In this document: piece after piece, positions 1-64,000 of the stretch
Layout of the letters: every line of letters begins with the position of its first letter
Position numbering within the stretch: position 1 is the stretch's first letter
Origin: an uncultured Pseudomonadota bacterium
GTDB lineage: Bacteria; Pseudomonadota; Alphaproteobacteria; RF32; CAG-239
Assembly (NCBI GenBank): GCA_949292335.1
Contig: CASEYY010000031.1
Location: forward strand, 1,075-65,074
Direction of reading: 5' to 3'
Length of the DNA stretch: 64,000 bases
Position numbers and translations under genes: made by a program
The notes under the pieces: model-generated
Databases searched by the model: none
Told to the model about the DNA's origin: nothing
What the model saw: the letters and a program-made list of their open reading frames with translations, nothing else

Positions 1-951
1 GCCTTAGAAAATAGTAATATAAATATAAAGACTATGGGAGATCAAGGAAGAGGTTTTACTCTTTATAATTCAACAAATTGTATCATAGGCGGTAATTTAC
101 AAATTTACTCAAGTAATGGGTATGGGTTTTATAATTATCCTGGTAGTACCAGCAATAATACAATTACAATTCAATCGACGGCTAAAGTGTATATGGATAC
201 GGCACTGACACCTATTTATAACGGATACAAAGGAACTCCGGGGGCTAATGTTTTGGATATTGCTGCAGGAGCAAGTTTGGCTTTTGCTAAAGATGGTAAT
301 GTGAAGTGGTATAAACTCAAGACAGATTACCATGATGAAAATACATCAACGAATAAAAACAATGAAATAACTTTTGACAATGTGGACACCTTATTAAATG
401 TTGAGAACACGGCGGCGTGGAGTTTGCCGGAGGATATTATTGCAGGGGTGGTAGAGGTTATGGATTTGAGCGGATATTCCGCAAGCTATCAAAAAATATT
501 AGATGAATATGATAATTTGATAATGGATTCCTCTTATCAAGGCGTCAATCTGCTCAACGGAGCATTAAAAGAAATCACCCTAAACGAAAACCGTTCGAAT
601 AAATATAAAATCGAGGGCAAAGATATGTCTTCAAAAAACATCGGTTTAAGCCGAGATAAATGGGAAACCTTGGATGATGTAACTAAGGCGATGAATGAGC
701 TGACGAATGCCATAAATTCAATAAGAAGTTTCCAAGAAGAGTTGGGCAATCATTATTCGATAATAAAAACCCGTATTAATTTTACCGAAGCTATGACCGA
801 TGTATTGGAAACCGGTGCTGATAATTTAACCTTGGCCGATATGAACGAAGCTTCGGCCGAATACTTGACTTTGCAAACCCGTCAACAGTTGGCGATTAAT
901 TCCCTATCTCTTGCTTCACAATCCGCCCGCAGTGTCTTGAGCTTATTCTAA
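1..951 (+). CDS. flagellin-family protein, 5'-partial (flagellin C-terminal helices; FliC/FlgL-like)
   Basis: The reading frame is open from base 1 with no stop before the ATG at 34, so the gene begins upstream of the window. The C-terminus ...RSFQEELGNHYSIIKTRINF...LADMNEASAEYLTLQTRQQLAINSLSLASQSARSVLSLF follows the conserved flagellin C-terminal pattern (LGA.QNR ... QIL.QAG.S.LAQAN..PQ.VLSLL). The preceding ~200 aa are Gly/Asn/Ser/Thr-rich and not flagellin-like. Confidence 0.5.
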   Translation, partial: ALENSNINIKTMGDQGRGFTLYNSTNCIIGGNLQIYSSNGYGFYNYPGSTSNNTITIQSTAKVYMDTALTPIYNGYKGTPGANVLDIAAGASLAFAKDGNVKWYKLKTDYHDENTSTNKNNEITFDNVDTLLNVENTAAWSLPEDIIAGVVEVMDLSGYSASYQKILDEYDNLIMDSSYQGVNLLNGALKEITLNENRSNKYKIEGKDMSSKNIGLSRDKWETLDDVTKAMNELTNAINSIRSFQEELGNHYSIIKTRINFTEAMTDVLETGADNLTLADMNEASAEYLTLQTRQQLAINSLSLASQSARSVLSLF

Positions 952-988
952 AACGGTGGAGAATGAGGCAAATAATAAGAAAACTTTT

Positions 989-1032
989 TTAAGGCGACGG
1001 GAGTGTACTGGCGGTACATGACCTAGCCTTAA
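989..1032. repeat. structured hairpin element, instance A (ttaaggc-gacggg-AGTGTAC-tggc-GGTACATGA-ccta-gccttaa)
   Basis: Conserved core with a compensatory outer stem. Immediately 5' of the tgtattagttgcccatta motif and the REP cluster. Confidence 0.6.
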
Positions 1033-1075
1033 AGGAGGTTTCTGTATTAGTTGCCCATTATACGCCGTTTTTGTC

Positions 1076-1260
1076 ATTCTCGGGCTTGACCCGAGAATCT
1101 AATAAAGCAATGTGCCAATACTTATGAGATCCTCGGAATAAATCCGAGGATGACGAGGCTGTGTGGTGGTCGAGGGTGACAGTTGTTTGTGGTAGCTGGG
1201 GATGACAATGGGCTATGTTGTCCAAGGGTGACAAGTGGTGTGGAGCTCAAAGGTTAACTG
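1076..1260. repeat. cluster of REP-like palindromic repeat units (tctcggg-N5-cccgaga, atcctcgga-N5-tccgaggat, then GGGTGACA-type short repeats)
   Basis: Read directly: gtcattctcgggcttgacccgagaatc and gatcctcggaataaatccgaggatgac hairpins, followed by gagggtgacag / ggggatgacaatggg / agggtgacaag. Same family as the 9890-10560 cluster. Confidence 0.7.
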
Positions 1261-1355
1261 TAAAATCAGCTTACTTTCGCAAAAAAACTCTTGTCAAAAC
1301 TTGCTATTATAATACAATTATCATAATTTTCACAACTATCAGGAGTTTTTAAATC

Positions 1356-2102
1356 ATGACCGCTCTAATCTTTCCTCTGGGACTAATAATTGTTATGTTT
1401 GTTGTTGCCGGATTTCGTATTCTGTTTCAATATGAAGAAGGCGTTGTTTTCACCCTTGGTCGCTACACCAGCACACGCGACCCCGGTTTAACCTGGATTA
1501 TTCCGCTCATCCAAGAAATGCGTAAAATAGATATGCGGATAATGACGGTTGATGTTCCCAAACAAGAAGTTATGACCAAAGACAACATTCCGGTCAACAT
1601 CAATGCCGTTGTTTACTTTCGGGTTAAAAATCCCGAAGCCGCGGTTATTCAAATTTCAAATTATGTCTTTGCGGTGATTCAGCAAAGCCAATCTGCCCTC
1701 AAAGATGTTATCGGCACCAATGATTTGGATGTAACTTTATCCGAACGCAAACGCATTGGCGAAGAAATCAAAAACATTGTCGACGCCGCCACCGATAAAT
1801 GGGGAATTGACATTGAGGCCATCAATGTCCAAGAGATTGAATTACCCGAAGACATGAAACGTGCGATGGCCAAGCAAGCCGAAGCCGAACGCAACCGCCG
1901 AGCCATGATAATTTCGGCTCAAGGCGAAGTCGAGTCCGCCCAAAAGATGTTGGAAGCGGCCAAAACTTTAGAGAAAAGCCCGATTACCATGCAGCTTAAA
2001 ACCCTACAAACCATCAAAGACATTTCGGCCTCACAATCGCAAACCATTGCTTTATTTCCGACCGAATTGAGCACTCTTTTAGGTAATATTCAAAAGAAAT
2101 AA
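1356..2102 (+). CDS. SPFH/band-7 (stomatin/HflC-like) membrane protein
   Basis: N-terminal TM helix followed by a typical SPFH core (...IPVNINAVVYFRV.DP....I.NY...I.Q.....L....G...LD..L..R..I...I). A strong hairpin plus T-run follows at 2109-2147. Confidence 0.8.
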   Translation: MTALIFPLGLIIVMFVVAGFRILFQYEEGVVFTLGRYTSTRDPGLTWIIPLIQEMRKIDMRIMTVDVPKQEVMTKDNIPVNINAVVYFRVKNPEAAVIQISNYVFAVIQQSQSALKDVIGTNDLDVTLSERKRIGEEIKNIVDAATDKWGIDIEAINVQEIELPEDMKRAMAKQAEAERNRRAMIISAQGEVESAQKMLEAAKTLEKSPITMQLKTLQTIKDISASQSQTIALFPTELSTLLGNIQKK

Positions 2103-2108
2103 TTTCTC

Positions 2109-2147
2109 ATATCCCCGAATTATCTTTTGGTTCGAGGATATTTTTTC
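2109..2147 (+). terminator. rho-independent terminator after the band-7 gene
   Basis: atatccccgaa / ttcgaggatat stem (11 bp, 1 mismatch), then TTTTTT. Confidence 0.55.
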
Positions 2148-2235
2148 TAAACAAGCAAATCCGATTGACAAAAATGCAACCATAGTATATGTTATGCGGC
2201 ATCACATAAATATTATTAACTAAATACAATTAATT

Positions 2236-3117
2236 ATGAACAGAAAAAACATGATAGCAAGTGTCGAGAACGACAAAGTATTACAGCATTTTTTACTCAA
2301 TGGAACACCCATTCAAATTCTAAAAATGTACACCGACGGTTACCCGCTTGATGCCCAAGGGCTCGAAGCTCTGTACTGCCGTGGATTTTCCAAAGGAGAA
2401 ATCTTGCCTATGATCAAACAGGCAAGTAATATTTCGTCCCCGCAAAATCTCTACGACTGGCTGTGCGGTTTTATAGGTAAAGACGAAGCTGATAATTTTG
2501 TCGCCGACATTATTGGTTTTGATACCGAGATTCTAAAACAGATACCGACCAAAATTCTGGCGGAGCATTCGCGTTGGGACATTTTGGTAGAGATGAGAGC
2601 CGACGATATTTTATATCATTATAAAAAATATGATATGATGTCTACGGAAGGGCTTGCCAAACACCAACTTTATGATCTCTTTTTCAAAAAAGGCGGTATC
2701 TTAGTCACGGGTAATAATACAGGTGCCCTCAAGTATTTGGAAGAAAACAAGCTTTGGCGGATTATATGTGCTAATGCAAGCTATTGGTCAATCCACAAAA
2801 AAGCCCAGCCTTTTCTTGATATCTTAATCAGGAACAAGTGCTTTGATGATATTTTAAGTCTGACCGACGGAGCGAAGCTTCTGGCTGAATCTGCCGAAGG
2901 GATTGCTTTTCTCAAACGCAAAAACGAGCAACACCTCTTAGCAAAGGCCAAACTCTACGAAGAAATAGACTGGAATGTCTATTTTGTGCAAGACTATGAA
3001 CGTGCCGTTGCCAGTGCCGTCAAAGCAAAAAAGTGGCAAGTATTAGTCGAACACGAATGTTCAAAAGAACTCTGGTCCAACAAGAAATATCTGTACTGGC
3101 TCAAGAGTCTGCTGTAG
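2236..3117 (+). CDS. hypothetical protein (no recognisable domain)
   Basis: ORF of 293 aa with reasonable spacing to a terminator at 3122-3161. No motif I can assign. Confidence 0.5.
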   Translation: MNRKNMIASVENDKVLQHFLLNGTPIQILKMYTDGYPLDAQGLEALYCRGFSKGEILPMIKQASNISSPQNLYDWLCGFIGKDEADNFVADIIGFDTEILKQIPTKILAEHSRWDILVEMRADDILYHYKKYDMMSTEGLAKHQLYDLFFKKGGILVTGNNTGALKYLEENKLWRIICANASYWSIHKKAQPFLDILIRNKCFDDILSLTDGAKLLAESAEGIAFLKRKNEQHLLAKAKLYEEIDWNVYFVQDYERAVASAVKAKKWQVLVEHECSKELWSNKKYLYWLKSLL

Positions 3118-3121
3118 GAAT

Positions 3122-3161
3122 AAACAAAAGCTCCTGTTTTTCATGACGGGAGCTTTTGTTG
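3122..3161. terminator. bidirectional terminator hairpin between convergent genes
   Basis: aaaagctcc ... ggagctttt, a 9-bp stem with an A-run before and a T-run after. Confidence 0.55.
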
Positions 3162-3163
3162 TA

Positions 3164-5380
3164 TTAAAAGGCATATTGTATTCCCAGTGTTATCTCGTAA
3201 GGTACCTCAATTTTGCTGTTCATCTCGGTTAAAGCCTCCAAGTAAGCAAAATTTCCGTCACCCCAGTAGAAATTCACTCCGCCGCCCAACTCATAACGCA
3301 AGGAAGACATATCCTCATCAAAAGTATAATCGGCGACTTTGACTACCGACTTATTATCGCTGTCATGCACCAGACCAAATCTGGCAAAACCTTCGACTTT
3401 TTTATCTTCGGCCAGATTAAAACTTTTTCCGACGATTGCGTCAATTCTCTGCCTCAAATAATTTGCACCTTCGGCCTCAACTCTGGTATTAAAATTGGTT
3501 CGATAATCAATACCGTTGATGTGCATATATTCCACACCGAGAGATGTTTCAACAAACCAGTCTTTTTTAAGTTCAAACCTCTTGCCCAAGTTTGAAGCCA
3601 GCAAGACGCTATGAGCCCGATATCTGCTTTCTACATCTCTGCCGGCAGGAGTATAACTTTTAATTTTTTGCTTATGCCAAAAATAAGTTCCGACCAAATC
3701 AACAAACCACTTGCTTGGGGTTTTGAATATACCATACAAACCCAAAGATTTAGTATCACCGTCGCCCCTGCCTTCCAAGTGATAAATTTGCTTAGAATTA
3801 GTATATCCGGCAAAGGCTCCCAAAGTGAGCGTACTATCCCAATCCCAGTTTACATCTTGGTCATAACCGGCCTCGGTTCCGTAGACATCGATTCTGCTTT
3901 TGCCGCCGGCATTATAATCCAGTTCAATTCGTCTGCCCAAACCTTTCACCCAAAGGCGATTTTTGGGCTCGCTGTTTTTTCGCAAACCGCGAACATGGCT
4001 GTATACCGGATTTAGATGGGTATAAAACAGAGAAGACAGTGCCGTATAAGTATTTTTGGCAATTACCGAGCTTTCGGTCACATCCTGAGTTTTAACCAAG
4101 AACCAATTACCGCCTTCCGGAGCAAGGGTATATTCATAGGCCCCGACATCCACCGCGTCGCCTACCAAATAAAAGCTGTCTGACGCGGTATTTTGGGCAA
4201 TAATCTGATATTTTTCGGGGGTATTACCCTCAAAACTATAATCATGCACCACAAGCCCGAAATTACCCGCCCCTCCGACTATGCTGATTTGATCGGATGT
4301 ATCGTCGGATAAACTGGTACTTATATCAAAGACCGCACTTCCGTTGAGATTGGTAAAACTGACATTGGTAAAATTTTCATCATTATAGGTAACATTGATG
4401 GTAGCATTACTTACCGTCAAATCATTAATTGTATTACCGCCGACGATATTTAGCAAGCTATCGCTAAAAGAGTTTGTTCCGCTGAGTGTTCCGCCCGCAT
4501 AAAGCGAAACGATACTACCGCTTTCGGCCGTAACCCCTGATGATTCCCCGCCCGAATAAATGGTCTGAAAACCTTTATTTTTTAGAGTTGTATTCTGAGC
4601 CGTACCACCGGAATAAATTCTCTGATAAGCATTATCGATTGTTGTATTATCGGCCGAGCCGTAAACCGACATTGATGCCGAATTAAGCAAAGCTGTATCT
4701 GTTGCCGTGGCCGAAGAATTGATTTCCACCCATCCGCCGTTTGAAGTAATATTGGTTACATTTCCGCTGCCATAAACATAAATGCTTGATGATGAATTAA
4801 CCAAAGCACCATTTGCCGTTCCGTAAACCCTTATCCTACCGCCGTTTGATACTACAGCATCACTTGAGGTTGCACCGGCATCTATTTGCTGTGTAGCACC
4901 GTTAATTTGCGCACCGATAGATGTACCGCCGCTTAATATTTCTTGCGTACCTCCGTTAATAACGGCATTTTCATCTGTACCTGAAACATTCATCTTACCG
5001 CTGTTTAATACTGTATTTTTTGCCGTTGCGCCATTCGCCACAGTCATGGTTCCGCCGTTAATGGTGGTTCCTTCGGCATTTCCGCCTGCAGCCACACTCA
5101 TGGTTCCCCTCGAAGCCACTGTCGAATTATAAGCATTACCGCCGGATTGAACATTTTGCTGTCCATAAGAATATATATAGGTATTATATGCAGCCCCGCC
5201 GTCCATAATCGTTTGGGTAGAATAAATAGTATAATTCTGAGTAGTACCGTGCACATTCTGCACAAACGGTGCATCAACATAACCATTACTAACGGTATCT
5301 CCTACTGCAACAACTTGAGTTATAGCCTTTGCATTAAAAGGAATTGTTGTCATCATCAAAGTATAAACAATTTTTTTCAT
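3164..5380 (-). CDS. classical (type Va) autotransporter: signal peptide, Gly/Asn/Thr-rich beta-helical passenger, C-terminal beta-barrel translocator
   Basis: N-terminal MKKIVYTLMMTTIPFNAKA signal peptide. Long passenger with reiterated ..GG.A.NT.. / ..VSNGG..-type beta-helix repeats. C-terminal ~270 aa with alternating hydrophobic beta-strands ending ...TLGIQYAF (terminal aromatic residue typical of OM barrels). Confidence 0.8.
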   Translation of the reverse strand: MKKIVYTLMMTTIPFNAKAITQVVAVGDTVSNGYVDAPFVQNVHGTTQNYTIYSTQTIMDGGAAYNTYIYSYGQQNVQSGGNAYNSTVASRGTMSVAAGGNAEGTTINGGTMTVANGATAKNTVLNSGKMNVSGTDENAVINGGTQEILSGGTSIGAQINGATQQIDAGATSSDAVVSNGGRIRVYGTANGALVNSSSSIYVYGSGNVTNITSNGGWVEINSSATATDTALLNSASMSVYGSADNTTIDNAYQRIYSGGTAQNTTLKNKGFQTIYSGGESSGVTAESGSIVSLYAGGTLSGTNSFSDSLLNIVGGNTINDLTVSNATINVTYNDENFTNVSFTNLNGSAVFDISTSLSDDTSDQISIVGGAGNFGLVVHDYSFEGNTPEKYQIIAQNTASDSFYLVGDAVDVGAYEYTLAPEGGNWFLVKTQDVTESSVIAKNTYTALSSLFYTHLNPVYSHVRGLRKNSEPKNRLWVKGLGRRIELDYNAGGKSRIDVYGTEAGYDQDVNWDWDSTLTLGAFAGYTNSKQIYHLEGRGDGDTKSLGLYGIFKTPSKWFVDLVGTYFWHKQKIKSYTPAGRDVESRYRAHSVLLASNLGKRFELKKDWFVETSLGVEYMHINGIDYRTNFNTRVEAEGANYLRQRIDAIVGKSFNLAEDKKVEGFARFGLVHDSDNKSVVKVADYTFDEDMSSLRYELGGGVNFYWGDGNFAYLEALTEMNSKIEVPYEITLGIQYAF

Positions 5381-5474
5381 TTCCGGTCCTCAAAAGCAGT
5401 TTACTTTTATCTCAGTATATAAGAGCAATATTTAAAAATAGAATAATAAGTATATAAAAAAATACAATATTGCA

Positions 5475-5503
5475 TTGATAAATAGCGGCAAATTTCCTAT
5501 AAT
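5475..5503 (+). promoter_or_regulatory. sigma70-like promoter (TTGATA-17-TATAAT) upstream of glgX
   Basis: ttgata / aatagcggcaaatttcc / tataat, read directly. An AGGAG RBS follows at 5524. Confidence 0.4.
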
Positions 5504-5534
5504 TGAATAAACTTATTTTATTTAGGAGATTTTT

Positions 5535-7631
5535 ATGTCATCGCCCACACTTCTCGGAGCCGAATACGACCACGACACAACCACTTTTAGGGTCGCTTCC
5601 GCACATGCCAAAGCCATCGACTTATGCCTATTTTCTGCTGACGAAAGCCAAGAAAAACGCATATCATTATCCAAAGAAGGAGATTTCTGGCAAGTTGAAT
5701 TAAAAGGCATTAAGCCCGGACAAAAATACGGCTTTCGTGCTTACGGCGACTATAACCCCGAAGCCGGATTATTTTTCAATCCCCACAAGCTGGCGATGGA
5801 CCCATATGCCCTAAAAGTATCATCAAGCCTCAAAAACTGGTGCGCCGAAGCCTTAAGTGTTGAAAACGATATTGACAGTGCTCCGTTTATGCCCAAAGCG
5901 ATTGTTACCGACCGCCAAGCCATATTTTCCGGACTCAAAAACTTACAATCAAGACCTCAACACAGCATAGGCGAAAACATAATTTACGAAACTCACATCA
6001 AGAATTTTTCGCGTCTTAATTACAACATTCCTTTTGCCGACCGTGGTACCTTAAGAGCCCTCAGCAATGACTGGAGCATTGAATACCTCAAAAATTTAGG
6101 CATTAATAACATAGAACTCATGCCGATAAACCCGACCTGCCCCGGCAAGCAAATTCCCGAGATTGCAGGCCGCGGCGACAGTTGGGGTTATAACCCTTAT
6201 TGTTATTTTGCCGTTGACCCCAGATACGGCGACTTAAGAGACTTGGTGCAAGTTATTGATAAACTGCACCAAAACGGTATTAAAGTAACCATTGACGCGG
6301 TGTTTAACCATACCGGCGAACACGACGCCCGCGGTCCTTGGAATCAGGCATTATCATTTAAGCTGTTAGATAGTCCGAGCTATTATCGTCCGGCCGGCGA
6401 CCACAAAGCCGATTACATGAATTCCACCGGTTGCGGCAACAACTTCAATCTCGACAGCAAATTAGGGCAAAAAATATTGCACGATTACATTTGCTATATG
6501 CACTCTCTCGGTGTTGACGGCATTCGTTGGGACTTAGCCGGAGATAATGCTCTTGATAACTACGGACATTTTCAAGATAACGGTGCTTTTATCCAAGAGT
6601 TGGCATTTGCCGTTAACGAGCTCAAGATGGAAATGTATGTCGAGCCATGGAGTGCTTTGGGCGGTAACTACACCGGACGATTTAGTGCTCTGGTTCCCTC
6701 TGTTAAAGAGTGGAGCGACAAAAGACGCGAATTTACCGCCGACTTTTTCTCCTCACGCGAAAATGTTGCCGGAGAGTTTGGCAATCAAGTTTCCGGCTCG
6801 GCAATTATCGACCCTCAAAAAAGAGAAACTGCCATGGTCGGCACTGCCTTTACCCATGACGGTTTTAGTCTGGTCGGAGCCTTCAAATGCCCCAAAGACA
6901 CTCGCGATAACGGCGAAGACGGCCGCGACGGCAGTGCCGATAATTATGCCAAATCATACAATGATGACGAGCTTTATCGCCGTGCCGCAAGTGCCGCCGC
7001 TCTCAATATTTTAAGCAAAGGTATTCCTCTGCTCAGAAATGGCGATGAGCTTAGTTATGCCAGCCCCAACAACAACCCCTATTGTATAGATGACGAAACC
7101 GTATGGCTTAATTGGAACAACCTTGAGGCTAAGCAAAAAGAACTTTTCAAAACCATATGCCGTCTCAACGCTCTCCGCCGCGAGCACCCGATTTTTACCG
7201 ATTTAAGCCTCTACACCGGAGAGAAAAATCCGCACAACGGGGTTAAAGACATTACTTGGCTACGCCCGGATGCCAGTGAAATGACCTCTGCCGAATGGCA
7301 GCAACCTTTTCACAAAACCGGTGCCTATATGCTAAACGGAGCCGCCACACCCAATCGCAAAGCTGATGACGATTTTTTAATTTTAGCCTCCGGCGACAAC
7401 TATTACACCATTGACTACAAGCTGCCGCCCGCACCTGCCGGCAAAAATTGGCAGCTTATCTTAGACACCTCCAAAAATGATGATAAACCTGCAAAAGAAT
7501 ACACCGCCGGCGAAGTTTACTCTCTAAAGCCTTATTCTTTTGTAATATTCACTTGCAAACGCGACAAAAGCGAAAGCAAGCAGCTTAGCCGCCGCCAAGT
7601 TGCTCTTAATTCCGGCAACTCCGGCCGTTAA
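5535..7631 (+). CDS. glgX: glycogen debranching enzyme / isoamylase, GH13 family (GlgX-like)
   Basis: N-terminal CBM48-like region (TTFRVASAHAKAIDLCLF...KPGQKYGFRAYG.Y.PE.G..FNP.KL..DPYA). GH13 catalytic regions YE.H...F (region I-like), GIKVTIDAVFNHTGE, GIRWDLAG and YVEPW. Confidence 0.85.
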   Translation: MSSPTLLGAEYDHDTTTFRVASAHAKAIDLCLFSADESQEKRISLSKEGDFWQVELKGIKPGQKYGFRAYGDYNPEAGLFFNPHKLAMDPYALKVSSSLKNWCAEALSVENDIDSAPFMPKAIVTDRQAIFSGLKNLQSRPQHSIGENIIYETHIKNFSRLNYNIPFADRGTLRALSNDWSIEYLKNLGINNIELMPINPTCPGKQIPEIAGRGDSWGYNPYCYFAVDPRYGDLRDLVQVIDKLHQNGIKVTIDAVFNHTGEHDARGPWNQALSFKLLDSPSYYRPAGDHKADYMNSTGCGNNFNLDSKLGQKILHDYICYMHSLGVDGIRWDLAGDNALDNYGHFQDNGAFIQELAFAVNELKMEMYVEPWSALGGNYTGRFSALVPSVKEWSDKRREFTADFFSSRENVAGEFGNQVSGSAIIDPQKRETAMVGTAFTHDGFSLVGAFKCPKDTRDNGEDGRDGSADNYAKSYNDDELYRRAASAAALNILSKGIPLLRNGDELSYASPNNNPYCIDDETVWLNWNNLEAKQKELFKTICRLNALRREHPIFTDLSLYTGEKNPHNGVKDITWLRPDASEMTSAEWQQPFHKTGAYMLNGAATPNRKADDDFLILASGDNYYTIDYKLPPAPAGKNWQLILDTSKNDDKPAKEYTAGEVYSLKPYSFVIFTCKRDKSESKQLSRRQVALNSGNSGR

Positions 7632-7637
7632 ACACCA

Positions 7638-7667
7638 AAAAGGCCGCACCCTAAGGTGCAGCCTTTA
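7638..7667. terminator. bidirectional terminator hairpin (aaggccgcacc/ggtgcagcctt)
   Basis: Stem-loop immediately after the glgX stop. It overlaps the 3' end of the convergent ORF 7651-8022. Confidence 0.5.
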
Positions 7668-8022
7668 TATCAAATTTGGAATCATACCACTTATCGCGGT
7701 ATAGATTCCGGAGATCACTTCTGGTCAAGTAAATCTCCACTTTCTTTTTACTCTTGGTTATTGCCTCACGAGAGGTGAAGTAATAACCGCGAGAAGTTTC
7801 CCTCATTTCTGCCGCAAAAGGCACATAATTATGCGAGCGGCGTCTTAACGCGCATTCCTGTACGCTGATTACCAGACGGGAATCCTTAATTTCGATTCCG
7901 ATCAGGTAGTCATCATAAGAAATACGATCGACACGCAAAATGCACCAGGAGAGTCTCTCAACCGGTACATTGAAGTGCTTAGCATAGAAGTCTAAGCTGG
8001 AAAATTTTTCTTCCATAGGCAA
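7651..8022 (-). CDS. hypothetical protein (123 aa), divergent from the large 8185-9867 gene
   Basis: ORF only. No recognisable motif. Confidence 0.4.
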   Translation of the reverse strand: MPMEEKFSSLDFYAKHFNVPVERLSWCILRVDRISYDDYLIGIEIKDSRLVISVQECALRRRSHNYVPFAAEMRETSRGYYFTSREAITKSKKKVEIYLTRSDLRNLYRDKWYDSKFDIKAAP

Positions 8023-8184
8023 TATTTTTAGGGTTAATAATCATTTTATCGGCGACAAATTAGCATATTTTTGTCTATTTGTCAACACATATATTTTTTG
8101 TCAGATATTAATTATTTTTTGACAAATATGTCATAAAAAGGCACAATATAAATAAGGATAACCCACAGCAACGAGGCTTATACA

Positions 8185-9867
8185 ATGACCGAAGAAAACA
8201 CTCCAGAAAAAAAGAAAAGACCAAGAATAACTCGTTCCACTCAAACAGCAAAACCTGTTGTTACCATTCGTGCCCGTAGCTCCCAAAATCAGCTTAGCAG
8301 TTCTGCAGGACATGACCGTACCGAATTTTTGAAACACCTTCTACACCACACCGAGGCTGTCTGCGCCAGAAATTTTAACAAAGTCACAAAAATGCTCCTC
8401 GATCTCAAAATTCCTGCCGAAGAAAAAGCCAGAATAAGCGACATTCGTTTTTCTGATTACGAAACACTTGCAGACAGTGTCAACAAATATCGTCATGTAT
8501 TTGAACGCCAACTTGTAGTCGAAACCGCCAAAAAATATCTCAACGACATTACCGACAATGTATCTCGTATCATGGCCGACGAATACTTTCCCGACACCCC
8601 CCAAGACCCTGCCACTCGCTTGGAGCTTGCCGAAAAGATACTACAACTTGCTCTTGAATCGCCAAAAAAACTTAACAATGCTGCACCGGAAAAGTTGGTC
8701 AGCAAAATAATGCCGGAAATTGCCGCCAAGGACAGCCGCAGTGACTCTGCCGTTAGCGGATTTCTGCGTTGTATGGCCGCCGGCAAGTTTTACGCTCCTG
8801 TGTCAAACAATCGCAACAACCTTTATAAGCTTTCCGATACTTTCAAAGCCTTTTGGCAAAAGAACCCCAACCTAGAACAAACCAACAAGCCCAAATATCA
8901 GCCGGAAGAATATCTGTTTTTCGATTTAGGAGCAGACGGCAAACCGCTCAGTCCGCAATGGTATGCGGTCAGATGCAGCAAAAACTTTCGTAAAATAGCG
9001 CATAGTGTTGCCCAAAAGCTTGCCGCACACAATATTTCACCCGAGCAAGCCTACAAACTCAACAGTTATGACATAGCTTTCCTTCTGGGCAATAACGGTT
9101 CAGAACGTTGCCACGACACACCTTTTGCCAAACTCAGCCCCAATGTTAATGACAGCCCCTACCAAGAGTTTGCTCAAACTATGGGATACCTTCTCACCGT
9201 CGGACAATCGGACAATTCACGCCCATCAAAAGAAGATATCAACATTTGGAAAAAGTTTTTTGCTACCAAGGAAGAGGTTGCCGAATACGAGAATCACGGC
9301 GATGATATGCCGATTATAGAGTTTCGACACAATGCGCAAAAAATATATCAAACTCTCAAACAAGAATGTGCTTCTAACAACATTGACAATAATTTTATGT
9401 CCTCTTGGATTGAAGATTTAATAACCAAAAAAAATGTTTCAACCACTATTTACAACAACAATTTTGGCACCTTTCCTGCCAAGATAGACATTCACCACAA
9501 CGACCGCTTGTCCGAAGCATCAAACTGCCCCAATCTAGATGCGGCAATTCTTAATGACCCCAACAACTACAGCTTGATGATTCAGTATCTGGAAACCTCT
9601 TTGGATATTCACGGAGACAAACACAAAGGAGAGAGTGCTAACTTCTACATTAAGGATTACGAAAACAACTCCCGTACCTACAAAAACAGCAATCTTCCCA
9701 ATGCCGAAGGAAATTATCTTATAGCCACCTCGGAGATGACACACCTAAGACGAATAAAAATGCACTGTTGCGAAGATTACGATCCTTCTTTGGCCAATAC
9801 TCCAACCTATCCCAAAGAAAAAACCGCTCAGAAACAAGTATCCAAAGTGTCTCAGCACTCCAGATAA
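8185..9867 (+). CDS. hypothetical protein, 560 aa, basic N-terminus, no recognisable domain (candidate secreted/effector-like protein)
   Basis: N-terminus MTEENTPEKKKRPRITRSTQTAKPVVTIRARSS is Lys/Arg-rich. The remainder is low in hydrophobic segments and has no catalytic motif I recognise. The upstream region carries a GGATAAC SD-like stretch and TGTCA/TGACA repeats. Confidence 0.55.
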   Translation: MTEENTPEKKKRPRITRSTQTAKPVVTIRARSSQNQLSSSAGHDRTEFLKHLLHHTEAVCARNFNKVTKMLLDLKIPAEEKARISDIRFSDYETLADSVNKYRHVFERQLVVETAKKYLNDITDNVSRIMADEYFPDTPQDPATRLELAEKILQLALESPKKLNNAAPEKLVSKIMPEIAAKDSRSDSAVSGFLRCMAAGKFYAPVSNNRNNLYKLSDTFKAFWQKNPNLEQTNKPKYQPEEYLFFDLGADGKPLSPQWYAVRCSKNFRKIAHSVAQKLAAHNISPEQAYKLNSYDIAFLLGNNGSERCHDTPFAKLSPNVNDSPYQEFAQTMGYLLTVGQSDNSRPSKEDINIWKKFFATKEEVAEYENHGDDMPIIEFRHNAQKIYQTLKQECASNNIDNNFMSSWIEDLITKKNVSTTIYNNNFGTFPAKIDIHHNDRLSEASNCPNLDAAILNDPNNYSLMIQYLETSLDIHGDKHKGESANFYIKDYENNSRTYKNSNLPNAEGNYLIATSEMTHLRRIKMHCCEDYDPSLANTPTYPKEKTAQKQVSKVSQHSR

Positions 9868-9889
9868 ACATTTATATAATGGCTTTTTG

Positions 9890-10325
9890 TTTTATTCGAT
9901 TCTCGGACGCCAAAAAAGTCATCCTCGGATAAAAAAGTTACCCTCGGGCACCACAAAAAGTCATCCTCGGACTTGTTCCGAGGATCTTCCCTCTGTCGTC
10001 ATCCTCGGACTTGTTCCGAGGATCTCCCCTCTGTCGTCATCCTCGGACTTGTTCCGAGGATCTCCCCTCTGTCGTCATCCTCGGACTCCGACCCGAGGGT
10101 CTCTCTGCCATTACCATCCACAACACACTCCAGTCATCCTCGGATAAAAAAGTCACCCTCGGACGCCACAAAAAGTCATCCTCGGACTTGTTCCGAGGAT
10201 CTCTCTGTCATCACCATCAGCCACAACACACTCCCGTCATCCTCGGACTTGTTCCGAGGATCTTCCCCTCTCCTGTCACCCTCGGGCTCCGACCCGAGGG
10301 TCTCATAAGCTGTAGCACATTGTTT
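9890..10325. repeat. dense array of REP-like palindromic units including a perfect 38-bp x3 tandem (9960-10073)
   Basis: gtcatcctcggacttgttccgaggatct(t/c)ccctctgtc is repeated three times head-to-tail. A ~68-bp larger unit (gtcatcctcggataaaaaagtYaccctcggRcRccacaaaaagtcatcctcggacttgttccgaggatc) occurs twice. A ccctcgggctccgacccgaggg hairpin also occurs twice. Confidence 0.85.
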
Positions 10326-10329
10326 TTAT

Positions 10330-10556
10330 CAGATTCTCGGGACAGGCCCGAGAATGACGAAAAGAAAAAACAAGCCCGAGAATGACAAAAAAAGAAAAAA
10401 CAAGCCCGAGAATGACAAAAAAAGAAAAACAAGCCCGCAAAAGCGAGGAAAAAAATCCCGCATGAGAATGACAATAAAGAAACCCTAAAACCACAACTAA
10501 GAATACAAGTCCCAAGAATGACAATAAGAACAAATCCCAAGCACCTTCCTAAATAA
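10330..10556. repeat. short tandem repeats of the aagcccgagaatgacaaaaaaagaaaaaac type (about 5 copies, degenerating)
   Basis: gagaatgaca is the reverse complement of the tgtcattctc arm seen at 1076. Period ~29-30 bp. Confidence 0.75.
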
Positions 10557-10736
10557 TACACTATTTAATCATCCGGCTTGGGCGACTCTGCCGATAATTT
10601 TTACAAATTTGTCAAAATTATCACAAAACCGTAACAAAAAAAACCGCGATTTTCACGACACTTCCCCCATACAGTCCTTGATTTTATTACATTTTATCGT
10701 TTTTATAAAAAAATTGACAAAAATGACAAATACCCC

Positions 10737-10765
10737 TTGACCCACCCCTCAAAATATGGTATAAA
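10737..10765 (+). promoter_or_regulatory. sigma70-like promoter (TTGACC-17-TATAAA) for the small OMP gene
   Basis: ttgacc / cacccctcaaaatatgg / tataaa, read directly. Confidence 0.4.
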
Positions 10766-10870
10766 TAAATCATAAGAAAAAATTATTTATTTATTATTTA
10801 GAAAAAGGGACAAACAGGATGCCCCTTTCGCCCAAAGAAGATAATTTCCCACGGCGATAAAACCAAAAAT

Positions 10871-11416
10871 ATGAAAACAATGAAATTTGCAGCCGCTTTG
10901 ATTATGCTTACAATGTCTGCCACCTCTGTTTTTGCTGCTAACCGCAGCTCTGACCCAAATTTTAAGTGGGATCGGCAGAACGGAGAGGTCTTGGTAGCCG
11001 CCTCTGGCTACACTGACATGGGATTCAGTGGACTAGGTATAGGAGGCGAAGTTGCTTACCTCTTCCCTGGGAAACTCGGCGTTTTCGCCAGCTTCAAAAC
11101 GGCGGTATGCGACTACCAGCTGCCGTATAAAGAAATTGAGACCTGCCGCTGCAACAGTGGTCTCATCGGCATCATTGCCGACACAACACCGGATTTTCCG
11201 GTCGGCTTTTTCTTCAAAGCCGGAGTTGGGTTGGCCGACGGTCTCAAAACCCTCCCGTTGTTTAACCTCGGGTGTGGAGCTAGAGCCTCCTACGGGATGT
11301 TCTACACCCGTATCGGAGTCGACTACAATGTAGAGTCGACGTTCGGAAACAGCGACGGCTGGTGGAATTTAAGATTCGGCCTCACGGTCGGAATTAGCAT
11401 TCCAACCAGCCGATAG
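10871..11416 (+). CDS. small outer-membrane beta-barrel protein (OmpW/OmpA-like 8-strand barrel, inferred)
   Basis: Signal peptide MKTMKFAAALIMLTMSATSVFA. Alternating-hydrophobic Gly/aromatic-rich strands. Followed by a terminator at 11427-11462. Confidence 0.5.
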   Translation: MKTMKFAAALIMLTMSATSVFAANRSSDPNFKWDRQNGEVLVAASGYTDMGFSGLGIGGEVAYLFPGKLGVFASFKTAVCDYQLPYKEIETCRCNSGLIGIIADTTPDFPVGFFFKAGVGLADGLKTLPLFNLGCGARASYGMFYTRIGVDYNVESTFGNSDGWWNLRFGLTVGISIPTSR

Positions 11417-11426
11417 ATAAAACAAA

Positions 11427-11462
11427 AAATCCTTTGGTTTTCAAGACCAAGGGATTTTTTGT
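11427..11462 (+). terminator. rho-independent terminator
   Basis: aatcctttggttttcaagaccaagggatt + TTTTTT. Confidence 0.55.
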
Positions 11463-11526
11463 TGACTTTTGTCCAAAAGATGCTATTTCTGAAAACAGAT
11501 AACACTAATTTTTAATTTTCTATAAT

Positions 11527-12054
11527 ATGGACAAAGTAGCATTTATTGAGGAAGCCATGAAACAAATCGGGCTTTCCCGTGCTGAGCTTTTAGCTCACTG
11601 GAAAAAACAAAACAAAAAGCAAGCTGCCAAAGAAGACAGTACAGCCATGTTCTATCCCTACGAGGTGCTGTTTACCGATGGCTCCCGTTCTTGGGAACCT
11701 CAGGAGTACAAAGTTCCTTGGGGCGTAATTGTCGGCAATTCCGCCTTCATCCTCTATGGAACCGATCAGGCCTTGCCTTTTGCCGAAGCCGAACGCTACT
11801 GCAAAAATCTTTTTGCCGACGGCACCAAATGTCAATGTGCCAACCAAGAACTCTGGCAAAGATTAGCCACCTGCTCCGACGAAGAGCTGGCCAATCTCAA
11901 TGAGTTCCTCGTCTCGCTAGGCGGTCGTCCGCTCAATCAAGCCATCTGGGCTGACGATGGTTTCTATGTTGACTTTAGCGAAGTCCGCCAACGCGGGCTT
12001 TATAAAACTGTCAACACCAAACCACGACAGTTTAGAGCCAGCATCAAACTCTAA
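11527..12054 (+). CDS. hypothetical protein (possibly DUF1566/Lcl-C-terminal-like fold; weak)
   Basis: 175-aa ORF. The C-terminal half (W...AE.YC..L...G...W.L....EL..L......GG) is reminiscent of DUF1566. This is pattern memory only. Confidence 0.4.
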   Translation: MDKVAFIEEAMKQIGLSRAELLAHWKKQNKKQAAKEDSTAMFYPYEVLFTDGSRSWEPQEYKVPWGVIVGNSAFILYGTDQALPFAEAERYCKNLFADGTKCQCANQELWQRLATCSDEELANLNEFLVSLGGRPLNQAIWADDGFYVDFSEVRQRGLYKTVNTKPRQFRASIKL

Positions 12055-12059
12055 GCAAA

Positions 12060-12098
12060 AAAATCCGCTTTGTCCTCCCGACAACGCGGATTTTTTTA
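12060..12098 (+). terminator. rho-independent terminator
   Basis: aatccgc...gcggatt stem followed by a T7 run. Confidence 0.55.
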
Positions 12099-12118
12099 CA
12101 TCCCGCTCTTTTTTACTA

Positions 12119-12310
12119 TTGACAAAATCAACAAAAACACCTATCATCACCCCAACTTAACCGCAAATAACGAGGTTTTTTATGTCGGTAATTATATGCA
12201 AACAACTCAAGTCTAAACGCGTGAACCACCGTTCCCGTGCCTTGTGGCTGTTTGTATAGCAAAAATTGTGCAATCAAAAACGGGAACTTTAACAAGCTCC
12301 CGTTTTTTTA
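12119..12310 (+). promoter_or_regulatory. promoter + leader peptide + alternative antiterminator/terminator hairpins (attenuator-like) upstream of the GNAT-deacylase operon
   Basis: TTGACA(12119-24)-17-TATCAT(12142-47). SD gagg 12172-75. 25-codon ORF 12182-12259. gttcccg (12231-37, inside the ORF) is complementary to cgggaac (12281-87). The same cgggaac segment also forms the aacggga/tcccgtt terminator stem (12279-12304) followed by T7. Confidence 0.45.
12182..12259 (+). CDS. putative leader peptide MSVIICKQLKSKRVNHRSRALWLFV (25 aa)
   Basis: Good SD (GAGG, 6 nt spacing). Sits between the promoter and the terminator hairpin. Confidence 0.25.
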   Translation: MSVIICKQLKSKRVNHRSRALWLFV

Positions 12311-12331
12311 TGCTTAAACGAAAGAAAAATA

Positions 12332-13168
12332 ATGCAAAATCTTCAAAGATACATCTTAAACAATCAATCTCTCTGGCGAGGCCGCCTGCAAAAAATCAAC
12401 AACCAAGAAGTTGTCGGCAACAATCACTTCATCATTCGCCGCCTCAACTCCGGCGATGTTGCCGCCATGAGTGAGCTTTCCGCTCAAATTTACCAACATT
12501 TAGGCGTCGGCGAAGAATGCTTCATTCACAAACACGACCAAGCCTACTACCAAAACATAATCAACACCCCCGATTATGAATACATCGGCGTGTTTCATGG
12601 CAAAAACCTAATTGCCATGTCATACCTTCATATTTGTCGCAATCATTCCGACTTTTGCGACGAAATCCCCGGTTGCCCTCGCAATTTTTTCAACACCCCA
12701 AACGATAAACTTGCCGCTTTCGGCGGGGACAGTGTTTTGCCGGCCTATCGTGGTAATTCACTCAATCAAATCATGATATCTTATCGCATGGAAAGAGCCG
12801 CCGCCCAAAATTGCCAAGGCGTTGCCTCAATTATTGACCGTCACAATCACTGGAATATGCCGCCTTATTTTAATAATGGCTTTTCCATGATCGGCACCGC
12901 AACAGACCCTTCCGATAACGGCAAAATCGCCATCATGCACCACAATCTTTGCCGAGAAGAGAAACAAACCAGTCATGGTATTGCCGTTCCGTTTAATCGC
13001 CTCAATGTTATTGATAACCTTTTGGCCAAAGGCTATATCGGCGGTGCTTACAATCCTCAAACTGCCAGCATTTCTTTTGTTTTGCCCTCACCGCAACGCA
13101 ATCAAAATCGCCAACCGCTCAATTTCAGTATTATCACCAATCACATTATGAGTAGCCGCCATGTTTAA
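12332..13168 (+). CDS. GNAT-family N-acyltransferase (putative)
   Basis: VLPAYRGNSLNQIMISYRMERAAAQN fits GNAT motif A (V.P..RG.G....L). Overlaps the next gene by 8 nt. Confidence 0.5.
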   Translation: MQNLQRYILNNQSLWRGRLQKINNQEVVGNNHFIIRRLNSGDVAAMSELSAQIYQHLGVGEECFIHKHDQAYYQNIINTPDYEYIGVFHGKNLIAMSYLHICRNHSDFCDEIPGCPRNFFNTPNDKLAAFGGDSVLPAYRGNSLNQIMISYRMERAAAQNCQGVASIIDRHNHWNMPPYFNNGFSMIGTATDPSDNGKIAIMHHNLCREEKQTSHGIAVPFNRLNVIDNLLAKGYIGGAYNPQTASISFVLPSPQRNQNRQPLNFSIITNHIMSSRHV

Positions 13169-14003
13169 GAGTTATCAATTTTCTTCAGCTCAAAAAGGAA
13201 CCAATATTTTAATTCTCGGTGCCGTACACGGCAACGAAACTGCCGGCCGTGATGCTCAACTTGCCATTATCAAAGATTTGCAAGAACAACGGCTCTCAAT
13301 TATCAAAGGCTCGGTAACCTTTATCCCCGTTGTCAACGAAGCGGCCAATAAATTAGACCGCCGCTTTGTCGACATCAATCTAAACCGTGTTGTTTGCTTT
13401 CATGACAATCCGCAGAATAACGAAGAAAAAATTGCCAATGAGCTTATCTCATACATCGATTCTTGCGATGTTATGCTCGACTTACATTCCACTCACTGCC
13501 CCGACGATGTCGAATTTGCCTTTATTGACCACCCCTCGGAGCAAAACAAGGAGCTATTATCATTAATGCCGGTCAAAACCGCTCTCGCCGGTTGGCCGCA
13601 AATCTATGCCGACAATCCGCAAATCAGCAATTTCTGCACCGAAGAATATGCCTTTACTCACAACAAAACCGGCATAACTTTGGAATGCGGCTATCACAAA
13701 TCATCTCATGCCGTAGAGATTGCCAAAAAAGCCATTTTAAATGTGCTTGCCCATTACGGCTGTATTGCAATCAACACCCCGACTTGCCAACTTCCGCAAA
13801 TAATCAGCCTAAAAAATTATATCACCAAAACCAACTCCGGCCGCCTAAGCCGCAATTTCAAACATCTTGACCATGTCAAATCAGGTGAGGTTTTGGCAAT
13901 CTACGATAACGGCCAAACCATCACCGCAAATTTTGACGGTTACATGATTATGCCCAACCCCGACGCCAAAATCGGCGACGAATGGTTTTACCTCGGGCAA
14001 TAA
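13161..14003 (+). CDS. succinylglutamate desuccinylase/aspartoacylase (AstE/AspA) family zinc deacylase
   Basis: ILILGAVHGNETAG near the N-terminus is the family's Zn-binding GxHGNE motif. Size ~280 aa as expected. Confidence 0.65.
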   Translation: MFKSYQFSSAQKGTNILILGAVHGNETAGRDAQLAIIKDLQEQRLSIIKGSVTFIPVVNEAANKLDRRFVDINLNRVVCFHDNPQNNEEKIANELISYIDSCDVMLDLHSTHCPDDVEFAFIDHPSEQNKELLSLMPVKTALAGWPQIYADNPQISNFCTEEYAFTHNKTGITLECGYHKSSHAVEIAKKAILNVLAHYGCIAINTPTCQLPQIISLKNYITKTNSGRLSRNFKHLDHVKSGEVLAIYDNGQTITANFDGYMIMPNPDAKIGDEWFYLGQ

Positions 14004-14081
14004 AAAAAGCTCCGCAATATAATCTGTCCAACTTTCGGGGTACAGATTAAAGCGGAGCCCTTTTTATAAGCACTACGGCTA

Positions 14082-15743
<1,662 letters not shown>

Positions 15744-15755
15744 CTAAATAAAAAA

Positions 15756-16055
15756 TTATTCTTCAATGACGCCCAAGATTTCTGATTCTTTAATAATCAG
15801 TCTTTCTTCGCCGTTTACTTTAACTTCCGTACCCGACCACTTGCCGAACAATACCTTATCGCCGACCTTAACATTAAGCGGCACGATTTTACCGTCTTCT
15901 GTTCTCATTCCGTCACCTATAGCCTCGACCAATCCCTCGGAAGGTTTTTCTTTGGCGGTATCCGGAATAATAATTCCGCCGGCGGTTTTAGTATTTTCTT
16001 CAAGTCTTTTAACTAAGACACGATCATGTAAAGGTCTGATTTTCATTTTTAACAC
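15756..16055 (-). CDS. groS: co-chaperonin GroES (Hsp10)
   Basis: [14 protein letters not shown]...[18 protein letters not shown]. Sits 24 nt upstream of groEL. Confidence 0.95.
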
Positions 16056-16117
16056 TCCTAAAATTTATTTCTAATCCCTTAGTTAGTTATCGCAAAAGCC
16101 CTTGTCAAGAGATGAGC

Positions 16118-16151
16118 AAAAAAAATTTGCCCTAAAATTATTCAAGGGCAA
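16118..16151 (-). terminator. rho-independent terminator for the ion-channel gene (minus strand)
   Basis: ttgccct...agggcaa stem, with a T8 run on the minus strand. Confidence 0.5.
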
Positions 16152-16172
16152 ATTTTATTAAGGCCATGACTA

Positions 16173-16910
16173 TTACTTTTCTTTTATCACTCCGACGACC
16201 TGAACCACCGCCGAAACCACAAAGCTTACGATTAAAAGGAAAGACACCAACACCACTGTTGCAAAAAATACCCACGCGTCTGGATAAACCAACATTATCG
16301 GTCTGGCGATGGTAGATGCCCACCCGTCCAAAGTAAATATCTGCAGCAAAGTAAATATTGCCGAGCCTAAATTTTCAAATACCGTAAAGCTATCCCCAAA
16401 CAAGCTGACGGCAATAATGCCAAAAGCATAAAAGAAGACGATAAATACTACTAAAAACGAAACAAAATCCGGCAATACCTTAAAAAACACCTGCACCAAA
16501 TTATTAAGGCGGCTAAAGTGATTAATATATTTAAACAGCCTAAACAAACGCAAAGTCCGCAAGATAATGAATGCACTCATAAACGGCAGCGATGAAATTA
16601 ACACGATTGTCAAATCAAAAATATTCCATCCCGATTTGAAAAACTTTGACTTTAGGGCAACAATTTTAAGGAACATCTCAGCTAAGAATATTCCCATAAA
16701 CACCCTATCCAAAAGGAACAAGCCGTTATCAAAATAAAATTCCATGGTCGGAGAGGTCATCAACCCCAAGACGATGGCATCGGCTAAGATGACGCCCATA
16801 ATGAACATATCAAAGCTAAATCCCGACACCAACTTTGCCAAGCGGCGTTGATCATCGTTATAATAAAGCTTACCCAAAGCCTTTTTCAGCGAAGTTTTTC
16901 TGTTTACCAT
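16173..16910 (-). CDS. voltage-gated ion channel, single 6-TM domain (BacNaV/NaChBac-like)
   Basis: S4 segment LRTLRLFRLFKY with Arg at every third position. Pore loop FTLDGWAS. Cf. TLESWS/AS in BacNaV filters. Confidence 0.65.
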   Translation of the reverse strand: MVNRKTSLKKALGKLYYNDDQRRLAKLVSGFSFDMFIMGVILADAIVLGLMTSPTMEFYFDNGLFLLDRVFMGIFLAEMFLKIVALKSKFFKSGWNIFDLTIVLISSLPFMSAFIILRTLRLFRLFKYINHFSRLNNLVQVFFKVLPDFVSFLVVFIVFFYAFGIIAVSLFGDSFTVFENLGSAIFTLLQIFTLDGWASTIARPIMLVYPDAWVFFATVVLVSFLLIVSFVVSAVVQVVGVIKEK

Positions 16911-16948
16911 ATCAATTCTCCGTCAAGTTCATTTGCCTACATTCTATA

Positions 16949-17656
16949 TTAAAAAAGGCAAAACGCAACAATAATTCCCGCTATTGCAATCATCGGTCCG
17001 AAAGCCAGAGCTTTTTTTCTAAACACGGCGGCATAAACGATGCCCAAAACCGAGGCTGCGACAATAACATAAAGCAGTCCTTTAACCCCGACCCAAGCAC
17101 CTACTGCGGACAATAATTTTATGTCACCGCCGCCAAAAGCATCTTTTTTGTGCCATACAATCAGCAAACTCACCAAAGTTGGCAAGAAATAACCTATTGT
17201 TGCGGCGACGGCACTTTCTTCCACTGCGACAAAACCCATATCCATACTTGCCGCCAAAAAGCCCAAAATAAGCAGAGGAACGGTCAGAATATCCGGCAGC
17301 AAGAATGTCCGATAATCAATTTCTGCCAACAGCAACAACAGCCAAATATACAAAGCCGTAAAAGCAAAACCATATCTTCCGAAGTAGTGATAAGATATTG
17401 CGGTAACGGCCGCGGTTATCCACGCCGATACAAAACATCTCCCTCGCAATAACTTATATTGACTGAGTTTGCGATAAGCCTTAAGTTTTTTCTCCGGCCG
17501 AAACATTTCAACCAACGCTCCGGCAAAAGTAGCCGGCATAAACTTCGCAAATCTCCTCGCCATATAAGGAACAAAATACCCCCACAGGCAAGCCGCCGCA
17601 ATCCACCACATTTCGATTCTCCGTTGCCCTACTCTTGTTTTTAGTATAAAGGGCAA
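16949..17656 (-). CDS. prepilin peptidase (A24 family; PilD/TadV-like)
   Basis: Polytopic membrane protein with the FGGGDIKLL motif (the second catalytic Asp box of A24 peptidases). Confidence 0.7.
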   Translation of the reverse strand: MPFILKTRVGQRRIEMWWIAAACLWGYFVPYMARRFAKFMPATFAGALVEMFRPEKKLKAYRKLSQYKLLRGRCFVSAWITAAVTAISYHYFGRYGFAFTALYIWLLLLLAEIDYRTFLLPDILTVPLLILGFLAASMDMGFVAVEESAVAATIGYFLPTLVSLLIVWHKKDAFGGGDIKLLSAVGAWVGVKGLLYVIVAASVLGIVYAAVFRKKALAFGPMIAIAGIIVAFCLF

Positions 17657-17662
17657 TGTTTA

Positions 17663-19504
17663 TTAAGCAATATCTTTTAGAATATATTGGCTTATTTTTT
17701 CGGCATAAAACGCAGGATCGGAAACCGCCTCACCCTCTGCGACCTTGGCCTGATCAAGCAATATTTTGGTAATCTCGGCGATTTTGTCTTCGTTTGCCTT
17801 GTCATCAATCATTTCCGATAATCTGATAATCAAAGGATGATACGGGTTAATCTCCAAAATTCTGGTTGACGCAAAAGCGGTTTGCTGTTGGTGATTTCTC
17901 ATCAACCTTTCAAGATGTAGGCTCATCTGTCCGTTTTCAACCGTAAGCGAAACCGGAGAAGTGGTAAGTTTTTCGGTTGCCGTAACTTTACCGACTTCAC
18001 TTTTGAGCAGTTCGGCCATTTTTTCACACAACTTGGCAAGGCTTCCTTCATCGGCCTTTTTCTCATCGCGTTTCCAGCTCATATCGGCATCGGCCTGTGC
18101 TACATGTTTAATTGCATAACCTTTGTAGTTAGGCAAAACTTGCGGCCAAAATTCATCAATCGGCTCATTCATCAGCAACACTTCAATGCCTTTTTGCTTA
18201 AAAGCATCAAGCTGCGGATTGTTGCGCAAAATATTGATATCATCGCCGGTTATGTAATAAATGGTTTTTTGGTCTTTGTTACAACGCGAAATATACTCAT
18301 CCAAAGAGGTCAGCCTAACTTTGTCATTGGTTGAGTGGAAATAAGATATTTCGGCAATTTCTTCGCGGTTCTTAAAGTCTTCATAGATTCCTTCTTTTAA
18401 AACGATACCGAAATTCTGCCAAAACTTCATATAGTCATCATAATTTTTGGCTCTTTTCTTAAGTTCTTTAAGCAGGCGGCTAACCGTACCGGCCTTAATT
18501 TTTTCCATTAGCGGAGAAAACTGCAACATCTCCCGTGAGATATTTAAAGGCAGATCGGCACTATCGATAATTCCTTTAACAAAACGTAGATAATTAGGTA
18601 TCAAATCCTCAATTTTATCTGAGATATATACTTTATTAATATAAAGCTTCAAAGAATTTTTCTTATCGGGCTGAAACAAATCATACGGGGCTTTTTCCGG
18701 AATAAACAGCAAACCGGTATATTCGATATTACCCTCGACCTTAAAATGCAAGGTCATCCACGGATCATCAAAATTATGCGAAACATGGCGGTAGAACTCA
18801 TTATACTGTTCTTCGGTAATTTCACCTTTGTTTCTGGTCCACAAAGCCGAACCGGAATTAACATTTTCCTCACCGGCCTTTCCCAAATCCAATACTATCG
18901 GATAGGCAATATGATCGGAATAAGTCCTGATAATATGCCGCAAATATATGGTATCGACATAATTTTTCTCGTCTTTTTTCAAAAACAATTTGATATCGGT
19001 ACCGTTTTTATCTTTTTTAGCCTCGGTAATTTCAAAACCGTCCACGCCGTTTGAAACCCATGTCCAAGCCTTGTCTTCACCGGCTTTTTTAGTGGTTATT
19101 TCCACTTTTTCCGCCACCATAAATGCCGAATAGAAACCCACGCCGAACTGCCCGATAAGCTCGCAGGCCGAACCGTTATCGGCCACATTTTTTACAAAAT
19201 CTGCTGTTCCCGATTTAGCAATGGTTCCTAAGTGTTTAATCAAATCATCTTTATTCATGCCGATGCCGTTATCGGATATTGTTAAGGTGTTTTCTTTTTC
19301 ATCGGGTTTAATGATTATTTTAAACGCACCGGATTCTTTGGCAATATCCGGCGAGGTTAACGCCAAATACTTTAGCTTATCGCAAGCGTCCGAAGCATTG
19401 GAAATGAGTTCGCGTAAAAAAATTTGTTTTTCCGAATACAAAGAGTTGATAACAATATCAAGCATCTTATTAACATCGGCCTGAAAAGCCATCTTATCAG
19501 CCAT
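17663..19504 (-). CDS. htpG: molecular chaperone HtpG (Hsp90)
   Basis: FQADVNKMLDIVINSLYSEKQIFLRELISNASDACDKLKY is the N-terminal ATPase signature. Confidence 0.95.
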   Translation of the reverse strand: MADKMAFQADVNKMLDIVINSLYSEKQIFLRELISNASDACDKLKYLALTSPDIAKESGAFKIIIKPDEKENTLTISDNGIGMNKDDLIKHLGTIAKSGTADFVKNVADNGSACELIGQFGVGFYSAFMVAEKVEITTKKAGEDKAWTWVSNGVDGFEITEAKKDKNGTDIKLFLKKDEKNYVDTIYLRHIIRTYSDHIAYPIVLDLGKAGEENVNSGSALWTRNKGEITEEQYNEFYRHVSHNFDDPWMTLHFKVEGNIEYTGLLFIPEKAPYDLFQPDKKNSLKLYINKVYISDKIEDLIPNYLRFVKGIIDSADLPLNISREMLQFSPLMEKIKAGTVSRLLKELKKRAKNYDDYMKFWQNFGIVLKEGIYEDFKNREEIAEISYFHSTNDKVRLTSLDEYISRCNKDQKTIYYITGDDINILRNNPQLDAFKQKGIEVLLMNEPIDEFWPQVLPNYKGYAIKHVAQADADMSWKRDEKKADEGSLAKLCEKMAELLKSEVGKVTATEKLTTSPVSLTVENGQMSLHLERLMRNHQQQTAFASTRILEINPYHPLIIRLSEMIDDKANEDKIAEITKILLDQAKVAEGEAVSDPAFYAEKISQYILKDIA

Positions 19505-19642
19505 AATTCTCTCCTTTTAACAAAAAGCACTTACCCAAATAGTTAGTATTTTTTTTTGCTTATTGCAAGATTATGCTTGATTTATTTTCGAAAATATATA
19601 AATTATGATTGATTTTTTAATAATTGTTTGGAGTAAAATCTA

Positions 19643-19882
19643 ATGGTATCTGTAGTAAATGATTCTTGCGTAAAATGCAAATCTTGTGCTGATGTATGTC
19701 CGGTTGACGCTTTTCATGAAGCCGAAAATATGTTGGTAATTGATCCCGACACCTGCATTGATTGCGGCGTATGCATTTCCGAATGCCCTCAAGAAGCCAT
19801 CACTTCCGAAGACGAAGCCGATGAAAAGTGGATTAAATACGCTCAGGAAAACGCTAAGAATTTACCGAATGCAAACGAGTAA
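19643..19882 (+). CDS. 4Fe-4S ferredoxin (FdxA-like)
   Basis: CVKCKSCADVCPV ... CIDCGVCISECP cluster motifs. Confidence 0.85.
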   Translation: MVSVVNDSCVKCKSCADVCPVDAFHEAENMLVIDPDTCIDCGVCISECPQEAITSEDEADEKWIKYAQENAKNLPNANE

Positions 19883-19903
19883 TTTTTAACTTGACTAGTG
19901 AGT

Positions 19904-19938
19904 AAACTCCTCTTTTTATTACTAAAAGAGGAGTTTTT
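19904..19938 (+). terminator. rho-independent terminator after the ferredoxin gene
   Basis: aaactcctcttt...aaagaggagttt stem + TT. Confidence 0.55.
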
Positions 19939-19952
19939 AGATTGGAAAAGAA

Positions 19953-20978
19953 ATGATACAAAAAAGCGAAACCACCACTTATTACGATGTTGTCGGTATT
20001 GGTAATGCGATAGTAGATGTACTGGCCAAAGTCGGTGATATGTTTTTAAGCGAACGCGATTTACCCAAAAGTTGCATGACCCTGCTTAATGCCCAAGATG
20101 CCGGTAAGATTTATGCCGACATTGTTCCCGAACGCGAAGTTTCGGGCGGTTCGGCAGCCAACACGGTAGCAGGCCTTGCCTCATTGGGCGGAGCCCCTGC
20201 CTTTATCGGCAAAGTCCATGACGACGAGCTCGGCCAAGAATTCACCCGCGATATCGGAGCCGCCGGCGTTGACTTTTTTACCAAACCTTTAAATGAAGGC
20301 CCCGTAACCGGTCGTTCCATTGTTTTAGTAACCCCTGACGCCATGCGTTCAATGTTTACCTATCTTGGTGCCAACACGCATTTAAGTGTTGAAGATATTG
20401 ACGAAAACATAATTAAATCTAGCCGTATAACCTATCTCGAAGGCTATATATTTGACTACGAGCAAGGTTTTGACATTGCCGAAAAGGCCGCCAAAATTGC
20501 TAAAGATAACGGCAGACAGGTAGCCTTCTCATTATCTGATATAAGCTGTGTTAACGGCAAACAGGCAAAGTTTATCGAATTTATCCAGAATTATGTGGAC
20601 ATTATCTTTGCCAACGACGCCGAAATCAGAGCTTTATTCGGCAAAGACGACTTTTTGGAATGTCTTGATTTGATTAAGCCTATGGTTGAAATTGCTGCCA
20701 TCACTCGTGGAGAGAAAGGCTCGGTTATAGTCAATGGCCGTACCAAAACTTTTGTTGAAGCCGAAACTGTTGAAAATGTGGTTGACACTACCGGTGCCGG
20801 TGATTTATATGCCGCAGGCTTTCTGTTTGGCCTTACCCAAGGTCGCTCTTTGGGCACTTGTGCCATCATCGGCTCTATTGCCGCCGCCGAGGTCATCACC
20901 CACTACGGAGCTCGTCCGGAAGTAAGCTTACGCGGTTTGGTCAGAAACAAATTACTTTCTTACGGCAAACAAGCTTAA
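19953..20978 (+). CDS. PfkB-family carbohydrate/nucleoside kinase (adenosine kinase-like)
   Basis: Ribokinase-fold motifs (GG.AANTA ... DTTGAGDLYAAGFLFG). Confidence 0.75.
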   Translation: MIQKSETTTYYDVVGIGNAIVDVLAKVGDMFLSERDLPKSCMTLLNAQDAGKIYADIVPEREVSGGSAANTVAGLASLGGAPAFIGKVHDDELGQEFTRDIGAAGVDFFTKPLNEGPVTGRSIVLVTPDAMRSMFTYLGANTHLSVEDIDENIIKSSRITYLEGYIFDYEQGFDIAEKAAKIAKDNGRQVAFSLSDISCVNGKQAKFIEFIQNYVDIIFANDAEIRALFGKDDFLECLDLIKPMVEIAAITRGEKGSVIVNGRTKTFVEAETVENVVDTTGAGDLYAAGFLFGLTQGRSLGTCAIIGSIAAAEVITHYGARPEVSLRGLVRNKLLSYGKQA

Positions 20979-20983
20979 AAAGG

Positions 20984-21020
20984 CTTAGTTGGCAAAAAAA
21001 TGATTTTTTTGCCAACTAAG
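20984..21020 (+). terminator. 17-bp perfect palindrome cttagttggcaaaaaaa-tga-tttttttgccaactaag (terminator-like; no canonical distal U-tract)
   Basis: Read directly. Alternatively a protein-binding palindrome. Confidence 0.4.
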
Positions 21021-21146
21021 GTGTTGAAATTTAAAATCAAAAGAGTATTGTAAGGCGAATTAACAAAAATACCTACTATAATCGCCGCGGCTTTTATTAT
21101 CGGAAGCCGTGCGGTTTTTGAGAGTTAAAGTTTTAGGAACAAAAAC

Positions 21147-22964
21147 ATGAATATGAGAAATATTGCCATCATTGCCCACGTTGACCACGGCAAAACCACC
21201 ATGGTTGACGGTCTTTTGAAACAAAGCGGCACTTTTAGAGATAACCAACAGGTTGAAACCTGTGTTATGGATAGCAATGAGCTTGAACGCGAAAGAGGCA
21301 TTACCATTTTATCAAAATGCACTTCCGTAAACTGGAACGGCACCCACATCAATATCGTCGACACCCCCGGCCACGCAGACTTCGGCGGTGAGGTAGAACG
21401 CATTTTATCAATGGTTGACGGTGTTATATTGTTGGTTGACTCTTCCGAAGGTCCCATGCCGCAAACCAAATTTGTTTTGGGTAAAGCACTAAAATTGGGA
21501 TTATGCCCGATTGTAGTTATTAACAAAGCCGACAAACCCGATGCTCGTTGTGATGAAGTCTTAAATGAAATTTTTGACTTGTTTGTCAGCCTAGACGCTA
21601 ACGACAAACAACTTGATTTTCCGGTATTATATGCTTCCGGACGCAATGGTTGGGCCGTTAAAGAATTATCCGATGAAAAGAAAGATTTAACTCCGCTGTT
21701 TGAAATGATTTGCTCTTATGTACCGGAGCCTAACTGCGATCCCGATGCACCTTTTTCAATGTTGGCCACCACTCTTGAAGCCAACAAATTCATCGGCCGT
21801 CTGCTTACCGGTAAAATTCAATCAGGTACCTTGCATGTTAACGATACCGTTAAGGTCTTAAACAGCGAAAACCAAGAAATAGAGCGCGTCCGCATCAGCA
21901 AAATTTTGGCTTACCGTGGTTTAAGCCGCGACAGCCTTGAGGTTGCCCATGCCGGAGATATCGTAGCTGTAGCCGGTGTAGTAAAAGGCACCGTTGCCGA
22001 TACCATTTGCGCTTTTGAAGTAAATGAAGCCATCAAAGCTCAACCTATTGACCCTCCGACATTGGCAATGACTTTCTCAATCAACGATTCTCCTTTGTCT
22101 GGTCGCGAAGGCGACAAAGTAACTTCTCGTATGATATGGGATAGATTATGCAAAGAAGCCGAAGGAAACATTGCCCTAAAGATTGCCCGCACCGATAGCA
22201 GCGATTCTTTCGAAGTTGCCGGCCGCGGTGAATTGCAGCTCGGGGTTTTAATCGAAACCATGCGCCGCGAAGGATTTGAGCTTTCAATTTCTCGCCCCAG
22301 AGTTTTGATGAAAAAAGATGAAAACGGACAGCTTTTAGAGCCGATAGAAGAAGTTGTTGTTGATGTTGACGATGAATTTTCTGGTGCCGTAGTAGAAAAA
22401 TTAGGTTCTCGTCGTGCCGAATTGGTAGAAATGATACCATCTCAAGCCGGAAACAAGTGTCGTTTGATATTCAACGCTCCGTCCCGCGGTCTAATCGGTT
22501 ACCATTCCGAATTTTTGACCGACACCAGAGGCACCGGCGTCATGAACCGTATTTTCAAAGACTATGAACCCTACAAAGGCGAAATTGACAGCCGCCGCAA
22601 TGGTGTGTTGATTTCTTCTGAAACCGGTACTGCTATTGCTTATTCATTGTGGAAATTGCAAGACCGCGGACCGATGTTTATTGACCCCGGTGTACCGGTT
22701 TATACCGGTATGATTATCGGTGAACACACCAAGCCCAATGACTTGGAAGTAAATCCTTGCAAAGCCAAGCAATTAACCAACATTCGTGCCGCCGGTAAAG
22801 ACGAAGCCATTGACTTGATACCGCCGCGTAAACTCACTTTGGAACAAGGCTTGTCCTATATCCAAGAAGACGAACTTTTGGAAGTAACCCCGAAAACGCT
22901 TCGTTTACGCAAACGCATTCTTGACCCGATTGCTCGTCGCCGTGCCAAACCGGAAGTTATTTAA
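21147..22964 (+). CDS. typA: translational GTPase TypA/BipA
   Basis: IRNIAIIAHVDHGKTT...DTPGHADFGGEVER...NKADKP G-domain. EF-G-like domains follow. Length 605 aa. Confidence 0.93.
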   Translation: MNMRNIAIIAHVDHGKTTMVDGLLKQSGTFRDNQQVETCVMDSNELERERGITILSKCTSVNWNGTHINIVDTPGHADFGGEVERILSMVDGVILLVDSSEGPMPQTKFVLGKALKLGLCPIVVINKADKPDARCDEVLNEIFDLFVSLDANDKQLDFPVLYASGRNGWAVKELSDEKKDLTPLFEMICSYVPEPNCDPDAPFSMLATTLEANKFIGRLLTGKIQSGTLHVNDTVKVLNSENQEIERVRISKILAYRGLSRDSLEVAHAGDIVAVAGVVKGTVADTICAFEVNEAIKAQPIDPPTLAMTFSINDSPLSGREGDKVTSRMIWDRLCKEAEGNIALKIARTDSSDSFEVAGRGELQLGVLIETMRREGFELSISRPRVLMKKDENGQLLEPIEEVVVDVDDEFSGAVVEKLGSRRAELVEMIPSQAGNKCRLIFNAPSRGLIGYHSEFLTDTRGTGVMNRIFKDYEPYKGEIDSRRNGVLISSETGTAIAYSLWKLQDRGPMFIDPGVPVYTGMIIGEHTKPNDLEVNPCKAKQLTNIRAAGKDEAIDLIPPRKLTLEQGLSYIQEDELLEVTPKTLRLRKRILDPIARRRAKPEVI

Positions 22965-22967
22965 CGA

Positions 22968-23006
22968 CAAAAAAGCCCGCAAACAAAGACCTGCGGGCTT
23001 TTCTTT
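22968..23006. terminator. bidirectional terminator (agcccgca/tgcgggct)
   Basis: Stem with an A-run before and TTTTCTTT after. Confidence 0.55.
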
Positions 23007-23024
23007 ATTATCAGCACACTCAAA

Positions 23025-23870
23025 CTATCTTCCGTCGCGTCCTCGCTGATTAACCGGAGCCCTTACTCTGGAGACCGGAACACTTCTTGAGTTATCCCGT
23101 CCGCTCAGACCGAGCAACCGCTTAAACCCTGCAATATTTTGTCCGATTTGCTGAGATAATCTTCCTGGATTTTTCTTGCGTTCCCCCATACCCAATCTTT
23201 CTTCAATCTTTTTATTAGCTTCGGCAATTCTGGATAAGTTTTTTTCATTCAAAATACCCATAGCTTCCAAGTTATCATGAATACGCAAAGCCGCCCTGTC
23301 TGCCACCTCTCTAAACTTTCCTTGAGCAAGCAATTTAACGCCTGTTTTAATATCATTAGTTTTTCGCAATATATCTTGTTTAAAATCAGCGGTAATATTT
23401 TTCATGTCACGAGCAAAAGCCTGTGCTAAGTTCTTAAACGACGATTTTTCCAGACTCTCTTTATTAGCTTTAATAATGGCTTCTGTTTCTTCCTTCGACA
23501 ATAGAACTTCGTTACCATTTACACCGTAACCGACAACTCTACTGCCATTTTTGTTCGTTGTTACCCTAATTTGTCTGAGTCCCGGATGTTTTTTAAACAC
23601 CTCTGACAAGCTGTTGCTCTTGTCTTTCTCTTGTTTTCCGGCTGTTTCAGTCTTCTCATCGGATTTGCCTTTGGCATCAACTTTTTCATTATTAAAAGAA
23701 GCTCCGTATACCTTAGCTGCATTCACTATCTCGGCCGGTGCCGGAGTATTGACAATATTTCCGTTTTTATCAATGCCTCGATAAGAAATATTGCCATCAA
23801 CCCAAGAAGCTTCCCAAGACACACCATTGGTATCAGTAGCACTAAACGAAGGGGTATTCATATCAGCCAT
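23025..23870 (-). CDS. hypothetical protein, 281 aa, no signal peptide, Lys/Glu-rich, RG-rich C-terminus
   Basis: ORF only. No recognisable domain. Confidence 0.45.
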   Translation of the reverse strand: MADMNTPSFSATDTNGVSWEASWVDGNISYRGIDKNGNIVNTPAPAEIVNAAKVYGASFNNEKVDAKGKSDEKTETAGKQEKDKSNSLSEVFKKHPGLRQIRVTTNKNGSRVVGYGVNGNEVLLSKEETEAIIKANKESLEKSSFKNLAQAFARDMKNITADFKQDILRKTNDIKTGVKLLAQGKFREVADRAALRIHDNLEAMGILNEKNLSRIAEANKKIEERLGMGERKKNPGRLSQQIGQNIAGFKRLLGLSGRDNSRSVPVSRVRAPVNQRGRDGR

Positions 23871-24046
23871 ATTTTTTCTCCTGCAAACTCTTTTGTCTAT
23901 TATAGCAAAAAAATAATTATGATGTCAAATTATTAAGTTTGGCAAAATAAAAAATAATCAACAATCATTGTTCTTTATGGTTTTAATATCAAAAAAATCG
24001 TCTATAATCGCTTGCAAACAAATAAATATAAAAACGGCAAAATAAA

Positions 24047-25630
24047 ATGAATCTTTTTAAGTCTATCGCCACCTTTGGCGGCTTTACATTGTTGTCGCGT
24101 ATCACCGGTTTTTTCCGCGATATGATTTTGGCCAATTACCTCGGAGCCGGCATGGCCGCCGACGCATTTTTTGTAGCTTTCAAATTACCCAATTTGTTCC
24201 GTTCGCTATTTGCCGAAGGAGCCTTTACGGCGGCCTTTGTCCCCATGATGTCACAAAAATTTGCCTCCGGCGATAAAAAGCAAGCCATATCATTTGCCGC
24301 TCGTGCCATATCTTTATTGGCTTTTGTTTTAGCTATATTTGTTTTGCTGGTAGAGTTTTTTATGCCCTATCTGGTTGCCGTACTGGCACCCGGTTTTGCC
24401 GGAGACGCCGGCAAGCTTGAACTTGCGGCCGAGCTTTCGCGTATAACTTTTCCGTTTTTGTTGTTTATTTCAATAGTTTCGTTCCAATCCGGCATTCTCA
24501 ATTCGCTCAATAAGTTTGCCGCTCCGGCCGCCGCTCCGGTAATTCTCAATCTGATGATGATAATATCGGTATTTGTCTTTGTTCCGTTTTCGCCCTCCAC
24601 CGCTCATGGCATAGCTTTTAGTGTTACCGCCGCCGGCTTTATCGAAATTTTATGGTTGATGTTTTTTCTAAAACGGCAAGACATTGTCATCAAGCCGCAA
24701 TATAATCTTGGCAACATTGTCCGCGACAGTGAAATCCGTACCCTGTTTAAACGCATAGCCCCCGGAGTATTAGGTGCCGGTGTTTACCAAATCAACATGG
24801 TGGTTGATACCATTTTAGTCTCGTTGGTTGGAACCGGAGCAATCTCTTGGCTATACTACGCCAATCGCTTACAACAACTTCCCTTAGGCGTGGTCGGTGC
24901 GGCCATTGGAGTTGCGGTTTTGCCGATTTTATCGCGTCACATCAAAGCAAATGACACCGAGCAAGCTCGCCAAGTCCAAAGCAAAGCCGTTGAATACGGA
25001 GCACTGCTGTCGATTCCGGCCGCTGTCGCTTTGATAATTTTGGCACAACCGATAATCAACATTTTATTCCAGCACGGCAAATTCGGCTACCAAGAAACCG
25101 TTATGACTTCCAAAGCCCTTGTCGCCTACGCGATAGGTCTGCCGGCCTATGTTTTGGTAAAATCCCTAACTCCCAACTTTTTTGCCCGCGGCGATACCAA
25201 AACTCCGGTCAAATACAGCATTGTGGTTTTATTGGTAAATTTGGCCTTTTCGGTTATTTTAATGATACCGTTCGGTCATGTCGGCATCGCCTCGGCAACC
25301 ACCGTTGCCGCTTTTGTTTCACTGTGGCAATACTATCACGGCCTCAAAAAAAGAGGATTTTGGCAATGGTCAAAAGAGCTATCGGTAAAAACCGTTAAAA
25401 TAATCGTCTGCTCACTCATCATGGGTCTTGTTCTTGAAGCAATAAATTATGGACTAAATCTGCAATATACTAACTGGCTGCATTTAAATTTTTGGCCCAA
25501 GCTTATATTATTTGCATTAATATGTTTTTTGGGCTTTATAACTTTTATTTTGTGTGCTAAGCTTTGTCATCTGATGGACTTTTGGGCAATAATAAAAGGA
25601 TTGAGCAAAAAAGGAAACGCAAATGCCTAA
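24047..25630 (+). CDS. murJ: lipid II flippase MurJ (MviN)
   Basis: GFFRDMILANYLGAGMAADAFFVAFKLPNLFRSLFAEGAFTAAFVPM is the N-terminal MurJ signature. 14 TM segments. Confidence 0.9.
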   Translation: MNLFKSIATFGGFTLLSRITGFFRDMILANYLGAGMAADAFFVAFKLPNLFRSLFAEGAFTAAFVPMMSQKFASGDKKQAISFAARAISLLAFVLAIFVLLVEFFMPYLVAVLAPGFAGDAGKLELAAELSRITFPFLLFISIVSFQSGILNSLNKFAAPAAAPVILNLMMIISVFVFVPFSPSTAHGIAFSVTAAGFIEILWLMFFLKRQDIVIKPQYNLGNIVRDSEIRTLFKRIAPGVLGAGVYQINMVVDTILVSLVGTGAISWLYYANRLQQLPLGVVGAAIGVAVLPILSRHIKANDTEQARQVQSKAVEYGALLSIPAAVALIILAQPIINILFQHGKFGYQETVMTSKALVAYAIGLPAYVLVKSLTPNFFARGDTKTPVKYSIVVLLVNLAFSVILMIPFGHVGIASATTVAAFVSLWQYYHGLKKRGFWQWSKELSVKTVKIIVCSLIMGLVLEAINYGLNLQYTNWLHLNFWPKLILFALICFLGFITFILCAKLCHLMDFWAIIKGLSKKGNANA

Positions 25631-26642
25631 ATTTAAGTTTCAAGGGATAACCGAAATCTTAAACAATACATTTCACCGACTGATATCATCGCTCACATTG
25701 GCGACTCAGAAAGGAATTTCTGCGATTAAACAGGCCGATATTTCTTTTTGGAAAATGATATTTGGTGGCTTACTTATTATATTGTTCTTATATTACGGTA
25801 TCGGAGGAATTTCCATCAGCAGCATTGATACTTCATCTTCCTATCTCCCCAAAAGCAAAGACAAATCATTGGCGGTTGTTGACATGAGCTCGCACCTGAT
25901 TAATCGCGAGGTTTATCATAAAATATGGACGCCCAATCTCCCTTTCATGTTTCCGTCGTACTTTCTGGACAATATGCCCAATTTCCAATTAGGCTTGATG
26001 AGTGCCATAAGCAAAACCATATCGGTATTTCCCCGCCTCATAATCACATATGAAAACGACACTCTGTCACAGAATTTGTCTGAAGCTGCCAACCTTTTGC
26101 AATACCCGGGCAATGTTTGGTTATTTTCGTCTGATAACCGACTGGCACCCTCATCAAGCACCCAGTACAAAAAAGGCCGCAAAAAGCTCAACCGGTTCAA
26201 CCAAGAAATTGCCCAAGGACAGATAATATTTCAAGCAACACCTGACAACCTATTACTGATATTAACGGCAATCAAGGCCGACATAACCAAACAAATTTTG
26301 CGAACCGATTCCCATATTCGCGAATATCAAAAATCACTTATCGACACTAAAGCCGATGATATTTTCTACTATGATTTAGGCAAATTATACGGATATTCTC
26401 AAATACTAAAAGCCTTAGGGCGTGATTTCAAAGATGTGTTGGTAAAAGAAGATATTTACCAACAATGGACCGGTTTGTTAAAAAATCTGGAATTAGCCTC
26501 CGACCTCAATCCGAGTATAGTTCGCAACGGCAAGCTAAACTCCAGTTTTTCGCCCAACCATTTGGCCACGATTAACTATTTTGCCTCCCGCAGTATCAAT
26601 ATCTTAGATGAAATAATAAATCATCTTAAACAAACGGAATAA
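25623..26642 (+). CDS. hypothetical membrane-anchored protein, translationally coupled to murJ
   Basis: Start overlaps the murJ stop by 8 nt. One N-terminal TM helix (FGGLLIILFLYYGIGGISI). No assignable domain. Confidence 0.5.
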   Translation: MPKFKFQGITEILNNTFHRLISSLTLATQKGISAIKQADISFWKMIFGGLLIILFLYYGIGGISISSIDTSSSYLPKSKDKSLAVVDMSSHLINREVYHKIWTPNLPFMFPSYFLDNMPNFQLGLMSAISKTISVFPRLIITYENDTLSQNLSEAANLLQYPGNVWLFSSDNRLAPSSSTQYKKGRKKLNRFNQEIAQGQIIFQATPDNLLLILTAIKADITKQILRTDSHIREYQKSLIDTKADDIFYYDLGKLYGYSQILKALGRDFKDVLVKEDIYQQWTGLLKNLELASDLNPSIVRNGKLNSSFSPNHLATINYFASRSINILDEIINHLKQTE

Positions 26643-26646
26643 AATC

Positions 26647-27189
26647 ATGATCATAGAAGTCCAAGAAACACCGGATACAAACATTGTCAATTTCTTTCCA
26701 TCGGAAAGTATTTTACGCAGCGGCACGGCCGAATTTGTTGACGCTAAATCTTTGCGTCGCTCGCCCTTGGCCGAACATATATTTGACTTAGGCGGGATCA
26801 AATCACTTTTCATCACCTCGGATATGATATCTGTCACCAAAAACGATGACAGCGATTGGGAAAGCTTAAAACCTCTGATTATGGCCGAAATAATGGACTA
26901 TTTTTCAACCGGAGAAGAAGTCCTTCCGGAAAGTGCAACCGCCAGAGATGATGTTACGGCTCAGATTATATCGCTTTTGGATGCCCGTATTCGACCGGCG
27001 GTAAAAAAAGACGGCGGCGACATAAAATTTATCAATTATGCCGATGGTATTGTCACCGTAGAAATGCAAGGAGCCTGCAAAGGCTGTCCTTATGCTATGC
27101 GAACATTAAAAGACGGAGTTGAACGGATATTAAAGACCTACATTCCGCAAGTAACGGAGGTTCGTAATCTTGAAACTGCCGAGGAATAG
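26647..27189 (+). CDS. NifU-family Fe-S cluster scaffold (Nfu_N + NifU C-terminal domain)
   Basis: C-terminal CKGCPYAMRTLKDGVERIL (CxxC NifU motif). Nfu_N-like N-terminal half. Confidence 0.8.
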   Translation: MIIEVQETPDTNIVNFFPSESILRSGTAEFVDAKSLRRSPLAEHIFDLGGIKSLFITSDMISVTKNDDSDWESLKPLIMAEIMDYFSTGEEVLPESATARDDVTAQIISLLDARIRPAVKKDGGDIKFINYADGIVTVEMQGACKGCPYAMRTLKDGVERILKTYIPQVTEVRNLETAEE

Positions 27190-28111
27190 CCTTTTTGCCA
27201 TAATATTTTTCGCACAGATATTTTTTTCTGTGTCGGTTTGTGCGGAAGAAATATGGCTGAAAGACATACCTCTTAAAGAACTGCAATCCCTATATTCAAA
27301 AGTAGGCTATGACGGCGAGAAAGGCTATCTCATGCTCCCCTCGTATCGATACCCGGCCATCTACCTCAAAAACTTTCCGACAGACTACAATGATTTAACA
27401 GATGAAAAAGAACGCAATACCTTATTTATAAAAATACTTACCCCGCTTGCCTTACGATTAAATCAAGAAATCCTAAAAGAGAGAGCAGAAATATCGGCAA
27501 TTTCGCAAAAATTCAACCGCGGCGAAGAACTGTCTTCTGCGGACATATCTCTTATTGAAGAACAGTCCGTCAAATACGATGTATTCACAAGATTGAAAGG
27601 ACAAGAACGGTATAACAATCTTCTCAAAGAATTATTGGTAAGAGTTGACCAAATTCCCCCTTCAATAATGATAACCGCCGCGGCTATCGAAACCAACTGG
27701 GGAACCTCAAGGATAGTAAAAGAAGGCAATTCCTTGTACAAGCAACTTGTTTGGCACACCGACCAAGGATTAAAGCCGCTTGGTGAGACGGAAGATGACA
27801 GCTACCGCATAAAAACCTATCCCGATATATATACCTCAATGCAAGAATTTGCTCTAAAGATTAACTCGACACCTACATTCAAGAGCCTACGCAATTTTCG
27901 CCGCGAACGCCGGGAACGCACCTCCAATATGTCGGGGCTGATTTTAGCTCCGTATGTTTACGGCAGCTCAAATTTAAAGAATTATGCCGGTATTTTTGAC
28001 TATACGCTTGCCTACTATGAACTGATAACTATAGACAAATCCCAAATAGATGATACGATGGTAGGCAAAGCCGCATTAAAAAAATATGCAAGATATGTAA
28101 CAAAAATGTAA
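27170..28111 (+). CDS. secreted Bax/FlgJ-type glucosaminidase-domain protein (putative)
   Basis: Signal peptide. AAAIETNWGTSR resembles the glucosaminidase (GH73) AALE.GWG.S motif. Confidence 0.45.
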   Translation: MKLPRNSLFAIIFFAQIFFSVSVCAEEIWLKDIPLKELQSLYSKVGYDGEKGYLMLPSYRYPAIYLKNFPTDYNDLTDEKERNTLFIKILTPLALRLNQEILKERAEISAISQKFNRGEELSSADISLIEEQSVKYDVFTRLKGQERYNNLLKELLVRVDQIPPSIMITAAAIETNWGTSRIVKEGNSLYKQLVWHTDQGLKPLGETEDDSYRIKTYPDIYTSMQEFALKINSTPTFKSLRNFRRERRERTSNMSGLILAPYVYGSSNLKNYAGIFDYTLAYYELITIDKSQIDDTMVGKAALKKYARYVTKM

Positions 28112-28181
28112 TTAGTCATTAACCATTTTTTGTTATAAGATAAAACTATAGAAGCTTCGACTGATTTAAGGGAGCCTGACC

Positions 28182-29288
28182 ATGAGCAAAAACGACCTGA
28201 GTATGCAAGATGTTACCGACTTAGCTCAAGATGTTTCATCGGAGAGCAAGTCTATTATTGCTCGCAAAGTAAGTCTTTTCTACCAAGACAAAGATATTTC
28301 ACCGCAGGCGGTAAAATTAGCCGAAGACATTTTTAGATTAATGGTTCACGATGCCGAGATTAAGGTTCGCGAAGTTTTGTCCGACAGCCTAAAGCATTGT
28401 TCTGATTTGCCCGAAGACATAGTAAGCAGCATTATTAACGACCGCGACAGCATAGCCGTTCCGTTTTTACAGTACTATGAATCCTTAAGTAATGAAGATA
28501 TGCTCAAAATCTTGAGTATGCCCGGTATCAACCGTCAAAAAGCCATCGCTAAACGTTCCGGCTTATCGGCCGATATTTCGGAATATATCGCCGACAAATG
28601 CTCCGGAGAAGTAGTAGGCGAGCTTGTATCCAACGATAAAGCGGAGATCAGAGAATCAACTCTAAACACTATTGCCGTAAAGTATTCCGAAAACGACGAT
28701 ATCAAGCAACGGCTTGTATACCGCTCTGAGCTTCCGGTTTCGGTAATCGAAAAAATAGTAGATAAGCTTTCCTACAAATTAAAAACTCACCTAATCTTAC
28801 AGCATAACCTACCCAAAGATTTGGCATCAAATCTTGTAGATGAGGTCAAAGAAAAAATCACCTTGAGTATATCGGAAGAATATTCATCCGATAACCAAAT
28901 TGAAGAATTAGTTCACCAGCTATACAAGGCCAATCGCCTCACCCCGGGTTTAGTTGTCCGTTCAATATGTTTGGGTGATTTAAAGTTTTTTGAATATGCA
29001 CTTGTCTACTTATCAGAAACTCCGATTGCAGAAGTACGGAAAATACTATTCAACAACAAAACCGATTTTATGATACGCAATCTGCTTCGTAAGGCCTTTA
29101 TCCCCAAAAATGTATTTCCGGCCATTTTCAGTGCATTAAAGGTTATACAGGAGATTCGTTTTGATTGTGCCCGCTCCGACCGCAAGGCTTTTGGTCACAA
29201 GGTTATTGAAAGGATTTTGAGCTTTACGCAGAAAAATGATGAACTAAGTCCCGAAGATATCAAATATCTGGTATCAAAGATAAATTGA
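28182..29288 (+). CDS. hypothetical alpha-helical protein (possibly DUF2336-like)
   Basis: 368 aa, helical-repeat character. Assignment from memory only. Confidence 0.35.
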   Translation: MSKNDLSMQDVTDLAQDVSSESKSIIARKVSLFYQDKDISPQAVKLAEDIFRLMVHDAEIKVREVLSDSLKHCSDLPEDIVSSIINDRDSIAVPFLQYYESLSNEDMLKILSMPGINRQKAIAKRSGLSADISEYIADKCSGEVVGELVSNDKAEIRESTLNTIAVKYSENDDIKQRLVYRSELPVSVIEKIVDKLSYKLKTHLILQHNLPKDLASNLVDEVKEKITLSISEEYSSDNQIEELVHQLYKANRLTPGLVVRSICLGDLKFFEYALVYLSETPIAEVRKILFNNKTDFMIRNLLRKAFIPKNVFPAIFSALKVIQEIRFDCARSDRKAFGHKVIERILSFTQKNDELSPEDIKYLVSKIN

Positions 29289-29311
29289 TTTGTCTAGCAC
29301 TGGAGCAATAA

Positions 29312-31000
29312 TTGATAACAAATTCATCAGATATAATTTTACCCCGTATTTTAAAGCTCTGCGATGATATTTCGCATGGAGTTTCTTCCGACACGATTAT
29401 CGAGACCACCATGCTTTTAGCCGGAAACATAGCCGCTGCCGATGGCTGTTTTTTCTTTCATGTTACCCAGAAAAAATTTCTAAATTTGGTATACAGCCGC
29501 ATAGAAAGTCTCAACACTTCCATATCCGGCACTTCAAATATGCGTTTATATCCCTCGGTATATCTCCCCGACATAATGGAAAAGCATCCCAAGCGGCCGG
29601 CGGAACTATGTGCCGTAAGCCGCGAAGTAATCAATACTGCCAATGTTTTTAATGAAACGAACATAGACTCATCATACCTCAAAGAATTTGATGAAGAAAA
29701 CAATTACAATACCTTATCGATGCTCTCATTTCCGATTTCCGACAGTAAAAACAATGTTATCGGAGTCGCTCAGTTTATCAACGCCAAAGCTCCCAATGGT
29801 AAGATAATAAATTTTAGCAGTGATATGCAAAATCGGATAATATCCGTATGCAATATGCTCTCCATAGCCCTGGAACGCAAAAGGCTGGAAGAATCCTACA
29901 CCCAACTGCTTGAATCTTTTGTAGATATAATGGCCAAAGCTATTGATGCCAAATCGCCCTATACCGGCCTTCACTGCCAAAAAGTCCCGATTATCACCAG
30001 ATTACTGGCATCAGCGGCAGTCCAAGCCAACGAAGGAGCCTTCAAAAATTTTGAAATGTCGGACGATGACTGGTATGCCTTGCATATAGCCTCCTGGTTG
30101 CATGATTGTGGCAAAATCATCACGCCGGAATTTATAATGGACAAATCAGCCAAACTTGAAACCGTTCATAATCGCATTCACGAGATTAGAGACCGCTTTG
30201 AGATTTTGCGTCGTGATGCCCATATAGAATATTTACAAAAGCGACTGCAAAACACGGACAACAAAGAAAATTTACAAGCCGAATTTGTAGCCAAAGTAAA
30301 AAAGCTTACCGAAGACTTTGAGTTTATCGGTCGCTGTAATATAGGTGACACCGCACTAAGTGATGAAGATATGGAAAGATTGGACCAAATATCTCAAGAA
30401 CTCACTTTTACTCGCTATTTCAACCGTATGGTCGGTTTATCTTGGGGCGAACGCAAACTGATTAATACTCCTTCGATCTACAATAATCCTGAGGTTGAGT
30501 CTGTTTTGCAAGACCGTCCCGAACAACTTGCCGCCACCTATAATCAAGGTGAATTAACCAACTTAAAAATTCGCCAAGGCACCATAAATCAAGCCGAAAG
30601 ACAAAAGATAAACGAGCATATTGTCACCACGATTCAGATATTGAAGAATCTGCCGTTCCCGCCTGAGCTATCCAACATTGTTGAATATGCCGGAGCTCAT
30701 CACGAAAGAGTCGACGGCAAAGGCTACCCCAATGGCCTAACCGGTAAACAGATGTCTATTCCGGCCAAGATTATGGCCATAGCCGATGTTTATGAAGCCC
30801 TAACCGCTCGTGACAGGCCGTACAAAGAACCGAAAAAACTGTCCGAAGTTTTACGAATTATGCAAGAGATGAAAAACAGCGGGCATCTTGATCCTGACTT
30901 ATACGAACTTTTCATCAGAAGCGGTGTTTACTTGGAATATGCCAAAGAATATATTGATAAAGAGCAAATTGATGAAATAAACCCCGAGGAGTATCTGTAA
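29312..31000 (+). CDS. GAF-domain / HD-GYP phosphohydrolase (c-di-GMP phosphodiesterase-type signalling protein)
   Basis: HD motif (ASWLHDCGK). HHERVDGKGYPNGL is the HD-GYP signature. The ORF track uses a TTG start with GGAG 7 nt upstream. Confidence 0.75.
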   Translation: MITNSSDIILPRILKLCDDISHGVSSDTIIETTMLLAGNIAAADGCFFFHVTQKKFLNLVYSRIESLNTSISGTSNMRLYPSVYLPDIMEKHPKRPAELCAVSREVINTANVFNETNIDSSYLKEFDEENNYNTLSMLSFPISDSKNNVIGVAQFINAKAPNGKIINFSSDMQNRIISVCNMLSIALERKRLEESYTQLLESFVDIMAKAIDAKSPYTGLHCQKVPIITRLLASAAVQANEGAFKNFEMSDDDWYALHIASWLHDCGKIITPEFIMDKSAKLETVHNRIHEIRDRFEILRRDAHIEYLQKRLQNTDNKENLQAEFVAKVKKLTEDFEFIGRCNIGDTALSDEDMERLDQISQELTFTRYFNRMVGLSWGERKLINTPSIYNNPEVESVLQDRPEQLAATYNQGELTNLKIRQGTINQAERQKINEHIVTTIQILKNLPFPPELSNIVEYAGAHHERVDGKGYPNGLTGKQMSIPAKIMAIADVYEALTARDRPYKEPKKLSEVLRIMQEMKNSGHLDPDLYELFIRSGVYLEYAKEYIDKEQIDEINPEEYL

Positions 31001-31711
31001 ATGCTAGAAGTTTATCCGGTATTATGCCGTCCGGACTATATGGATAATTACGCCTATGTTATAATTGATAGCACCAGTAAATTAGCCGCCGTTATTGACC
31101 CGTCAGAAGCCGCCCCGGTTATCAAAAAATGTGATGATTTAGGAGTTAAGCCGCAATACATTTTAAATACGCACCATCATTTTGATCATGTTGACGGCAA
31201 TATTGAGCTAAAAAACAAATATAATGCCCAAGTTGTATGCAATTCTGCCGATATGCACCGCATAGAAAGTGCCGATATAGGTCTCGAGGCCGGAAAAGTA
31301 TTTAGTTTAGGTGAATCCGTTGCCGAGATTATAGATGTTTCGGCTCATACTATCGGCCACATTTTGTATTATTTTAGAGCAGATAAAGTTTTGTTCACCG
31401 GCGACACCTTATTTAATCTTTGTATCGGCGGTATTTTCGAAGGAACATCCGAACAGATGTTTGTTGCCTTGCAAAAAATAAAAGCTCTACCCGATGATAC
31501 ATTATTTTACCCCGGACACGAATACACCATGGGCAGTGCCGGGTTTGCTTTTAACTACAACCACGGAAATGAAGACATCCAAAAATACTTGACCAAAGCT
31601 CGCGAGCGTTTGGCTTCCGGATTACCTGTCGCCCCAATGAGCTTAGGCGAAGAAAAGAAATGTAATCCTTACCTTGAAGTAAGCACTTTAACAGAATTCA
31701 AATCTTTATAA
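31001..31711 (+). CDS. gloB: hydroxyacylglutathione hydrolase (glyoxalase II), metallo-beta-lactamase fold
   Basis: NTHHHFDHVDGN metal-binding motif. ~236 aa. Confidence 0.8.
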   Translation: MLEVYPVLCRPDYMDNYAYVIIDSTSKLAAVIDPSEAAPVIKKCDDLGVKPQYILNTHHHFDHVDGNIELKNKYNAQVVCNSADMHRIESADIGLEAGKVFSLGESVAEIIDVSAHTIGHILYYFRADKVLFTGDTLFNLCIGGIFEGTSEQMFVALQKIKALPDDTLFYPGHEYTMGSAGFAFNYNHGNEDIQKYLTKARERLASGLPVAPMSLGEEKKCNPYLEVSTLTEFKSL

Positions 31712-31725
31712 ATTTTTATGAACAC

Positions 31726-31758
31726 AAAAGGGCTCTGCCACAAGCAGAGCCCTTTTGT
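31726..31758. terminator. bidirectional terminator between gloB and pnp
   Basis: agggctctgc...gcagagccct + TTTT. Confidence 0.6.
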
Positions 31759-31774
31759 TTATATCAGATAAGGA

Positions 31775-33904
31775 TTATTTATTTTCCAAATCTTCACCGG
31801 TTTCTTGATTAACTCTCTTAGCCGAAAGTTTAATCTTACCGCGATTATCGGCACCCAAGCACTTAACCCAGATTTTGTCACCTTCTTTATAGAAGTCAGA
31901 AACCGAGGCAATTCTCTCGTTCTTAACCTCCGAGATGTGAACCAAACCTTCGGTAGTACCGAGGAAACGAACAAACGCACCAAAATCCATAATCTTGGTA
32001 ATGGTACCATGATAGATTTTACCGGTTTCAGGTTCGGCAACAATACCCATAATCCATTCCAAAGCGGCATCGCCGTCTTCTTTTTTCATCGAAGCAATTT
32101 TAACTACGCCGTCATCGGAAATATCAATTTTGGTATGAGTTGTATCAACGATTTCTCTGATAACTTTACCACCTGTTCCGATAACCTCGCGAATTTTATC
32201 TACCGGAATTTTGATAGCAACGATTCTGGGTGCTCGGTCAGAAACATGCGGACGCGGCTCGGCGATAGCTTTGGCCATTTCGCCCAAGATATGAATTCTG
32301 CCTTCATGAGCTTGGATTAAGGCTTTTTGCATAATTTCTTTGGTAATGGAAGTAATTTTAATATCCATTTGCAAAGCGGTAACCCCATCTTTAGTACCGG
32401 CAACCTTAAAGTCCATATCGCCCAAGTGATCTTCATCACCCAAGATATCGGTCAAGATAGCAACTCTGCCGTCATCTTCTTTAATCAAGCCCATGGCAAT
32501 ACCGGCAACTGGTTTCCGCAACGGCACACCTGCCGACATCAAAGACATGGTAGAACCGCAAACCGTAGCCATCGAAGACGAACCGTTCGATTCCATAATT
32601 TCGGAAACCACGCGTACGGTGTAGGGGAAAGCGTCTTTATCTTTCGGCATCATCGGGTGAATTGCACGCCAAGCCAATTTTCCGTGACCGATTTCACGAC
32701 GTCCCGGAGAACCCAAGCGACCGCATTCACCAACCGAATAAGGCGGGAAGTTATAGTTAAGCATAAAATCTTCTTTGGTTTCGTCAAACAAACCGTCAAT
32801 GATTTGAGCATCTTCGCCCACACCCAAAGTAGTAACCACCAAAGCCTGAGTTTCACCTCTGGTAAACAAAGCCGAACCGTGGGTTGTAGGCAAAACATCA
32901 ACTTCACACTGTATCGGGCGTACGGTTTTGGTATCACGGCCGTCAATACGATGACCGGTAGTCAAAACTTTTTCGCGTACTACTTTGTGCATTAATTTTT
33001 CGATAACATCACCGACATAGCGGTTTTCGATTTCGTTTTCAGGATCGATTGTAGCCTTAACCTCTTCCGAAATTTGACCGACCAAAGTACCGCGAGTAAG
33101 TTTATCGGTTTCTTCAAAAGCTTTGGCATATTTAGCTTCAAAATCTTTTTCCACTCTGGCATAAAGGGCATCGAACTCCGGCGGAAATACCGGCATTTCC
33201 CAAGCTTCTTTACCGGCTTCGTTTTTGAGTTCATTAATTAAATCAATAACCGGTTGGAAGTTTTCAAAACCGAACATAACGGCACCGAGCATAACCTCTT
33301 CCGACAGCTCGTTAGCTTCGGATTCAACCATCAAAACACCTTCTTTGGTGCCGGCTACGGCCAATTCCAAATCCGAAGTTTGCTGTTGTTCAATGGTCGG
33401 GTTCAAGATATATTGACCATCTTTATAACCGATTTTAGCAGCCCCGATAGGACCCAAGAACGGAATACCGGAAACGGCCAAAGCGGCAGAAGCGGCAATC
33501 ATGGCAACAACATCTGAATCGGTTTGTTTATCGTGAGCCAACACGGTACAAACGACCTGCACTTCATTTTTGAAGGCATCGGGAAACAACGGGCGAATAG
33601 GTCTGTCAATCAAACGCGAGATAAGAACTTCGCGTTCGGAAGGTTTACCTTCTCTTTTCATAAAGCCGCCCGGAACTTTACCGGTAGCATAATATTTTTC
33701 TTGATAATTAACGGTCAAGGGGAAGAAGTCTTGATCAGCCTTCACCTCTTTAGCGGCACAAACGGTACCATGGACAACGGTTTGACCATAAGTAACCACC
33801 ACCGAACCGGCGGCTTGACGCGATATTTTACCGGTTTCCAAAACTAACTTGCGTCCGCCCCACATCATTTCTTTGCGGACTTCTCTAAAATCGATCATAT
33901 ACAA
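31775..33904 (-). CDS. pnp: polyribonucleotide nucleotidyltransferase (PNPase)
   Basis: Two RNase PH domains, KH, and the C-terminal S1 ([13 protein letters not shown]). 709 aa. Confidence 0.95.
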
Positions 33905-34007
33905 TTACCTTTCATCTATCATACAATCCTCTACCTGCCCCATGCAGGATTTTAATACAGGTTGCGGAGCTCTTTCAACAAGCTCCGCGACCTCAAAGCA
34001 AACCAAA

Positions 34008-34277
34008 TTATCGTCTGATGTTTAACTTAGCGATAACGGTTTTATATCTGTTCTCGTCTTTAGCCTTCAAATAGTCAAGCAAGTGACGACGACGAGCAAC
34101 TTTTTTCATCAAACCCAAACGAGAGTGATTATCTTTGGCATGAACTTTGAAGTGTTCAACCAAGTTGTTGATTTCCTCGGTCCAAATAGCAATTTGAACC
34201 TCCGGAGAACCGGTATCATTGGGGTTTAATCCGAAAGCTTTAACAAGTTCCTGTTTTTTTTCATTAGATATCGACAT
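34008..34277 (-). CDS. rpsO: 30S ribosomal protein S15
   Basis: [16 protein letters not shown]...[23 protein letters not shown] take the start at the internal ATG (34277) preceded by AAGGA, giving 89 aa. The ORF-track start at 34385 is too long. Confidence 0.9.
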
Positions 34278-34293
34278 CGTTTTTCCTTTTTCA

Positions 34294-35199
34294 TTACAAA
34301 TTAAACACACGAACGGGAGAAATTCTGCTTTCTTCCACTCGCACCATAGCCACCAATTCATTTTCAAAGACCGCAGCCGCTTCACCGAGTGTCATATTAT
34401 CGGCATAAGCCTTTGGTGAAATAGCCTGTCCTTTACGCAACTTGGCGGCATCTTCTTCCCCTACGGCAATGACCGTGATGTCGCACAGACATGTCAACAA
34501 GGGAAGCAACAATTTTTTGCGTTCCTCAACATACTCCATATTTTTTAATTTTTCCAGCAAAATCGTATCCGAGATATCAAATAAGGCACATTTTGTCCTT
34601 TTTAGAGCGGTTAAATGGCCGCATGAGCCCAAATTTTGAGCCAAATCTGCCCCCAAAGTTCTGACATAAGTACCTTTAGAGCATTTTACTCTAAATTTTG
34701 CCTCAGATTCGCTCATCATTTCAATAAGCTGCAAATCATAAATTTTTACGATTCGTTTTGGCATTTCCGGATTAAGTCCTTTTCTTGCCAAATCATATGC
34801 TCTTTCTCCGGCAATCTTTAGTGCCGAATACAGCGGCGGAGTTTGCTCAATCTCCCCGATGAATTTTGGCAGAGCCTCCAATATTTCATCTTTACCAGGG
34901 ATTCTAGAACTCCGTGCGACCACATTTCCGGTCAAATCCAAAGTATCGGTAGCTGCCCCGAATTTCAAAACAAACTCATATTCTTTATCGCCGTCCATCA
35001 CATAAGGAATAAGTTTGGTTGCCTCACCAAAGGCAATCGGCAACACTCCTTCGGCAAAAGGATCAAGAGTTCCGGTATGTCCGTTTTTCTTGGCATTTAG
35101 CAACTTTCGCGTCAGATTAACCACCAAGGTTGACCCCATTCCCGCCGGTTTGTTTATAATCAACCAACCGTTAACATTTTCGCCTTTTTTATGCTTCAT
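34294..35199 (-). CDS. truB: tRNA pseudouridine(55) synthase TruB
   Basis: [13 protein letters not shown]...[21 protein letters not shown] motifs. Confidence 0.92.
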
Positions 35200-35331
35200 T
35201 TTCCTCTCCGTTTAATTTTTTGATACGGCAAATTGACCAAGCTGTCAAACCTTTTAGCAAAAACACTTGCCAAATAAAGCTTTTTAGCTTTATATGAAAG
35301 TAAGATTATACAAAAGTTTAGGAGAAAAAAC

Positions 35332-35706
35332 ATGGCCGATAAAGAACCTTCGCAAAGACAGCTAAGGGTAGCCCAAGAAATCAGAAAAATCATCACGCGT
35401 TTTATTGACCGCGGCGAAGTCCACAATTTAGAGGGAATTGACACTCTTGTCACCATTACCGAAGTAACCGTCTCGCCCGATTTGAAATATTGCACGGTAT
35501 GGTTCATCACCTCAAACGGCAATTTTTTGCAAGAAGTATTAGGCGGCCTACAGCTTGCCGCTAACTTTTTCCGCAAACAGGTTGCGGCACAAACATCTCT
35601 GCGTTATGTACCGGAGATAAATTTCCGGGTTGATAAAACATTTGAGGCGGTAGACAAGATAGAAAAGCTTTTGCAAGATCCCAAAGTTGCCCAAGATTTG
35701 AAATAA
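35332..35706 (+). CDS. rbfA: ribosome-binding factor A
   Basis: R..RVAQEIRKIIT........L..I.TLVTITEV.VSPDLKY..V.F KH-fold signature. 124 aa. Confidence 0.9.
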   Translation: MADKEPSQRQLRVAQEIRKIITRFIDRGEVHNLEGIDTLVTITEVTVSPDLKYCTVWFITSNGNFLQEVLGGLQLAANFFRKQVAAQTSLRYVPEINFRVDKTFEAVDKIEKLLQDPKVAQDLK

Positions 35707-35740
35707 CAAAAAACCGGATACTTGAATATCCGGTTTTTTA
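35705..35740. terminator. bidirectional terminator between rbfA and fabG
   Basis: aaccggata...tatccggtt + TTTTT. Confidence 0.55.
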
Positions 35741-35760
35741 TTACAGCCCCTGGTCAGCTA

Positions 35761-36498
35761 TTAAATCATAGCCATACCGCCGTTGATGTTAATAGTTTGG
35801 CCGGTAATGTATTGCGATTCGTCAGAAGCCAAGAAAGCAACCACATTGGCAATATCCTGAGCCTCTCCGAGTTTTCCTTCCGGAATTTTAGCCAACAAAG
35901 CTGTTTTAACATCATCAGGCAGAACATCGGTCATCGGAGTTCTGATAAAGCCCGGAGCAATAGAGTTAACGGTAATACCGCGAGAAGCAACTTCTTGAGC
36001 CAAGCATTTGTTCATAGCAATCATACCACCCTTAGAAGCGGCATAGTTAGCCTGACCGGCATTTCCGGTAACACCTACTACCGAGGCAATACCGATAATA
36101 CGACCGAAGCGGCGTTTCATCATACCTCTGATAACACCTCTGGCCAATTTGAAACCGGCAGAGAGGTTAACATCCAATACCAACTGCCATTCATCATCGC
36201 TCATTCTCATAAACAAATTATCTCTGGTTAAACCGGCATTGTTAACCAAAATGTCGATTTGTCCGAATTTTGCTTCGACCTCGGCAACCAAGGTTTTAAT
36301 AGCCTCTGAATCCGAAAGATTGGCAACAAATACTTCAACATTATCACCCAATTCGGCCTTTAATTTTTCCATCGGCTCGGCACGCATATCGGTCAAAGCC
36401 AATTTAGCACCCTGAGCATGCAAAGTGTGAGCAATCTTATCGCCCAAACCGCCGGCAGCACCGGTAATCAAAGCAACTTTTCCATCTAATCTAAACAT
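35761..36498 (-). CDS. fabG: 3-oxoacyl-[ACP] reductase FabG-like SDR
   Basis: GKVALITGAAGGLG...NNAG...S..G..G..GQANYAASKGG. I chose the internal ATG (36498, SD AAGGAT). The track ORF extends to 36558. Confidence 0.75.
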   Translation of the reverse strand: MFRLDGKVALITGAAGGLGDKIAHTLHAQGAKLALTDMRAEPMEKLKAELGDNVEVFVANLSDSEAIKTLVAEVEAKFGQIDILVNNAGLTRDNLFMRMSDDEWQLVLDVNLSAGFKLARGVIRGMMKRRFGRIIGIASVVGVTGNAGQANYAASKGGMIAMNKCLAQEVASRGITVNSIAPGFIRTPMTDVLPDDVKTALLAKIPEGKLGEAQDIANVVAFLASDESQYITGQTININGGMAMI

Positions 36499-36673
36499 AT
36501 TTTTATCCTTTTTACTGCTAAAATTAACTGCCCATAAGATTGGTTTAAAGCTCAACAAAAGTCAAGAACATTGCACCAGTTATAAAAATAAAAATTAAGG
36601 GATTTTTGACAATTTTAATATATACTTGGCAACTAAGATATTTAAAGAGCTATCTCAAATCAAAGGAATTAAA

Positions 36674-38944
36674 ATGGCTAAACGCAAAAAAGGAAAAACA
36701 CTTTTCGCCAAGGTTTTGACATTCGGACTTGGTGTATTTTTTATACTATCCGCATTGTTTTTAATATTTTCGTGTCTGTTTTATGACAGCCGCGATTCCG
36801 GATACAATATAGCCAATTCTCTGCCCATAAACAACTTATTGGGAGCAAACGGGGCTTACGCGGCAAGCTTTGCTTTAAGTTGGTTTGGATTGGGTCTGGC
36901 AATATTCTTAATTGCACCTTTGGTTTGGGGCTATGAGATTTTAAGGTACAAAACCTTTGTCCATGCTTATGGCCGTATATTTGCCTTTATTTTAGGTACC
37001 GTATGCCTATCAACCTTCTTGGATTTGAGCCTTGGTGAAGCGGAAAGATTTAGTTTCGGCGGCAACATCGGGGTATTTTTTACCCGCCAATTTTTAAGTT
37101 TAACCTCCCGCATATACCCCTTTGCCTATAACGACATAATCTTAGGCGGCATACTGTTTTTGCTTGCTTTGATTTCGTTTAATTTTGCCTGCGGAATAAA
37201 CATCAGCAGTTGGTACAAATTAAGCAAAAAATTTATATTATTTATTGGCGGCATATTGATTATGTTCATCAACGGCTGTCGCAGTCTATGCAGTTTTGGT
37301 GCCAAAGTAAAGAGCAAAAAAGCCTCAACAAAACCGACCAAAACTCGCAAAGAGCCCAAACTTCGTGACAATAAAGAAAACAAGAATACCACAGCTTCGG
37401 CGACCATAAAAATTGCCAAACCGGTCAGTAAAATTGATGACGGCTATGAGTTTCCCGATATTAATCTGCTGTCTGCCGCAAAAGACAAAGCCACGCAGCA
37501 CATGAGTCAAAAAGAACTTGAAAAAGTTGCCGCCAAATTAGAAGAAGTTCTGCAAGAATTCGGCGTATCGGGCAAAATAGTACAGATTCGCCCCGGCCCG
37601 GTAGTCACTCTTTACGAGCTTGAACCGGCACCAGGCACCAAAACGGCTCGTGTAATTGGATTGTCTGATGATATTGCTCGCTCCATGAGTGCGGTCTCGG
37701 TTCGTATTGCGGTTGTTCCGGGGTCAAATACCATCGGTATCGAACTCCCCAACTCCACCCGCGAAATTGTGTATCTGCGTGATTTACTGGAAAGTGATGA
37801 TTTTAAAAACGCCAAAGCCGCTCTAACCATAAGTTTGGGTAAGGATATCGGTGGCAAAAACACCTATGCCGATTTATCAAAAATGCCTCACTTACTGGTT
37901 GCCGGTACCACCGGTTCCGGTAAGTCTGTCGGTGTTAACTCGATGATAATTTCGCTTTTGTACCGTATGCGTCCCGATGAGTGCAAACTGATAATGATAG
38001 ACCCCAAGATGTTGGAATTTACCATGTACAACGGCATTCCGCACTTGCTTACTCCGGTTATTACCGACCCGTCCAAAGCGGTTATCGGTCTAAAATGGGC
38101 GGTTAAAGAGATGGAAGACCGCTATCGTGCCATGGCTCAGTTAAATGTTCGCAACATCAGCGGTTACAACCAACGACTTGAAGAATTGCGAAGCAGCGGT
38201 GAAAAAATCACCCGCACGGTTCAAACCGGCTTTGATATGGAAACCGGCAAACCGATATACGAAGAGCAAGAACTCGATTTAACTCCGATGCCTTATATTG
38301 TGATTGTCGTTGATGAAATGGCCGATTTGATGTTGGTTGCCGGCAAAGAGGTCGAAGCGGCAATTCAGCGTTTGGCACAAATGGCTCGTGCCGCGGGTAT
38401 TCACCTGATTATGTCGACGCAAAGACCGTCGGTTGATGTTATTACCGGTACGATTAAGGCCAACTTCCCGACCCGTATCAGCTATCAAGTAACCTCAAAA
38501 ATAGACAGCCGCACCATTTTAGGCGAACAAGGAGCCGAGCAACTATTAGGCATGGGCGATATGCTTTATATGCCGGCCGGACAACGTCCGTTGCGTGTTC
38601 ATGCACCTTTTGTCAAAGATAGCGAAGTTGAGCAAATTGTTGAGTTCCTAAAAAAGCAAAAGCAACCCGAATATGTCGAAGCGGTAACCGAAGGCGAATT
38701 AAATGACAGCAAATCCGGTGGCGGAGCAGTATTTGACAACGGTGATTTCGGCGGAGGCGGCAGTGACGAAGACTTGTATCGCCAAGCCGTGCAGATTGTA
38801 CAAAACGACAAGAAAGCTTCCATCAGCTATGTCCAAAGAAGATTAAGGATAGGCTACAATCGAGCGGCTTCGATTATAGACCGCATGGAAGCCGAGGGCA
38901 TAGTTTCGGCTGCTGATCATGTCGGCCGCCGCGAAGTTTTGTAG
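36674..38944 (+). CDS. ftsK: DNA translocase FtsK
   Basis: 4-5 N-terminal TM helices. Motor domain with Walker A (GTTGSGKS), DEMADL, the QRPS...I.ANFP.RISY block, and the C-terminal winged-helix gamma domain (SISYVQRRLRIGYNRAA). ATG at 36674 with AAGGA SD is preferred over the track's TTG at 36626. Confidence 0.92.
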   Translation: MAKRKKGKTLFAKVLTFGLGVFFILSALFLIFSCLFYDSRDSGYNIANSLPINNLLGANGAYAASFALSWFGLGLAIFLIAPLVWGYEILRYKTFVHAYGRIFAFILGTVCLSTFLDLSLGEAERFSFGGNIGVFFTRQFLSLTSRIYPFAYNDIILGGILFLLALISFNFACGINISSWYKLSKKFILFIGGILIMFINGCRSLCSFGAKVKSKKASTKPTKTRKEPKLRDNKENKNTTASATIKIAKPVSKIDDGYEFPDINLLSAAKDKATQHMSQKELEKVAAKLEEVLQEFGVSGKIVQIRPGPVVTLYELEPAPGTKTARVIGLSDDIARSMSAVSVRIAVVPGSNTIGIELPNSTREIVYLRDLLESDDFKNAKAALTISLGKDIGGKNTYADLSKMPHLLVAGTTGSGKSVGVNSMIISLLYRMRPDECKLIMIDPKMLEFTMYNGIPHLLTPVITDPSKAVIGLKWAVKEMEDRYRAMAQLNVRNISGYNQRLEELRSSGEKITRTVQTGFDMETGKPIYEEQELDLTPMPYIVIVVDEMADLMLVAGKEVEAAIQRLAQMARAAGIHLIMSTQRPSVDVITGTIKANFPTRISYQVTSKIDSRTILGEQGAEQLLGMGDMLYMPAGQRPLRVHAPFVKDSEVEQIVEFLKKQKQPEYVEAVTEGELNDSKSGGGAVFDNGDFGGGGSDEDLYRQAVQIVQNDKKASISYVQRRLRIGYNRAASIIDRMEAEGIVSAADHVGRREVL

Positions 38945-38971
38945 ATATTTATAAAGTGGATTTGCAGGCGA

Positions 38972-39009
38972 GCAAAATTTTAGTGTACAAAGCAGTACAT
39001 GAATTTTGC
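38972..39009. repeat. structured hairpin element, instance D (gcaaaatttt-AGTGTAC-aaagc-AGTACATGA-attttgc)
   Basis: Same conserved core as 989-1032, 52432-52476 and the 106-bp repeat units, with a different but complementary outer stem. Confidence 0.6.
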
Positions 39010-39028
39010 GAGACCGCACAAAGCTGCT

Positions 39029-39505
39029 TTAGAAATCCTTTAGACGTATTTTTCTATCGAGTTCGCGATTCTTAATCGTCTCCCTCTTATCATAATTCTT
39101 TTTGCCACGGCCGAGCCCAACCTCAAGCTTGGCTCTGCCGCGATTATCAAAAAACAATCTTATCGCTACCAAGGTTGCTCCCTTTTTGGCCAAAGCGTTC
39201 ATAATATCTCTTATTTCTTTTTTGGTAAGCAATAGCTTGCGTTCGCGTTTTTCGGCATGCGAAGAATATCCCTTGTTGGCATACTCGGCAATAAACATAT
39301 TGGCCATAAAAATCTCACCATTCCGCTCGATTCCATAAGCATCATTGATATTAGCATGCCCCAACCGCAAAGACTTAACCTCGGTTCCCAAAAGTTGCAA
39401 ACCGGCCACAAATTTTTCTTCAATCAAATAATCAAAGTTGGCACGGCGGTTTTGTGCGACCAAACCACTTACTATAAAATCCGATTTTCTTTTAGCCTTT
39501 GCCAT
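39029..39505 (-). CDS. smpB: SsrA-binding protein SmpB
   Basis: ANFDY.I.E...AG..L.GTEVKSLR.G...I.DAY........F..N..I..Y. 158 aa. Confidence 0.92.
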   Translation of the reverse strand: MAKAKRKSDFIVSGLVAQNRRANFDYLIEEKFVAGLQLLGTEVKSLRLGHANINDAYGIERNGEIFMANMFIAEYANKGYSSHAEKRERKLLLTKKEIRDIMNALAKKGATLVAIRLFFDNRGRAKLEVGLGRGKKNYDKRETIKNRELDRKIRLKDF

Positions 39506-39506
39506 T

Positions 39507-40556
39507 TTAATCCTTCAAATTCTGCCACAATGCCCGTCTGACCTTATAAGGCAGTCCGGTGTTTTTATACTGCGGATGAATGGCCGCAAAGCTATCCCAA
39601 CAGCTTTTGCTCATCAGTGCATTTGTTTCATCTTGCGGTATAATCCACAATCTTTTTGCCGCCCAAAGTAATTCACATTTGCCCAAAGTGCAACCCCTAA
39701 AATCACCATCTTCGGTCAAAACTCTTTCCAACTCATCGGCTTTGGGAGCATAATCTTCATTACCTATCCGGCAAATCAGTTCGCTTAAAACGCGGCGACT
39801 TATTTCTAAGTCCAAAGATTTTAATTTTTGCCACGACAAACTCACTGCCACATCATCCCAATTTCTGACATAATCATTTACAAACTTATCAACCTCTTTT
39901 TGAATAAACTCTCTGGTTTTAAGCAGTGTAGCCGCCGTTTGTGCCAACCTTTTTTCATCAATACCGATTTTTGCAAGTTCCGGCAAAAACTTACGGATTT
40001 TTACCCTGAGAAAATCCTCATCGCCATTCATCGGGTCTTCAACCCATTTGATATTTTGTTTGAGCAAAAATTTTTTCATCTCATCGGGATGAGTATTAAG
40101 CAACGGCCGAATAATTTTAATTCCCTGTCGTTCGCTCACCGGCAAAATTCCGCTCAAACCAAACACTCCGCTGCCTCGAGCTAGCCTTAGCAAAAATGTT
40201 TCGGCCTGATCTCGCATATGATGCCCGGTTGCCAAAACTTTAATATCGTTTTGCCGACAAAAATCAAATAACAAATTATATCTGGCTTCTCTGGCGGCTT
40301 CTTCGATTCCTTTTTTAGGCTTTTCACCCAGCCAAAACAAAATATGATGTTCTATTTTATTTTCTGCCATAATTTGAGCCACATATTCCGCCTCATCTTG
40401 AGCTTCTTTGCGCAAGCCATGGTTAACCGTCAAAGCCACTACCTTTTTTCCGGCTTGTTGTAACAATAAGGCCAAGGCCAAAGAGTCCGCCCCGCCCGAA
40501 ACTCCGACCGCGATAACTTCTTCATCAATTTTATATTTGGCAAAAAAATCCTTCAT
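39507..40556 (-). CDS. tilS: tRNA(Ile)-lysidine synthetase TilS
   Basis: PP-loop VGVSGGADSLAL. ATGHH.RDQAETFL.RL.RGSG block. Confidence 0.85.
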   Translation of the reverse strand: MKDFFAKYKIDEEVIAVGVSGGADSLALALLLQQAGKKVVALTVNHGLRKEAQDEAEYVAQIMAENKIEHHILFWLGEKPKKGIEEAAREARYNLLFDFCRQNDIKVLATGHHMRDQAETFLLRLARGSGVFGLSGILPVSERQGIKIIRPLLNTHPDEMKKFLLKQNIKWVEDPMNGDEDFLRVKIRKFLPELAKIGIDEKRLAQTAATLLKTREFIQKEVDKFVNDYVRNWDDVAVSLSWQKLKSLDLEISRRVLSELICRIGNEDYAPKADELERVLTEDGDFRGCTLGKCELLWAAKRLWIIPQDETNALMSKSCWDSFAAIHPQYKNTGLPYKVRRALWQNLKD

Positions 40557-40561
40557 AACTC

Positions 40562-41395
40562 TTATTTACAATCAAGCTCTTTGGCCAACTGAGCCGCCTT
40601 ATTTTTCAAATTATCGGTTGCCTTAGGAAATTCTTTGGGCAGATTTACAAAAGCGGTGCAAGCCTCGTCTTTTTTGCCGAGCATTTGCATTGACATTCCG
40701 AGTTTTAAGATATTGTCAGCCCCTTTATTGCCGTCTTTATATTTTTCATATCCTTTGGCAAAAGCTACTGCCGCTTTGGCATAATCTTTGCGACCATAGT
40801 AAGATTCGCCCAACCAATATTGAGCATTGGCGGCTAATTTATTATCAGGGAATTTGGTCAGAAATACCGTAAATTTTTCGGCGGCCAATTCGTTGTTACC
40901 GCTGTTAATGGCGTCCAAACCTTCCTGATAAATTTGTTCGGCGGATTTGGTTTTAACTTCCGGCAAATCATCCCCCTTGGTAATTGCTCCGCCGACGATT
41001 GAAGCCGGTGCGTCTTGAGCTACCGGAGCATCAAATTTTTTCTTTGGGGCTTCTTTGCCCAAACCACCGCTTTCAATGGGCTTTCCCTCAATCATTTTCA
41101 GCCGAACATAAATATCTTTGTTAAGCAGATTAATTTTTTCATCCAAAGTTTTAATCTGGTGTTCAATCATATCCATCCGCCCGATAACATCGCGTAAATT
41201 TTCATCCATCTCGCCCATTTTTACCACATCCTGAGCTTCACCGGCTTCCTTGTTGCGATAGTTTTGCCTTTGCATTACTTGTATATCTTCACGCAGCTCA
41301 TCTATTTGTCTTTGCAAAGCATTATCAGACACTGCGTTCACATCAAAAGCCGTCACCAAAACCACAACCGACACAACCAAACCAATTTTTTTCAT
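40562..41395 (-). CDS. cpoB: Tol-Pal system protein CpoB/YbgF (coiled coil + TPR)
   Basis: Signal peptide, long coiled-coil segment, C-terminal TPRs (...AQYWLGESYYGRKDYAKAAVAF...). Confidence 0.8.
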   Translation of the reverse strand: MKKIGLVVSVVVLVTAFDVNAVSDNALQRQIDELREDIQVMQRQNYRNKEAGEAQDVVKMGEMDENLRDVIGRMDMIEHQIKTLDEKINLLNKDIYVRLKMIEGKPIESGGLGKEAPKKKFDAPVAQDAPASIVGGAITKGDDLPEVKTKSAEQIYQEGLDAINSGNNELAAEKFTVFLTKFPDNKLAANAQYWLGESYYGRKDYAKAAVAFAKGYEKYKDGNKGADNILKLGMSMQMLGKKDEACTAFVNLPKEFPKATDNLKNKAAQLAKELDCK

Positions 41396-41460
41396 TTTTC
41401 ATCTCCGGATAAAACAATATTTTATCACAATTTAAAACAAAAGCCCGCAAAGCACAAGAG

Positions 41461-41499
41461 CAAAAAATTATGCCTTCGGAAAACAATCCGAAGGCATAA
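41461..41499 (-). terminator. rho-independent terminator after pal (between pal and cpoB)
   Basis: ttatgccttcgg / ccgaaggcataa 12-bp perfect stem, with a T6 run on the minus strand. Confidence 0.65.
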
Positions 41500-41527
41500 G
41501 TCAGAAACCCTATTATCGTCGTATTTA

Positions 41528-41986
41528 TTATTCGCTTACAACAACGGTAACGGCACGACGGTTTTGAGCCCAAGCAGCTTCGTTGTTACCCAAAACAGCC
41601 GGTCTTTCTTTGCCGTAAGAGATTACAGAAATTCTGTCAGCGGCAATACCTTTAGAAACCAAATACTGTTTTACGGCATTGGCACGTCTTTCACCCAAAG
41701 CCAAGTTGTATTCTCTGGTACCTCTTTCATCGCAGTAACCTTGAACAACAACTTTAACATCTTCATGTTTCTTCAACCATTTAACTTGAGTATCCAAAAC
41801 TTCGGCAGCATCCAAAGAAATAGCAGAGCTGTCAAATGCGAAGAAGACTCTGTCTTCAGCGTTTTCCATGAAGTCACGAGCCATTCTGGATTCGCATTCG
41901 CTGCCGCCAAAGAAAGAGCTTTCGCCCAAAGTTGAACAAGCAGACAAAGCCAAAACAGCACAAAACATACTTAAAAGCTTTTTCAT
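41528..41986 (-). CDS. pal: peptidoglycan-associated lipoprotein Pal (OmpA-like)
   Basis: Lipobox LALSAC. OmpA-like domain FAFDSS.I........L......L.......V...G..DERGT.EYNLALGERRA.AV..YL...G. Confidence 0.92.
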   Translation of the reverse strand: MKKLLSMFCAVLALSACSTLGESSFFGGSECESRMARDFMENAEDRVFFAFDSSAISLDAAEVLDTQVKWLKKHEDVKVVVQGYCDERGTREYNLALGERRANAVKQYLVSKGIAADRISVISYGKERPAVLGNNEAAWAQNRRAVTVVVSE

Positions 41987-42130
41987 TTTATATTCTCCAT
42001 ATGGTTTTAAAATTTTGCAATAACTGCAACCGCAGCTAACACAAGATTAAATTTAGCAACAAAAACTTAATTTTCAATAACAAAAACACATATAGCATAA
42101 AAAAGTTAATATTTTCTCTCTTTTTACAAC

Positions 42131-42177
42131 AAAAAAGGTGTCAAATGCCTTTGCTAAGACATTTAACACCTTTTTTA
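42131..42177. terminator. bidirectional terminator (aaggtgtcaaatg...catttaacacctt)
   Basis: 13-bp stem with 1 mismatch, A6 before and T6 after. Confidence 0.55.
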
Positions 42178-42194
42178 AGGACTTCAGACACTAA

Positions 42195-42854
42195 TTAATA
42201 GCGCACATAATCCTTAAGGTTATCCTCCCAACGCGGACGAAATCTTATTTCGCCGTAGGAGAACTTGCTTGGAGCTTGCTCCATAGCATCATCTTTATGA
42301 TCCATGGTAATCATTCCGTTTACCATGTTCACAAAAATGTCTTTCTTCCCTCCGGTTTCAAACACTCGAAACGGAATTTTCTTTTCCCCAATCATATAAA
42401 CGCCGCGATATTGCGGTGTTCCTAATTGAAAAAAACAAGCAACCCTTTCGGCAGCATTGAGTGCCGCCTGATATACCATAACGTTCCTAGCGTCCATGAT
42501 ATTTGAGAGGTGACCTTCTTTATCTCGCAAATAGGTGCGGGCTTCCGTCGCGTAGCGACCTCTAACCAGGGACCCCAAGCGCACCGGAATCTTCTGATAT
42601 TCATTATTGATATCAGGTTCCAATGCGAAGCCCATACCCATGGGATAAGCCTCTGAGAGAGCCGTCACAATCCCGGTAAACTTATCAGGAAAAAACTCTC
42701 CCGTTTCTTCCTCATAAATACCGGAAAGAAATCTTTCTAGGCGTTCAAATTTTTCCGAACGAGTCGGGCTGGCAGTTCTCAGCCTAATCGGACCTTCCCC
42801 GCTCAAGTAATAATCCCGAGAAATCGTTGGGATTACAATGTTTTCTTTTGCCAT
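42195..42854 (-). CDS. hypothetical protein, 219 aa, no recognisable domain
   Basis: ORF bounded by strong terminator structures on both sides. No TM segment or signal peptide. Confidence 0.5.
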   Translation of the reverse strand: MAKENIVIPTISRDYYLSGEGPIRLRTASPTRSEKFERLERFLSGIYEEETGEFFPDKFTGIVTALSEAYPMGMGFALEPDINNEYQKIPVRLGSLVRGRYATEARTYLRDKEGHLSNIMDARNVMVYQAALNAAERVACFFQLGTPQYRGVYMIGEKKIPFRVFETGGKKDIFVNMVNGMITMDHKDDAMEQAPSKFSYGEIRFRPRWEDNLKDYVRY

Positions 42855-43011
42855 AATTCAATAAATTTAAAATTTTTAAGCCTAAAAGAGCACAGCAAAA
42901 GCCTGCTTGAAACCTGACTTAATAATATTTTCAATAATTTTTTTATAAATCGTAAAATAGCACTTTTAGACAAAATGGTCAACTAGTTTTGTACAAAAAA
43001 CTTTAAAAATC

Positions 43012-43476
43012 TTATTTTTGCCACCTGATTTGCCGCAAAGCTTCGCCCACTACCATTGCCGCCGATATTGCCATATTTATTGAACGAGTATCCGGCGACA
43101 TCGGAATTACCACTCTGGCGTCAGCCAAATTATGCACTTCTTCGGGTACTCCCGCCGATTCGCGTCCCATCAAAATAATGTCGTTTTTTCTAAATTGAAA
43201 ATCGGTATAAGGTTGGCTGGCTTTGGTTGTCATCAAAACGATGCGCCCGTATTCTTGCGGGTTTTGAGTACGAAACTGCAAAAAATCATCCCAGGAATTA
43301 TGCCTGCGATATTCCACCTTATCCAAATAATCCATACCGGCGCGTCGCATTGCCTTTTCATTAAACACAAAACCGCAAGGTTCAATAATATCCAAAGGCA
43401 AATCCAAACAGGCTCCCAGCCTGAGCAAAGTTCCGGTGTTTTGCGGAATATCGGGTTGAAACAAAGCCAAACGCAT
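43012..43476 (-). CDS. trmL: tRNA (cytidine/uridine-2'-O-)-methyltransferase TrmL (SpoU/TrmH family)
   Basis: MRLALFQPDIPQNTGTLLRLGA... and ...ILMGRESAGVPEEV......V.IPM....RSINMAISAAMV trefoil-knot motifs. 154 aa. Confidence 0.85.
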   Translation of the reverse strand: MRLALFQPDIPQNTGTLLRLGACLDLPLDIIEPCGFVFNEKAMRRAGMDYLDKVEYRRHNSWDDFLQFRTQNPQEYGRIVLMTTKASQPYTDFQFRKNDIILMGRESAGVPEEVHNLADARVVIPMSPDTRSINMAISAAMVVGEALRQIRWQK

Positions 43477-43518
43477 TTTTATATCCTCTAAACAAGAAAG
43501 TTTTAAAAGTTATACGAG

Positions 43519-43866
43519 AAGTAAATATACAAGTAGGAATCCGCTCTTTTTTATTTATTCAATGTTTAGCGAGATTAATACGCAGTATATTTACGACGAA
43601 GTGTACACAAAAGAGGTACATGAGGAGTAAATATACAAGTAGGAATCCGCTCTTTTTTATTTATTCAATGTTTAGCGAGATTAATACGCAGTATATTTAC
43701 GACGAAGTGTACACAAAAGAGGTACATGAGGAGTAAATATACCAGTAGGAATCCGCTCTTGTTTATTTATTCAATGTTTAGCGAGATTAATACGCAGTAT
43801 ATTTACGACGAAGTGTACACAAAAAAGGTACATGAGGAGTAAATATACAAGTAGAAATCCGCTAAA
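43519..43866. repeat. 106-bp tandem repeat, 3 full copies plus a diverged partial 4th
   Basis: gagtaaatat recurs at 43625, 43731 and 43837, giving an exact 106-bp period. Copies differ by 2-3 substitutions. Each unit contains the AGTGTAC...GGTACATGA hairpin core. The terminal partial copy ends in cgctaaacattgaataa, the reverse complement of the unit-internal ttattcaatgtttagcg. Confidence 0.9.
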
Positions 43867-44971
43867 CATTGAATAAAAAGTTTAGCAAATCGCCGTCTTG
43901 CACCACATACTCTTTTCCTTCGGAACGCATTTTGCCGGCTTCTTTGCAGGCCTGTTCACCACCCAAAGTAACAAAATCATCATAAGAGATGGTTTCGGCA
44001 CGAATAAAGCCGCGTTCAAAGTCCGAGTGAATGATACCGGCACAGACCGGTGCTTTCGAACCTTTAACAAATGTCCAGGCTCTGACTTCTTTGGGGCCGG
44101 CAGTAAAATAAGTTTGCAGGCCCAAAAGATTGTAACCCTCACGAATAATTTTCGACAATCCGGTTTCTTTTAAGCCCAAAGTCTCCAAAAATTCTTTTTT
44201 CTCGGCTTCGTCATCAAGCTGAGCCACTTCCGATTCTATTGCCGCCGAAATAATTACCGCACGAGCATTTTCTTCTTTGGCCTTTTCAAACACTCTTTTA
44301 GAAAATTCGTTACCCTCTGCGGCCGCCGCCTCATCGACATTACATACATACAATACCGGTTTTGCGGTCAAAAGCTGCAACATTTTATAGGTTTTATAAG
44401 CATCTTTATTGCTCTCATCGGGAGCGGCGGTACGAGCCGGCTGTCCCATTTTCAAGGCTTCGATAATCGGAGCCATAACCGACACATTAAGGATGGCTTC
44501 TTTATCACCGCCTTTGGCTTTTTTCTGAGCCTGATCAAACCTTTTTTCCAAAGATTCCAAATCGGCAATCATTAACTCGGTTTCAACAATTTCGGCATCA
44601 CGAATAGGGTCGACCGAACCTTCGACATGGGTAATATTTTCGTCTTCAAAACAACGCAACACATGAATTATGGCATCCACTTCACGAATATTGGCCAAAA
44701 ACTGGTTGCCCAAGCCCTCACCCTTGGAAGCACCTTTAACCAATCCGGCAATATCAACAAATTCGAGTTGGGTCGGCACAATTTGTTTGGGTTTTACAAT
44801 ATCGGCAAGCTTTTGCAACCTCTCATCCGGCACTGCCACCCTACCGGTATTTGGTTCAATCGTACAAAACGGAAAATTGGCTGCCTGTGCCGCAATGGTT
44901 TGGGTTAAGGCATTAAACAAAGTAGATTTTCCCACATTAGGCAATCCGACAATACCGCAATTAAATCCCAT
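43862..44971 (-). CDS. ychF: ribosome-binding ATPase YchF (Ola1)
   Basis: [18 protein letters not shown].....[19 protein letters not shown]-terminal TGS domain. Confidence 0.93.
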
Positions 44972-45052
44972 ATCAAAACTCTCCCCAAAAATTCAAAATC
45001 GGCATTGTTATAGCTTATAATTTTCGCAATTTCAACCGCAAAAAAGCTTGTA

Positions 45053-45625
45053 TCAGTTCTTTTGTCTCATTCCCAAGCAAGACGAATATTCGGCAATTCC
45101 TTTTTCAATCAACACTTCTATGGTATCTAAAATCAGCTCAATATCTTTTTGCAAAACTTCTTTTTCAGCCTTGCCGAAACCGGACAACACATGATTAACC
45201 ACCTCTTCGCCTTTGCCAATAGGATGCCCGACCCCGATTCTGATACGATTGTAATTCGGCGTAATTGCCGCATCTATTGATTTTAATCCGTTATGTCCGC
45301 CGGCACCACCGCCGAGTTTGGCTTTTATCTTGCCCAATGGCAAATCCATATCATCGTGAATAACTATTATGTTTTGCGGTAAAATCTTATAAAAATTAGC
45401 GGCTTTTACTACTGCATTACCGGACAAATTCATATAGGTTTGCGGTTTTAAGATATAAACCTTTTCTGCCCCAATTTTGCCTTCGGCAATCAAGGCGTCA
45501 AATTTGCTCTTAAACGGAGCAAATCCAAACTTTTGTGCCAAAGCATCAACCGTCATAAAACCGGCATTGTGACGGGTATTTTCATATTCTTTTCCGGGGT
45601 TTCCCAAACCAACGATTAAAAACAT
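45053..45625 (-). CDS. pth: peptidyl-tRNA hydrolase
   Basis: LIVGLGNPG..Y..TRHN.GF......L. 190 aa. Confidence 0.92.
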   Translation of the reverse strand: MFLIVGLGNPGKEYENTRHNAGFMTVDALAQKFGFAPFKSKFDALIAEGKIGAEKVYILKPQTYMNLSGNAVVKAANFYKILPQNIIVIHDDMDLPLGKIKAKLGGGAGGHNGLKSIDAAITPNYNRIRIGVGHPIGKGEEVVNHVLSGFGKAEKEVLQKDIELILDTIEVLIEKGIAEYSSCLGMRQKN

Positions 45626-45640
45626 TTTACATCTCTTTTA

Positions 45641-45679
45641 TAAAAAAGCGGCACCAAGAAATATTTATCCTCGTGCCGC
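45641..45679 (-). terminator. rho-independent terminator after rplY
   Basis: gcggcac...gtgccgc stem, with a T6 run on the minus strand. Confidence 0.5.
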
Positions 45680-45721
45680 CATATCGCCAATTTTGTATTA
45701 GTTGCCCATTAGACGAATTTT

Positions 45722-46012
45722 TTACTTTCTGATGAAATCAACATGAATAGGCTTATCCGAAACCGGATGGAACTGCACATCTTTGCAAACAACGGCAATT
45801 TTTTGTCCGTCAACAACAACTTCTACATCAGCTTCATAAAAACCTCTGGTGTCAAGAGCCTTTTCCAACTCTACCGGATGCAAAGAAACCATCATCGGTT
45901 CTTGTTTTCCACCATAAATAACGGCAGGAATACGGCCCTCACGACGACATGCACGAGCTGCCCCCTTACCTGCTTTTTCTCTTTTTTCTGCATTAAAAGT
46001 AATCATTTTCAA
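45722..46012 (-). CDS. rplY: 50S ribosomal protein L25 (short form)
   Basis: ...R.G.GAAR..RR.G.IPAVIYGG...P..V....EL........ 96 aa. Conserved rplY-pth-ychF order. Confidence 0.8.
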   Translation of the reverse strand: MKMITFNAEKREKAGKGAARACRREGRIPAVIYGGKQEPMMVSLHPVELEKALDTRGFYEADVEVVVDGQKIAVVCKDVQFHPVSDKPIHVDFIRK

Positions 46013-46112
46013 AATCCTTTATAAAATAAACCAAACGACTCAAAGACCTCCAGGGGTGTCTTCAAGCACATGTCCTTATAACGCAATTTTTTTATTTTTC
46101 AAGGATTTTTTA

Positions 46113-46149
46113 AAACAAAAAACGGCAAGGTCTTCAAGACCTCACCGTT
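46113..46149 (-). terminator. terminator-like hairpin after ORF 46155-46634
   Basis: aacggcaaggtcttcaagacctcaccgtt imperfect stem, with a T-run on the minus strand. Confidence 0.4.
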
Positions 46150-46154
46150 GAAGT

Positions 46155-46634
46155 TTATGACAAGTTGCAGTAAACATCTTCCGGTTCTCCGCGTTTGTCA
46201 TATAGAACAAACAAATCAACCTTGTAGGTTTCTTGTTTGTTCAATTTCTCATCCCCGATATACAACACCGGAAATGAAACTCCTTTCATTTTCGCTTCCC
46301 CTTCTCTGCCGTTTTCTTTGTCGGTCAAGAAAAAGTCGACATTTTTGCCGTAGTGGGTTACAAAATCAAGAAAATCTGCTCTTGCTTGATGCAGAATTTC
46401 TTGTTGCACCCCTATAACCAGCATAAGAAGGGTGATGTTAAATACCAATTCGGGGGGATTTTTATAAAAAATTGCCCCCACAGCCACGAATAACATGACA
46501 TCAACAACCTTTAAGATCATTGAGAGTCCGAATATTGCCGAAAACGACAATAACGTTCCGCGGCAGCAGAATTGGTATAACAAATAGGTTCCCAGCAACA
46601 TCAGTACCGGAAACAAAATTTTTAACATTTCCAT
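46155..46634 (-). CDS. hypothetical membrane protein (3 N-terminal TM helices + soluble C-terminal domain)
   Basis: ORF only. Hydrophobic N-terminal 90 aa. Confidence 0.45.
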   Translation of the reverse strand: MEMLKILFPVLMLLGTYLLYQFCCRGTLLSFSAIFGLSMILKVVDVMLFVAVGAIFYKNPPELVFNITLLMLVIGVQQEILHQARADFLDFVTHYGKNVDFFLTDKENGREGEAKMKGVSFPVLYIGDEKLNKQETYKVDLFVLYDKRGEPEDVYCNLS

Positions 46635-46655
46635 ATAAAAAAATTAAAAGATTTA

Positions 46656-46895
46656 TTACTCAAGAACCCAAATTTCCTCGGTTACATCGTAACCAACAAC
46701 TTTGAGTCTCTTTAATTTTTTGGCGTAACTGCTAATTACACCATTTTCAAAATACCGCCCCTTCCATTCAAAAGAACAGTACCTGATTTCTCCGCAACGC
46801 CGTATCTCTACAATTTTAACGGCATTCCGTTTCAGATAAATCCGCCTTGCCACGAACACTATCAATGACAAAAGCAAAAGAATATATGCTCCCAT
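46656..46895 (-). CDS. hypothetical small membrane-anchored protein (79 aa)
   Basis: N-terminal TM helix, then a ~55-aa beta-rich tail. Lies 21 nt upstream of the previous ORF. Confidence 0.35.
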   Translation of the reverse strand: MGAYILLLLSLIVFVARRIYLKRNAVKIVEIRRCGEIRYCSFEWKGRYFENGVISSYAKKLKRLKVVGYDVTEEIWVLE

Positions 46896-46962
46896 AATAT
46901 ATAAATTATATTTCCTTATGACATAAATTTATCAGAAATAGACAAAATTGTCAAACATAAAA

Positions 46963-46996
46963 AGACAAAAAACAGCCCATTTTTTACTTTGGGCTG
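46963..46996 (-). terminator. rho-independent terminator after infB
   Basis: aacagccc...gggctgtt stem, with a T8 run on the minus strand (also TTTT on plus). Confidence 0.6.
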
Positions 46997-47018
46997 TTTT
47001 ACACTGATTTTCAAATAG

Positions 47019-49520
47019 TTAGGCTTGCAATTTTGCGGCAATTTCCTCAATCTCATAACATTCAATAAAGTCACCTTTCTGAATGTCATTATAATTTTCA
47101 AATGAAATACCGCACTCAAACCCTTCTTTAACTTCTTTTACATCTTCTTTGAAGCGCTTGAGCTGGCCGATAGCTCCGTCATGAATAACCACATTATCAC
47201 GCAACAAGCGGATTTTAGCACCGCGTTTAACCATACCCTCGGTAACCATACAACCGCCGACCTTGCCCACGCCGGTAATATTATAAACTTCTCTGATTTC
47301 GGCATAACCCAAGAGTTTTTCTTTAAGTTCGGGCGATAACATACCTTCCAAACCTTTCTTAATATCATCCAAAACATCGTAAATGATTGAATAATACTTA
47401 ATCTCAACTCCGTCACGACGAGCCATATCTCGGGCTTGGGCATTGGCACGAACATTAAATCCGATAATCAAAGCATGAGACGCTTTAGCCAAAGTTACAT
47501 CCGATTCGGAAATTGCACCGACAGCCGAATGCAGTATCTGAACGCTAACCTCATCATTAGAAAGCTTGGAAACCGTACCTTCAATAGCCTCAATCGACCC
47601 TTGAACATCGGCTTTGATAATAATCGGCAAGTGTTTAACCTCACCGGACTTAATCTTATCAAGCATTTGTTCCATAGCCGACTTAGCCGATTTAACCAAT
47701 TTGGCTTCGCGTTCTTTTCTGATACGATATCCGGTAATTTCTTTGGCTTTTCCCTCATCGGCAACAACTACAAAATCATCACCGGCCGAAGGCGTCCCTT
47801 GTAACCCGATAACCTCTACCGGAGTAGCCGGACCTGCTTCTTGCATTTTTTGACCATTCTCATTAAACATGGCACGAACATGGCCCCACTCTTTACCGGC
47901 AATACAAATATCACCGACTTTGAGTGTTCCTTTCTGTACCAAAGCCGTAACTACCGTACCGCGGCCTTTTTCCATTTTGGCTTCAATAATTGCACCTTCG
48001 GCATTACGATTCGGATTGGCTTTCAAATCAAGCATTTCGGCCTGCAGCAAAATTGCATCGACCAATTTGTCGATATTAATGCGTTTTTTAGCCGAAACCT
48101 CGGCACACAAACACTCGCCGCCCATTTCTTCGACACCGATTCCGTGTTGCAACAAAGAGGTTTTAACCTTCATCGGATCGGCACCGGGCAAATCGATTTT
48201 ATTAATTGCCACCACAATCGGCACTTCGGCGGCCTGAGCATGGCGAATAGCCTCAATCGTTTGCGGCATGATGCCGTCATTGGCCGCCACCACCAAAACC
48301 ACGATATCGGTAACCTTAGCACCTCTGGCACGCATTTCAGAGAATGCTTCGTGACCAGGGGTATCAATAAAGGTAATCTTATCACCCGATTTAACGGTAA
48401 TCTGATAAGCACCGATATGTTGGGTTATACCACCGGCCTCTTTTGCGGCAACATTAGTTTCACGCAAAGCATCGAGCAAAGAGGTTTTACCATGGTCAAC
48501 GTGTCCCATAACGGTAACCACAGGAGCTCTGGGCAACAGCATATCCGGAGTATCTTCATTGGCTGTCAAGATTTGCTCAACATCGCTATCCGCCACTCTC
48601 TTAAATTTGTGACCAAACTCTTCAACAATAATCTGAGCGGTATCGGCATCAATCGGTTGGTTAATGGTTGCCATAACTCCCAAAGACATCAATTTTTTAA
48701 TAACTTCGGCAGATTTTTCGGCCATACGATTGGCCAACTCTTGCACGGTTATAATTTCCGGAATAATAACTTCTTTAATCACCTTCTCCGCAGGTGCAAC
48801 CTGCACCACCGATTTAGGCTGTTTTTTCTTAAATCTGCGACGCGGTGCCCCATAGCCGTAATCATCATCGTCATCATCACCGCTTGAGATATTGTGAATA
48901 CTAACTTTTGCCTGTCGGCGTTGCGGTTCAAAAGATCGCTTGGTTATTTGTTTTTTGCGTTCTTGCTCAAACACCTCTTCCTTTGACACGGCCTTTTTCA
49001 CCGAACCTGCCGGAATATAGTCATCATCATCTTCTTCATCATCAAAATCATGTTTCTGTCTTTCCTTAAATTTGGTCAAGACCCGATTTTCATTTTCCTT
49101 AACCTGAACCGCCGCGTCTTCTTTCTTTTGCTGTTCGACTTCTTTTTTCTGTTGTTCGGCTTCTTTTTTAGCCTTTTCCTCGGCTTGAGCTTTTTCTGCC
49201 GCTTCGATTTCTTTTTGTTTACGCAGTTCTTCTTCTTTTTGTTTTTGTCTTAATAAGTTGCGTTCCTCTTCCTCTTGTCGGCGTTTAGAATCATATTCTT
49301 TTGCCTCGGCAATCAGCTTTAACTTAGCCGCAGTTTCTTCATCAATTTTCGGTTTGGTTTCGGTCTGCGGATTCTGCCCGATAACTCTTTTTTTGCGCAC
49401 CTCAACCTGCACCATTTTTTTACCGTCAGCCGCCTGCGGCTTACCGCTGAGCTTAAGTGTCAGGGTAGATTTTCCCGATAATGTTAATTTAGTTTTTGCA
49501 TTATCATCTGTCATATACAT
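47019..49520 (-). CDS. infB: translation initiation factor IF-2
   Basis: Lys/Glu-rich N-terminal region. G-domain [16 protein letters not shown]...DTPGHEAF...NKID. C-terminal beta-barrels. Confidence 0.96.
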
Positions 49521-49539
49521 TCATCTCCGTTTCTAATCT

Positions 49540-50112
49540 TTAGTTGTTTAAGAATGAGGTCAGAGCGACAAAAGTTTTTCTAACCGCCTTTGCCATATCG
49601 CCTCCTTTTAAAAAGGCCAAATGGACTGTATTATCTCTTGCTAATTCTTTATCTAACTCCTCTGTCTTAAACAAACTGAAAATTTCCAAATTTTTGGCGG
49701 CTGCCATAATTTTCTTATGCCCGTCTTCACCTGCATCGGAGGCCTCCAACAAAAACTCGACATTATTTTTTTTCAAAGCCTCTGTCACCTTATCCATTCC
49801 GCAAACCAAACATCCGGCTTTGCGAGCCAAAGACACGGCATCAAGAGCCTGCTTGTGCAAAATATTTTCGACCTGAGTTACTAACTCATCTCCGACTTTT
49901 GCTTTAATTTTTAGAGCTTTGGCAAACAAATTTGCCTTTACGGCTTTTTGCAACAACGACTTTGCATTGCAAACATAAACCCCTTTACCGGGCAATCTTT
50001 TCTTAAAATCCGGCACCACGGTTCCGTCAGGCAACACGGCAAAACGCAACATCTGTTCTTTTTCTGTCACGACAGAGCTTGCAATACATTTTCTGGTCGT
50101 TTCTTTTTGCAT
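49540..50112 (-). CDS. YlxR (DUF448)-L7Ae-like RNA-binding fusion protein between nusA and infB
   Basis: RKCIAS...E.LRF (DUF448 core). The C-terminal half resembles L7Ae/L30e. Position between nusA and infB is typical of alphaproteobacteria. Confidence 0.75.
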   Translation of the reverse strand: MQKETTRKCIASSVVTEKEQMLRFAVLPDGTVVPDFKKRLPGKGVYVCNAKSLLQKAVKANLFAKALKIKAKVGDELVTQVENILHKQALDAVSLARKAGCLVCGMDKVTEALKKNNVEFLLEASDAGEDGHKKIMAAAKNLEIFSLFKTEELDKELARDNTVHLAFLKGGDMAKAVRKTFVALTSFLNN

Positions 50113-50161
50113 TTTTTAATCCCTAAGTCGACGGGAGGTATTCCCGTCGACCATTGTTATA

Positions 50162-51676
50162 CTATTCTTCAAACCAATGAGCTCTGGCAGCCATAATAAC
50201 TTTTTCGGCCTCTTGAACCGATAAAGTGTCTTCGCCCAAGATTTCAATAAGTTCGTCGGTTGCCAAATCGGCCAAATCATCTATGGTGCGAATATTATTA
50301 TTAGCCAAAGTCAAGAGCATATCTTTATCCAAGCCTTCAATAGCCTGCAATTTTTCGTCAATACCCAATGACTTACTCTTTTGAGCAAATTCTTTATTGC
50401 GTTTTTCGACATACTCTTTGGCACGTTTTTGCAATTCTTGAGCAATATCCTCATCAAAGCCTTCGATTTCAGATAATTCGTTAACACTAACCATGGCGAT
50501 TTCGTCAACATTTGAAAAACCTTCGGCAATCAGCAAGTGAGCAATCATCTCATCGACATCCAAAGCTTCCATAAATCTTTGTGAACGAACCTTATTTTCA
50601 TTCGAGCGACGTTCTTGCTCTTGCTCTTCGGTCAAGACATCGATATCACATCCCAACAACTGCGAGGCTAATCTTACATTCTGACCTCTGCGACCGATGG
50701 CAATCGAGAATTGTTCTTGCGGTACCACGGCCTCAATACGGTTATTTTCTTCATCAATAACCACTTTGGTTACTTCTGCCGGAGCCAAAGCACTAACAAT
50801 ATACTGAGCCTTATCATCGGAGTAAGGAACGATATCAACTCTTTCACCCTGCAACTCGTTAACTACTGCCTGCACTCTGATACCGCGCAAGCCGACACAA
50901 GCACCGATGGCATCCACGGTAACATCGTCAGTTCTAACGGCCATCTTGGCTTTTGAACCGGGGTCACGAGCCACGGCAACGATTTGCACAATACCATCGT
51001 AAATTTCTGGGACTTCCGAAGTAAACAATTTAGCCAAAAATTCGGGACAAGTTCTGGATAAAAAGATTTGCGGACCTTTATTTTCGCGACGCACTTCCAA
51101 AACATATGCTCTGATTCTGTCTCCGACCTTAAATTTTTCTCTGGGTATCATTTCGTCACGACGCAACAAGGCTTCGGTTCTGCCGATATCAACCGACACA
51201 TTGGCAAAATCGACTCTCTTAACCGTACCGTTAATAATTGTTCCGACTTTTTCTTTATATTCTTCAAACTGTTTGTTGCGTTCGGCCTCTTTTACTTTCT
51301 GCATAATAACCTGCTTTGCGGTTTGAGCGGCGATTCGACCGAAATCAATCGGCGGCAACGGATCAATTAAGAACTCGCCGACTTTAATTTTTTCATCATA
51401 AGCCGAAGCATCATCCAAAGTAATTTGAGTAGCTTCGTTTTCGATATCATCTTCCGATTTAACCACCTCGCGATACCTCGACAATGAAATTGCACCGGTC
51501 TTGCGATCGATATGAGCTCTGATATCATGTTCCATACCGTATTTAGAACGGGCTGACTTTTGGATAGCAACTTCCATTGCTTCAAAAACATCTTCTTTGT
51601 CGATATTTTTTTCTCTGGCAACGGTATCTGCGACTAAGATAATCTCAGGTCTGGGCATATTTTCTTGTGTTTGCAT
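50162..51676 (-). CDS. nusA: transcription termination/antitermination factor NusA
   Basis: N-terminal domain, S1, two KH domains (GxxG) and C-terminal acidic repeats. 504 aa. Confidence 0.95.
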   Translation of the reverse strand: MQTQENMPRPEIILVADTVAREKNIDKEDVFEAMEVAIQKSARSKYGMEHDIRAHIDRKTGAISLSRYREVVKSEDDIENEATQITLDDASAYDEKIKVGEFLIDPLPPIDFGRIAAQTAKQVIMQKVKEAERNKQFEEYKEKVGTIINGTVKRVDFANVSVDIGRTEALLRRDEMIPREKFKVGDRIRAYVLEVRRENKGPQIFLSRTCPEFLAKLFTSEVPEIYDGIVQIVAVARDPGSKAKMAVRTDDVTVDAIGACVGLRGIRVQAVVNELQGERVDIVPYSDDKAQYIVSALAPAEVTKVVIDEENNRIEAVVPQEQFSIAIGRRGQNVRLASQLLGCDIDVLTEEQEQERRSNENKVRSQRFMEALDVDEMIAHLLIAEGFSNVDEIAMVSVNELSEIEGFDEDIAQELQKRAKEYVEKRNKEFAQKSKSLGIDEKLQAIEGLDKDMLLTLANNNIRTIDDLADLATDELIEILGEDTLSVQEAEKVIMAARAHWFEE

Positions 51677-51711
51677 ATTATCCTCTGCATAAAAAAATAA
51701 AAGTTAGTATG

Positions 51712-52212
51712 TTATTTATCGTTAAACTGTTCTGTTTCTGCCTCTGCCAACAAAGCGTCGGTAAGGAGAAGTTTAGCTTTTGCAACTGCATTGAAAGGAA
51801 TGTTATAAACCTTGTTATCCATTTCGAAGCTGATAATTTGATCATTATCGATTCCGATAATTTTTCCCTTAAATCTTTTGCGACCTTCGACGGTTTCATC
51901 GGTTTCGATTTTTGCTTCATAGCCGGCAAATCTTGCAAAATTTTCCGGTTTGGTAAGGGGTCTGTCAAGCCCCGGAGAGCTGACCTCCAAGGAATATTCG
52001 CCGTCGATTGGGTCTTTTTCATCCAAAATATCGGAAACCACGCGGCTGACGGCAGCACAATCATCTACCACCAAATTTTTTCTGTCTAGCCGCTCGATCA
52101 TAATTTGCAAAGTGGGTTTCTGTACTCCGATAGTCATAATTCTGACCACTTCGAAACCCATTTTTTCAATTATGGGCACCAGCAAATCATGAAGTTGGTG
52201 TTTTTGTTGCAT
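51712..52212 (-). CDS. rimP: ribosome maturation factor RimP
   Basis: ...L.....G.E.V.......G....L.I.I.....V..DDC..VSR.VS..LD..DPI...Y.LEVSSPGLDRPL. I take the start at the internal ATG (52212, SD GGGAGA). The track ORF to 52329 looks over-extended. Confidence 0.85.
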   Translation of the reverse strand: MQQKHQLHDLLVPIIEKMGFEVVRIMTIGVQKPTLQIMIERLDRKNLVVDDCAAVSRVVSDILDEKDPIDGEYSLEVSSPGLDRPLTKPENFARFAGYEAKIETDETVEGRKRFKGKIIGIDNDQIISFEMDNKVYNIPFNAVAKAKLLLTDALLAEAETEQFNDK

Positions 52213-52348
52213 TATATCGATTCTCCCTAAACAAAAAGCGGAGCTTTCGGCCCCACTTTTACAATATTCACATCTAATATGCTTTGTTATATAACAGAAA
52301 AAATTTAAAAATCCAGTATTTTTTTGCATTAGTTAACGAGAAAGAAGT

Positions 52349-52504
52349 TTTGTCGGCGAAAAATCGCTTTGAGATGAGCCGTACAAAAACAAAAAACGCG
52401 GAGAATGGTTCAGATAAAGCGATTAAAGTTGCAAATGCGAGTGAGTGTACATTAGCGGTACATGACCGAGCATTTGTCGGCGAAAAATCGCTTTGAGATG
52501 AGCC
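52349..52504. repeat. pair of 32-bp perfect direct repeats (tttgtcggcgaaaaatcgctttgagatgagcc) 124 bp apart, in the rimP-nusA-infB leader
   Basis: Copies at 52349-52380 and 52473-52504. The intervening segment contains hairpin-element instance C (52432-52476). Confidence 0.85.
52432..52476. repeat. structured hairpin element, instance C (caaatgc-gagtg-AGTGTAC-attagc-GGTACATGA-ccga-gcatttg)
   Basis: Conserved core with a compensatory outer stem. Confidence 0.6.
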
Positions 52505-52518
52505 ATTATACGCGTTTT

Positions 52519-53628
52519 TTACCCGTCTTCCAAATGAAGCAACAAAGATACTGCTATTGAGGCGGCAATGATTGTGGGGGCAATAACCGCAAGACCAACC
52601 GGAAGATTATCACTGGTGCCCATGGCATAAACCACTTGCGATAAGAAATAAGCCGAAAAACCGGTAACAATACCGCCGACAATTAAAAACATAACGCCGC
52701 CGCGACGGTTATTGGGACGCAAAGCAAATACCGCCGCCATCAACACCATTGCAATCAAAAAAAACGGCGAAACCATCAAGGACCAAAAACGCATTTGATG
52801 CCTTTGTATTGCAAAGCCCGACTTATCATAAAAACTTATTACTTTAGGCAACTTCCAAAAAGATATTGCTTCCGGTTCCAAGAAATTGTCTTGAATTTTG
52901 TTCATATCCAAAATGGTCTTATACTGCATATTTCCCAATTTTTCGACTGGTTTCCCTGCCGCATAAATTGTAACATCCTTCAAATCAAAAAAGCCTTTTT
53001 CCAGCACTCCGGCAAAAGCTTCAATTTGCCTTATCGGTCGTGATTTTGCGTCTATTTCGCTTATACTGACACCTCTTAACAACAAGTCCCCGTTTTTTTC
53101 TTGCTGTAGTGTTTTGGCCTGCATGACCATGACATTGTCACCATCAAGAGCTTCCCTTATCCATAATCCGTCATCTGAAAACATAACTGCCGAAGGATCT
53201 TTATTTTCCATTCTTCGTTCCAAAACTTCAAACATATTGTACAAATCGGCCGCCACCGGATTAATCAAAGTCACATTTATGACCCCGATGACAAATGTTG
53301 CCAAGCACACCGGTGACAAAAAATCCCAAATTGAAACGCCGGCCGCCCGCATTACCACAAATTCATTGGTTTTACTCAATTTCCAAAAAGTTATCATTGC
53401 CGCAATCATCATCACAAACGGGAATACTTGCTCGGCGGTTTTAGGTAACCTTGCCACCGCAAGTTGCACGGCAAACCACACATCCAAATCGGGATGTCCG
53501 GCGATACGACGCAATCTTTCCACCATCTCAAACAGAAAGATAATACCCAAAATGACCAACAACACCGCCAAAAAGTTAAAAACTATTTGTTTGATTAAAT
53601 AGCGGCCGAGAATAGAATTTGCTTTCAT
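52519..53628 (-). CDS. LPS export ABC transporter permease, LptF/LptG (YjgP/YjgQ) family
   Basis: RYL.K.....L.VLL.......L...V..L.......D block. 6 TM segments with a large periplasmic loop. 369 aa. Confidence 0.8.
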   Translation of the reverse strand: MKANSILGRYLIKQIVFNFLAVLLVILGIIFLFEMVERLRRIAGHPDLDVWFAVQLAVARLPKTAEQVFPFVMMIAAMITFWKLSKTNEFVVMRAAGVSIWDFLSPVCLATFVIGVINVTLINPVAADLYNMFEVLERRMENKDPSAVMFSDDGLWIREALDGDNVMVMQAKTLQQEKNGDLLLRGVSISEIDAKSRPIRQIEAFAGVLEKGFFDLKDVTIYAAGKPVEKLGNMQYKTILDMNKIQDNFLEPEAISFWKLPKVISFYDKSGFAIQRHQMRFWSLMVSPFFLIAMVLMAAVFALRPNNRRGGVMFLIVGGIVTGFSAYFLSQVVYAMGTSDNLPVGLAVIAPTIIAASIAVSLLLHLEDG

Positions 53629-53698
53629 TTTTACTCTTTAATTTTCGTTAAATTTAATTCAAGATTAGGCAAAAAAATATTTTCTGGCAAGCAAAAAT

Positions 53699-54619
53699 CT
53701 ATATTTGCGAAATATAGTTATTTATGGCGTCGGGCAAAATTACCACGACATTTTTGTTTTTAAATTTATCGCGTGATGCCAGATCTACTGCTGCCACCAT
53801 GGCCGCACCGGCAGATACGCCTATCGGCAACCCCTCGGTTTGGGCAATAGCTTTTGCCATATCCCAAGCATCTTCGTCTTCCACATCAAACACTTCTTCA
53901 ACCAGCTCTTTTTTATACAGCGGCGGCACAAAACCGGCACCAATTCCGGCAATTTTATGTAAGCCCTTATCGCCGCCGTTTAAGACATTACTGTTTTTAG
54001 GTTCTACGGCAACCACATACAAATCCGGATTGGAAGTTCTTAAGGCCTGTGCAACCCCGCTTAAAGTTCCTGATGTTCCCACCGCCGCTATTAAGACATC
54101 GACATTACCGTTCATTTCATCCCAAATTTCGGTACTGGTATTAAGCAAATGAGCTTCCAGATTATGTGAGTTTTCAAACTGCTTGAGCATAATGACTTTG
54201 TCTGATTTTTCGGCCAACATCTCGGCTTTGGCGATTGCACCCTGCATTCCGTCTTCTTTGGGAGTTAAAATTACATCGGCTCCGAAATATTTTATCATCC
54301 TAATTTTTTCTACCGAAGCATCCTCAGGCATAATGATTACGGCCTTAAGCTGTTTTGCCGCACAAATGGCAGCCATGGCCACGCCGACATTACCGCTTGT
54401 TGCCTCAACAAAAACCGTATCTTCGTCAACCTCAACCTTATCCAAAGCGGCTTTAATCATATTCCAAGCGGCTCTGTCTTTTATCGAAAACAGCGGATTA
54501 TAGAATTCACATTTACCGAAAATTTTAGCCTTCAATGCCAATCTTTTTTTCAGCGACACAAACTCCAGCATCGGAGTTTTTCCGATCATTTCGGTAATAT
54601 TGGTATAAGTTTTAAGCAT
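53699..54619 (-). CDS. cysK: cysteine synthase (O-acetylserine sulfhydrylase), PLP-dependent
   Basis: PLP-lysine motif FNPLFSIKDRAA. SGNVGVAMA, GTSGT, GIGAGF. 306 aa. Confidence 0.85.
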   Translation of the reverse strand: MLKTYTNITEMIGKTPMLEFVSLKKRLALKAKIFGKCEFYNPLFSIKDRAAWNMIKAALDKVEVDEDTVFVEATSGNVGVAMAAICAAKQLKAVIIMPEDASVEKIRMIKYFGADVILTPKEDGMQGAIAKAEMLAEKSDKVIMLKQFENSHNLEAHLLNTSTEIWDEMNGNVDVLIAAVGTSGTLSGVAQALRTSNPDLYVVAVEPKNSNVLNGGDKGLHKIAGIGAGFVPPLYKKELVEEVFDVEDEDAWDMAKAIAQTEGLPIGVSAGAAMVAAVDLASRDKFKNKNVVVILPDAINNYISQI

Positions 54620-54717
54620 AAATCACCACATTCCTTTTGTTTATAAAGCACAAAAATATATAGACCCCTATAGCAAAAATATGCTATTATTGCAATGTTA
54701 ATTTTAAGGGAAGGACT

Positions 54718-55281
54718 ATGAAGCATTTAAGTTTTTTTGCTTTGATTAGTGTTTTTTTGCTGTTTGGGCAAAATGGATATTGCTCAAGCCTTGATGAATT
54801 GTACCGTGATGTCATCCGTTCCGACAATCAGGGATATCTGCCTTTATTCGTAAAGAACCGCAACACTCCGGACTTCAACTGGCTTGATGAAGAAAATTTT
54901 AAGAATTTGCCAGAGGATAAAATCTCTCCCTTAAAAGACGCCCATGATCCGATGCGTTTATCCCGTGAATATACCAATCCCTCGGTACTGGAAAAGTCCA
55001 AACAACAACAGTGGCTAAAGACCATAGCCGCCATAAAGGCCAATCAGGTAACCCCGCTTGAACTAAACGAGATAACTTCTCGAGTTAAGGAGAACGACCC
55101 CAAAGCAACCGAGATTTTAGCTTGGATGTACACCAAAGGAGTCGGCGTATCCAAAGACTTTGTCACGGCCTTTAATCTATACAAAAAAGCCGCCACGCTC
55201 AATGTAACCGATGCCGAAAAAAATGCCGTTATCGTCTACAAATCCATGAGCGAAGAACAAAAGCAAAAGCTTCTTCACTAA
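54718..55281 (+). CDS. secreted Sel1-repeat (TPR-like) protein
   Basis: Signal peptide MKHLSFFALISVFLLFGQNGYC. EILAWMYTKGVGVSKDFVTAFNLYKKAA is a Sel1-type repeat. Confidence 0.55.
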   Translation: MKHLSFFALISVFLLFGQNGYCSSLDELYRDVIRSDNQGYLPLFVKNRNTPDFNWLDEENFKNLPEDKISPLKDAHDPMRLSREYTNPSVLEKSKQQQWLKTIAAIKANQVTPLELNEITSRVKENDPKATEILAWMYTKGVGVSKDFVTAFNLYKKAATLNVTDAEKNAVIVYKSMSEEQKQKLLH

Positions 55282-55940
55282 CCTTCTTCGACCTCTTTAA
55301 TCAACTCATTGACGAATCCTTTTAAGCCGATTTGCCTTACTCGACGCATTCTCTCACCGGATATAATTTTTTGAATTTTTGTAACGGTTTCCTGCAGGCT
55401 TACATTAACGATAACATAATCAAATTCATCCCAGTGGCTGACCTTATCCAAAATTATTCCCATTCTTTTATCAATTACCTCTTGAGAGTCGGTTCCTCTG
55501 CCTTCCAATCGACTTCTGAGTTCTCTTATGGAAGGCGGCAACAAATATATTGTTACTACATCATCTTTGGCTTTTTGCCGCATTTGTCTGGCTCCGGCCC
55601 AGTCCATATCGAACAAAACATCTTGCCCGACATTGATAAAACTATCCACTTCCGAACGCAAAGTTCCGTAGCGGGAACCATATTGTGAATCAACATACTC
55701 ATAAAAGGCATCTTGTTTTAAGAACTCATTATATTGCTCATCGGTAACAAAGTAATAATCAACCCCTTCCACTTCACCGGCACGAGGTTTTCTAGTAGTA
55801 ACCGAAACCGAAAATTTGATATTACTGTCATTTTTCAACAACTCTTTAATTACGGTTCCTTTTCCGGTTCCCGAGGGAGCCTCAATAATAAACATTGCCC
55901 CTTTTCGCACCTTACGCAATCTATCAATAATCTCATCCAT
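55278..55940 (-). CDS. gmk: guanylate kinase
   Basis: P-loop APSGTGKGT. VSVTTR.PR..E..G.DY.FV. 220 aa. Confidence 0.85.
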   Translation of the reverse strand: MDEIIDRLRKVRKGAMFIIEAPSGTGKGTVIKELLKNDSNIKFSVSVTTRKPRAGEVEGVDYYFVTDEQYNEFLKQDAFYEYVDSQYGSRYGTLRSEVDSFINVGQDVLFDMDWAGARQMRQKAKDDVVTIYLLPPSIRELRSRLEGRGTDSQEVIDKRMGIILDKVSHWDEFDYVIVNVSLQETVTKIQKIISGERMRRVRQIGLKGFVNELIKEVEEG

Positions 55941-55950
55941 TTTCTTTCCC

Positions 55951-56853
55951 CTATTCTATATTTTGCACCTGTTCTCTAAACTGCTCAATCAGTGACTTTA
56001 ATTCCATTCCCCAATCGGTGATGGCTATATCGGCAGATTTTGAGCAGGTAGTATTGGCTTCGCGGTTAAGCTCTTGGCACAAGAAATCCAGTCTCCTTCC
56101 GACGGCTTCACCGGAATTTAACAACTGACCGGCCGTTTTGATATGAGCTTTTAAGCGGTCGATTTCCTCTCTTATATCGGCTCTGGTAACCAAAAATACT
56201 ATCTCTTGAGCTATTCTGTCTTCGCTTACTTGCACATCCGCGGCATATTGCTTTAACATTTCGTGCAATTTTTCCTTAATTTTTGCCGGCAACGCGTCGG
56301 CTGTTTTTTCGATATCGGCAACTATAATCGTAATTTTATTTAATATTGTCTCTAAAGCCGATTTTATTTTCTGTCCTTCGTTCTCTCTGTCCTCTTTTAA
56401 TTTACTGCACAAATCTGTAAAATCAGCCAAAATTTTATCTCGCAATGTTTCTTTTTCGCTCTCACTGAGCTGAGCTTCTTCAAGCTCAATCACCCCACGC
56501 AAAGACATCAATTCCGAAGCTCTGGGCTGTGCGATTTTACCGGAATATTTTTCGCTTAAAACCAAAGCTTCTTCGGTTAATTTTTGCAACAAATCAGCAT
56601 CGATTTTAACCTTTTTTGCATTTGTTTCGGAGTTTATTTCCAGCATGGCACTAACACTGCCGCGGTTGATATACGAAGCGGCGATATTTTTAATTGCCAT
56701 TGCCAAATCTTCGTATCCCGACGGCAACTTTGTTTTCATATCAAAAGATTTGCCGTTAACGGTTTTTATTTCCCACATCCAATTAATATTTTCTTCGGCT
56801 GTTTGCAAACTTCCGTTACTTCTTGCAAAACCGGTCATGCTTGCTATACTCAA
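55951..56853 (-). CDS. yicC: YicC-family stress-induced protein (YicC N-terminal + DUF1732)
   Basis: SMTGFAR N-terminus. C-terminal DFL.QEL.RE.NT..SK. A TTG start at 56853 with GGAG 8 nt upstream is plausible; an ATG is at 56838. The track ORF extends to 56892. Confidence 0.8.
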   Translation of the reverse strand: MSIASMTGFARSNGSLQTAEENINWMWEIKTVNGKSFDMKTKLPSGYEDLAMAIKNIAASYINRGSVSAMLEINSETNAKKVKIDADLLQKLTEEALVLSEKYSGKIAQPRASELMSLRGVIELEEAQLSESEKETLRDKILADFTDLCSKLKEDRENEGQKIKSALETILNKITIIVADIEKTADALPAKIKEKLHEMLKQYAADVQVSEDRIAQEIVFLVTRADIREEIDRLKAHIKTAGQLLNSGEAVGRRLDFLCQELNREANTTCSKSADIAITDWGMELKSLIEQFREQVQNIE

Positions 56854-56932
56854 GGTAAGAACTCCGTTTTGTAAATTAAATTTTGCAAACATTATAAAAA
56901 CAAAAGTTTAATAAGTTTTTAAAGGAAAAATA

Positions 56933-57694
56933 ATGACCAAATTTTCTCATGTACTAATCACCGGAGCTTCATCCGGCATTGGCGAAGCTTTGGCTCTGCA
57001 CTATGCTTCGCTAAAAGTTTCGCGTTTATCCTTGTGCGGTCGCAACGAAGAAAGATTAAATCAGGTTGCCGAAAAATGCAAAGAATTGGGTTGTGAAGTT
57101 TCGGCTGTAAAACTTGATGTTTCTGACGCCGCGGCTGTTAAAAATTGGATAGAAGAATGCAATGCCCAACTTCCGCTCAATTTGGTCTTTGCCAATGCCG
57201 GCGTCGGCTCCGTAGAAGAAACATCGGAAAATGTCCGTAACACTTTCAATATTAATGTCATGGGAGTTGTAAACACGGTTCTTCCCACTATTGAGCTTTT
57301 CAAAAAAGCCCCATCGGAACAAGTAAAACAAATTGTTATTACCTCTTCAATCGCGGGTTATCACGGTATGCCGACCTGCCCGTCTTATTCGGCTTCTAAG
57401 GCTTGCGTCAAAGCTTGGGGCGAGGGATTAAGACTGCATTTAAAAAGATTCGGTATCGGAGTTTCCACGGTTTGTCCGGGGTTCGTTCGCTCTCGCATCA
57501 CCGATAAAAACACCTGCCCGATGCCGTTTTTTATGGAAGCAGACCAAGCCGCCCGCATTATTGCCGCAAGAGTGGAAAAAAATGTCGGATTAATAGTATT
57601 TCCGTGGCAAATGCGTCTAGCCGTCTGGTTCGGTTCCATTTTGCCAAACTGTATAAGTGATTTTATTTATGATAAATTGCCGTACAAAGCCTAG
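56933..57694 (+). CDS. SDR-family short-chain dehydrogenase/reductase
   Basis: VLITGASSGIGEALA (TGxxxGxG). NAG. YSASKA (YxxxK). Confidence 0.85.
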   Translation: MTKFSHVLITGASSGIGEALALHYASLKVSRLSLCGRNEERLNQVAEKCKELGCEVSAVKLDVSDAAAVKNWIEECNAQLPLNLVFANAGVGSVEETSENVRNTFNINVMGVVNTVLPTIELFKKAPSEQVKQIVITSSIAGYHGMPTCPSYSASKACVKAWGEGLRLHLKRFGIGVSTVCPGFVRSRITDKNTCPMPFFMEADQAARIIAARVEKNVGLIVFPWQMRLAVWFGSILPNCISDFIYDKLPYKA

Positions 57695-58986
57695 TTTTTT
57701 ATAGCTTTTACTTTTATCAAATACCACAAAAGCAACAGCCCCGGTAACGCCATAATTGTGGTAATAATAAAGAAACATTGCCAAGACACCGCTGCCGCGA
57801 CCAATCCCGAAGTCGCGGCAAAAATGTCGCGTGCCGCTCCCATAAACGACGACAACAAAGCGTATTGCGTTGCGGTATATTTTTTATTGCATAATGCCGA
57901 CAGATAAGCCACAAAAGCAGCCGTTCCCATACCGCCGGAAATATTTTCGATAAAAATATTAAGCATTAACACTTGTGCATTATCGCCGGCATAGGCCTGC
58001 CCGACATAAACCAAATTTGATAAACCTTGTAAAAATCCGCAAACCACCAAGGCTTTTACCAGACCGATTCTGGCAACCACCGCTCCGCCGATAACCGTTC
58101 CGACAATAGTGGCAATCACGCCGTAGATTTTGATGATTGAAGCAATTTGAATTTTAGAAAATCCCATATCATCAAAAAACGGATAAGCCATCGGAGCCAC
58201 ATAAGCGTCGCTCATTCGATAAAAGAAAATAAACAGCAAGATAACCGCCCATTTATCGCGTTTCATAAAATCGGTAAACGGCTTTACCACCGCATTGACA
58301 ATCGTTGCTCGCAAAGTCTTAGGTTTAGACGGCTTATTATTATCCGGTTCTTTGGCAACCAAAATTGCCGCAAGTCCGACCACAACACCGCAAGCCATTA
58401 TTTGATATACTATTGACCAATCCCAAAACTCTGCCAAGAACAAAGCCCCGGCACCGGAAAAAATCGTGCCGATTCGATACCCCAAAACAAATACGGCCAC
58501 ACCGGCAGCCTGTTCTTTGGGCTTAAATCTTTCAATACGATAAGCGTCCAAAACAATATCTTGCGACGCCGAAAACAAGGCCGCCAAAAGCACCCAAAAA
58601 GCAAATAACATCGGCGAAACTTGCGGTTTAAGCAGCGACATTACCAGCAAAGATATTATCAATAAAATCTGCAACAGCACTGCCCAAGACCGCCGCCGAC
58701 CAAGTCTTGATAACAACGGCAAGCTCACCTGGTCGATTAATGGCGAGAACAACCACTTAAAGCTGTAAGGAGCTTTTACCAACGAAAACAGACCGATTGC
58801 CGCCAAAGAAACACCGACATCTTTCAACCACAAAGACAAGGTCGATGACACCAACAAAAACGGCAATCCCGAAACAAAGCCGAGCAACAGCATTAAAGGC
58901 ATTCGTCTGTCGGCATAAATTTTTAGCGATTTTATCCAACCTAAGGGCATTACAATCTCTCCTTTACCCAAGACCATAACAGACAA
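57691..58986 (-). CDS. ampG: AmpG-family muropeptide MFS permease
   Basis: ...RRMPLMLLLGFVSGLPFLLVSSTLSLWL... N-terminal AmpG signature. 12+ TM segments. Confidence 0.8.
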   Translation of the reverse strand: MSVMVLGKGEIVMPLGWIKSLKIYADRRMPLMLLLGFVSGLPFLLVSSTLSLWLKDVGVSLAAIGLFSLVKAPYSFKWLFSPLIDQVSLPLLSRLGRRRSWAVLLQILLIISLLVMSLLKPQVSPMLFAFWVLLAALFSASQDIVLDAYRIERFKPKEQAAGVAVFVLGYRIGTIFSGAGALFLAEFWDWSIVYQIMACGVVVGLAAILVAKEPDNNKPSKPKTLRATIVNAVVKPFTDFMKRDKWAVILLFIFFYRMSDAYVAPMAYPFFDDMGFSKIQIASIIKIYGVIATIVGTVIGGAVVARIGLVKALVVCGFLQGLSNLVYVGQAYAGDNAQVLMLNIFIENISGGMGTAAFVAYLSALCNKKYTATQYALLSSFMGAARDIFAATSGLVAAAVSWQCFFIITTIMALPGLLLLWYLIKVKAIKN

Positions 58987-59061
58987 AGTCTAATATTTAA
59001 TTAAAGCCTCCGAAGCTTTTACACTCCGGAGGCTCTAACAGTTTATTTTCTAAAGATTGAG

Positions 59062-61491
59062 TTAGTCTTTATTTGCCGGTTCGATTCTCATGGCATAGAA
59101 AGAACGCCATACAAAAATCAATCCCAGAACAAAGAAGGCGATTCCCAACCCCATAGATACGCACTTCGGAGCTGCCACGGCCATTTCAACCGCCAGCAAA
59201 CCGAACAAAGTAGTAAATTTGATAATCGGGTTCAAGGCCACCGATGAAGTATCCTTGTAAGGATCACCGACGGTATCGCCGACCACCGAAGCATCATGCA
59301 ACGGGGTACCTTTTTCATTCAAATCAACCTCGACCACTTTTTTGGCATTATCCCAAGCACCACCGGCATTAGCCATATACAAAGCTTGGAACAACCCAAA
59401 CACGGCAATCGAAATCAAATAGCTGGCGAATAAATTTGCATCAAAGCAAGCAAAAGCAATCGTGAAAGAGAAGATCACGATAAAGATGTTAAACATACCC
59501 TTTTGTGCATACAAAGTACAAATTTGTACCACTTTCTTTGAATCCTCGATTGAAGCCGCTTTAGCGGTATTAAGCTTAATGTGTTTTTTAATGTAGTTAA
59601 CCGCACGATAAGCTCCGGTCGAAACGGCTTGCATTGAAGCTCCCGAGAACCAGAAAATTACCGCACCGCCCAAGATAATACCGAACAGTACTTCGGGGTC
59701 TAAGAGGTTAAGTTGCAGATTGAGCAACAAGATGATTGAGAAAATCATGGTTGTAGCACCGATAACCGCTGTTCCGATTAATACCGGTTTGGCAGTAGCC
59801 TTAAAGGTATTTCCGGCAGAATCGTTTTCTTCCAAGAAATGTTTACCTTTTTCAAAATCGGGCTTAAAGCCATAATCTTTTTCAATTTCTTTATCTATAC
59901 CTTTGATAGCTTCAATTTGCGACAACTCAAAAACCGATTGAGCGTTATCGGTCACCGGTCCGTAAGAGTCAACGGCAATGGTAACAGGCCCCATACCAAG
60001 CATACCGAAAGCCACCAAACCAAAGGCAAATACGGTAGGATAGACCATAAATCCGTCCAATCCGTTGCGGGCGGTAAAGAAAGCAATAGCCATCAAACCG
60101 ACCATAACCAAGCCTTGCCAAAAAGCCGAGAAGTTACCGGCGACAATACCGGAGATAATATTAAGAGAAGCACCGGCTTCGCGTGAAGCATTGACCACTT
60201 CTTCAACATGCTTAGATTTTGAAGAGGTAAAGATTTTGGTAAATTCGGGAATTAAGGCGGCGGCTAAGGTACCGCAAGAAATAATAACCGAAAGCTTCCA
60301 CCATAAATTCTCGTCCATATCGCCAATCATCACATAAGAAACGCCGAAAGTAACCAAAATCGAAATGATTGAGGTCAACCAAATCAAAGATGTCAGCGGA
60401 GTTTCAAAGTTGAAAGCATCTTTTTTGCCGAAAGCCAATTTAGAGAACACGCCGTTTAACCAATAAGAAACAACCGAAGTCAAAATCATCAGCAATCTCA
60501 TGGCAAAAATCCATACGATTAATCTGGCCTGAATATCGATTCCGTTTTGCATCATGACCAAATCACCGTTTGCGGCATACATCATACCGGCACCCAAAAC
60601 GATGAAGCTGATTAAAGCCACGCCGGTCACACCATATGTTTCAAAACCATCGGCGGTAGGTCCGACCGAGTCACCGGCATTGTCACCGGTACAATCGGCA
60701 ATAACGCCGGGATTTCTGGCATCATCTTCATCAATTTTGAAAATAATTTTCATCAAATCGGCACCGATATCGGCAATTTTGGTAAAGATACCGCCGCAAA
60801 TACGCAAAGCCGAAGCACCGAGCGATTCGCCGATGGCAAAACCGATAAAGCAGGCACCGGCGTTTTCTTTATCTACAAACAAGAGGATGGAAATCATCAT
60901 AACCAATTCGACGCAGATTAGTAAAACACCGATTGACATGCCCGAACGCAAAGGCAAGTTCATTACCGGATAAGGCTTTCCTTTTAATGACATAAACGCA
61001 GTACGGGAATTTGCATAAGTATTAATTCTCATACCGAACCAAGCCACCGTATAAGAGCCCAAAATACCCAAGATTGACCAAGCCAAGACGGTCAATACCT
61101 TAGGCAACGGAGTAGCGTTCAAGTAATAAAAGTAGTAGAAAATGCAGGCGGCAATAAACACCTCCAAAACCACCAACAATTTAGCCTGTTGCTTCATATA
61201 AGTTTTGCAAGTTTCGTAAATGGTATGCGAAACATTAAGCATAGCTTTATGAGCCGGCATTCTTTTAATACCGACAAATTCATACAAACCGAATAACAAA
61301 CCGAAAGCACAAATTGCCAACCCATAGAGCAAGATATGAGATCCGGTAATTGCATATCCGAAGATGTTATAAGAGACATCAAGCGACGGAATTCGCAAAT
61401 CGATTTCCGAAGCCAAAGCCGCGTTGGTCATAGCCAAAAAAGCGGCCATTGCCCAAGCGAATATATTTTTTCCTTTTTTTAGGTTTATCAT
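59062..61491 (-). CDS. hppA: membrane-bound H+(or Na+)-translocating pyrophosphatase
   Basis: GGIFTKIADIGADL, DDPRNP-like (DDARNPGVIADCTGDNAGDSVGPTADGFE) and D.VGDPYKDT motifs. 809 aa, ~16 TM segments. Confidence 0.92.
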   Translation of the reverse strand: MINLKKGKNIFAWAMAAFLAMTNAALASEIDLRIPSLDVSYNIFGYAITGSHILLYGLAICAFGLLFGLYEFVGIKRMPAHKAMLNVSHTIYETCKTYMKQQAKLLVVLEVFIAACIFYYFYYLNATPLPKVLTVLAWSILGILGSYTVAWFGMRINTYANSRTAFMSLKGKPYPVMNLPLRSGMSIGVLLICVELVMMISILLFVDKENAGACFIGFAIGESLGASALRICGGIFTKIADIGADLMKIIFKIDEDDARNPGVIADCTGDNAGDSVGPTADGFETYGVTGVALISFIVLGAGMMYAANGDLVMMQNGIDIQARLIVWIFAMRLLMILTSVVSYWLNGVFSKLAFGKKDAFNFETPLTSLIWLTSIISILVTFGVSYVMIGDMDENLWWKLSVIISCGTLAAALIPEFTKIFTSSKSKHVEEVVNASREAGASLNIISGIVAGNFSAFWQGLVMVGLMAIAFFTARNGLDGFMVYPTVFAFGLVAFGMLGMGPVTIAVDSYGPVTDNAQSVFELSQIEAIKGIDKEIEKDYGFKPDFEKGKHFLEENDSAGNTFKATAKPVLIGTAVIGATTMIFSIILLLNLQLNLLDPEVLFGIILGGAVIFWFSGASMQAVSTGAYRAVNYIKKHIKLNTAKAASIEDSKKVVQICTLYAQKGMFNIFIVIFSFTIAFACFDANLFASYLISIAVFGLFQALYMANAGGAWDNAKKVVEVDLNEKGTPLHDASVVGDTVGDPYKDTSSVALNPIIKFTTLFGLLAVEMAVAAPKCVSMGLGIAFFVLGLIFVWRSFYAMRIEPANKD

Positions 61492-61637
61492 ATCAGATTT
61501 CCTTAAATACGATTAATCCACAAACTATAATTATAACAGGACAACCGACCCGAAAGCCGGCCATCGATTCGTCATGTTATGGCTTTAAGATACTGCCGAG
61601 AGTCTAAATAATCGGTTAAACAACGGCTGATTCTTTT

Positions 61638-62198
61638 TTATATCATGGTAAAAAGAGCAATAAACAATACCGTATACATCACCACGCCCAGAAAATGGGA
61701 ACGTGCAACTTTAAAATCGGTTGAAGACGGCATCGAATTTTCAATAATAATCGTCTGTAATAATACATAAAGGGTATAGTTAACAAACGATGGCGTAATC
61801 GCCGGCAATATATAGCGGTTAATATAAAAACCGATGGGTAACAACAGCAACGGGGCCAAAGCCGCGGGCACGGCATTATAGAAAGTGATATTGGTAAACC
61901 CGACACTACCCATCACATAATTGCCGTCTATATTTCTTTTAGGGATAAGAGAAAAGTTACACGGTTTGGCATTCATAATCAAGCCGACCGAAAAATGCAT
62001 TAACTCATGCAAAATAGTCCCCGGAATATTAATCAATGCACTCATAAACATAGAGCTGTAGGTTGCGTTTTTCAGGTGCACCAATATTATCACCAACAAA
62101 ATCATATAAAAACGATTATTAAAAAAAGTCTGTAAAAAAGAATAAGAATTAATATACTCCCAAAACGTCAAGAAGCTGTAATAAATTTGCTCCGTCAT
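61638..62198 (-). CDS. polytopic membrane protein with HExxH motif (putative zincin-like membrane metallopeptidase, DUF3267-like)
   Basis: ILHELMHFSVGL sits at the edge of a TM segment. 4-5 TM helices. Adjacent to, and contiguous with, the tetR gene. Confidence 0.4.
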   Translation of the reverse strand: MTEQIYYSFLTFWEYINSYSFLQTFFNNRFYMILLVIILVHLKNATYSSMFMSALINIPGTILHELMHFSVGLIMNAKPCNFSLIPKRNIDGNYVMGSVGFTNITFYNAVPAALAPLLLLPIGFYINRYILPAITPSFVNYTLYVLLQTIIIENSMPSSTDFKVARSHFLGVVMYTVLFIALFTMI

Positions 62199-62837
62199 TT
62201 ATTTAGTCTCCTCCAGACTTGCCAAGCCGGCAATATAAGTATTCATCAACAATTTACACAAAGTTTCTTTATTTAAGTTTGATTTCGCATTGAGCTTATT
62301 ATTGAGCAGATAACCGCTCATGGCAAACAGAGCCATTTCCAAGACTTTTATGGCCAATCTTTTTTCTTTTGCCGACATTTTCTTGATAAGGGGGACGACC
62401 TGAAAACTGATAAGAATATCAATTTTTTTAATAATACGAGCTTCGGCTATTGTGGTTTTAAAAACGTCCGCCGACAAATGCCGATTAAACAGCAATGCCC
62501 ACAAATTAGGATTAGCGATAATGTATGAAGCCAAGACATCGGCATACCGATTAAGATTATTAAAAGCATTTTTTGACAAGGTTAAAGAGTTCATTTTATT
62601 GTAGAGCTCATTTAATGTCATCACATTTTGTTCGGCGATATAATTATCCATGGTAGCAAAAATATTATAAATCATTCCCACGGAAGAATTTGCTGCTTGA
62701 GCCAATTTTCTGGCACTCAAGGCATTAATTCCTTCATTTATCACCAATTTTCTGCCACATTTCAGTAAAGCTTCTTTGGTCTTGTTTCTGACAAAAGCTT
62801 TTAATCTGGCATCTTTATCGTCAATCATGTTTTTCAC
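62199..62837 (-). CDS. TetR-family transcriptional regulator
   Basis: N-terminal HTH ...EGINALSARKLAQAANSSVGMIYNIF. 212 aa. Confidence 0.7.
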   Translation of the reverse strand: MKNMIDDKDARLKAFVRNKTKEALLKCGRKLVINEGINALSARKLAQAANSSVGMIYNIFATMDNYIAEQNVMTLNELYNKMNSLTLSKNAFNNLNRYADVLASYIIANPNLWALLFNRHLSADVFKTTIAEARIIKKIDILISFQVVPLIKKMSAKEKRLAIKVLEMALFAMSGYLLNNKLNAKSNLNKETLCKLLMNTYIAGLASLEETK

Positions 62838-62940
62838 AGTCTGATAAAAAACTTGTAACTATTCCGAATAAATATATATATACTAAACACATAATGAATT
62901 ATGTTTCAAACGAAATTTAAGAGATTTTCAGGGGATTGTT

Positions 62941-63792
62941 ATGAAAAAGGCAATAATTATACTCGGTTTAACCTTCTTTTTGCCATCAATAGCCGCAAGT
63001 CAGGACAACGGATTTTCCAAAGACATATTGTTTGATCCTTCGGCTCCGTCGGCAACCGCCACACAGGAACAAAACTTAAATACCGAAGAAAATATATCAG
63101 ATGCCGTCAACTCGGCCCGTGATTTACTCAATCAAAAACCGTTAAAATTACGGCAACAAAAATTTCCGGAATTTAAAAGCCGCACTTTGAGTAACAACAC
63201 ATCTTCCTCGCCGGCTCAAGAGCTTGACGGAGCTCCGTTTGGATTATACTGGTCATCAACCATGGACAACACCCGCAATCAGGGGGTAACCCTCACCCCG
63301 GTTGAAATGGAAGACTATGTTAACAGTTTTCTGGCCGGTAATTTACCCAAACCGATAGACTTTTTTGAACGCGTCTATGTCACCTATGGCGAAGAAAACA
63401 AGCTGTACCGCATCTTGGCATACAGTAAATTGATAGATGACGACGCATCCGCCTCAAAGATTTTGAAAGAATATAACACCTACTCCGATTATCTAAACAA
63501 AAAATACGGCAACAAACAAGAAGATTTCACTCCCGCCGTAATCAGCAAAACCATTACTAATGCTCAAGGCAAGGAAGAAACCGTTACGGAGAATGCTCCG
63601 ATAGGTAATCCGGAATTTTTATCACAACTTTTATCCGGTGATGCAGTCTTATTTTCCACCTATTACAACAACGATATTGCGGCCGCTTTGAGCATAGGTG
63701 TTGACGGCGACAAAAAAACCTATATAGTGATAGACTACAAAAATTTGGAAATATTAAAAAAACAAGAAGCGGAAACTCTTGACGCATTATAA
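62941..63792 (+). CDS. secreted hypothetical protein (signal peptide, 283 aa)
   Basis: MKKAIIILGLTFFLPSIAAS signal peptide. No recognisable domain. Confidence 0.5.
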   Translation: MKKAIIILGLTFFLPSIAASQDNGFSKDILFDPSAPSATATQEQNLNTEENISDAVNSARDLLNQKPLKLRQQKFPEFKSRTLSNNTSSSPAQELDGAPFGLYWSSTMDNTRNQGVTLTPVEMEDYVNSFLAGNLPKPIDFFERVYVTYGEENKLYRILAYSKLIDDDASASKILKEYNTYSDYLNKKYGNKQEDFTPAVISKTITNAQGKEETVTENAPIGNPEFLSQLLSGDAVLFSTYYNNDIAAALSIGVDGDKKTYIVIDYKNLEILKKQEAETLDAL

Positions 63793-63812
63793 GGATAAGG
63801 ACTTTTAACAGG

Positions 63813-64000
63813 ATGAAAAAGATAGCATTTAGCGGTGCAGCCGGCAACGGTATCAGTCCGCTTGAACAAATTATGGCCCTTAAGGGATATGAAGTATACG
63901 GTTCCGATTACAGCTTTGATATCGGCAAAGACGCCGACCGTAAGCAAGCACTAGAAGATGTTGGAATTAAAATTGTTAAGCAAGACGGCTCCGGTATAAC
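63813..64000 (+). CDS. Mur-ligase-family N-terminal domain protein (MurC/Mpl-like), 3'-partial
   Basis: MKKIAFSGAAGNGISPLEQIMALKGYEVYGSD resembles MurC/Mpl N-termini (hIGIGG.GMS.LA..L...G..V.GSD). Runs off the window end. Confidence 0.3.
   Translation, partial: MKKIAFSGAAGNGISPLEQIMALKGYEVYGSDYSFDIGKDADRKQALEDVGIKIVKQDGSGI

Follow-up and report, generated by a model that had tools for sequence, protein, structure and literature searches.

Covarying hairpin repeats at gene 3′ ends in a clade of gut-associated Alphaproteobacteria

The hairpins described here belong to a family not described before, whose kind is known from repeats such as Rickettsia palindromic elements (RPE) and ERIC. Each complete copy is an imperfect hairpin of 105-134 nt (about 125 nt), and all copies found so far come from a clade of Alphaproteobacteria that are uncultured and gut-associated; these are free-living gut bacteria with a GC content of ~42%. 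We consider it somewhat probable (roughly 55%) that the element is a lineage-specific, non-autonomous, hairpin-forming palindromic repeat of the RPE/ERIC/Correia kind. The initial annotation had entertained a dedicated regulatory RNA; in-frame copies inside genes, empty orthologous sites and a tandem copy number that varies between strains together favor a repeat-DNA family instead. A literature search found no description of this repeat family.

The window, that is, the whole 64,000-nt stretch of DNA analysed, contains six matches to the pattern GTGTAC-N4-10-GTACATGA, at positions 1003, 38983, 43601, 43707, 43813 and 52445, where 0.01 would be expected from 100 dinucleotide shuffles. All six lie on the + strand, as had been claimed, and looser forms of the pattern revealed no additional copies in the same window. 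The apical hairpins have fold z-scores of -2.4 to -8.2, and the spacing of the half-sites varies from 5 to 9 nt. The four loci and the array listed in the initial annotation were all confirmed, the array being placed at 43516-43863, and the outer stems pair as it described. The hairpin unit of ~40 nt is real, but instead of standing alone it caps a hairpin of 105-134 nt, in which the outer stem makes up just one helix (P4) out of five.

Two full-length elements of class I, both on the + strand, illustrate the complete structure. The copy at 949..1072 lies directly 3′ of the flagellin stop codon; its apex core occupies 1003-1021 and its helix P4 989-1032, it scores 56.3 bits with the covariance model, and its RNA fold has an energy of -57.8 kcal/mol (z = -10.2), compared with -41.9 kcal/mol for the reverse strand. 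The copy between lptG and rimP, at 52391..52520 (apex 52445-52465), has a T-run that overlaps the lptG stop codon; it scores 103.7 bits versus 39.7 on the reverse strand and folds with -56.4 kcal/mol (z = -9.1; reverse strand, -38.9). Between the convergent genes ftsK and smpB, the covariance model matches 38932..39054 (+; apex 38983-39002; 63.7 bits), and the 3′ end of ftsK overlaps the 5′ P1/P2 part. The window has one copy here, and other strains (L001-L005) have two to three tandem units of 123 bp. The array between ychF and trmL (43516..43863, +) comprises 3.3 units of 106 bp with 97% matches, in a shorter class II variant, and the earlier suggestion that these 106-bp units are the same element is borne out. 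Its apices are at 43601-43623, 43707-43729 and 43813-43835; the last unit forms a complete hairpin at 43760-43885 (z = -11.05) with a model match at 43767-43876 (24.4 bits), and strains L001 and L129 have ~1.25 units at this site. Two partial copies were also found on the + strand. At rplY/pth, a remnant at 45675..45723 consists of a solo 3′ arm without apex or 5′ arm, joined to an ordinary terminator via a common GCCGC; the orthologous site in L130 carries two full tandem units. The other, at 52349..52380, is a partial 3′-arm duplicate, a perfect 32-nt direct repeat of 52473-52504 that occurs in L130 too, and from its sequence we read it as a probable remnant of an older tandem unit.

From its 5′ side, the element begins with an A-run and 3-5 variable nucleotides (P1), followed by a 3 x 3 internal loop (GAG/AUA), P2, a 2 x 2 loop, P3 and P4. 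At the apex, an internal loop (NGA/GA) leads to stem P5, which is closed by a G.U pair, and the complementary arm ends in a T-run. P1 (the outermost 3-5 nt with the A- and T-runs) differs between copies and is complementary within each copy only. Alignment of the raw flanks with MAFFT and RNAalifold recovered only the apex, so that a model-guided alignment was needed. In 90 distinct copies aligned in this way, pairing is kept in 91.8% of the cells (70.2% after shuffling), and 45 of the 50 base pairs, core included, change on both sides in a compensatory manner. The covariation score is 0.556, versus 0.173 for shuffled alignments (reached by none of 500 shuffles) and at most 0.129 with the partners slid. 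The claim of an element that is structured, dispersed and able to change in sequence without losing its pairing is thus supported; the covariation is very strong, and the covariance model and covariation test extend it well beyond the copies first noted. The inner core, which had been taken as shared and invariant, itself covaries in relatives (GCGUAC/GUACGU, GCCUAC/GUAGGU, GUUUAC/GUAAAU).

The two strands are not equivalent. G.U cells number 446 versus 160 A.C cells, and the G.U strand is the more stable one in 39 of 46 copies, with a mean difference of 7.4 kcal/mol. Dispersed copies within one contig are mostly 55-72% identical, are still paired and keep the non-canonical positions, and the orthologous copies at 52391 of the window and at position 815 of L130 differ by compensatory changes. 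The divergence of copies that remain paired, together with the compensatory changes between orthologues, suggests that the fold is selected in place; judged from these alignments, such selection would speak for a functional RNA, of which it is more typical than of decaying selfish DNA. Two narrower interpretations were rejected. A kink-turn at the apex is conceivable in many copies, where tandem GA lies by the G.U pair, but neither the 3-nt bulge nor the canonical stem directly next to it is conserved, and the apex types A, B and GCGGA differ. A conserved small ORF or type I toxin does not fit, in that the ATG of the core gives unrelated peptides of 3-23 aa on hand translation and covaries away.

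The covariance model found 62 matches in 1.31 Mb of related genome loci. In gut metagenome contigs, at least 120 stretches matched a 22-base pattern, and the first 100 of them contained 192 model matches; the related loci and the metagenome thus hold more than 200 copies. The longer pattern was needed: in a scan of the collection, the 15-base core gave chance single hits only among the matches listed. The 22-base pattern had no match in viral contigs. A comparison with Rfam, as had been recommended, matched no family: Rfam 15 gave no match in the whole window at gathering thresholds, and scans of two loci at permissive E-values gave only generic long-hairpin chance matches (plant miRNA precursors, 22 bits versus a threshold of 119).

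How does the element behave within genomes? Arrays of two to four units are common, their units adjoin at a spacing of 0-14 nt, and many contigs stop at an element or next to one; in most arrays examined, the model scores highest for the unit proximal to the stop codon. Strains differ in tandem copy number, and presence/absence polymorphism was found at orthologous sites. The ychF-trmL spacer is empty (13-56 nt) in nine species, and in others it contains one of three subtypes or an apex-deleted relic. In the hemW gene of relatives, copies lie in frame: the gene has 0 to 3.4 units of 123 nt (as in L332, where the units are in frame), and HemW ranges from 345 to 481 aa. A copy of 129 nt (43 codons) lies between the Radical_SAM and HemN_C domains, with its T-run on the 5′ side and its A-run on the 3′ side. 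The nearest empty hemW orthologue is 64% identical, too distant for the junction to be defined. The truA gene of relatives also has an in-frame copy, seen as an insert of ~51 aa relative to Escherichia coli TruA. The copies in both genes leave the ORF open, as expected of an RPE-like palindrome of 100-150 bp, and they keep their inverted repeats, which answers the concern that coding copies might lack them. No presence/absence difference was seen between strains at the lptG-rimP and pth loci, and no exact RimP match is on record.

We also considered signs of transposition. In L228, two copies 3.5 kb apart are ~95% identical across P2-P5, and their P1 stems differ, each being self-complementary; this pair has no target-site duplication. 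The flanks of these two copies, of the window copies at 949 and 52391 and of a copy in L141 are inverted complements and contain no direct repeats. A search of ~2 Mb of clade sequence yielded no 5′ arm more than 440 nt away from its 3′ arm, as an autonomous partner would have, and no candidate transposase was identified in the clade sequence searched; nothing in these ~2 Mb suggests that the arms form the ends of an IS. The element shares with MITEs the polymorphism at orthologous sites, and as a whole it is an inverted repeat, with a variable P1; target-site duplications at the flanks read and an autonomous IS with the same ends in ~2 Mb, as for a typical MITE, are lacking. An integron attC site (outer R''/R' core sites, RYYYAAC ... 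GTTRRRY) was rejected, in that the element ends in an A-run and a T-run, its conserved parts are internal and its units adjoin without cassettes.

The copies are found at gene 3′ ends, starting at or no more than ~15 nt from a stop codon, which the T-run overlaps in most cases, and many lie 12-32 nt from the start codon of the next gene. In two counts, 47 of 51 and 109 of 117 copies have their 3′ neighbour gene on the opposite strand. One orientation is kept, the G.U-rich strand being the C-rich strand: measured along the element strand, GC skew takes negative values for 53 of 54 copies, and for ~46 of 50 in convergent-gene contexts by our own count from the tables. The flagellin and truA copies obey this strand rule despite a gene on the other strand. 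The present data do not cleanly separate replication from transcription as the source of the rule. T-runs have a mean length of 3.8 nt, equal in both directions, and thus give no sign of one-directional termination. P1, with its A-run, stem and T-run, has the same frame as the ordinary terminators of this genome, and with the T-run it takes the form of an intrinsic terminator (a GC-rich stem and, directly after it, a U-tract with 5 or more U in 8), but for the short T-run; a consensus terminator scan called none of the copies, because the 'loop' is ~100 nt long. The region from -70 to -1 upstream of the A-run has no information peak in 139 copies (<0.35 bit everywhere). An internal sense-strand promoter of the Correia type was rejected, since only 5 of 142 copies qualify and the hexamer varies and often contains a stop codon; one window copy, at rimP, contributes a TATAAT in its arm to a promoter-like site.

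Could the hairpin instead be a host-selected, cis-acting RNA structure at the ends of transcription units, acting as a long bidirectional intrinsic terminator, an insulator or a 3′-end stabiliser? The better-folding strand would then mainly stop transcription antisense to, or converging on, the adjacent gene. The terminator-like P1, the overlap of the T-run with the stop codon, the strong covariation with its conserved G.U pairs and the high score of the stop-proximal array unit are consistent with this explanation. However, the T-runs are short and symmetric, the scan calls no terminators, orthologous sites are often empty, and the in-frame hemW and truA copies cannot terminate; in hemW, the T-run is 5′ and the A-run 3′. 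Moreover, copies occur between ychF and trmL; in relatives, a gap of just 13-37 nt separates these two genes and they are probably co-transcribed, so that an efficient sense terminator there would be polar. We regard this explanation as unlikely, although a dedicated RNA role of this kind is the main rival. Small RNA genes that stand alone, with the G.U strand transcribed from a promoter of their own and P1 with its U-run as terminator, would account for the strand-specific covariation, the conserved G.U and G.A features and a forward model score far above the reverse. An independent small structured RNA, as the initial annotation had suggested, is nevertheless very improbable, given the lack of a conserved upstream promoter, the 12-30 nt that separate copies from the next start codon, the close packing of array units and the in-frame coding copies. 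Least credible of all is a double-stranded site with half-sites TGTAC / GTACA, bound by a nucleoid protein or a dimeric regulator and akin to the protein-recognised DNA site of the initial annotation. Its core is indeed an inverted repeat conserved within the window, but the variable spacing and the covariation of the half-sites in relatives fit a stem rather than a duplex recognition site.

A further alternative is a replication-coupled single-stranded DNA element, similar to REP/RAYT (REPIN) or palindromic elements derived from IS200/IS605, in which an HUH-type enzyme recognises the hairpin on one strand and thereby fixes its orientation relative to the replication fork. The near-invariant orientation relative to GC skew, even in convergent contexts and at two genes on the other strand, the variable loop length that excludes a double-stranded dimer site, the absence of target-site duplication and the conserved mismatches, which could serve recognition, all fit. 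Against it, no Y1/RAYT gene was seen in the clade sequence searched, GC skew suggests that the better-folding strand is the leading-strand template and not the lagging-strand template used by IS608, and a single long hairpin, rather than a pair of subterminal ones, makes up the element; REPs, moreover, are nearly identical within a genome. We therefore consider it quite unlikely. In our opinion likewise doubtful is a new class of structure-selected element, as opposed to passive repeat DNA, whose one functional strand, with its conserved G.U and G.A pairs, is fixed relative to the fork. As a mobile hairpin, it would lack terminal repeats and target duplication and be inserted at stop codons by a putative enzyme; as a host-recruited insulator, it would be strand-asymmetric, blocking head-on or antisense transcription and letting sense transcription pass.

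Under the preferred interpretation of a non-autonomous palindromic repeat, we propose that the element has colonised gene 3′ flanks and, occasionally, in-frame positions inside genes, and that local amplification produces head-to-tail arrays of strain-variable copy number. Its spread may depend on a trans-acting factor able to recognise the single strand in its folded form via non-Watson-Crick features that are conserved, namely the closing G.U pair, the flanking A and GA, and the GAG/AUA loop. The orientation, in which the better-folding strand is the C-rich strand, might result from a replication-coupled step, from copy loss or from both; the copies lost would be those that place a strong hairpin in the sense transcript. 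The terminator-like appearance of intergenic copies would then be a by-product of location rather than the reason for their existence.

The means by which RPE/ERIC-type palindromic repeats spread has, to our knowledge, been in question ever since their first description. The present family comprises several hundred diverged copies over many gut genomes, and its clear covariation, conserved non-canonical positions, strict orientation rule, in-frame copies and strain-level array polymorphism together make comparative tests of spread feasible. In practical terms, the element fragments metagenome assemblies from this clade, gives rise to HemW and TruA variants of different length, and offers VNTR-type strain markers.

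Among known systems, REP/BIME and REPIN-RAYT sequences are extragenic palindromes at gene ends, sometimes clustered, that are thought to be moved by a hairpin-recognising enzyme acting in trans. REPs are 20-40 nt long and near-identical, whereas our copies are 105-134 nt long and 55-72% identical, and no RAYT gene was found in the clade sequence searched. Correia elements of Neisseria are 100-150 bp long with long inverted repeats, form an RNA hairpin and have promoter or terminator activity. The size, the hairpin and the TATAAT supplied by one window copy are similar; however, in Correia elements the terminal inverted repeats are defined, 26 bp long and accompanied by a TA target duplication, whereas here the termini are variable, mutually complementary and without duplication, and a promoter-like site is the exception. 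Across species, ERIC copies have highly similar sequences; in our family, only islands are common and the helices covary, with no evident resemblance to ERIC in sequence. ERIC/IRU sequences (enterobacterial repetitive intergenic consensus) are imperfect palindromes of ~127 bp that number in the tens to hundreds, mostly occupy intergenic regions that are transcribed, at gene 3′ ends, and affect mRNA in an orientation-dependent way (PMC10969869). The element resembles them in length, imperfect palindromy and 3′-end intergenic location. Repeats that look like terminators, or that are located in 3′ untranslated regions, also occur in unrelated hosts (PMC10969869), a likeness by description only. 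RPEs, described in part in a review (PMC10969869), are palindromic repeats of ~100-150 bp with many copies in an alphaproteobacterial lineage, both intergenic and in frame. The host lineage is different, ours being free-living gut bacteria; in our family, most copies are intergenic at stop codons, tandem arrays are frequent and the strand rule is strong. As judged by described features and not by sequence membership, the element works like an RPE, in that copies lie in frame within unrelated housekeeping genes, here hemW and truA, and are translated as a peptide insert.

The initial annotation described hairpins of about 40 nt in the window, at positions 989-1032, 38972-39009 and 52432-52476 and in each 106-bp unit of 43519-43866. 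These sequences are as described, and all lie on one strand: the pattern GTGTAC-N4-10-GTACATGA has six matches in the window, 6/6 on the + strand, against 0.01 expected, and relaxed versions of the pattern gave zero additional copies there. The apical hairpins fold better than shuffled sequences (z -2.4 to -8.2), and their + strand folds more stably than the - strand, a difference due to the G.U pair on which the inner stem rests. The genes near the copies are ordinary housekeeping genes (encoding flagellin, a band-7 protein, FtsK, SmpB, TrmL, YchF, RimP and LptG), and the + strand has a negative GC skew over the entire window, at a GC content of about 42%.

As a folded structure the hairpin stands; as a whole unit it does not, being the apex of a hairpin of about 125 nt. 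Flanks beyond the annotated stems are common to copies 1 and 4, and a regular expression found 58 core matches in 1.34 Mb of related loci, every one with its own outer stems. When each match was folded with 78 nt of flank, one identical architecture appeared in every copy. At the base, P1 pairs a 5′ A-run and 3-5 variable nucleotides with complementary nucleotides and a T-run; a 3x3 loop (GAG/AUA) leads to P2 (AAUGG/CCAUU-like), a 2x2 loop to P3 (AUAGAG/CUCUAGAU-like) and then P4, the outer stem of the annotation, which is separated by an NGA/GA loop from P5, its core. Full-length copies occupy 949-1072 (fold z -10.2), 38932-39054 (z -2.6), 43760-43885 (z -11.1) and 52391-52520 (z -9.1), all on the + strand. 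The array between ychF and trmL (43516-43863, + strand; period 106, 3.3 copies, 97% matches) belongs to a class II variant, which is shorter (104-116 nt) and has the loop AUACGNAG/CAAGUAG.

The window contains other repeats and hairpins. Ordinary terminators of this genome are A-run/7-13 bp stem/T-run hairpins, bidirectional in form (42131-42176, 35707-35740, 46970-46999, 12058-12096, 11421-11463 and 3123-3160). A second, unrelated family of short GC-rich hairpins, GTCATYCTCGG-N-CCGAGRATC, is found at 9900-10560 and 1075-1155, partly as 38-bp tandem repeats (3.4 copies, 98% matches) and partly as inverted pairs adjoining element copy 1, and the infB coding region carries a 21-bp tandem repeat (49118-49169, 2.5 copies). 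Between the window (880-985) and another strain (L127, 1480-1915), the flagellin gene differs at its 3′ end until about 10 nt before the element, which suggests either that copies of this gene have recombined or that the one in L127 is frameshifted.

A covariance model made from five copies re-found the window copies at 104, 64, 56 and 24 bits, its other window matches being only ordinary A-run/stem/T-run terminators matched through P1 alone. In 1.31 Mb comprising the window and related genome loci it gave 62 matches at E<1e-3, all of them in loci encoding a TrmL with 70% or more identity to the window's. A 22-base pattern matched at least 120 metagenome stretches from gut samples, the first 100 of which yielded 192 model matches, and had 0 matches in 2.9 million viral contigs. 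Exact-protein matches and a TrmL scan (one genome per species) place the window among uncultured gut-associated Alphaproteobacteria; the sources are MAGs from the gut of human, ruminant, deer, horse, rabbit and chicken, among others, with labels such as ‘uncultured Azospirillum sp. UMGS63’, ‘Acetobacter sp. 46_36’ and Candidatus Scatocola; we take this clade to be GTDB order RF32. Comparison of the element with Rfam gave no match, and we found no description of the family in the literature, although the kind of element is already known.

The proposal that the stems covary was upheld. Among 90 distinct copies, in an alignment that was itself fitted to the model, 91.8% of cells were paired (70.2% when shuffled), both sides had changed in 45 of the 50 pairs, and the covariation score was 0.556, compared with 0.173 for shuffled alignments (reached by 0/500 shuffles) and at most 0.129 with partners slid by 1-3 columns. 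The supposedly invariant inner core covaries too: GUGUAC/GUACAU is replaced in other copies by GCGUAC/GUACGU, GCCUAC/GUAGGU, GUUUAC/GUAAAU or GCGUAG/CUACGU, while the G.U that closes it and the A and GA on its flanks are unchanged. Wobble cells are strand-biased (G.U 446 versus A.C 160, the metagenome search pattern having forced the apical G.U), and in 39 of 46 copies it is the G.U strand that folds more stably, with a mean advantage of 7.4 kcal/mol.

What determines the orientation of the element? Read along the G.U strand, the gene 3′ of the element lies on the opposite strand in 47/51 copies from genome loci and in 109/117 of the metagenome set, among the matches listed. Its stop codon, either TAA followed by an A-run on the gene's strand or TAA within a TATAAT-like hexamer, typically falls 1-15 nt inside the T-run end of the element. 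The T-runs are short (mean 3.8 nt) and equal both ways. On the element strand, 53 of 54 genome-locus copies have a negative GC skew, as do about 46 of 50 contexts with convergent genes, in which the effects of gene orientation cancel out (genome and metagenome tables, the latter among the matches listed); furthermore, three copies with the gene on the same strand, at flagellin in the window and at truA in relatives, still have the C-rich strand as their G.U strand. From these two observations we infer that the main orientation rule concerns the replication strand. Where co-oriented neighbouring genes lie on the C-rich strand, a copy is very seldom found between them (2 of about 80); this suggests, by inference only, a second filter, namely the loss of copies that would place a strong hairpin in a sense transcript.

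Copies also lie inside genes. In hemW of locus L170, a 129-nt copy (14538-14666) keeps the reading frame and separates the Radical_SAM domain from HemN_C, and further copies, likewise on the strand antisense to the gene, comprise two units in L161 (14547-14776) and 3.4 units of 123 nt in L332 (1013-1469), whose 64%-identical orthologue has none. HemW thus ranges from 345 to 481 aa in the clade because a repeat of about 41-43 aa is absent, partial, or present in one, two or three units. The hemW copy has a T-run at its 5′ end and an A-run at its 3′ end and therefore lacks a terminator frame. In truA (L148 16020-16140; L135 17063-17187), the in-frame copy forms an insert of about 51 aa relative to E. 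coli TruA, and the G.U strand is the coding strand.

Copy number varies at several sites. At ftsK-smpB the window has one unit and other strains carry two or three, each of 123 bp; between ychF and trmL, the 3.3 units of the window compare with about 1.25 in another strain; and contig pairs with 94-98% identical flanks differ by one array unit. Arrays of 2-4 units are common; where units join inside an array, the 3′ half of P1 is missing and a locus-specific linker of 10-14 nt is present, and units distant from the abutting gene are often decayed. The ychF-trmL spacer is empty in nine species (13-56 nt, containing no more than the stop codon and the ribosome-binding site of trmL), and in others it holds a class II array, either of two different subtypes of the full-length class I, or an apex-deleted relic. 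In one such 111-nt spacer (L140), P1-P3 are kept and P4-P5 are lost; its relatives have full copies or none. The rplY-pth site has two units in L130 and a solo 3′ arm only in the window. Non-adjacent copies within one contig mostly share 55-72% identity. In L228, a pair of copies separated by 3.5 kb match at about 95% across P2-P5; their P1 sequences are unrelated but self-complementary within each copy, and a direct-repeat duplication is absent. Many contigs stop inside or beside an element (metagenome loci L254, L255, L268, L277, L286, L303 and others), making it an assembly break point for the clade.

Several other identities were considered. The annotation had suggested a small structured RNA; a stand-alone gene of this kind is contradicted by the upstream positions, all of at most 0.35 bit, by the next start codon, only 12-32 nt away in many copies, and by array units that abut each other. 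Nor does its alternative of a protein-recognised DNA site hold for a double-stranded dimer site, the spacing being variable and the half-sites covarying. A general promoter cassette was rejected, a promoter-like site occurring in just 5 of 142 copies. The one at rimP, TTGGAA-17-TATAAT (52505-52533, - strand), has its -10 hexamer in an element arm and its -35 in the end of lptG and, judged by sequence, could drive rimP-nusA-infB. attC, kink-turn and REP were rejected on their defining features, and no autonomous IS with the same arms was found in about 2 Mb.

We consider that the element is a non-autonomous palindromic repeat family, with a probability of roughly 0.55. Its spread would probably depend on recognition of a folded single strand, which would explain the constancy of the fold, of the closing G.U pair and of the purine-rich loops amid drifting helices; a specifically HUH/ssDNA mechanism, a sub-case of the palindromic-repeat reading and not a true alternative to it, is improbable. 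Intergenic copies would owe their likeness to extended terminators to their placement at stop codons, with an A-run on one side and a T-run on the other. A primary RNA function at the host level, most plausibly as a terminator or insulator with an orientation bias that would strongly block antisense or head-on transcription but be leaky in the sense direction, seems to us unlikely, and it remains a serious rival because orthologous copies show compensatory changes in place and non-canonical positions are conserved, both of which favour such a function over a purely selfish element. The unusually clear covariation and the orientation rule make this family a good system for asking how such repeats move. 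We favour a palindromic repeat family because the combined behaviour of the copies matches that of the Rickettsia palindromic elements, ERIC and the Correia elements, as summarised in PMC10969869: as in those families, diverged copies are many and orthologous sites are patchily occupied, and the likeness extends to copies amplified locally, copies that lie in frame within genes, and breaks in assemblies.

Follow-up and report, generated by a model that had tools for sequence, protein, structure and literature searches.

A strain-variable hairpin-repeat island downstream of a 560-aa gene in an uncultured proteobacterium is probably a mosaic cluster of Ssn-related motifs

NTS/SRM repeats belong to a family described in 2025, which is cut as single-stranded DNA by small GIY-YIG nucleases named Ssn (Chenal et al., Nat Commun 2025, PMC11893778). 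SRM stands for Ssn-related motif and is the generalised form of the NTS/dRS3 repeat of Neisseria. Ssn is a single-domain GIY-YIG nuclease of about 95-115 aa (cd10448) with Tyr 6 and Tyr 17 as catalytic residues. In the systems studied by experiment, the Neisseria and Wolbachia pairs, the hairpin of the repeat forms only in single-stranded DNA, where it is bound by Ssn. There the enzyme nicks a single strand a few nucleotides 5' of the motif (PMC11893778). It does not bind RNA, and in vitro it cuts a stem rebuilt from two half-sites. Cutting affects recombination of incoming or exposed single-stranded DNA around the repeat. In Neisseria the repeats adjoin surface genes and were proposed to shape recombination there (PMC11893778). 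The literature that was searched contained no follow-up papers on SsnA, and a full-text search for the hairpin sequence presented here found no paper.

In the 64-kb window, which is the whole stretch of DNA analyzed here (64,000 nucleotides), an intergenic, non-coding island of nested hairpin repeats was found at 9890-10560, as reported in the initial annotation. The island (~670 bp) begins 23 bp past the stop codon of a 560-aa gene. It contains eight full hairpin units (consensus CGTCATCCTCGGACTTGTTCCGAGGATCY) and several 5' half-units, with a 38-bp tandem (3.4 copies) and a 30-bp array (3.3 copies) (Table 1). The full unit is oriented and about 29 nt long. It consists of CGTCAT, a 9-bp stem with a 5-nt loop (CTTGT or CTTGA) and ATC, which abuts the palindrome; as a top-strand oligo it reads CCTCTGTCGTCATCCTCGGACTTGTTCCGAGGATCTCC. 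The inner stem bases CTCGG/CCGAG are fixed and the outer bases co-vary. All three arm types named in the initial annotation, ATCCTCGGA/TCCGAGGAT, ACCCTCGGG/CCCGAGGGT and ATTCTCGGG/CCCGAGAAT, are present in the island and are compensatory variants of this one stem. All ten full copies of the window have GTCA in front of the stem and TC behind it, and nine of the ten have intact stems, with the CGTCAT and ATC flanks kept. As single-stranded DNA the full hairpins fold with -8.9 to -9.3 kcal/mol (z about -4 to -5), for example -8.9 kcal/mol for hairpin 2 (z = -3.8) and -9.0 kcal/mol for hairpin 8 (z = -5.2). The hybrid unit at 10073-10102 combines mismatched arm types, therefore its stem is imperfect, and its single-stranded fold was no better than that of shuffles. 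The half-units account for about half of the island and do not fold on their own: the segment 9918-9959 is unstructured (0 kcal/mol), and folding of the minus-strand array at 10342-10534 gave no hairpin. Seven of the eight full island hairpins are located on the plus strand, which is the sense strand with respect to the 560-aa gene. Hairpins 7 and 8 are convergent and 27 bp apart.

The 38-bp unit is composed of a 27-nt SRM hairpin and an 11-nt C/T-rich linker, TCYCCTCTGTC, which is the counterpart of the C-rich upstream flank in other genomes (139 foreign copies among the matches listed). It had been described as a perfect threefold repeat; the tandem was confirmed by TRF, but the copies are not perfect, since one C/T difference occurs in the linker of copy 1. 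A composite said to occur twice with ~68 bp is indeed a repeated pair, but with a length of 71 nt (9917-9987 and 10132-10202, 96% identical). A further composite of ~100 bp was found by TRF in 2.7 copies at 10035-10304. The roughly five copies of a 29-30-bp unit correspond to the TRF array at 10342-10437 and degenerate copies at 10446-10475 and 10506-10534. This minus-strand array is common to the strains compared. The family recurs beyond the island, as was expected, both in many genomes and in a second cluster of the window. There, a smaller cluster had been placed at 1076-1260; it consists of a convergent full pair followed by minus-strand partial copies (1073-1260). The hairpin at 1072-1100 is a variant which was found five times in the first batch of fetched loci, among the matches listed. 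All ten full copies are located in these two intergenic clusters and none in the other ~63 kb of the window. The motif GTCAYYCTCGG with at most one mismatch occurs 20 times in the 64-kb window, compared with 1.5 expected copies and six in the largest shuffle, which is an enrichment of about 13-fold over chance. 19 of these 20 copies lie within 1073-1232 or 9918-10522, and all 15 exact copies are inside the two clusters. A CRISPR array was considered as well and rejected: the spacings are 19, 23, 38, 59 and 61 bp, what would be the “spacers” is repeated as well, and units are found on either strand.

Table 1. Coordinates of the repeat features in the two clusters of the 64-kb window (E, covariance-model E-value).
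Feature	Position	Strand	Evidence or remark
Two 5' half-units (hemi-SRMs) GTCATCCTCGGA, GTTACCCTCGGG	9918..9959	+	5' arm kept, 3' arm missing, A-rich spacer after each
Full SRM hairpin 1 AGTCATCCTCGGACTTGTTCCGAGGATCT, opens the 38-bp tandem	9959..9987	+	SRM search sequence; E = 3e-7
38-bp tandem, x3.4	9960..10087	+	TRF, 98% matches, score 249
Full SRM hairpin 2	9997..10025	+	SRM search sequence; 48.5 bits, E = 5e-13
Full SRM hairpin 3	10035..10063	+	SRM search sequence; E = 7e-10
Hybrid SRM, 5' arm ATCCTCGGA, 3' arm CCCGAGGGT	10073..10102	+	SRM search sequence; weak match, E = 7e-4
Second hemi-SRM pair GTCATCCTCGGA, GTCACCCTCGGA	10133..10174	+	Within the repeated composite, 96% identical to 9917-9987
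Full SRM hairpin 5	10174..10202	+	SRM search sequence; E = 5e-10
Full SRM hairpin 6	10235..10263	+	SRM search sequence; E = 2.5e-12
Full SRM hairpin 7, ACCCTCGGG/CCCGAGGGT variant, left half of the central convergent pair	10274..10303	+	E = 2.5e-6
Full SRM hairpin 8 CGTCATTCTCGGGCCTGTCCCGAGAATCT, right half of the convergent pair	10331..10359	-	E = 5e-12
Hemi-SRM array, unit GTCATTCTCGGGCTTGT + T-rich spacer	10342..10534	-	Period 29-30 bp, x3.3
Full SRM TGTCATTCTCGGGCTTGACCCGAGAATCT, second cluster	1072..1100	+	E = 9e-12
Full SRM, convergent with 1072-1100, 26 bp away	1127..1155	-	E = 1e-11
Trail of partial 5' copies CGAGGGTGAC, GGGGATGAC, CAAGGGTGAC	1156..1232	-	Sequence copies

For comparison with the described family, we applied the SRM search sequence HGTCWYN(0-2)YYVSBRHN(0-5)WNVSBRGN(0-2)RNCYNB (PMC11893778). 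This permissive pattern has six exact matches in the window, all of them in the island and on the plus strand (starting at 9959, 9997, 10035, 10073, 10174 and 10235), compared with 0.1 in 100 dinucleotide shuffles. Four further window copies fit the search sequence except for its last degenerate base. Without the last two degenerate positions, ten matches were obtained, all in the two clusters, where 0.12 would be expected. The island unit and the Neisseria NTS CGTCATTCCCGCGMAVGCGGGAATCYRG can be aligned at the CGTCAT head and the ATCY tail. A covariance model, trained on foreign copies only, recovered all ten window copies in the right orientation (E 5e-13 to 7e-4), with 38-48 bits in sense orientation versus about 20 in antisense, and nothing in the rest of the 64 kb scored below E = 0.46. 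In Rfam 15 the window had no match at the gathering score, and the island showed only sub-threshold miRNA/snoRNA noise at E up to 1. The island units fit the NTS/SRM family and are thus another example of an already described element type. The repeats of the 670-bp island are real and vary between strains, and we consider it likely that they form a mosaic cluster of SRMs.

Other genomes also carry the same hairpin. When genomes were scanned with a pattern in which the loop and two positions of the stem were unconstrained, more than 120 loci were recovered, nearly all in Alphaproteobacteria (consensus CGTCATCCTCGGGCTTGACCCGAGGATCCA); the counts of both hairpin scans are to be read as “at least” and do not represent a random sample. 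Among the matches listed, foreign copies are abundant in Rhizobium, Agrobacterium, Shinella, Mesorhizobium and Brevundimonas and are often arranged as convergent pairs, 20-120 bp apart. In 139 foreign copies listed, C occupies position -1 in 76% and position +26 in 88%. At the unconstrained stem positions of the foreign copies 99% of cells pair, compared with 26-57% in slid controls. Three pairs show compensatory changes, and the observed covariation score was reached in none of 500 shuffles. The window's exact hairpin variant is widespread in soil and marine contigs according to the metagenome scan and is not lineage-specific. Judged by these sequences, the hairpin is a pan-alphaproteobacterial element, which also reaches low-GC uncultured lineages from metagenomes.

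Among the matches listed, 19 fetched loci, mostly from high-GC taxa and fetched because they bear the hairpin, contain single-domain Ssn-like GIY-YIG ORFs of 97-113 aa. In 18 of the 19 cases the ORF is at most 230 bp away from a hairpin, and 11 ORFs have one on either side. The usual layout is SRM(+), ~50 bp, GIY-YIG gene, ~50 bp, SRM(-). Twelve of the 19 loci stem from the metagenome scan, in which the window's exact variant was the query. The ORFs were assigned by Pfam GIY-YIG and a weak match to the UPF0213 structure 1ZG2, and no NCBIfam model matched them. In the 97-aa ORF of locus L193, tyrosines stand at positions 6 and 19, near the positions of the catalytic tyrosines of Ssn. In a Pfam census of 150 randomly chosen ORFs out of 449 hairpin-adjacent ones (240 loci, among the matches listed), GIY-YIG was the commonest family with four members.

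Variation of repeat number between strains, as suspected before, was observed. The plus-strand units span ~440 bp in the window, ~300 bp in the related strains L002 and L003 and ~150 bp in L005, differences which derive from short-read metagenome assemblies and could partly reflect assembly collapse. Against collapse, L002 agrees with L003 in copy number and the independent ENA assembly L246 agrees with the window, whose island is identical to that of L246. The strains differ by whole modules, with one, two or more composites and one to four tandem 38-mers. Between the two clusters lies an 8.6-kb block that contains an autotransporter and orphan genes and is unusually divergent between strains; synteny breaks at one of the clusters. 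The repeats adjoin divergent or rearranged DNA, in line with the recombination-prone setting that had been postulated. The neighbours are surface-type genes, coding for the autotransporter, flagellin and a 181-aa OMP-like protein with a signal peptide. Pfam and NCBIfam gave no match for the 560-aa gene or its neighbours of 181, 175, 278 and 293 aa. The bracketed divergent block fits the proposal made for Neisseria, according to which recombination near surface genes is shaped by these repeats. Two Logan contigs stop within or at repeat clusters. Such clusters break short-read assemblies and breed spurious ORFs.

Other readings of the island have to be weighed against a cluster of SRMs. As an RNA-level element it would lie in the 560-aa gene's 3' UTR, its hairpins serving as terminators or as barriers to 3' exonucleases. 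The short distance to the stop codon, the sense orientation of most full hairpins and their stability (-9 kcal/mol as DNA) would suit such a role. However, no T-run follows any sense-strand hairpin, no intrinsic terminator was found on the plus strand within 9868-10870, and the terminator-like matches on island hairpins are restricted to the minus strand (9985-9963 and 10200-10178), so that the initially proposed terminator function was not borne out. The lack of Rfam matches, the half-units that do not fold, the occurrence of both orientations and of convergent pairs whatever the gene direction, and the failure of Ssn to bind RNA (PMC11893778) also argue against an RNA-level element, which is very unlikely. 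Nothing in the analysis points to mRNA stabilisation by the hairpins. The probability that the region encodes a repeat protein is close to nil: ORFs of 86-124 aa run across the repeats on both strands and a 49-aa ORF was set in the L002 island by the gene caller, but the island ORFs are repeat-derived, as had been noted, none of the periods (38, 30 and ~100 bp) is divisible by three, gain or loss of modules between strains shifts the frame, the units lie in both orientations and, among the matches listed, hundreds of unrelated genomes carry the element between genes. The GTAG head is reportedly typical of REPs. The term REP-like and a Y1 transposase as partner had been suggested in the initial annotation, and a REP/BIME-type element moved by a Y1 tyrosine transposase (RAYT) would explain the BIME-like look, with clustered short extragenic palindromes in both orientations and a conserved 5' tetranucleotide; the analogy was also drawn in the Ssn paper (PMC11893778). 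The hairpin-repeat nature stands, but the REP identity does not hold, as all copies carry (C)GTCA(T/C) instead of GTAG and the unit fits the SRM search sequence. The hairpin-flanked genes elsewhere are small GIY-YIG genes (Ssn-like in 18 of 19 cases within 230 bp, among the matches listed), while Y1_Tnp (PF01797) is missing from the 25 families listed, all families with at least two members included, for the 150 of 449 ORFs from 240 loci. A REP/BIME element is therefore hardly probable at all.

The remaining alternative concerns the nuclease. An Ssn-like ORF was not detected in the 64-kb window by phmmer and a 19-sequence Ssn profile (ORFs of at least 35 aa), the best profile match being a 35-aa fragment with E 0.058. 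No GIY-YIG gene is found among the genes called in the stretches past both window ends (~10 kb on the right), and no further hairpin occurs past the right end. Since the Ssn gene is seen neither in the window nor among the genes called beyond it, the cognate nuclease of this locus is a predicted one. The repeats might be orphan SRMs, which belong to the family by descent and, after loss or in the lasting absence of Ssn, are inert relics; the arrays would then change through nothing more than replication slippage and homologous recombination among their copies. This reading is rather unlikely. It draws on the missing gene, on the finding that Ssn is not detectable in 19% of the genomes which have more than 200 SRMs (PMC11893778), and on the confinement of all full copies to two clusters, where many are tandem duplicates of each other. 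It is countered by the intact stems of nine of the ten full copies and their conserved CGTCAT/ATC flanks, by whole modules that strains have recently gained or lost, and by the small share inspected, ~74 kb of a genome that is probably megabase-sized.

Under the preferred reading of a functional SRM cluster, the organism would encode a cognate Ssn, by which the island arrays would be cut, and slippage or recombination on the 5' side, where the nick is made, would lengthen or shorten the array. A convergent hairpin pair appears to be the basic unit, like an Ssn cassette without the gene, with outward trails of truncated 5' copies. These truncated copies occur exclusively upstream of full units, on the side of cleavage; among the 325 foreign full SRMs listed, 19 partial copies were found upstream and none downstream. 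The window shares the layout of hemi-SRM array, convergent full pair and hemi-SRM array with an unrelated MAG from the rumen. Slippage or template switching primed by the Ssn nick might lay down such trails of half-units. That the truncated 5' half-units are the footprint of SRM multiplication and not of random decay is a speculative proposal to which we assign a low probability. On a bolder view, hemi-SRM arrays could serve as natural “split” substrates or decoys for Ssn, because the enzyme cuts stems rebuilt from two half-sites in vitro. The one-sided pile-up of truncated 5' copies is a modestly new detail. Together with the strain series, the one-sided trails provide a handle on repeat expansion, and if the proposal is true, this locus and its strains make the mechanism of SRM propagation directly testable.

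Several known systems resemble the island. RIME (Rhizobium-specific intergenic mosaic elements) and other alphaproteobacterial intergenic palindromes are possible relatives; among the matches listed, foreign copies of the hairpin are abundant in Rhizobium and other genera and often form convergent pairs. Neisseria intergenic mosaic elements (NIME) are RS units bounded by dRS3. They share with the island ~100-bp composites bounded by a short inverted repeat, an intergenic and strain-variable occurrence and the vicinity of surface genes. They differ in genus and sequence, and the DNA between the hairpins of the island consists largely of truncated copies of the hairpin 5' half. REP/BIME/REPIN elements with their RAYT are similar in their extragenic palindromes, convergent doublets and mosaic clusters, and in a single-copy nuclease gene which is flanked by repeats and acts on single-stranded DNA hairpins. 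However, the enzyme is of the HUH/Y1 type there and a GIY-YIG nuclease for SRM, and the head is GTAG versus GTCAT. From the NTS/SRM repeats (PMC11893778) the island differs in its stem, CCTCGG(A/G) compared with TCCCGC in Neisseria, in its host, an uncultured low-GC (~42%) proteobacterium from metagenomes, in that no ssn gene is seen within its 64 kb, and in the 38-bp tandem and half-unit arrays, neither of which appears in the main text of that paper, where the word “tandem” is absent. It shares with them the oriented ~28-nt hairpin, which is headed by CGTCAT and has a C right after the palindrome, the intergenic, clustered location adjoining surface-protein genes and, for the identical hairpin in other genomes, the SRM-ssn-SRM arrangement. 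An apparent REP island is thereby re-filed under Ssn/SRM, a different and very recently described partnership of repeat and nuclease.

The repeats of the island are clustered in the intergenic region between the stop codon of a 560-aa gene and a 181-aa gene. In the 64-kb window the motif GTCAYYCTCGG (at most 1 mismatch) occurs in 20 copies against 1.5 expected, and 19 of these 20 copies lie inside 1073-1232 or 9918-10522. In Neisseria, about 50% of the dRS3 repeats represent a longer oriented element, termed NTS (CGTCATTCCCGCGMAVGCGGGAATCYRG), and NTS-like Ssn-related motifs (SRMs) were found in different phyla, with Rhizorhabdus and Wolbachia among the hosts (Chenal et al., 2025; PMC11893778). 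The published degenerate SRM search sequence has six exact matches in the island, compared to 0.1 in shuffles, and the other four full units of the window fail it only at the last degenerate base. NTS and the unit of the window also have the CGTCAT head and the ATC tail in common. Therefore, the island was assigned to the SRMs, with family membership given by sequence, structure and orientation. The REP-like attribution of the initial annotation names the wrong repeat-enzyme partnership.

A full unit, i.e., the complete hairpin, reads (C/A)GTCATCCTCGGA-CTTGT-TCCGAGGATC with a stem of 9 bp and a loop of 5 nt. The stem variants ACCCTCGGG/CCCGAGGGT and ATTCTCGGG/CCCGAGAAT are compensatory versions of one stem. 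Full units fold as single-stranded DNA with -8.9 to -9.3 kcal/mol (z -3.8 to -5.2); no fold was obtained for the half-units, truncated copies with the 5' arm and without the 3' arm. Seven of the eight full units in the island are located on the plus strand, and the only minus unit forms a convergent pair with a plus unit across a gap of only 27 bp. To the left of this pair, plus full units are found together with plus half-units, which consist of the 5' arm only, followed by an A-rich spacer. To the right, an array of minus half-units is located, composed of 5' arm and loop followed by a spacer that is T-rich when read in the orientation of the element. Each unit of the 38-bp tandem combines one hairpin with a C/T-rich linker of 11 nt. 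The second cluster repeats the layout of the island on a smaller scale.

Reading of 9700-10800 revealed the repeat island as initially described, with the ~68-bp composite x2 recovered as a 71-nt pair. The tandem of three 38-bp units is present but not quite perfect, and the about 5 copies of a 29-30-bp unit correspond to a 30-bp tandem plus two further degenerate 30-mers detected by repeat search. The smaller cluster of the same family does contain full units and partial copies. The island was also rightly regarded as non-coding: the periods, the module changes that shift the frame and the occurrence of units in both orientations rule out a coding repeat protein, and the ORFs within the island are derived from the repeats. 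With its irregular spacing and its "spacers" that are themselves repeated, the island cannot be a CRISPR array either. The Rfam search returned nothing for the island.

Window positions of repeat features and associated genes
Feature	Position	Strand	Description
Flagellin gene	34-951		upstream of Band7
Second cluster	1072-1232		one plus and one minus full unit 26 bp apart, followed by minus partials
Band7 region	1524-1925		
560-aa gene	8185-9867	+	left border of the island
71-nt pair	9917-9987 and 10132-10202		96% identity, repeat search
38-bp unit x3.4	9960-10087		98% matches, Tandem Repeats Finder
~100-bp composite x2.7	10035-10304		Tandem Repeats Finder
Convergent pair, plus unit	10274-10303	+	full unit
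Convergent pair, minus unit	10331-10359	-	full unit
30-bp unit x3.3	10342-10437		Tandem Repeats Finder
181-aa gene	10871-11416	+	right border of the island
SpoU/TrmL-like methylase gene	43012-43476	-	
106-bp unit x3.3	43516-43863		97% matches
ychF-like GTPase gene	43862-44971	-	
Lone hairpin	45497-45528		CGTCAAATTTGCTCTTAAACGGAGCAAATCCA, CGTCA-headed, within peptidyl-tRNA hydrolase gene

For identification of the hairpin in other genomes, one genome per species was scanned with the pattern GTCAYYCTCGGN{4,9}CCGAGRRT. This yielded at least 120 loci, and nearly all of those listed belong to Alphaproteobacteria, with hosts like Rhizobium, Agrobacterium, Shinella, Mesorhizobium, Brevundimonas, Caulobacter, Bosea and Devosia. 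Although the pattern left the loop unspecified, the exact sequence GTCATCCTCGGGCTTGACCCGAGGAT was found in 44 copies, which came mostly from the genome scan. In 139 copies, the stem positions left free by the pattern are 99% paired (TA/CG; CG/TA; innermost GC/CG/AT/TA), and conservation extends to the flanks, with C at both -1 and +26 and an upstream C-rich tract. A formal covariation count over 40 distinct copies found 99.2% of the cells paired and compensatory changes at three pairs; the observed score was attained by 0 of 500 shuffles, and slid controls reached 26-57%. A covariance model trained exclusively on foreign copies recovered all ten full units present in the window, each in correct orientation (E 5e-13 to 7e-4), with no other match of E < 0.46 in the 64 kb. 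The lone hairpin, which this model did not detect, is probably a chance occurrence.

The window's BipA gene product shows 90% amino-acid identity to that of one of the fetched loci, from an uncultured proteobacterium bin (L120), which places the origin of the window in a relative of this bin, the relative having ~42% GC. Further stem variants, GTCATTGCCGGACTTGATCCGGCAATCC and GTCATGCCCGGACTTGATCCGGGCATCC, were seen in relatives and other genomes (L120 3494-3700; L082 89-440; L112 264-620; L055 3250-4500). As they often pair convergently with a CTCGG-type unit, several SRM subfamilies coexist within a single genome. The alphaproteobacterial-type hairpin also occurs in MAGs labelled as Patescibacteria (L011, L024, L076), Terriglobia (L041, L055) and Obscuribacterales (L014), which could be due to mis-binning or horizontal transfer. 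Locus L055 (62% GC) contains an Ssn gene besides the hairpin.

SsnA is a single-domain GIY-YIG protein of 94 aa (cd10448), and its homologs have an SRM nearby in 71% and on both sides in 42% of cases (Chenal et al., 2025). The identical hairpin is linked to Ssn-like genes elsewhere. Many foreign loci contain convergent hairpin pairs 20-120 bp apart, and the pairs of L060 and L020 enclose a small gene for a GIY-YIG nuclease. By phmmer and profile search, Ssn-like GIY-YIG ORFs were identified in 19 of all fetched loci, 12 of them from a metagenome scan with the window's own loop variant GGACTTGTTCC. Eighteen of the 19 genes are located at most 230 bp from a hairpin and 11 are flanked on both sides, typically as SRM(+), ~50 bp, gene, ~50 bp, SRM(-). 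Among 150 random hairpin-adjacent ORFs, GIY-YIG was the commonest Pfam family (4 members), the remainder being assorted housekeeping families, and the 25 families listed, including every family with at least two members, contain no Y1 transposase. This census, the head sequence and the match to the SRM search sequence argue against a REP element with a Y1 (RAYT) transposase as partner, as proposed by the initial annotation, and this reading is disfavoured. The 64-kb window itself contains no Ssn gene (best profile E 0.058), and in ~10 kb past its right end neither an Ssn gene was called nor a further hairpin found. The lack of an Ssn gene in these stretches would fit orphan SRMs, units of the family in a lineage without the Ssn nuclease, a possible though less likely reading. 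A role as terminators for the upstream gene finds no support, since all sense-strand hairpins are without a T-run.

Binding of SsnA to the hairpin is restricted to ssDNA and to one of the two strands, and its cut falls a few nucleotides upstream; the three bases preceding the palindrome are important for cutting and the C directly following it for binding (Chenal et al., 2025). In N. meningitidis, its action limits integration of NTS-carrying transforming DNA, and NTS clusters adjoin membrane and host-interaction genes (Chenal et al., 2025). For the SRM cluster described here, the organism would most likely encode a cognate Ssn, which would nick exposed or incoming single strands at the arrays, with the ssDNA- and strand-specific binding and the upstream nicking taken from PMC11893778. 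Nicking and slippage between direct repeats would then drive gain and loss of modules and also the higher divergence seen in the flanking block of surface genes.

The 560-aa protein and a 578-aa relative, which share 95% identity, served to locate orthologous loci in further metagenome assemblies. The right-hand minus array of the island is kept between strains, and the variation is in the left-hand plus block, where entire modules differ: a single composite is present in L005, two composites and one additional tandem unit in both L002 and L003, and more in the window. The islands of L002 and L003, which come from different samples and different assemblers, differ by three SNPs only, and L246, which represents the window's strain in an independent ENA assembly, has an identical island. 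Two Logan contigs terminate at or within clusters; the Logan contig L001, from the window's strain, ends inside the hairpin of the second cluster. Such ends are typical of repeats, and copy numbers from short reads need confirmation. The second cluster is missing from the 95%-identical strain L002 (compared region 2940-3180, without hairpins), where MORN_2 and 371-aa genes replace the flagellin gene upstream of Band7; it is thus located at a synteny break. Nucleotide identity to L002 is 76-88% over 1260-4750 (Band7, a 293-aa gene and an autotransporter passenger), 81-86% just downstream of the island (10200-11170) and 96-98% outside these two segments. SRM clusters therefore border divergent segments, which are probably recombined, and the recombination-prone character suggested earlier was judged correct.

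The 560-aa gene is a lineage-restricted orphan, whose 90% cluster holds only 3 sequences. Its product has no Pfam or NCBIfam match and no signal peptide, shows an 18-aa N-terminal indel between strains and carries His-rich motifs near the C-terminus (IDIHHNDRL and DIHGDKHKG). The product of the 181-aa gene, with its signal peptide, resembles a small outer-membrane protein of the beta-barrel type. Elsewhere in the window, a 106-bp tandem repeat without Rfam match fills the gap between the ychF-like and the SpoU/TrmL-like gene, and every unit contains the final 17 nt of ychF (TTATTCAATGTTTAGCG) in inverted form.

For 325 full SRMs in the foreign loci L006-L245, the 120 nt on the upstream side contain 19 same-orientation 5' partials (GTCAYYCT) in total, and the 120 nt on the downstream side contain none. 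Copies in opposite orientation number 99 downstream and 24 upstream, an excess which reflects the convergent-pair rule. A layout like that of the window is present in a yak-rumen Alphaproteobacteria MAG (RGIG10323; L019, 2071-2400), with a plus half-unit array, a full plus unit, a full minus unit and a ~30-bp minus half-unit array with A-rich spacer. It is located upstream of a Band7 homolog, 35% identical to the Band7 region of the window, and the second cluster of the window likewise lies upstream of Band7. As the half-units lie upstream and Ssn nicks on the upstream side, the trails may point to nick-associated amplification. The main text of PMC11893778 does not mention half-units; "tandem" has 0 occurrences and "half" refers to in-vitro split substrates only. 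Only the one-sided half-unit trails, which may be new, and the strain series add to what has been published on SRMs.

Follow-up and report, generated by a model that had tools for sequence, protein, structure and literature searches.

A conserved, probable leader-peptide attenuator, putatively tuned to lysine, ahead of a GNAT-like gene in uncultured gut Alphaproteobacteria

The stretch of DNA analyzed here, 64,000 nucleotides long and called the window throughout, carries a 190-base element in front of a gene for a GNAT-fold protein, which overlaps by 8 nt a second gene for a zinc deacylase-like protein of the AstE/AspA family (Table 1). The gene upstream of this element (11527-12054) ends in its own intrinsic terminator, and with that terminator behind it, the leader forms a separate transcription unit. 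The promoter of the leader matches the consensus at 11 of 12 positions and is the top promoter-like site within 9.0-16.5 kb. A first-pass annotation, made from the letters alone, had placed at this locus a TTGACA-17-TATCAT promoter, a GAGG followed by a 25-codon open reading frame (ORF), and a terminator with a T7 run, and all of these are found where it put them. Two minus-strand ORFs (12128-12295 and 12157-12273) were set aside; neither has a conserved counterpart, and the plus-strand elements account for the conservation.

Table 1. Coordinates of the leader elements and flanking features, counted from the first letter of the window
Feature	Coordinates	Strand	Details
Intrinsic terminator of the upstream gene	12058..12098	+	AAAAAAATCCGC…GCGGATTTTTTT; weak terminator-like Rfam matches
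Putative sigma-70-type promoter TTGACA-17-TATCAT	12119..12147	+	-35 at 12119-12124, 17-nt spacer, -10 at 12142-12147
Shine-Dalgarno GAGG of the leader ORF	12172..12175	+	6 nt 5' of ATG
Leader ORF, 25 codons + stop	12182..12259	+	MSVIICKQLKSKRVNHRSRALWLFV*
Central OFF-state hairpin	12195..12258	+	MFE fold; outer stem P1, middle stem, inner stem P2
Putative regulatory codon window K7-Q-L-K10-S-K12-R13	12200..12220	+	AAA CAA CUC AAG UCU AAA CGC
Segment 1 (CGCG-U-GAAC)	12218..12226	+	pairs with segment 2
Segment 2 (GUUCCCGUG)	12231..12239	+	partner is segment 1, or segment 3
Segment 3, terminator 5' arm	12276..12289	+	includes ACGGGAAC at 12280-12287
Segment 4, terminator 3' arm, and U7 tract	12294..12309	+	arm 12294-12307; U7 12303-12309
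Putative regulated gene 1, GNAT-fold protein	12332..13168	+	278 aa
Putative regulated gene 2, AstE/AspA-family zinc deacylase-like protein	13161..14003	+	280 aa

Is this arrangement shared? We compared the window with 61 related loci from metagenome-assembled genomes (MAGs) of gut Alphaproteobacteria, 62 loci in all, and the identical layout precedes the GNAT-like gene in 61/61 related loci, with GNAT protein identities that range from 38 to 99%; the small ORF and the hairpin arms, whose conservation had been named as a check, are kept in every one of the 61. A promoter, a Shine-Dalgarno sequence with its ATG, an ORF of 19-27 codons and a terminator with a T-run are present in 62/62 loci. The -35 element reads TTGACA in 46 of the 62, the promoter matches the consensus at 10 or more of 12 positions in 45, and the median distance from the end of the -10 element to the leader ATG is 29 nt; the Shine-Dalgarno sequence is of the AGGA/GAGG/AAGG type in 56 loci, while the remaining 6 have GAAAGAA, which is rich in purines, and the terminators, each followed by its T-run, have energies from -8.5 to -26.4 kcal/mol. 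The leader stands before the GNAT-like gene in all 62 loci although the neighbors change, and the GNAT-like gene itself occupies a conserved chromosomal locus with stable clade-specific synteny. The AstE-like gene, by contrast, lies adjacent and on the same strand in 29 of the 62; the first-pass description of the leader as preceding a GNAT/AstE pair thus fits the window, but the AstE-like gene belongs to the unit in fewer than half of the loci.

The RNA of the leader can be drawn in mutually exclusive ways. In the minimum free energy (MFE) fold of the window, P1 joins 12195-12204 to 12249-12258, and P2 is made of segment 1 paired with segment 2. Alternatively, segment 2 can pair with segment 3: the complementarity initially reported between gttcccg (12231-12237) and cgggaac (12281-12287) extends in fact to 8 bp, with GUUCCCGU at 12231-12238 opposite ACGGGAAC at 12280-12287, and segment 3 is also the 5' arm of the terminator hairpin (AAAAACGGGA-A-CUU/UAAC/AAG-C-UCCCGUUUUU, 12276-12307, -13 kcal/mol). 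In other words, the two-hairpin scheme of antiterminator and terminator first put forward for this leader was sound as far as it went, but it lacked the competing 1:2 hairpin, which would serve as an anti-antiterminator. The duplex of segments 2 and 3 is worth -14.6 kcal/mol in the window (z = -4.2 versus shuffles), and it is found at the equivalent place in 62/62 loci (median -12.7 kcal/mol, median z -2.95), in some cases with compensated variants of the two strands, such as AUCCUGUUU/AAACAGGAU (L046), UUUCGACC/GGUCGAAA (L055) and UUCGGCC/GGCCGAA (L053).

Covariation supports each of the three helices. Across the alignment, the antiterminator helix is 75% paired (39-52% in slid controls) and has 55 double-change cells; none of 500 shuffles came up to its value. 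The 1:2 helix and the terminator together are 83.7% paired versus 42-60% in slid controls. Taken singly, the 1:2 helix (alignment columns 62-71 with 80-89) has double changes in 5/8 pairs at 77% pairing, and the terminator helix in 8/10 at 88.9%. One column of segment 3 even covaries three ways, with its partners in both segment 2 and segment 4 (C-G-C 22, U-A-U 15, U-G-C 12). RNAalifold on the MAFFT alignment recovered the terminator alone, and the other helices were tested as explicit structures. A search of Rfam at the gathering score gave no relevant match on the window or in 12 related loci, where the curated leader families (Thr_leader, Leu_leader, His_leader, Trp_leader etc.) did not reach their gathering thresholds; relaxing the limit to E values of up to 10 on 11900-12500 returned only chance matches to terminator-like sRNAs. 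Judged by comparative sequence evidence, the 190-base element is very probably a real, conserved switch in uncultured gut Alphaproteobacteria.

A structured, conserved leader with a terminator/antiterminator expression platform might also be a riboswitch that binds a metabolite, with the small ORF there by accident, but we find this reading barely credible. The conserved nucleotides lie mainly in stems, we see neither a conserved multi-helix junction nor a conserved pocket, no Rfam family matches, and the small ORF behaves like a gene. Its Shine-Dalgarno sequence and ATG are conserved; its length changes upstream of the conserved core, and of segment 1, by whole codons only (33, 36 or 39 nt from ATG to segment 1, with 14-17 nt from segment 1 to segment 2); and its third positions alternate between A and G so as to keep Lys and Gln, with AAA/AAG counts of 48/9, 25/30 and 42/10 at three Lys positions and CAA/CAG counts of 25/24 at the Gln position. 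Such a coding signature suggests that the leader ORF is translated. The leader ORFs of the 62 loci amount to 59 distinct peptides of 19-27 aa with a core of K-Q-[LMI]-K-x-K-[RK], in which K occupies offsets -6, -3 and -1 in 56, 54 and 51 of the 59, and 58 of the 59 have 3-4 Lys within 7-8 codons. At the three Lys positions AGA and AGG are absent, and the exceptions include two CGG and one AAC. Lys is the sole universally kept residue, and the Gln and the hydrophobic residue of the motif are conserved as well. Outside the core, the N-terminal 5-9 residues are variable and the C-terminus is unconserved; 3' of the Lys window the frame drifts, such that UUCCCG is read as FP, SR or IP depending on the locus. 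The first-pass annotation regarded this ORF as regulatory, but the codons on which it fixed, CGU-UCC-CGU (Arg-Ser-Arg), are not the conserved feature; the Lys cluster is. An Arg codon CGU within stem P2 is replaced in L013/16/19/35 by AUG, with compensating changes.

Could the leader instead be an independent small gene, for a functional 25-aa peptide or a ~155-nt trans-acting sRNA, with the terminator before the GNAT-like gene a coincidence? It does have a strong promoter and a terminator of its own, and terminated attenuator RNAs and their peptides are known to work in trans in Alphaproteobacteria, as in the case of rnTrpL/peTrpL (PMC12612679). However, the unconserved C-terminus, the frame drift after the Lys window, the constant link with the GNAT-like gene (62/62 loci) while the neighbors change, and the three-way covariation of segments 2, 3 and 4, which makes sense only for a switch, leave this explanation very unlikely. 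A trans role may exist beside the cis role of the leader.

How would the switch operate? Transcription is expected to begin near 12154 from the leader's own promoter, and segment 1 would fold on segment 2 within the central hairpin of the nascent RNA, such that segment 3, left free, would pair with segment 4 to form the intrinsic terminator and release a leader RNA of ~155 nt (the OFF state). A ribosome pausing at K-Q-L-K-S-K-R would cover P1 and segment 1 and leave segment 2 exposed; 12231-38 would then pair with 12280-87 before segment 4 exists, the terminator would be blocked, and RNA polymerase would enter the GNAT-like gene and, here, the AstE-like gene (the ON state). A ribosome that does not pause would be sitting on segment 2 during the synthesis of segments 3 and 4, and termination would again follow. 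Fold predictions bear on this scheme in several ways. The full-length MFE structure has the terminator formed and segment 2 paired upstream in 58/62 loci. Folding with a masked ribosome footprint, which had been suggested as a check, gave the outcome anticipated in 59/62 loci, where masking at the last K/R codon lets segment 2 take the 5' arm of the terminator; in the window, however, the terminator wins at equilibrium with the ribosome mask included, and the OFF state lies at -38.3 kcal/mol versus -31.4 kcal/mol for the enforced antiterminator. The model thus requires kinetic, co-transcriptional control, and we infer that the decision is kinetic in nature. When the RNA ends before segment 4 and carries no ribosome, the antiterminator is already favored in 39/62 loci, so the OFF state would rely on the order of folding and on ribosomes over segment 2.

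Four features of trp/his/leu/thr-type attenuators can be recognized in these sequences: what appears to be a separate leader transcript with its own promoter, a short and apparently translated ORF behind a ribosome-binding site, clustered codons for a single amino acid at a spot where a stalled ribosome would mask segment 1 and not segment 2, and exclusive 1:2, 2:3 and 3:4 helices. As in the trp attenuator, segment 1 has the regulatory codons at its 5' edge, and the intrinsic terminator comes before the first structural gene. The predicted ~155-nt terminated RNA can be set beside the leader RNAs of about 110-150 nt released by the trp attenuators of E. coli (trpL) and of Sinorhizobium meliloti and other Alphaproteobacteria (the trpE(G) leader) (PMC12612679). 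There are also differences. Here, 3-4 Lys codons are interleaved within 7 codons, whereas trp has tandem Trp codons; the leader stop codon falls after segment 2, whereas that of trp lies between segments 1 and 2; the genes behind the leader are no known biosynthetic operon but code for a GNAT-fold protein, joined in some loci by an AstE-like deacylase; and there is no sequence or Rfam relationship. With these differences in mind, the leader is very probably a ribosome-mediated transcription attenuator of the trp/his type in both architecture and mechanism, and the proposal of translation-coupled attenuation through hairpins sharing CGGGAAC gains support from the 62-locus conservation, the covariation and the coding signature.

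What makes the ribosome pause is less certain. A scan of stall positions gave 8-9 expected pairs between segments 2 and 3 with the A site anywhere from codon 2 to the last K/R codon, 3.7 pairs two codons beyond it, and ~0 at +3 to +9; this fall-off makes the Lys window the last permissive stall position, and the Lys codons take up the final seven stall sites that keep segment 2 open to segment 3. A shortage of charged tRNA-Lys, whether from lysine limitation or from some other drop in Lys-tRNA charging, is our best guess for the signal, at slightly less than even odds. A related leader helps in weighing it. A distant paralogous GNAT gene, always convergent with an AstE-like gene, has an Arg-rich leader (…LRLRR..RR*) in which Arg makes up 27% of residues and K is rare; its last 12 codons include 4-6 R. 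Its hairpins A and B and its terminator are clear, and a search for an antiterminator in it gave no consistent alternative pairing. To see whether the two GNAT types, GNAT-1 and GNAT-2, share a genome, contigs of both were looked up, and their accession prefixes did not match. Each family keeps its own basic residue, Lys in one and Arg in the paralogue, which is the pattern of amino-acid-specific attenuators, and the Arg-rich leader hints at amino-acid-specific sensing.

The main rival keeps the same RNA switch but attributes the pause to arrest by the nascent peptide, in which the K-Q-[LMI]-K-x-K-[RK] core, a +X+ motif, would stall the ribosome only with a small molecule lodged in the exit tunnel or peptidyl transferase center; candidate ligands are macrolide-like compounds and metabolites, for example a polyamine or a basic amino acid, and the GNAT would modify or detoxify the ligand. 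A [KR]-x-[KR] motif does sit at the fixed stall site in 55/59 peptides and occurs in 18/19 paralogue leaders, and leaders of the ErmDL type (+X+ / RLR), where a stall on a short peptide likewise remodels the downstream RNA, have +X+ as the documented core of their macrolide-dependent arrest (PMC12583479). The leader of the paralogue even reads …LRLRR…. The Gln and the hydrophobic residue are held through synonymous changes, which a pure tRNA-Lys sensor would not need, although the Gln codon lies within stem P1 and RNA constraints may explain its conservation. Many GNATs modify drugs or polyamines, and AAC(6'), SpeG and PaiA are among the fold matches of this one. Against arrest, K is hardly ever R at the three Lys positions, though +X+ accepts both; L041, L049, L050 and L051 (three distinct peptides) lack +X+ yet retain three Lys; the N-terminal 5-9 residues are free to vary; and the gene is chromosomal and clade-wide with stable synteny, not a patchy mobile resistance gene. 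ErmDL itself works by translational attenuation, freeing the ribosome-binding site of a resistance methyltransferase (PMC12583479), whereas the platform here is a terminator, K and R are not interchanged, and the place of a recognized resistance gene (erm, msr, mef, ABC-F or similar) is taken by a lineage-specific GNAT of no known resistance type at a conserved chromosomal locus. We therefore regard arrest as unlikely, if by no means negligible.

Less probable again is that the switch serves as a general sensor of translation stress, in which any slowing, be it from ribosome-targeting drugs, global starvation or lost transcription-translation coupling, leads to read-through and the Lys codons only bias the response. 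The stall scan is compatible with this reading, since a stall at any codon from 2 to the last K/R favors the 2:3 pairing, and the whiB7 attenuator of mycobacteria acts in this way, responding to many amino-acid and translation stresses through a uORF in which one residue is universally enriched (PMC10274678). The whiB7 leader also resembles ours in its combination of a variable uORF with an antiterminator and a rho-independent terminator, and the residue composition of its uORF sets which starvation is sensed (PMC10274678). It differs in that the mycobacterial switch governs a transcription factor, has a long, Ala-rich uORF and senses many ribosome-targeting drugs, whereas the residue here is Lys and the product an enzyme-like protein. 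A general sensor would not need the position-specific conservation of three Lys codons over 59 peptides, and the paralogue's use of Arg in place of Lys argues for residue specificity. Taken as a whole, the observations are, in our view, somewhat better explained by a trp/his-type attenuator with tRNA-Lys shortage as its signal than otherwise.

Precedents for a leader of this kind are few. A literature search for Lys-codon leader-peptide attenuators found no precedent; to our knowledge, the only one is in Thermus thermophilus, whose cluster for lysine synthesis by the alpha-aminoadipate pathway reportedly has a leader peptide of 14 aa with tandem Lys codons and shows lysine-responsive read-through. 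That leader is said to control bona fide lysine biosynthesis genes, and it differs from ours in belonging to another phylum and in its unrelated sequence. In TnaC (tryptophan) and SpeFL (ornithine), stalling in the leader turns on downstream catabolic or detoxifying genes, and SpeFL has a basic HIRR sensor motif; both act through Rho-dependent termination, stall at or near the stop codon and require a longer, well-conserved peptide, unlike the present leader with its intrinsic terminator and conserved core of about 7 residues. As read from the alignments, the leader very probably represents a previously uncatalogued family of the classical leader-peptide attenuator, with Lys as its apparent regulatory residue. 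We also looked through the window and all loci for the leader motif elsewhere and for further leader ORFs rich in one or another amino acid and followed by a terminator, and nothing credible emerged: an ORF at 23977 of the window has neither a Shine-Dalgarno sequence nor a terminator, and an 'MFFRLRLRFP' at L017:704, with no evident promoter or Shine-Dalgarno sequence and no annotated gene start nearby, was judged spurious.

The proteins behind the leader can be placed at the level of fold and family. The GNAT-like protein belongs to a lineage-restricted family of 59 clusters with a C-terminal extension on the GNAT fold; PF00583 is weakly matched by 19/20 family members (best E 1.6e-7), the window protein reaching only E 0.022. 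Its AF2 model has a pLDDT of 88.3, and Foldseek matches it to many GNATs, with E values to about 1e-8 and target-normalized TM-scores mostly of 0.6-0.8. Pfam, NCBIfam, PADLOC (no match), a PDB profile search, AF2 and Foldseek together yield 'generic GNAT' and nothing more specific. The AstE-like protein matches PF24827 (E 2.7e-16, 60.1 bits versus a cut-off of 25) and reaches none of the NCBIfam equivalog cut-offs (for aspartoacylase, DoeB and AstE), so its assignment is to family level only. A scan of 20 window proteins turned up no lys, dap or arg genes, and none was evident on reading by eye ten representative neighbor proteins of related loci. The GNAT has slightly less Lys than background (by 1.2 percentage points; 27th percentile), and the AstE-like protein is not depleted. 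Nothing in these data links the GNAT-like or the AstE-like protein to lysine.

What, then, might the leader tell us about these enzymes? The codons of a leader tend to point to the end product of the pathway that it controls, and for this reason Lys and Arg leaders give testable hypotheses on enzyme roles. The leader offers a way into the function of two orphan enzyme families, that of the lineage-restricted GNAT and that of the AstE-like deacylase, and it comes from uncultured gut Alphaproteobacteria, a clade whose gene regulation is almost uncharted. One such hypothesis, which we rate as quite unlikely, is that the Lys and Arg leaders are starvation sensors that mark both GNATs and the AstE-like deacylase as unrecognized enzymes of lysine and arginine supply. 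If so, the enzymes might provide N-acyl protection and deacylation as non-orthologous substitutes for DapD/DapE on the diaminopimelate route and for ArgA/ArgE on the arginine route, or they might form a salvage route that releases Lys or Arg from acylated forms. We are also drawn to the leader as a clean test case for distinguishing a tRNA-charging sensor from a +X+ arrest peptide, the two making different predictions for K-to-R swaps.

The leader preceding the GNAT-like gene is very probably a new attenuator of the known trp type, and its working principle would be that of the textbook trp-type attenuator. The promoter, the GAGG, the small ORF, the complementarity between two distant segments and the terminator are all present at the coordinates given in the first-pass annotation, and because the preceding gene has a terminator of its own, the leader constitutes an independent unit. 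Over its 158 nt, the leader RNA folds at minimum energy (−38.3 kcal/mol, z = −2.6) into a long hairpin (12195-12258), which takes in most of the ORF, and the terminator. The antiterminator (segments 2 and 3) and the terminator (segments 3 and 4, its 5′ and 3′ arms) are as previously claimed, but a third hairpin had been overlooked; this pairing of segments 1 and 2, stem P2, completes the classical four-segment layout. Further upstream are two small genes (10871-11416, 181 aa, and 11527-12054, 175 aa) that have no match in Pfam, NCBIfam or PADLOC; a perfect 20-bp hairpin terminator lies between them (11421-11463), and the second gene is in turn followed by its terminator.

Features of the window leader and of the paralogous GNAT-2 leader
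Feature	Coordinates	Strand	Basis or remark
Promoter TTGACA-17 nt-TATCAT	12119-24, 12142-47	+	11/12; best promoter-like site in 7.5 kb
GAGG (SD of leader ORF)	12172-75	+	sequence
Leader ORF with ATG, product MSVIICKQLKSKRVNHRSRALWLFV	12182-12259	+	sequence
Segment 1, partner of segment 2	12218-26	+	minimum-energy fold
Segment 2, partner of segment 1 in fold	12231-39	+	minimum-energy fold
GUUCCCGU complementary to ACGGGAAC	12231-38, 12280-87	+	sequence
Terminator hairpin and U7	12276-12307	+	sequence, fold
Terminator of preceding gene (11527-12054)	12058-98	+	sequence
278-aa (GNAT-like) and 280-aa (AstE-like) genes, 8 nt overlap	12332-13168, 13161-14003	+	downstream of leader
GNAT-2 leader	L062:5620-5830, L063:5625-5840	−	also 5′ of match in L064-L134

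The 278-aa protein family is small, with 59 clusters among 5.8 billion proteins. Scanning one genome per species uncovered 61 related loci with protein identities of 38-99%, every one of them in an Alphaproteobacteria MAG of gut or rumen origin; MAG contig CASFRM010000013 matches the window at 99%, which assigns the window to an uncultured gut alphaproteobacterium. When the 260 nt upstream of the GNAT-like gene are compared at every locus, a common layout emerges: a TTGACA-type promoter (exact TTGACA in 46/62), an SD, a start codon (ATG, but GTG in two loci), an ORF of 19-27 codons, and a hairpin with T-run that ends 20-60 nt 5′ of the gene. The small ORF and the hairpins, whose conservation had been proposed as a check on the earlier reading, are present in all 61 relatives. 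Rfam yields no family match in the window or in the 12 related loci examined. One related locus carries a match to group II intron domain D1-D4 (L046:7881-8080, RF02004, 118.6 bits), and one MAG holds two different leader and GNAT-like copies (L006 and L042; JAZNVO010000011 and JAZNVO010000238), sharing 55% and 47% protein identity with the window and differing in leader peptide, which reflects either a mixed bin or a two-copy genome.

The alternative pairings are conserved as well. Segment 2, located 41-55 nt past the leader ATG, is complementary to the terminator 5′ arm in 62/62 sequences; the duplex ranges from −7.8 to −19.4 kcal/mol (median −12.7; window −14.6), with a median z of −2.95 against shuffles (window −4.2). 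The pairing survives changes on both sides: the window has GUUCCCGU/ACGGGAAC, and other loci have UCUCCUG/CGGGAGA (L013), AUCCUGUUU/AAACAGGAU (L046), UUCGGCC/GGCCGAA (L053) or UUUCGACC/GGUCGAAA (L055). Scored on MAFFT alignment A2, pairing in the antiterminator helix reaches 75%, versus 39-52% with partners slid by 1-3 columns, and the helix includes 55 double-change cells; none of 500 shuffles reaches the observed values. The 1:2 helix and terminator are 83.7% paired versus 42-60% for controls. Most tellingly, column 149, a segment 3 base, covaries with both its segment 2 and its segment 4 partners (C-G-C 22, U-A-U 15, U-G-C 12), as would be expected only of a segment 3 that can pair in two alternative ways.

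How would a ribosome set this switch? At full length, the minimum-energy fold has the terminator formed and segment 2 paired upstream in 58/62 loci. Folding with a ribosome mask agrees with the earlier proposal that ribosome occupancy selects the hairpin: with a ribosome placed at the last K/R codon, segment 2 captures the terminator arm in 59/62 loci, but at equilibrium the window favours the terminator state, by 6.9 kcal/mol over the enforced antiterminator. In the free transcript ending before segment 4, the antiterminator is already favoured in 39/62 loci. Given these preferences, the outcome must be decided kinetically, as in textbook attenuators. We also masked the ribosome footprint at each A-site position in the transcript ending before segment 4 and computed the expected segment 2:segment 3 pairs, which number 8-9 at every position through the last K/R codon, 3.7 two codons beyond it, and about zero at +3 to +9, with segment 2 under the ribosome. 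The Lys window therefore spans the last seven codons at which stalling would favour antitermination; a ribosome that had moved past it would hide segment 2 during synthesis of segments 3 and 4. The leader shows every computationally testable structural feature of the trp-type class, which Alphaproteobacteria also use (PMC12612679), and is a member of no curated family.

Several features argue that the leader ORF is translated. The distance from ATG to segment 1 is only 33, 36 or 39 nt (four seeming exceptions are alignment offsets), and the spacing between segments 1 and 2 is 14-17 nt, so that the conserved UUCCCG encodes Phe-Pro, Ser-Arg or Ile-Pro, depending on the locus. Upstream of it the peptide K-Q-[LMI]-K-x-K-[RK] is conserved, with K at its three positions in 56, 54 and 51 of 59 distinct peptides, while third positions switch freely among synonymous purines (AAA/AAG 48/9, 25/30 and 42/10; CAA/CAG 25/24); the Lys positions contain one AAC and no AGA or AGG. 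Four loci have AUG in place of the Arg codon CGU inside P2, and segment 2 has changed to compensate. Because the lysines are conserved through codon alternation and this arginine is replaceable, Lys is the sole residue under universal selection for its amino-acid identity. Neither a stand-alone small gene nor a riboswitch in which the ORF is incidental is likely, and even together these account for very little of the probability. The first observation is thus confirmed, and its interpretation as translation-coupled transcription attenuation is supported overall by covarying alternative pairings, coding signature and stall geometry.

A second module offers a comparison. Tracing the AstE-like family (680 matches) into genomes without an adjoining GNAT, we inspected nine contexts, and in 9/9 the AstE-like gene is convergent with GNAT-2, a 256-aa distant paralogue of the 278-aa GNAT-like protein, GNAT-1 (25% identical along the whole length, E 1e-16); in most, a ~113-aa ORF precedes the AstE-like gene in the same operon. 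GNAT-2 is preceded by a promoter, a small ORF and two hairpins, mostly with a terminator as well (GAUUUGAG…CUCAAAUC and U-run). The 63 loci comprise 28 distinct sequences, whose small ORFs encode 19 distinct peptides with the consensus M-x(5-9)-[AS]-L-R-L-R-R-x-x-[LM]-R-R-stop; 27% of the residues are Arg, of which 4-6 fall within the final 12 codons and partly shift in position, and Lys is rare. The evidence here is weaker, since many Arg codons sit in G+C-rich stems, and a search for a consistent antiterminator pairing in this leader found none. In five metagenome loci (L070-L074), the terminator-equivalent hairpin (…GTTTTGAGTTATCTCAAACCTGTTG…) lacks a T-run, and termination may be weak or lost. 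Peptidoglycan-recycling genes recur near this module, e.g. Mur-ligase-like and Peptidase_S66 (LdcA-like) genes (L066:1-1528; Peptidase_S66 also at L132:1-34) and AnmK (L062:1267-2574, and in L063); this may be coincidence or may hint that the deacylase acts on murein-derived (DAP-containing) compounds.

What, then, does the switch sense? Three readings fit the same RNA. We tentatively place first, at somewhat less than even odds, a shortage of charged tRNA-Lys, because Lys identity is selected, the codons are rightly placed and Arg is used in the paralogue. We know of just one other leader-peptide attenuator with Lys codons, in the lysine gene cluster of Thermus thermophilus. Alternatively, a tunnel-binding drug or metabolite might trigger nascent-peptide arrest at K-x-K, an instance of the +X+ motif described in leader peptides (PMC12583479). 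The motif occurs in 55/59 leader peptides, along with a conserved Gln and hydrophobic residue; however, R almost never takes the place of K, +X+ is missing from four loci, and the GNAT-like gene belongs to the conserved core of the clade. Additionally, the Lys leader of GNAT-1 and Arg leader of GNAT-2 each keep to one basic amino acid, like amino-acid-specific attenuators, which speaks against a purely charge-based reading, where K and R should interchange; we consider such arrest unlikely. A sensor that responds to translation stress in general, of the whiB7 type (PMC10274678), seems less probable still. Should the Lys and Arg leaders prove to reveal the pathways in which two orphan families of enzymes act, the significance of the element would be higher.

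As for the regulated genes, the GNAT-like gene lies directly downstream of the leader in all loci, but the proposed GNAT and AstE/AspA pair is less general: the AstE/AspA-like gene (PF24827 match) follows on the same strand in only 29/62. In a clade of ~28 loci, the GNAT-like gene lacks this partner and has a divergent ligA-like gene on one side and mostly an infC-like gene on the other; the latter, by eye, looks like infC (IF-3), and is the next same-strand gene, with TTG as first listed start, at L025:4937-5488 and the equivalent site in ~22 loci of the clade. The GNAT fold of the 278-aa family is confirmed by profile matches and a predicted model: PF00583 is matched weakly by 19/20 members, and the AF2 model (pLDDT 88) has many GNATs among its Foldseek matches, although Pfam, model and Foldseek give no specific subfamily or substrate. 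The AstE-like protein falls below every NCBIfam equivalog cut-off, the Lys content of the regulated proteins is uninformative, and neighbouring genes in the window and related loci gave no functional clue. Elsewhere in the window are an AmpG muropeptide transporter (57691-58986), far from the leader, and an intergenic block of short palindromic repeats (9900-10440), overlapped by several spurious ORFs, that looks like a REP-like array; it comprises a 38-nt unit (GTCATCCTCGGACTTGTTCCGAGGATCTCCCCTCTGTC, 3.4 copies, 98% match), others of 100-nt and 30-nt period, and two identical minus-strand terminator-like hairpins (9963-9985 and 10178-10200).

Follow-up and report, generated by a model that had tools for sequence, protein, structure and literature searches.

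A copy-number-variable hairpin array on the ychF stop codon of uncultured gut Alphaproteobacteria, a candidate structured cis-element

Between ychF and a trmL-like gene, on the reverse strand of the window (the whole 64,000-nt stretch of DNA that was analysed), lies a tandem array of 106-nt units, each carrying a perfect complement to the end of the ychF coding sequence. In the order in which the minus strand is read, the features are as follows.

43862..44971, minus strand: ychF (redox-regulated ATPase YchF), an open reading frame matching TIGR00092 at 507 bits, above the cut-off
43860..43877, minus strand: arm A, the 5' arm of the hairpin, TTTATTCAATGTTTAGCG, comprising the codons for L, F, N and V, the stop codon TAG and then CG
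43766..43877, minus strand: first complete extended hairpin, 112 nt, ~41 bp interrupted by small internal loops, its apical loop rich in U
43771..43869, minus strand: 32-codon hydrophobic open reading frame with its ATG inside the ychF end, probably incidental
43758..43863, minus strand: repeat unit 1, 106 nt (TRF and direct-repeat family D1)
43652..43757, minus strand: repeat unit 2, 106 nt (TRF and repeat search), with a core hairpin at 43674-43757
43546..43651, minus strand: repeat unit 3, 106 nt (TRF and repeat search), with a core hairpin at 43568-43651
43554-43571 (unit 3), 43660-43677 and 43766-43783, minus strand: A' arms (inverted repeats I1-I3), perfect complements of arm A
43516..43545, minus strand: truncated fourth unit, 'head' only (0.3 copy by TRF), adjoining the trmL leader
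43477..43515, minus strand: trmL leader, with the GTTTAGAGGAT junction and Shine-Dalgarno sequence (43483-43496); direct repeat D3
43012..43476, minus strand: TrmL-like SpoU-family tRNA 2'-O-methyltransferase (TIGR00185 best, at 133 bits, below the cut-off of 190.6; PF00588)

TRF placed the array at 43516-43863 (period 106, 3.3 copies, 97% matches, no indels, score 661), and a repeat search of the window recovered three in-register copies at 106-nt spacing with a mutual identity of 94-100%. Adjacent units are two to three substitutions apart and each unit has distinguishing SNPs. A search of the window for a 54-nt unit core returned the three array copies and nothing else, with 0 matches in 100 shuffles. 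An earlier note on this DNA had described about 3.3 copies of a 106-bp tandem repeat, differing by 2-3 substitutions and lying between ychF and trmL; TRF and the unit comparison confirmed the repeat, and the TIGR00092 and TIGR00185 matches confirmed the flanking genes.

The 18-nt arm CGCTAAACATTGAATAAA (43860-43877) is 100% complementary to a TTTATTCAATGTTTAGCG segment in every unit. Pairing of arm A with the nearest A' gives the hairpin at 43766-43877 (minus strand), with a predicted minimum free energy of -42.2 kcal/mol (z = -11 relative to dinucleotide shuffles) and ~41 pairs overall, the basal 22 of them predicted to be contiguous. This hairpin scored 133 bits against covariance model R1, compared with 80.4 bits (model positions 18-101) and 80.7 bits for the core hairpins of units 2 and 3, respectively, and in the predicted fold of a 441-nt RNA the inner units each form a separate hairpin. 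The stem begins 13 nt upstream of the first base of the stop codon, which lies inside the stem, and the terminal codons of ychF together with the TAG stop make up most of the 5' arm. The long hairpin that the earlier note had drawn with the last full copy corresponds to this 112-nt structure. Its picture of an inverted partial copy capping the array stood only in part: a perfect complement is present in each unit, but the 'cap' is not an inverted truncated unit, being the native 3' end of ychF (TTA TTC AAT GTT TAG, or LFNV*, plus CG). The YchF C-terminus ...LLNFLFNV* is common to relatives, and FNV* (FLFNV*) is kept in those without the element; as the 'cap' is native coding sequence, found also in element-free relatives, it is the units that complement the gene end and not the reverse.

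At the far end of the array, a partial 'head' lies upstream of the trmL leader in most element-bearing species, with a species-specific truncation point, and the leader itself cannot be aligned between species by eye, unlike the neighbouring hairpin. In an outgroup, ychF and trmL meet at TAAGGATAAAAAATG, with a 9-nt spacer, and the junction within the leader of the window may, from its resemblance, be a vestige of this ancestral junction of ychF stop and trmL Shine-Dalgarno sequence. The ychF-trmL junction is a general insertion hot spot in the clade.

Copy number and unit length both vary among relatives, with arrays of 3.3 copies of 106 nt, 2.5 of 101 nt, 2.4 of 105 nt, 1.8 of 107 nt and 2.2 of 109 nt, and spacers of 76, 177 or 278 nt stand behind an identical YchF protein in different contigs. 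Against the 3.3 copies of the window, relatives with 99.5% and 98.9% YchF identity hold ~1.7 and ~1.4 copies, as counted by hand. Every one of these copy numbers derives from a short-read metagenome assembly, and contig names put the coverage of some assemblies at 2-5x; within these assemblies the units lie head to tail and their number differs among close relatives, as in a VNTR, the kind of variation that the earlier note had anticipated.

Whole-genome scans used a pattern requiring both arms, and in five alphaproteobacterial genomes it matched one locus each, always between ychF and trmL. The ~60 other matches in the genome collection were unrelated Bacteroidota palindromes of 7-nt TAAACAT/TAAACGT periods, and a pattern scan of metagenomes gave no match. 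Both in the window and by the two-arm genome scan, the unit is confined to a single locus, which answers the earlier suggestion that copies be sought elsewhere in the genome. The terminal codons and stop of ychF form part of the 5' arm in the nine variants of the window's subclade, in L179 and in L118-L121, a distant lineage in which a homologous hairpin occupies its own ychF stop, with 98-nt units in 1, 2.1 or 3.1 copies. The array of L118-L121 is followed by a different, 173-aa open reading frame, with trmL ~0.9-1 kb away; an array on the ychF stop with another gene downstream ties the element to the 3' end of ychF and not to a trmL promoter. In both L026 and L117 the ychF stop is followed immediately by a long hairpin whose sequence is unrelated. 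The sister-species contig L005 has the apical stem-loop alone, the full hairpin being absent, and so either the hairpin is dispensable or this contig is misassembled.

Within the subclade, 12 sequences representing nine species-level variants were aligned over 41 hairpin pairs. Compensatory double changes were found in 11/41 pairs, 96.5% of cells were paired compared with 32-48% when partners were slid, and the covariation score was reached by 0/500 shuffles; in five of these double changes, the substitution being compensated is a synonymous or stop-codon one in ychF. When three hairpin subtypes were compared, double changes affected 15/25 inner pairs. The 18-bp basal stems of L119 and L179 differ at about four compensated pairs (comparison by hand), and in L053 even paralogous units of one array differ by a compensated G-C/A-U pair. 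The element is under purifying constraint, the non-coding hairpin showing higher identity than the four-fold sites of ychF in the same pairs of sequences (0.99 vs 0.83, 0.94 vs 0.74, 0.89 vs 0.57, 0.75 vs 0.47 and 0.72 vs 0.37). Conservation falls from stems (0.80-0.86) through internal loops (0.72) to the apical loop (0.60), which is 7-10 nt long and not conserved in sequence; internal loops and bulges are conserved, yet mismatched still, and the loops contain no conserved motif pointing to a particular protein partner. A hairpin evolving more slowly than four-fold sites contradicts a neutral fossil duplication, the scenario that the earlier note had set against its own reading, and the strong covariation is consistent with its proposal of a repetitive structured RNA.

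Several known classes were compared with the array. With filters off, model R1 found the array alone in the 64 kb, the next best match (20 bits) being an ordinary terminator; a REP, BIME or MITE was rejected on the grounds of one locus per genome and a 5' arm that is native ychF coding sequence and not a terminal inverted repeat of its own. No match to the element was returned by blastn against plasmids and phages, nor any match in the window by Rfam 15 at gathering thresholds; at E<=10, Rfam gave only chance matches, at 22 bits where the gathering score is 119, to plant miRNA precursors with long hairpins. A search for tRNA and tmRNA genes found none. The array copies are contiguous, with no unique sequence separating them, and a CRISPR is thereby rejected, as the note had already held. 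No terminator-like site was found between ychF and trmL, or after the hairpin on either strand; the sequence after the hairpin is A-rich on both strands and ordinary intrinsic terminators (e.g. 42131-42176) look different, which excludes the hairpin from that class. An integron attC site, whose core sites we take to be RYYYAAC ... GTTRRRY, was also rejected: the arms read GTTTAGC ... GCTAAAC, with one mismatch per core and in the opposite order relative to the open reading frame, and the neighbours are housekeeping genes syntenic in all relatives. The varying length and unconserved sequence of the apical loop led us to reject a tRNA anticodon-stem mimic serving TrmL autoregulation, and a double-stranded DNA operator (TGTAC...GTACA) was set aside because its half-sites are variably spaced and covary with each other like the two sides of a stem.

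We regard the hairpin at the ychF end as a conserved, selected element, most likely a cis-acting RNA in the ychF or ychF-trmL transcript, and give this reading about an even chance of being right. Operon context, namely the 9-nt spacer of the outgroup and the lack of any promoter- or terminator-like site between the two genes, suggests that transcription runs through the array; the active form would be the sense-strand RNA, with putative effects on termination, decay and coupling. With its 3' arm placed ~76 nt downstream of the 5' arm (last codons and stop), the hairpin would zip over the stop-codon region once the last ribosome had departed, giving a very stable 3' or intercistronic structure. 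Such a structure might hinder ribosome access to, or termination at, the ychF stop and/or shield the ychF message from 3'-to-5' decay, or might supply a long double-stranded substrate of the RNase III type, and the downstream gene, 9 nt behind ychF in element-free relatives, would be uncoupled from ychF. The tandem array may be a by-product of this arrangement: each unit ends in a direct repeat of the post-stop sequence, through which replication slippage or unequal recombination could gain or lose ~100-nt units, and extra units would then appear as stand-alone core hairpins and as copy-number polymorphism. A bolder version, in which the 'ychF stop-codon hairpin' is a new class of cis-regulatory RNA that gates both termination and decay of the mRNA of a ribosome-associated ATPase, with gut alphaproteobacterial strains heritably tuning YchF and TrmL through the dose of a contingency-locus-like VNTR, seems to us rather improbable.

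We also consider it fairly unlikely that the element is a DNA-level quasi-palindrome without function, unstable junk produced by fold-back template switching, recurrent arm correction and slippage. Its layout, with the ychF end (A), an inverted A' and a direct post-stop repeat, fits a fold-back template switch, and template switching can create or repair stems in one event, yielding 'compensatory' changes without selection on each pair (PMC8794818). A clear strand asymmetry is absent, the excess of G-U over A-C being weak (~7 sense vs 3 antisense independent events in the subclade, by our own tally), a hairpin-free allele exists in L005, and the junction is a hot spot for insertion. Arm correction, however, does not slow divergence between species, and the element retains 72-99% identity where four-fold sites retain 37-83%; moreover, the conserved loops and bulges are not 'perfected', and three diverged subtypes retain the element at the same stop-codon position.

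That the array is a VNTR tuning the promoter or 5' leader of trmL, with copy number setting trmL expression, is distinctly unlikely, although it lies directly upstream of trmL in the window's subclade and its partial 'head' precedes the leader in most species. The sole promoter-like match, TAAACA-18-TATATT in one unit variant, depends on a SNP in a single unit and lies away from trmL; there is none in 43477-43560, and the last units of different species share no conserved -35/-10 arrangement. The distance from the hairpin to trmL differs in every species, as does the place within the unit where the leader joins the array, the hairpin being fixed to ychF and not to trmL, and in L118-L121 the array is followed by the other gene, after a TTGACT promoter-like motif noted by eye. 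With no sigma-70-like promoter between the last unit and trmL, and the hairpin fixed to the ychF stop, modulation of the trmL promoter, a role put forward in the earlier note, is not supported by our results.

A cis-antisense small RNA, transcribed from the plus strand across the ychF 3' end and pairing with the stop region, is very unlikely. Its predicted fold is as stable as that of the sense strand or more so (hairpin, -49.3 against -42.8 kcal/mol; array, -125 against -112), some sense mismatches become G-U pairs in the antisense strand (e.g. pair 37-82 in three species), and the unrelated hairpin of L026 has six G-U pairs in the antisense strand only. Against these points, the plus strand has no promoter-like site ahead of the units and neither strand has a terminator beyond the hairpin, sense G-U pairs are about twice as common as antisense-compatible A-C in the family alignment, and in L118-L121, by our own reading of the fold, AAUGUU pairs with AACGUU through a U-G wobble that only the sense strand allows.

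It is highly improbable that constraint is driven by a small hydrophobic protein of 32 aa, translated by termination-reinitiation or a +1 shift from the ATG in the ychF end, whose start codon the hairpin would sequester in the manner of a type I toxin or membrane micro-protein. The reading frame is open in 9/9 subclade species; its N-terminal half is hydrophobic and conserved, its tail is basic whichever frame is read, and in L015 and L053 an in-frame ATG has arisen in the second unit. By our reading, however, no Shine-Dalgarno sequence precedes the ATG, and although the ~17 N-terminal codons are open in all nine species, the C-terminal half runs in two to three frames. Variable sites fall 5:5:9 by codon position (our own count from alignment A1), a weak bias; radical changes such as V to E are each compensated on the opposite stem arm, and by our own reading of the sequences hairpin subtypes L179, L117 and L026 lack the frame. 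A T-rich 5' arm accounts for the hydrophobicity, and the ATG arises incidentally where the Asn and Val codons AAT GTN adjoin, as it does in outgroups too. An antisense 38-aa open reading frame (43620-43736 and 43726-43842, plus strand) was rejected as not conserved, the sister species having no ATG there and unit lengths of 101-109 nt breaking the frame.

Repeat collapse or expansion in assembly is scarcely credible: short-read contigs of the same strain do end in the array (two assemblies with identical TrmL and YchF break inside it, from both sides) and the assemblies are metagenomic throughout, some at 2-5x, but SNPs distinguish the units, breaks at k=87 (read from contig names, k87_...) need repeated stretches of at least 87 nt and hence at least two units, which falls short of confirming 3.3, and arrays of the same design recur in at least seven independent assemblies and species, from different assemblers.

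The coding end and stop of a universal gene serve as one arm of a long, slowly evolving and strongly covarying hairpin, a design kept across diverged lineages that repeatedly amplifies into ~100-nt arrays. The hairpin is a well-supported candidate for a new structured cis-element, for which natural compensatory variants suffice for the design of experiments. The array is a ready strain-typing marker for an uncultured gut clade and accounts for the breaks seen at ychF-trmL in short-read MAGs from that clade; if copy number tunes expression, a translation-associated operon would be under the control of a simple, heritable rheostat.

Judged from its sequence, the ychF hairpin array is an uncatalogued, copy-number-variable element of uncultured gut Alphaproteobacteria. 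Hairpin-bearing alphaproteobacterial VNTRs and stop-proximal hairpins are both known already, and the ychF element combines the two in an unusual way. Intercistronic hairpins processed by RNase III include the sites in phage T7 early mRNA and in the rnc or pnp leaders, and substrates of this enzyme offer at least ~20 bp of near-continuous double-stranded RNA. As modelled, the ychF hairpin is alike in having a near-continuous helix of that length (22 contiguous predicted basal pairs), small internal loops and a position between genes of what would be one transcript. REPs, which are said to be tied classically to the protection of upstream mRNA (Higgins et al. 1988, in the reference list of PMC12306157), resemble it in being stable and in abutting the stop of the upstream gene in a co-directional pair. 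By the account of Liang, Rudd & Deutscher 2015 given in PMC12306157, REP hairpins less than 16 nt from a stop stall ribosomes and lower upstream translation, and the stem of the ychF hairpin spans the stop codon itself. REPs are, however, ~35 nt long, GC-rich and dispersed in hundreds of copies, whereas the ychF element is ~112 nt, AT-rich and present at one locus per genome, with a 5' arm that is coding sequence including the stop codon.

RNA hairpin stems have been shown to arise and persist through template switching (PMC8794818), and the duplications that this process leaves share with the ychF element the sequence of gene end, inverted copy and direct repeat, as well as multi-base 'compensatory' changes. 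That work concerns mutational origin and not function, and the slow evolution of the ychF hairpin is unexplained by it. A parallel in copy-number behaviour is offered by VNTR-105 and VNTR-141 of Wolbachia, for which, together with tandem repeats of Ehrlichia ruminantium, hairpin-promoted slipped-strand mispairing and concerted evolution have been proposed (PMC3287509). These are likewise alphaproteobacterial and intergenic, with 105- and 141-bp periods, hairpins in each period and strain-variable copy number. Compared by description, the Wolbachia periods contain short 23-bp hairpins with 9-bp stems, whereas here the whole unit is one hairpin of ~85-112 nt and, unlike the Wolbachia VNTRs, the ychF element is anchored on the stop codon of a housekeeping gene, covaries and is conserved above the neutral rate.

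Between ychF and trmL the window carries a tandem array with a period of 106 nt and 3.3 copies (97% matches, no indels; TRF), in which a repeat search recovered three in-register copies at 106-nt spacing, confirming the array described in the earlier note as genuine. Adjacent units differ by two or three substitutions. The earlier note had also raised the matter of copies elsewhere; a 54-nt unit core has three copies, all of them in the array and none elsewhere in the 64-kb window (0 in 100 shuffles). The locus is arranged as follows:

42131-42176: first canonical terminator, after the 219-aa ORF
42195-42854, − strand: 219-aa ORF immediately 3′ of trmL, with no NCBIfam/Pfam family
43012-43476, − strand: TrmL-like SpoU methylase, downstream of the array (133 bits to TIGR00185, under the family cut-off)
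43516-43863, read on the − strand: tandem array
43860-43877: 18-nt arm (A), 100% complementary to a segment (A′) in each unit
43862-44971, − strand: ychF, upstream of the array (507 bits to TIGR00092)

Arm A and the nearest copy of A′ form a 112-nt extended hairpin (MFE −42.2 kcal/mol, z = −11). Read 5′ to 3′ on the − strand, each unit has a head (x, stem B, internal loop, apical stem C, U-rich loop, C′) and a tail (internal loop, B′, x′, A′), closed by an A-rich linker; three such units lead into a truncated head, then the trmL leader, with a vestigial GTTTAG-GGAT junction preceding the trmL SD. When 441 nt were folded as RNA, unit 1 paired with the ychF end and each inner unit formed its own 84-nt core hairpin. 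On the − strand, arm A reads TTA TTC AAT GTT TAG CG with one extra T before it, i.e. the last four codons (LFNV), the ychF stop and two bases. Since relatives without the element have the same FLFNV* C-terminus, arm A must be coding sequence native to ychF, to which the units are complementary. Of the inverted partial copy previously thought to cap the array, the complementarity to the units stands, but the inverted truncated unit does not, since the arm is the native end of ychF.

In two other assemblies with identical TrmL and YchF, contigs break inside the array from both sides. As these breaks occur at k = 87 (k taken from contig names), stretches of at least 87 nt, i.e. at least two units, must be repeated, a bound that does not itself confirm 3.3 copies. 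Sister-species contigs encoding an identical YchF protein had spacers of 76 (one contig), 177 or 278 nt, which for a 101-nt unit amounts to 0.45, 1.45 or 2.45 copies.

Array size in the window and in relatives (unit length in nt × copies; all from short-read assemblies)
Window: 106 × 3.3
L006: 101 × 2.5
L027: 105 × 2.4
L041: 107 × 1.8
L053: 109 × 2.2
L063 (YchF 99.5% identical to that of the window): about 1.7 units, counted by hand
L044 (YchF 98.9% identical to that of the window): about 1.4 units, counted by hand

Because copy numbers differ among relatives (1.8-3.3 units in the arrays with a measured period), including behind identical YchF, the VNTR-like behaviour proposed earlier is supported, within the reach of short-read assemblies.

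Loci were fetched from relatives with 86-99% YchF identity, and the genome collection was additionally scanned with a two-arm pattern, which found five alphaproteobacterial MAGs with one locus each, at ychF-trmL every time. Close TrmL relatives came from human-gut metagenomes. Several relatives without the element (L012-14, L098) have a 9-nt ychF-trmL spacer, TAAGGATAAAAAATG, and others have 24- or 34-nt spacers, a canonical terminator or inserted genes; these varied junctions mark ychF-trmL as a hot spot, and tight coupling of the two genes was probably the ancestral state. Across the clade (L017-L025, L100, L108-L116, L118-L121) the junction is hypervariable, with spacers of 9 nt to 1.3 kb, inserted ORFs of 166 aa (the P0031 group of YchF) or 173 aa (L118-L121), and spacers of ~736 nt at other loci. 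Within the P0031 group, one contig (L021) differs from its sister contigs by a GC-rich and strongly palindromic insertion of 138 nt shortly before trmL (L021:3199-3432 vs L017/L018/L022:3199-3294); this MITE-like presence/absence polymorphism lies in the hot spot too but is distinct from the array. The 219-aa ORF beyond trmL keeps its position (at 209-240 aa) in most fetched relatives that carry the element or have the 9-nt spacer; the P0031 group is an exception. The two-arm pattern also matched Bacteroidota palindromes of ~90-115 nt (L028-L094), present in several copies per genome (e.g. Fibrella spp. L028, L032, L033, L036, L038, L056, L064, L071, L078 and L094); their arms consist of 7-nt periodic TAAACAT/TAAACGT/TAGACGT repeats and are unrelated to the ychF element.

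Among 12 first-unit hairpins of the subclade with the window-type hairpin (nine species-level variants), RNAalifold gave 41 pairs, 11 of them with compensatory double changes; 96.5% of cells were paired, against 32-48% with slid partners, and none of 500 shuffles reached the observed covariation score. Five double changes follow ychF changes that are synonymous or affect the stop codon (TTA to TTG, TTC to TTT, TAG to TAA, GCG to ACG or ATG), and two paralogous units of the L053 array differ by one compensated G-C/A-U pair. Hairpin and covariation together uphold the earlier view of a structured repeat. Evolutionary rate was assessed by comparing identity in the non-coding hairpin with that at four-fold degenerate sites of ychF for the same species pairs.

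Identity to the window (non-coding hairpin; four-fold sites)
L063: 0.99; 0.83
L044: 0.94; 0.74
L041: 0.89; 0.57
L004 (sister species): 0.75; 0.47
L010: 0.72; 0.37

Stems were the most conserved (0.80-0.86), followed by internal loops (0.72) and the apical loop (0.60), while the neighbouring trmL leader could not be aligned between species by eye. Template switching can also yield compensatory-looking changes (PMC8794818), so covariation counts for less as proof of selection, but such switching leaves the slow rate unexplained. Correction from arm to arm would not by itself slow divergence between species, and the slow rate argues against it as the sole cause. A neutral fossil duplication, the alternative named in the earlier note, is argued against by hairpin identities of 0.72-0.99 vs 0.37-0.83 at four-fold sites, by stems outlasting loops and by the unalignable leader. 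These data show a selected extended hairpin, specific to this locus, that takes in the stop-codon region of ychF and multiplies as tandem units.

With a covariance model of these 12 hairpins, homologues were recovered in L118-L121, a gut lineage further removed (TrmL 74-75% identical), and in L179. In L118-L121 the hairpin again starts within the final ychF codons and stop, pairing AATGTT-T-GATTTTG with CAAAATC-AACGTT through a U-G wobble valid in the sense strand only; its units are tandem (98-nt period; 1, 2.1 or 3.1 copies), and the next gene is the inserted 173-aa ORF, with trmL ~0.9-1 kb away. L179 is homologous in its inner part and has another basal stem of 18-19 bp after the stop, with extra pairing into the ychF coding end. 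Double changes affect 15 of 25 inner pairs in the family alignment, and the basal stems of L119 and L179 differ by about four compensated pairs (read by hand). Long hairpins of unrelated sequence directly follow the ychF stop in L026 and L117. Its position in L118-L121 ties the element to ychF and not to trmL. Modulation of a trmL promoter, as once proposed, is not supported: there is no promoter-like site between the last unit and trmL, and in L118-L121 another gene follows the array. The hairpins of L026 (2611-2745) and L117 (the ~135 nt after the stop) are homologous to each other, a third type missed by the covariance model; in L026 the much more stable antisense fold (−56.7 vs −37.2 kcal/mol in sense) and six G-U pairs found in antisense only hint that the opposite strand may be the functional one.

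Rfam holds no family for the element, and it showed no relation to plasmid or phage DNA. A terminator was rejected (no U tract follows the hairpin, and a terminator scan found none), as was a CRISPR array, in agreement with the earlier note; the genome-collection scan and covariance-model search argue against a dispersed REP/MITE family. An antisense 38-aa ORF is not conserved. A sense hydrophobic ORF of 32 codons (43771-43869, − strand), starting at the ATG in AATGTT of the last ychF codons and ending in the A′ arm, is open in all nine subclade species. The frame shifts in its 3′ half, no SD precedes it, other hairpin subtypes are without it, codon-position bias is weak (variable sites 5:5:9; hand count, alignment A1) and each radical change has a compensating one on the facing arm of the stem; we judge it probably incidental.

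The downstream gene runs in the same direction as ychF and no terminator or promoter separates the two, so a sense transcript across the hairpin is very probably made, and we infer that the element acts as RNA within it. Sense G-U events only modestly outnumber antisense-compatible A-C events (hand tally); antisense folds equal or exceed sense folds in stability. Without ribosomes, the stem would cover the final 15 coding nt and the ychF stop codon. The structure should hinder terminating ribosomes, by analogy with REP hairpins <16 nt from a stop codon, which are reported to impede them (Liang et al. 2015, as cited in PMC12306157). It could also stop 3′ exonucleases or, alternatively, offer a 22-bp helix to RNase III; every variant of the mechanism would uncouple the downstream gene.

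Other palindromes occur in the window. The ~1 kb intergenic region 9868-10870 is dense in short palindromic units. At 9960-10087, GTCATCCTCGGACTTGTTCCGAGGATCT repeats with a 38-nt period (× 3.4; 98% identity); the region also has a CCCTCGGGC...GACCCGAGGG variant related to it and, at 10342-10437, 30-nt repeats with CCCGAGAATGAC. It resembles a REP/BIME-like cluster and has no sequence relationship to the ychF array. Long-range inverted repeats at 52391-52520 (22-nt arms, 86 nt between) and 49544-49674 (16-nt arms, 99 nt between) may be additional extended hairpins built along similar lines.

The direct-inverted-direct layout (ychF end, A′, repeat of the post-stop sequence) and the vestigial junction suggest that the array arose by fold-back template switching. 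Its copy number would change through ~100-nt direct repeats and hairpin-promoted slippage, a mode likened to that proposed for Wolbachia VNTR-105 and VNTR-141 (PMC3287509). With a putative role at the ychF stop, the element joins two known kinds, the hairpin-bearing intergenic VNTR and the stop-codon-proximal hairpin.
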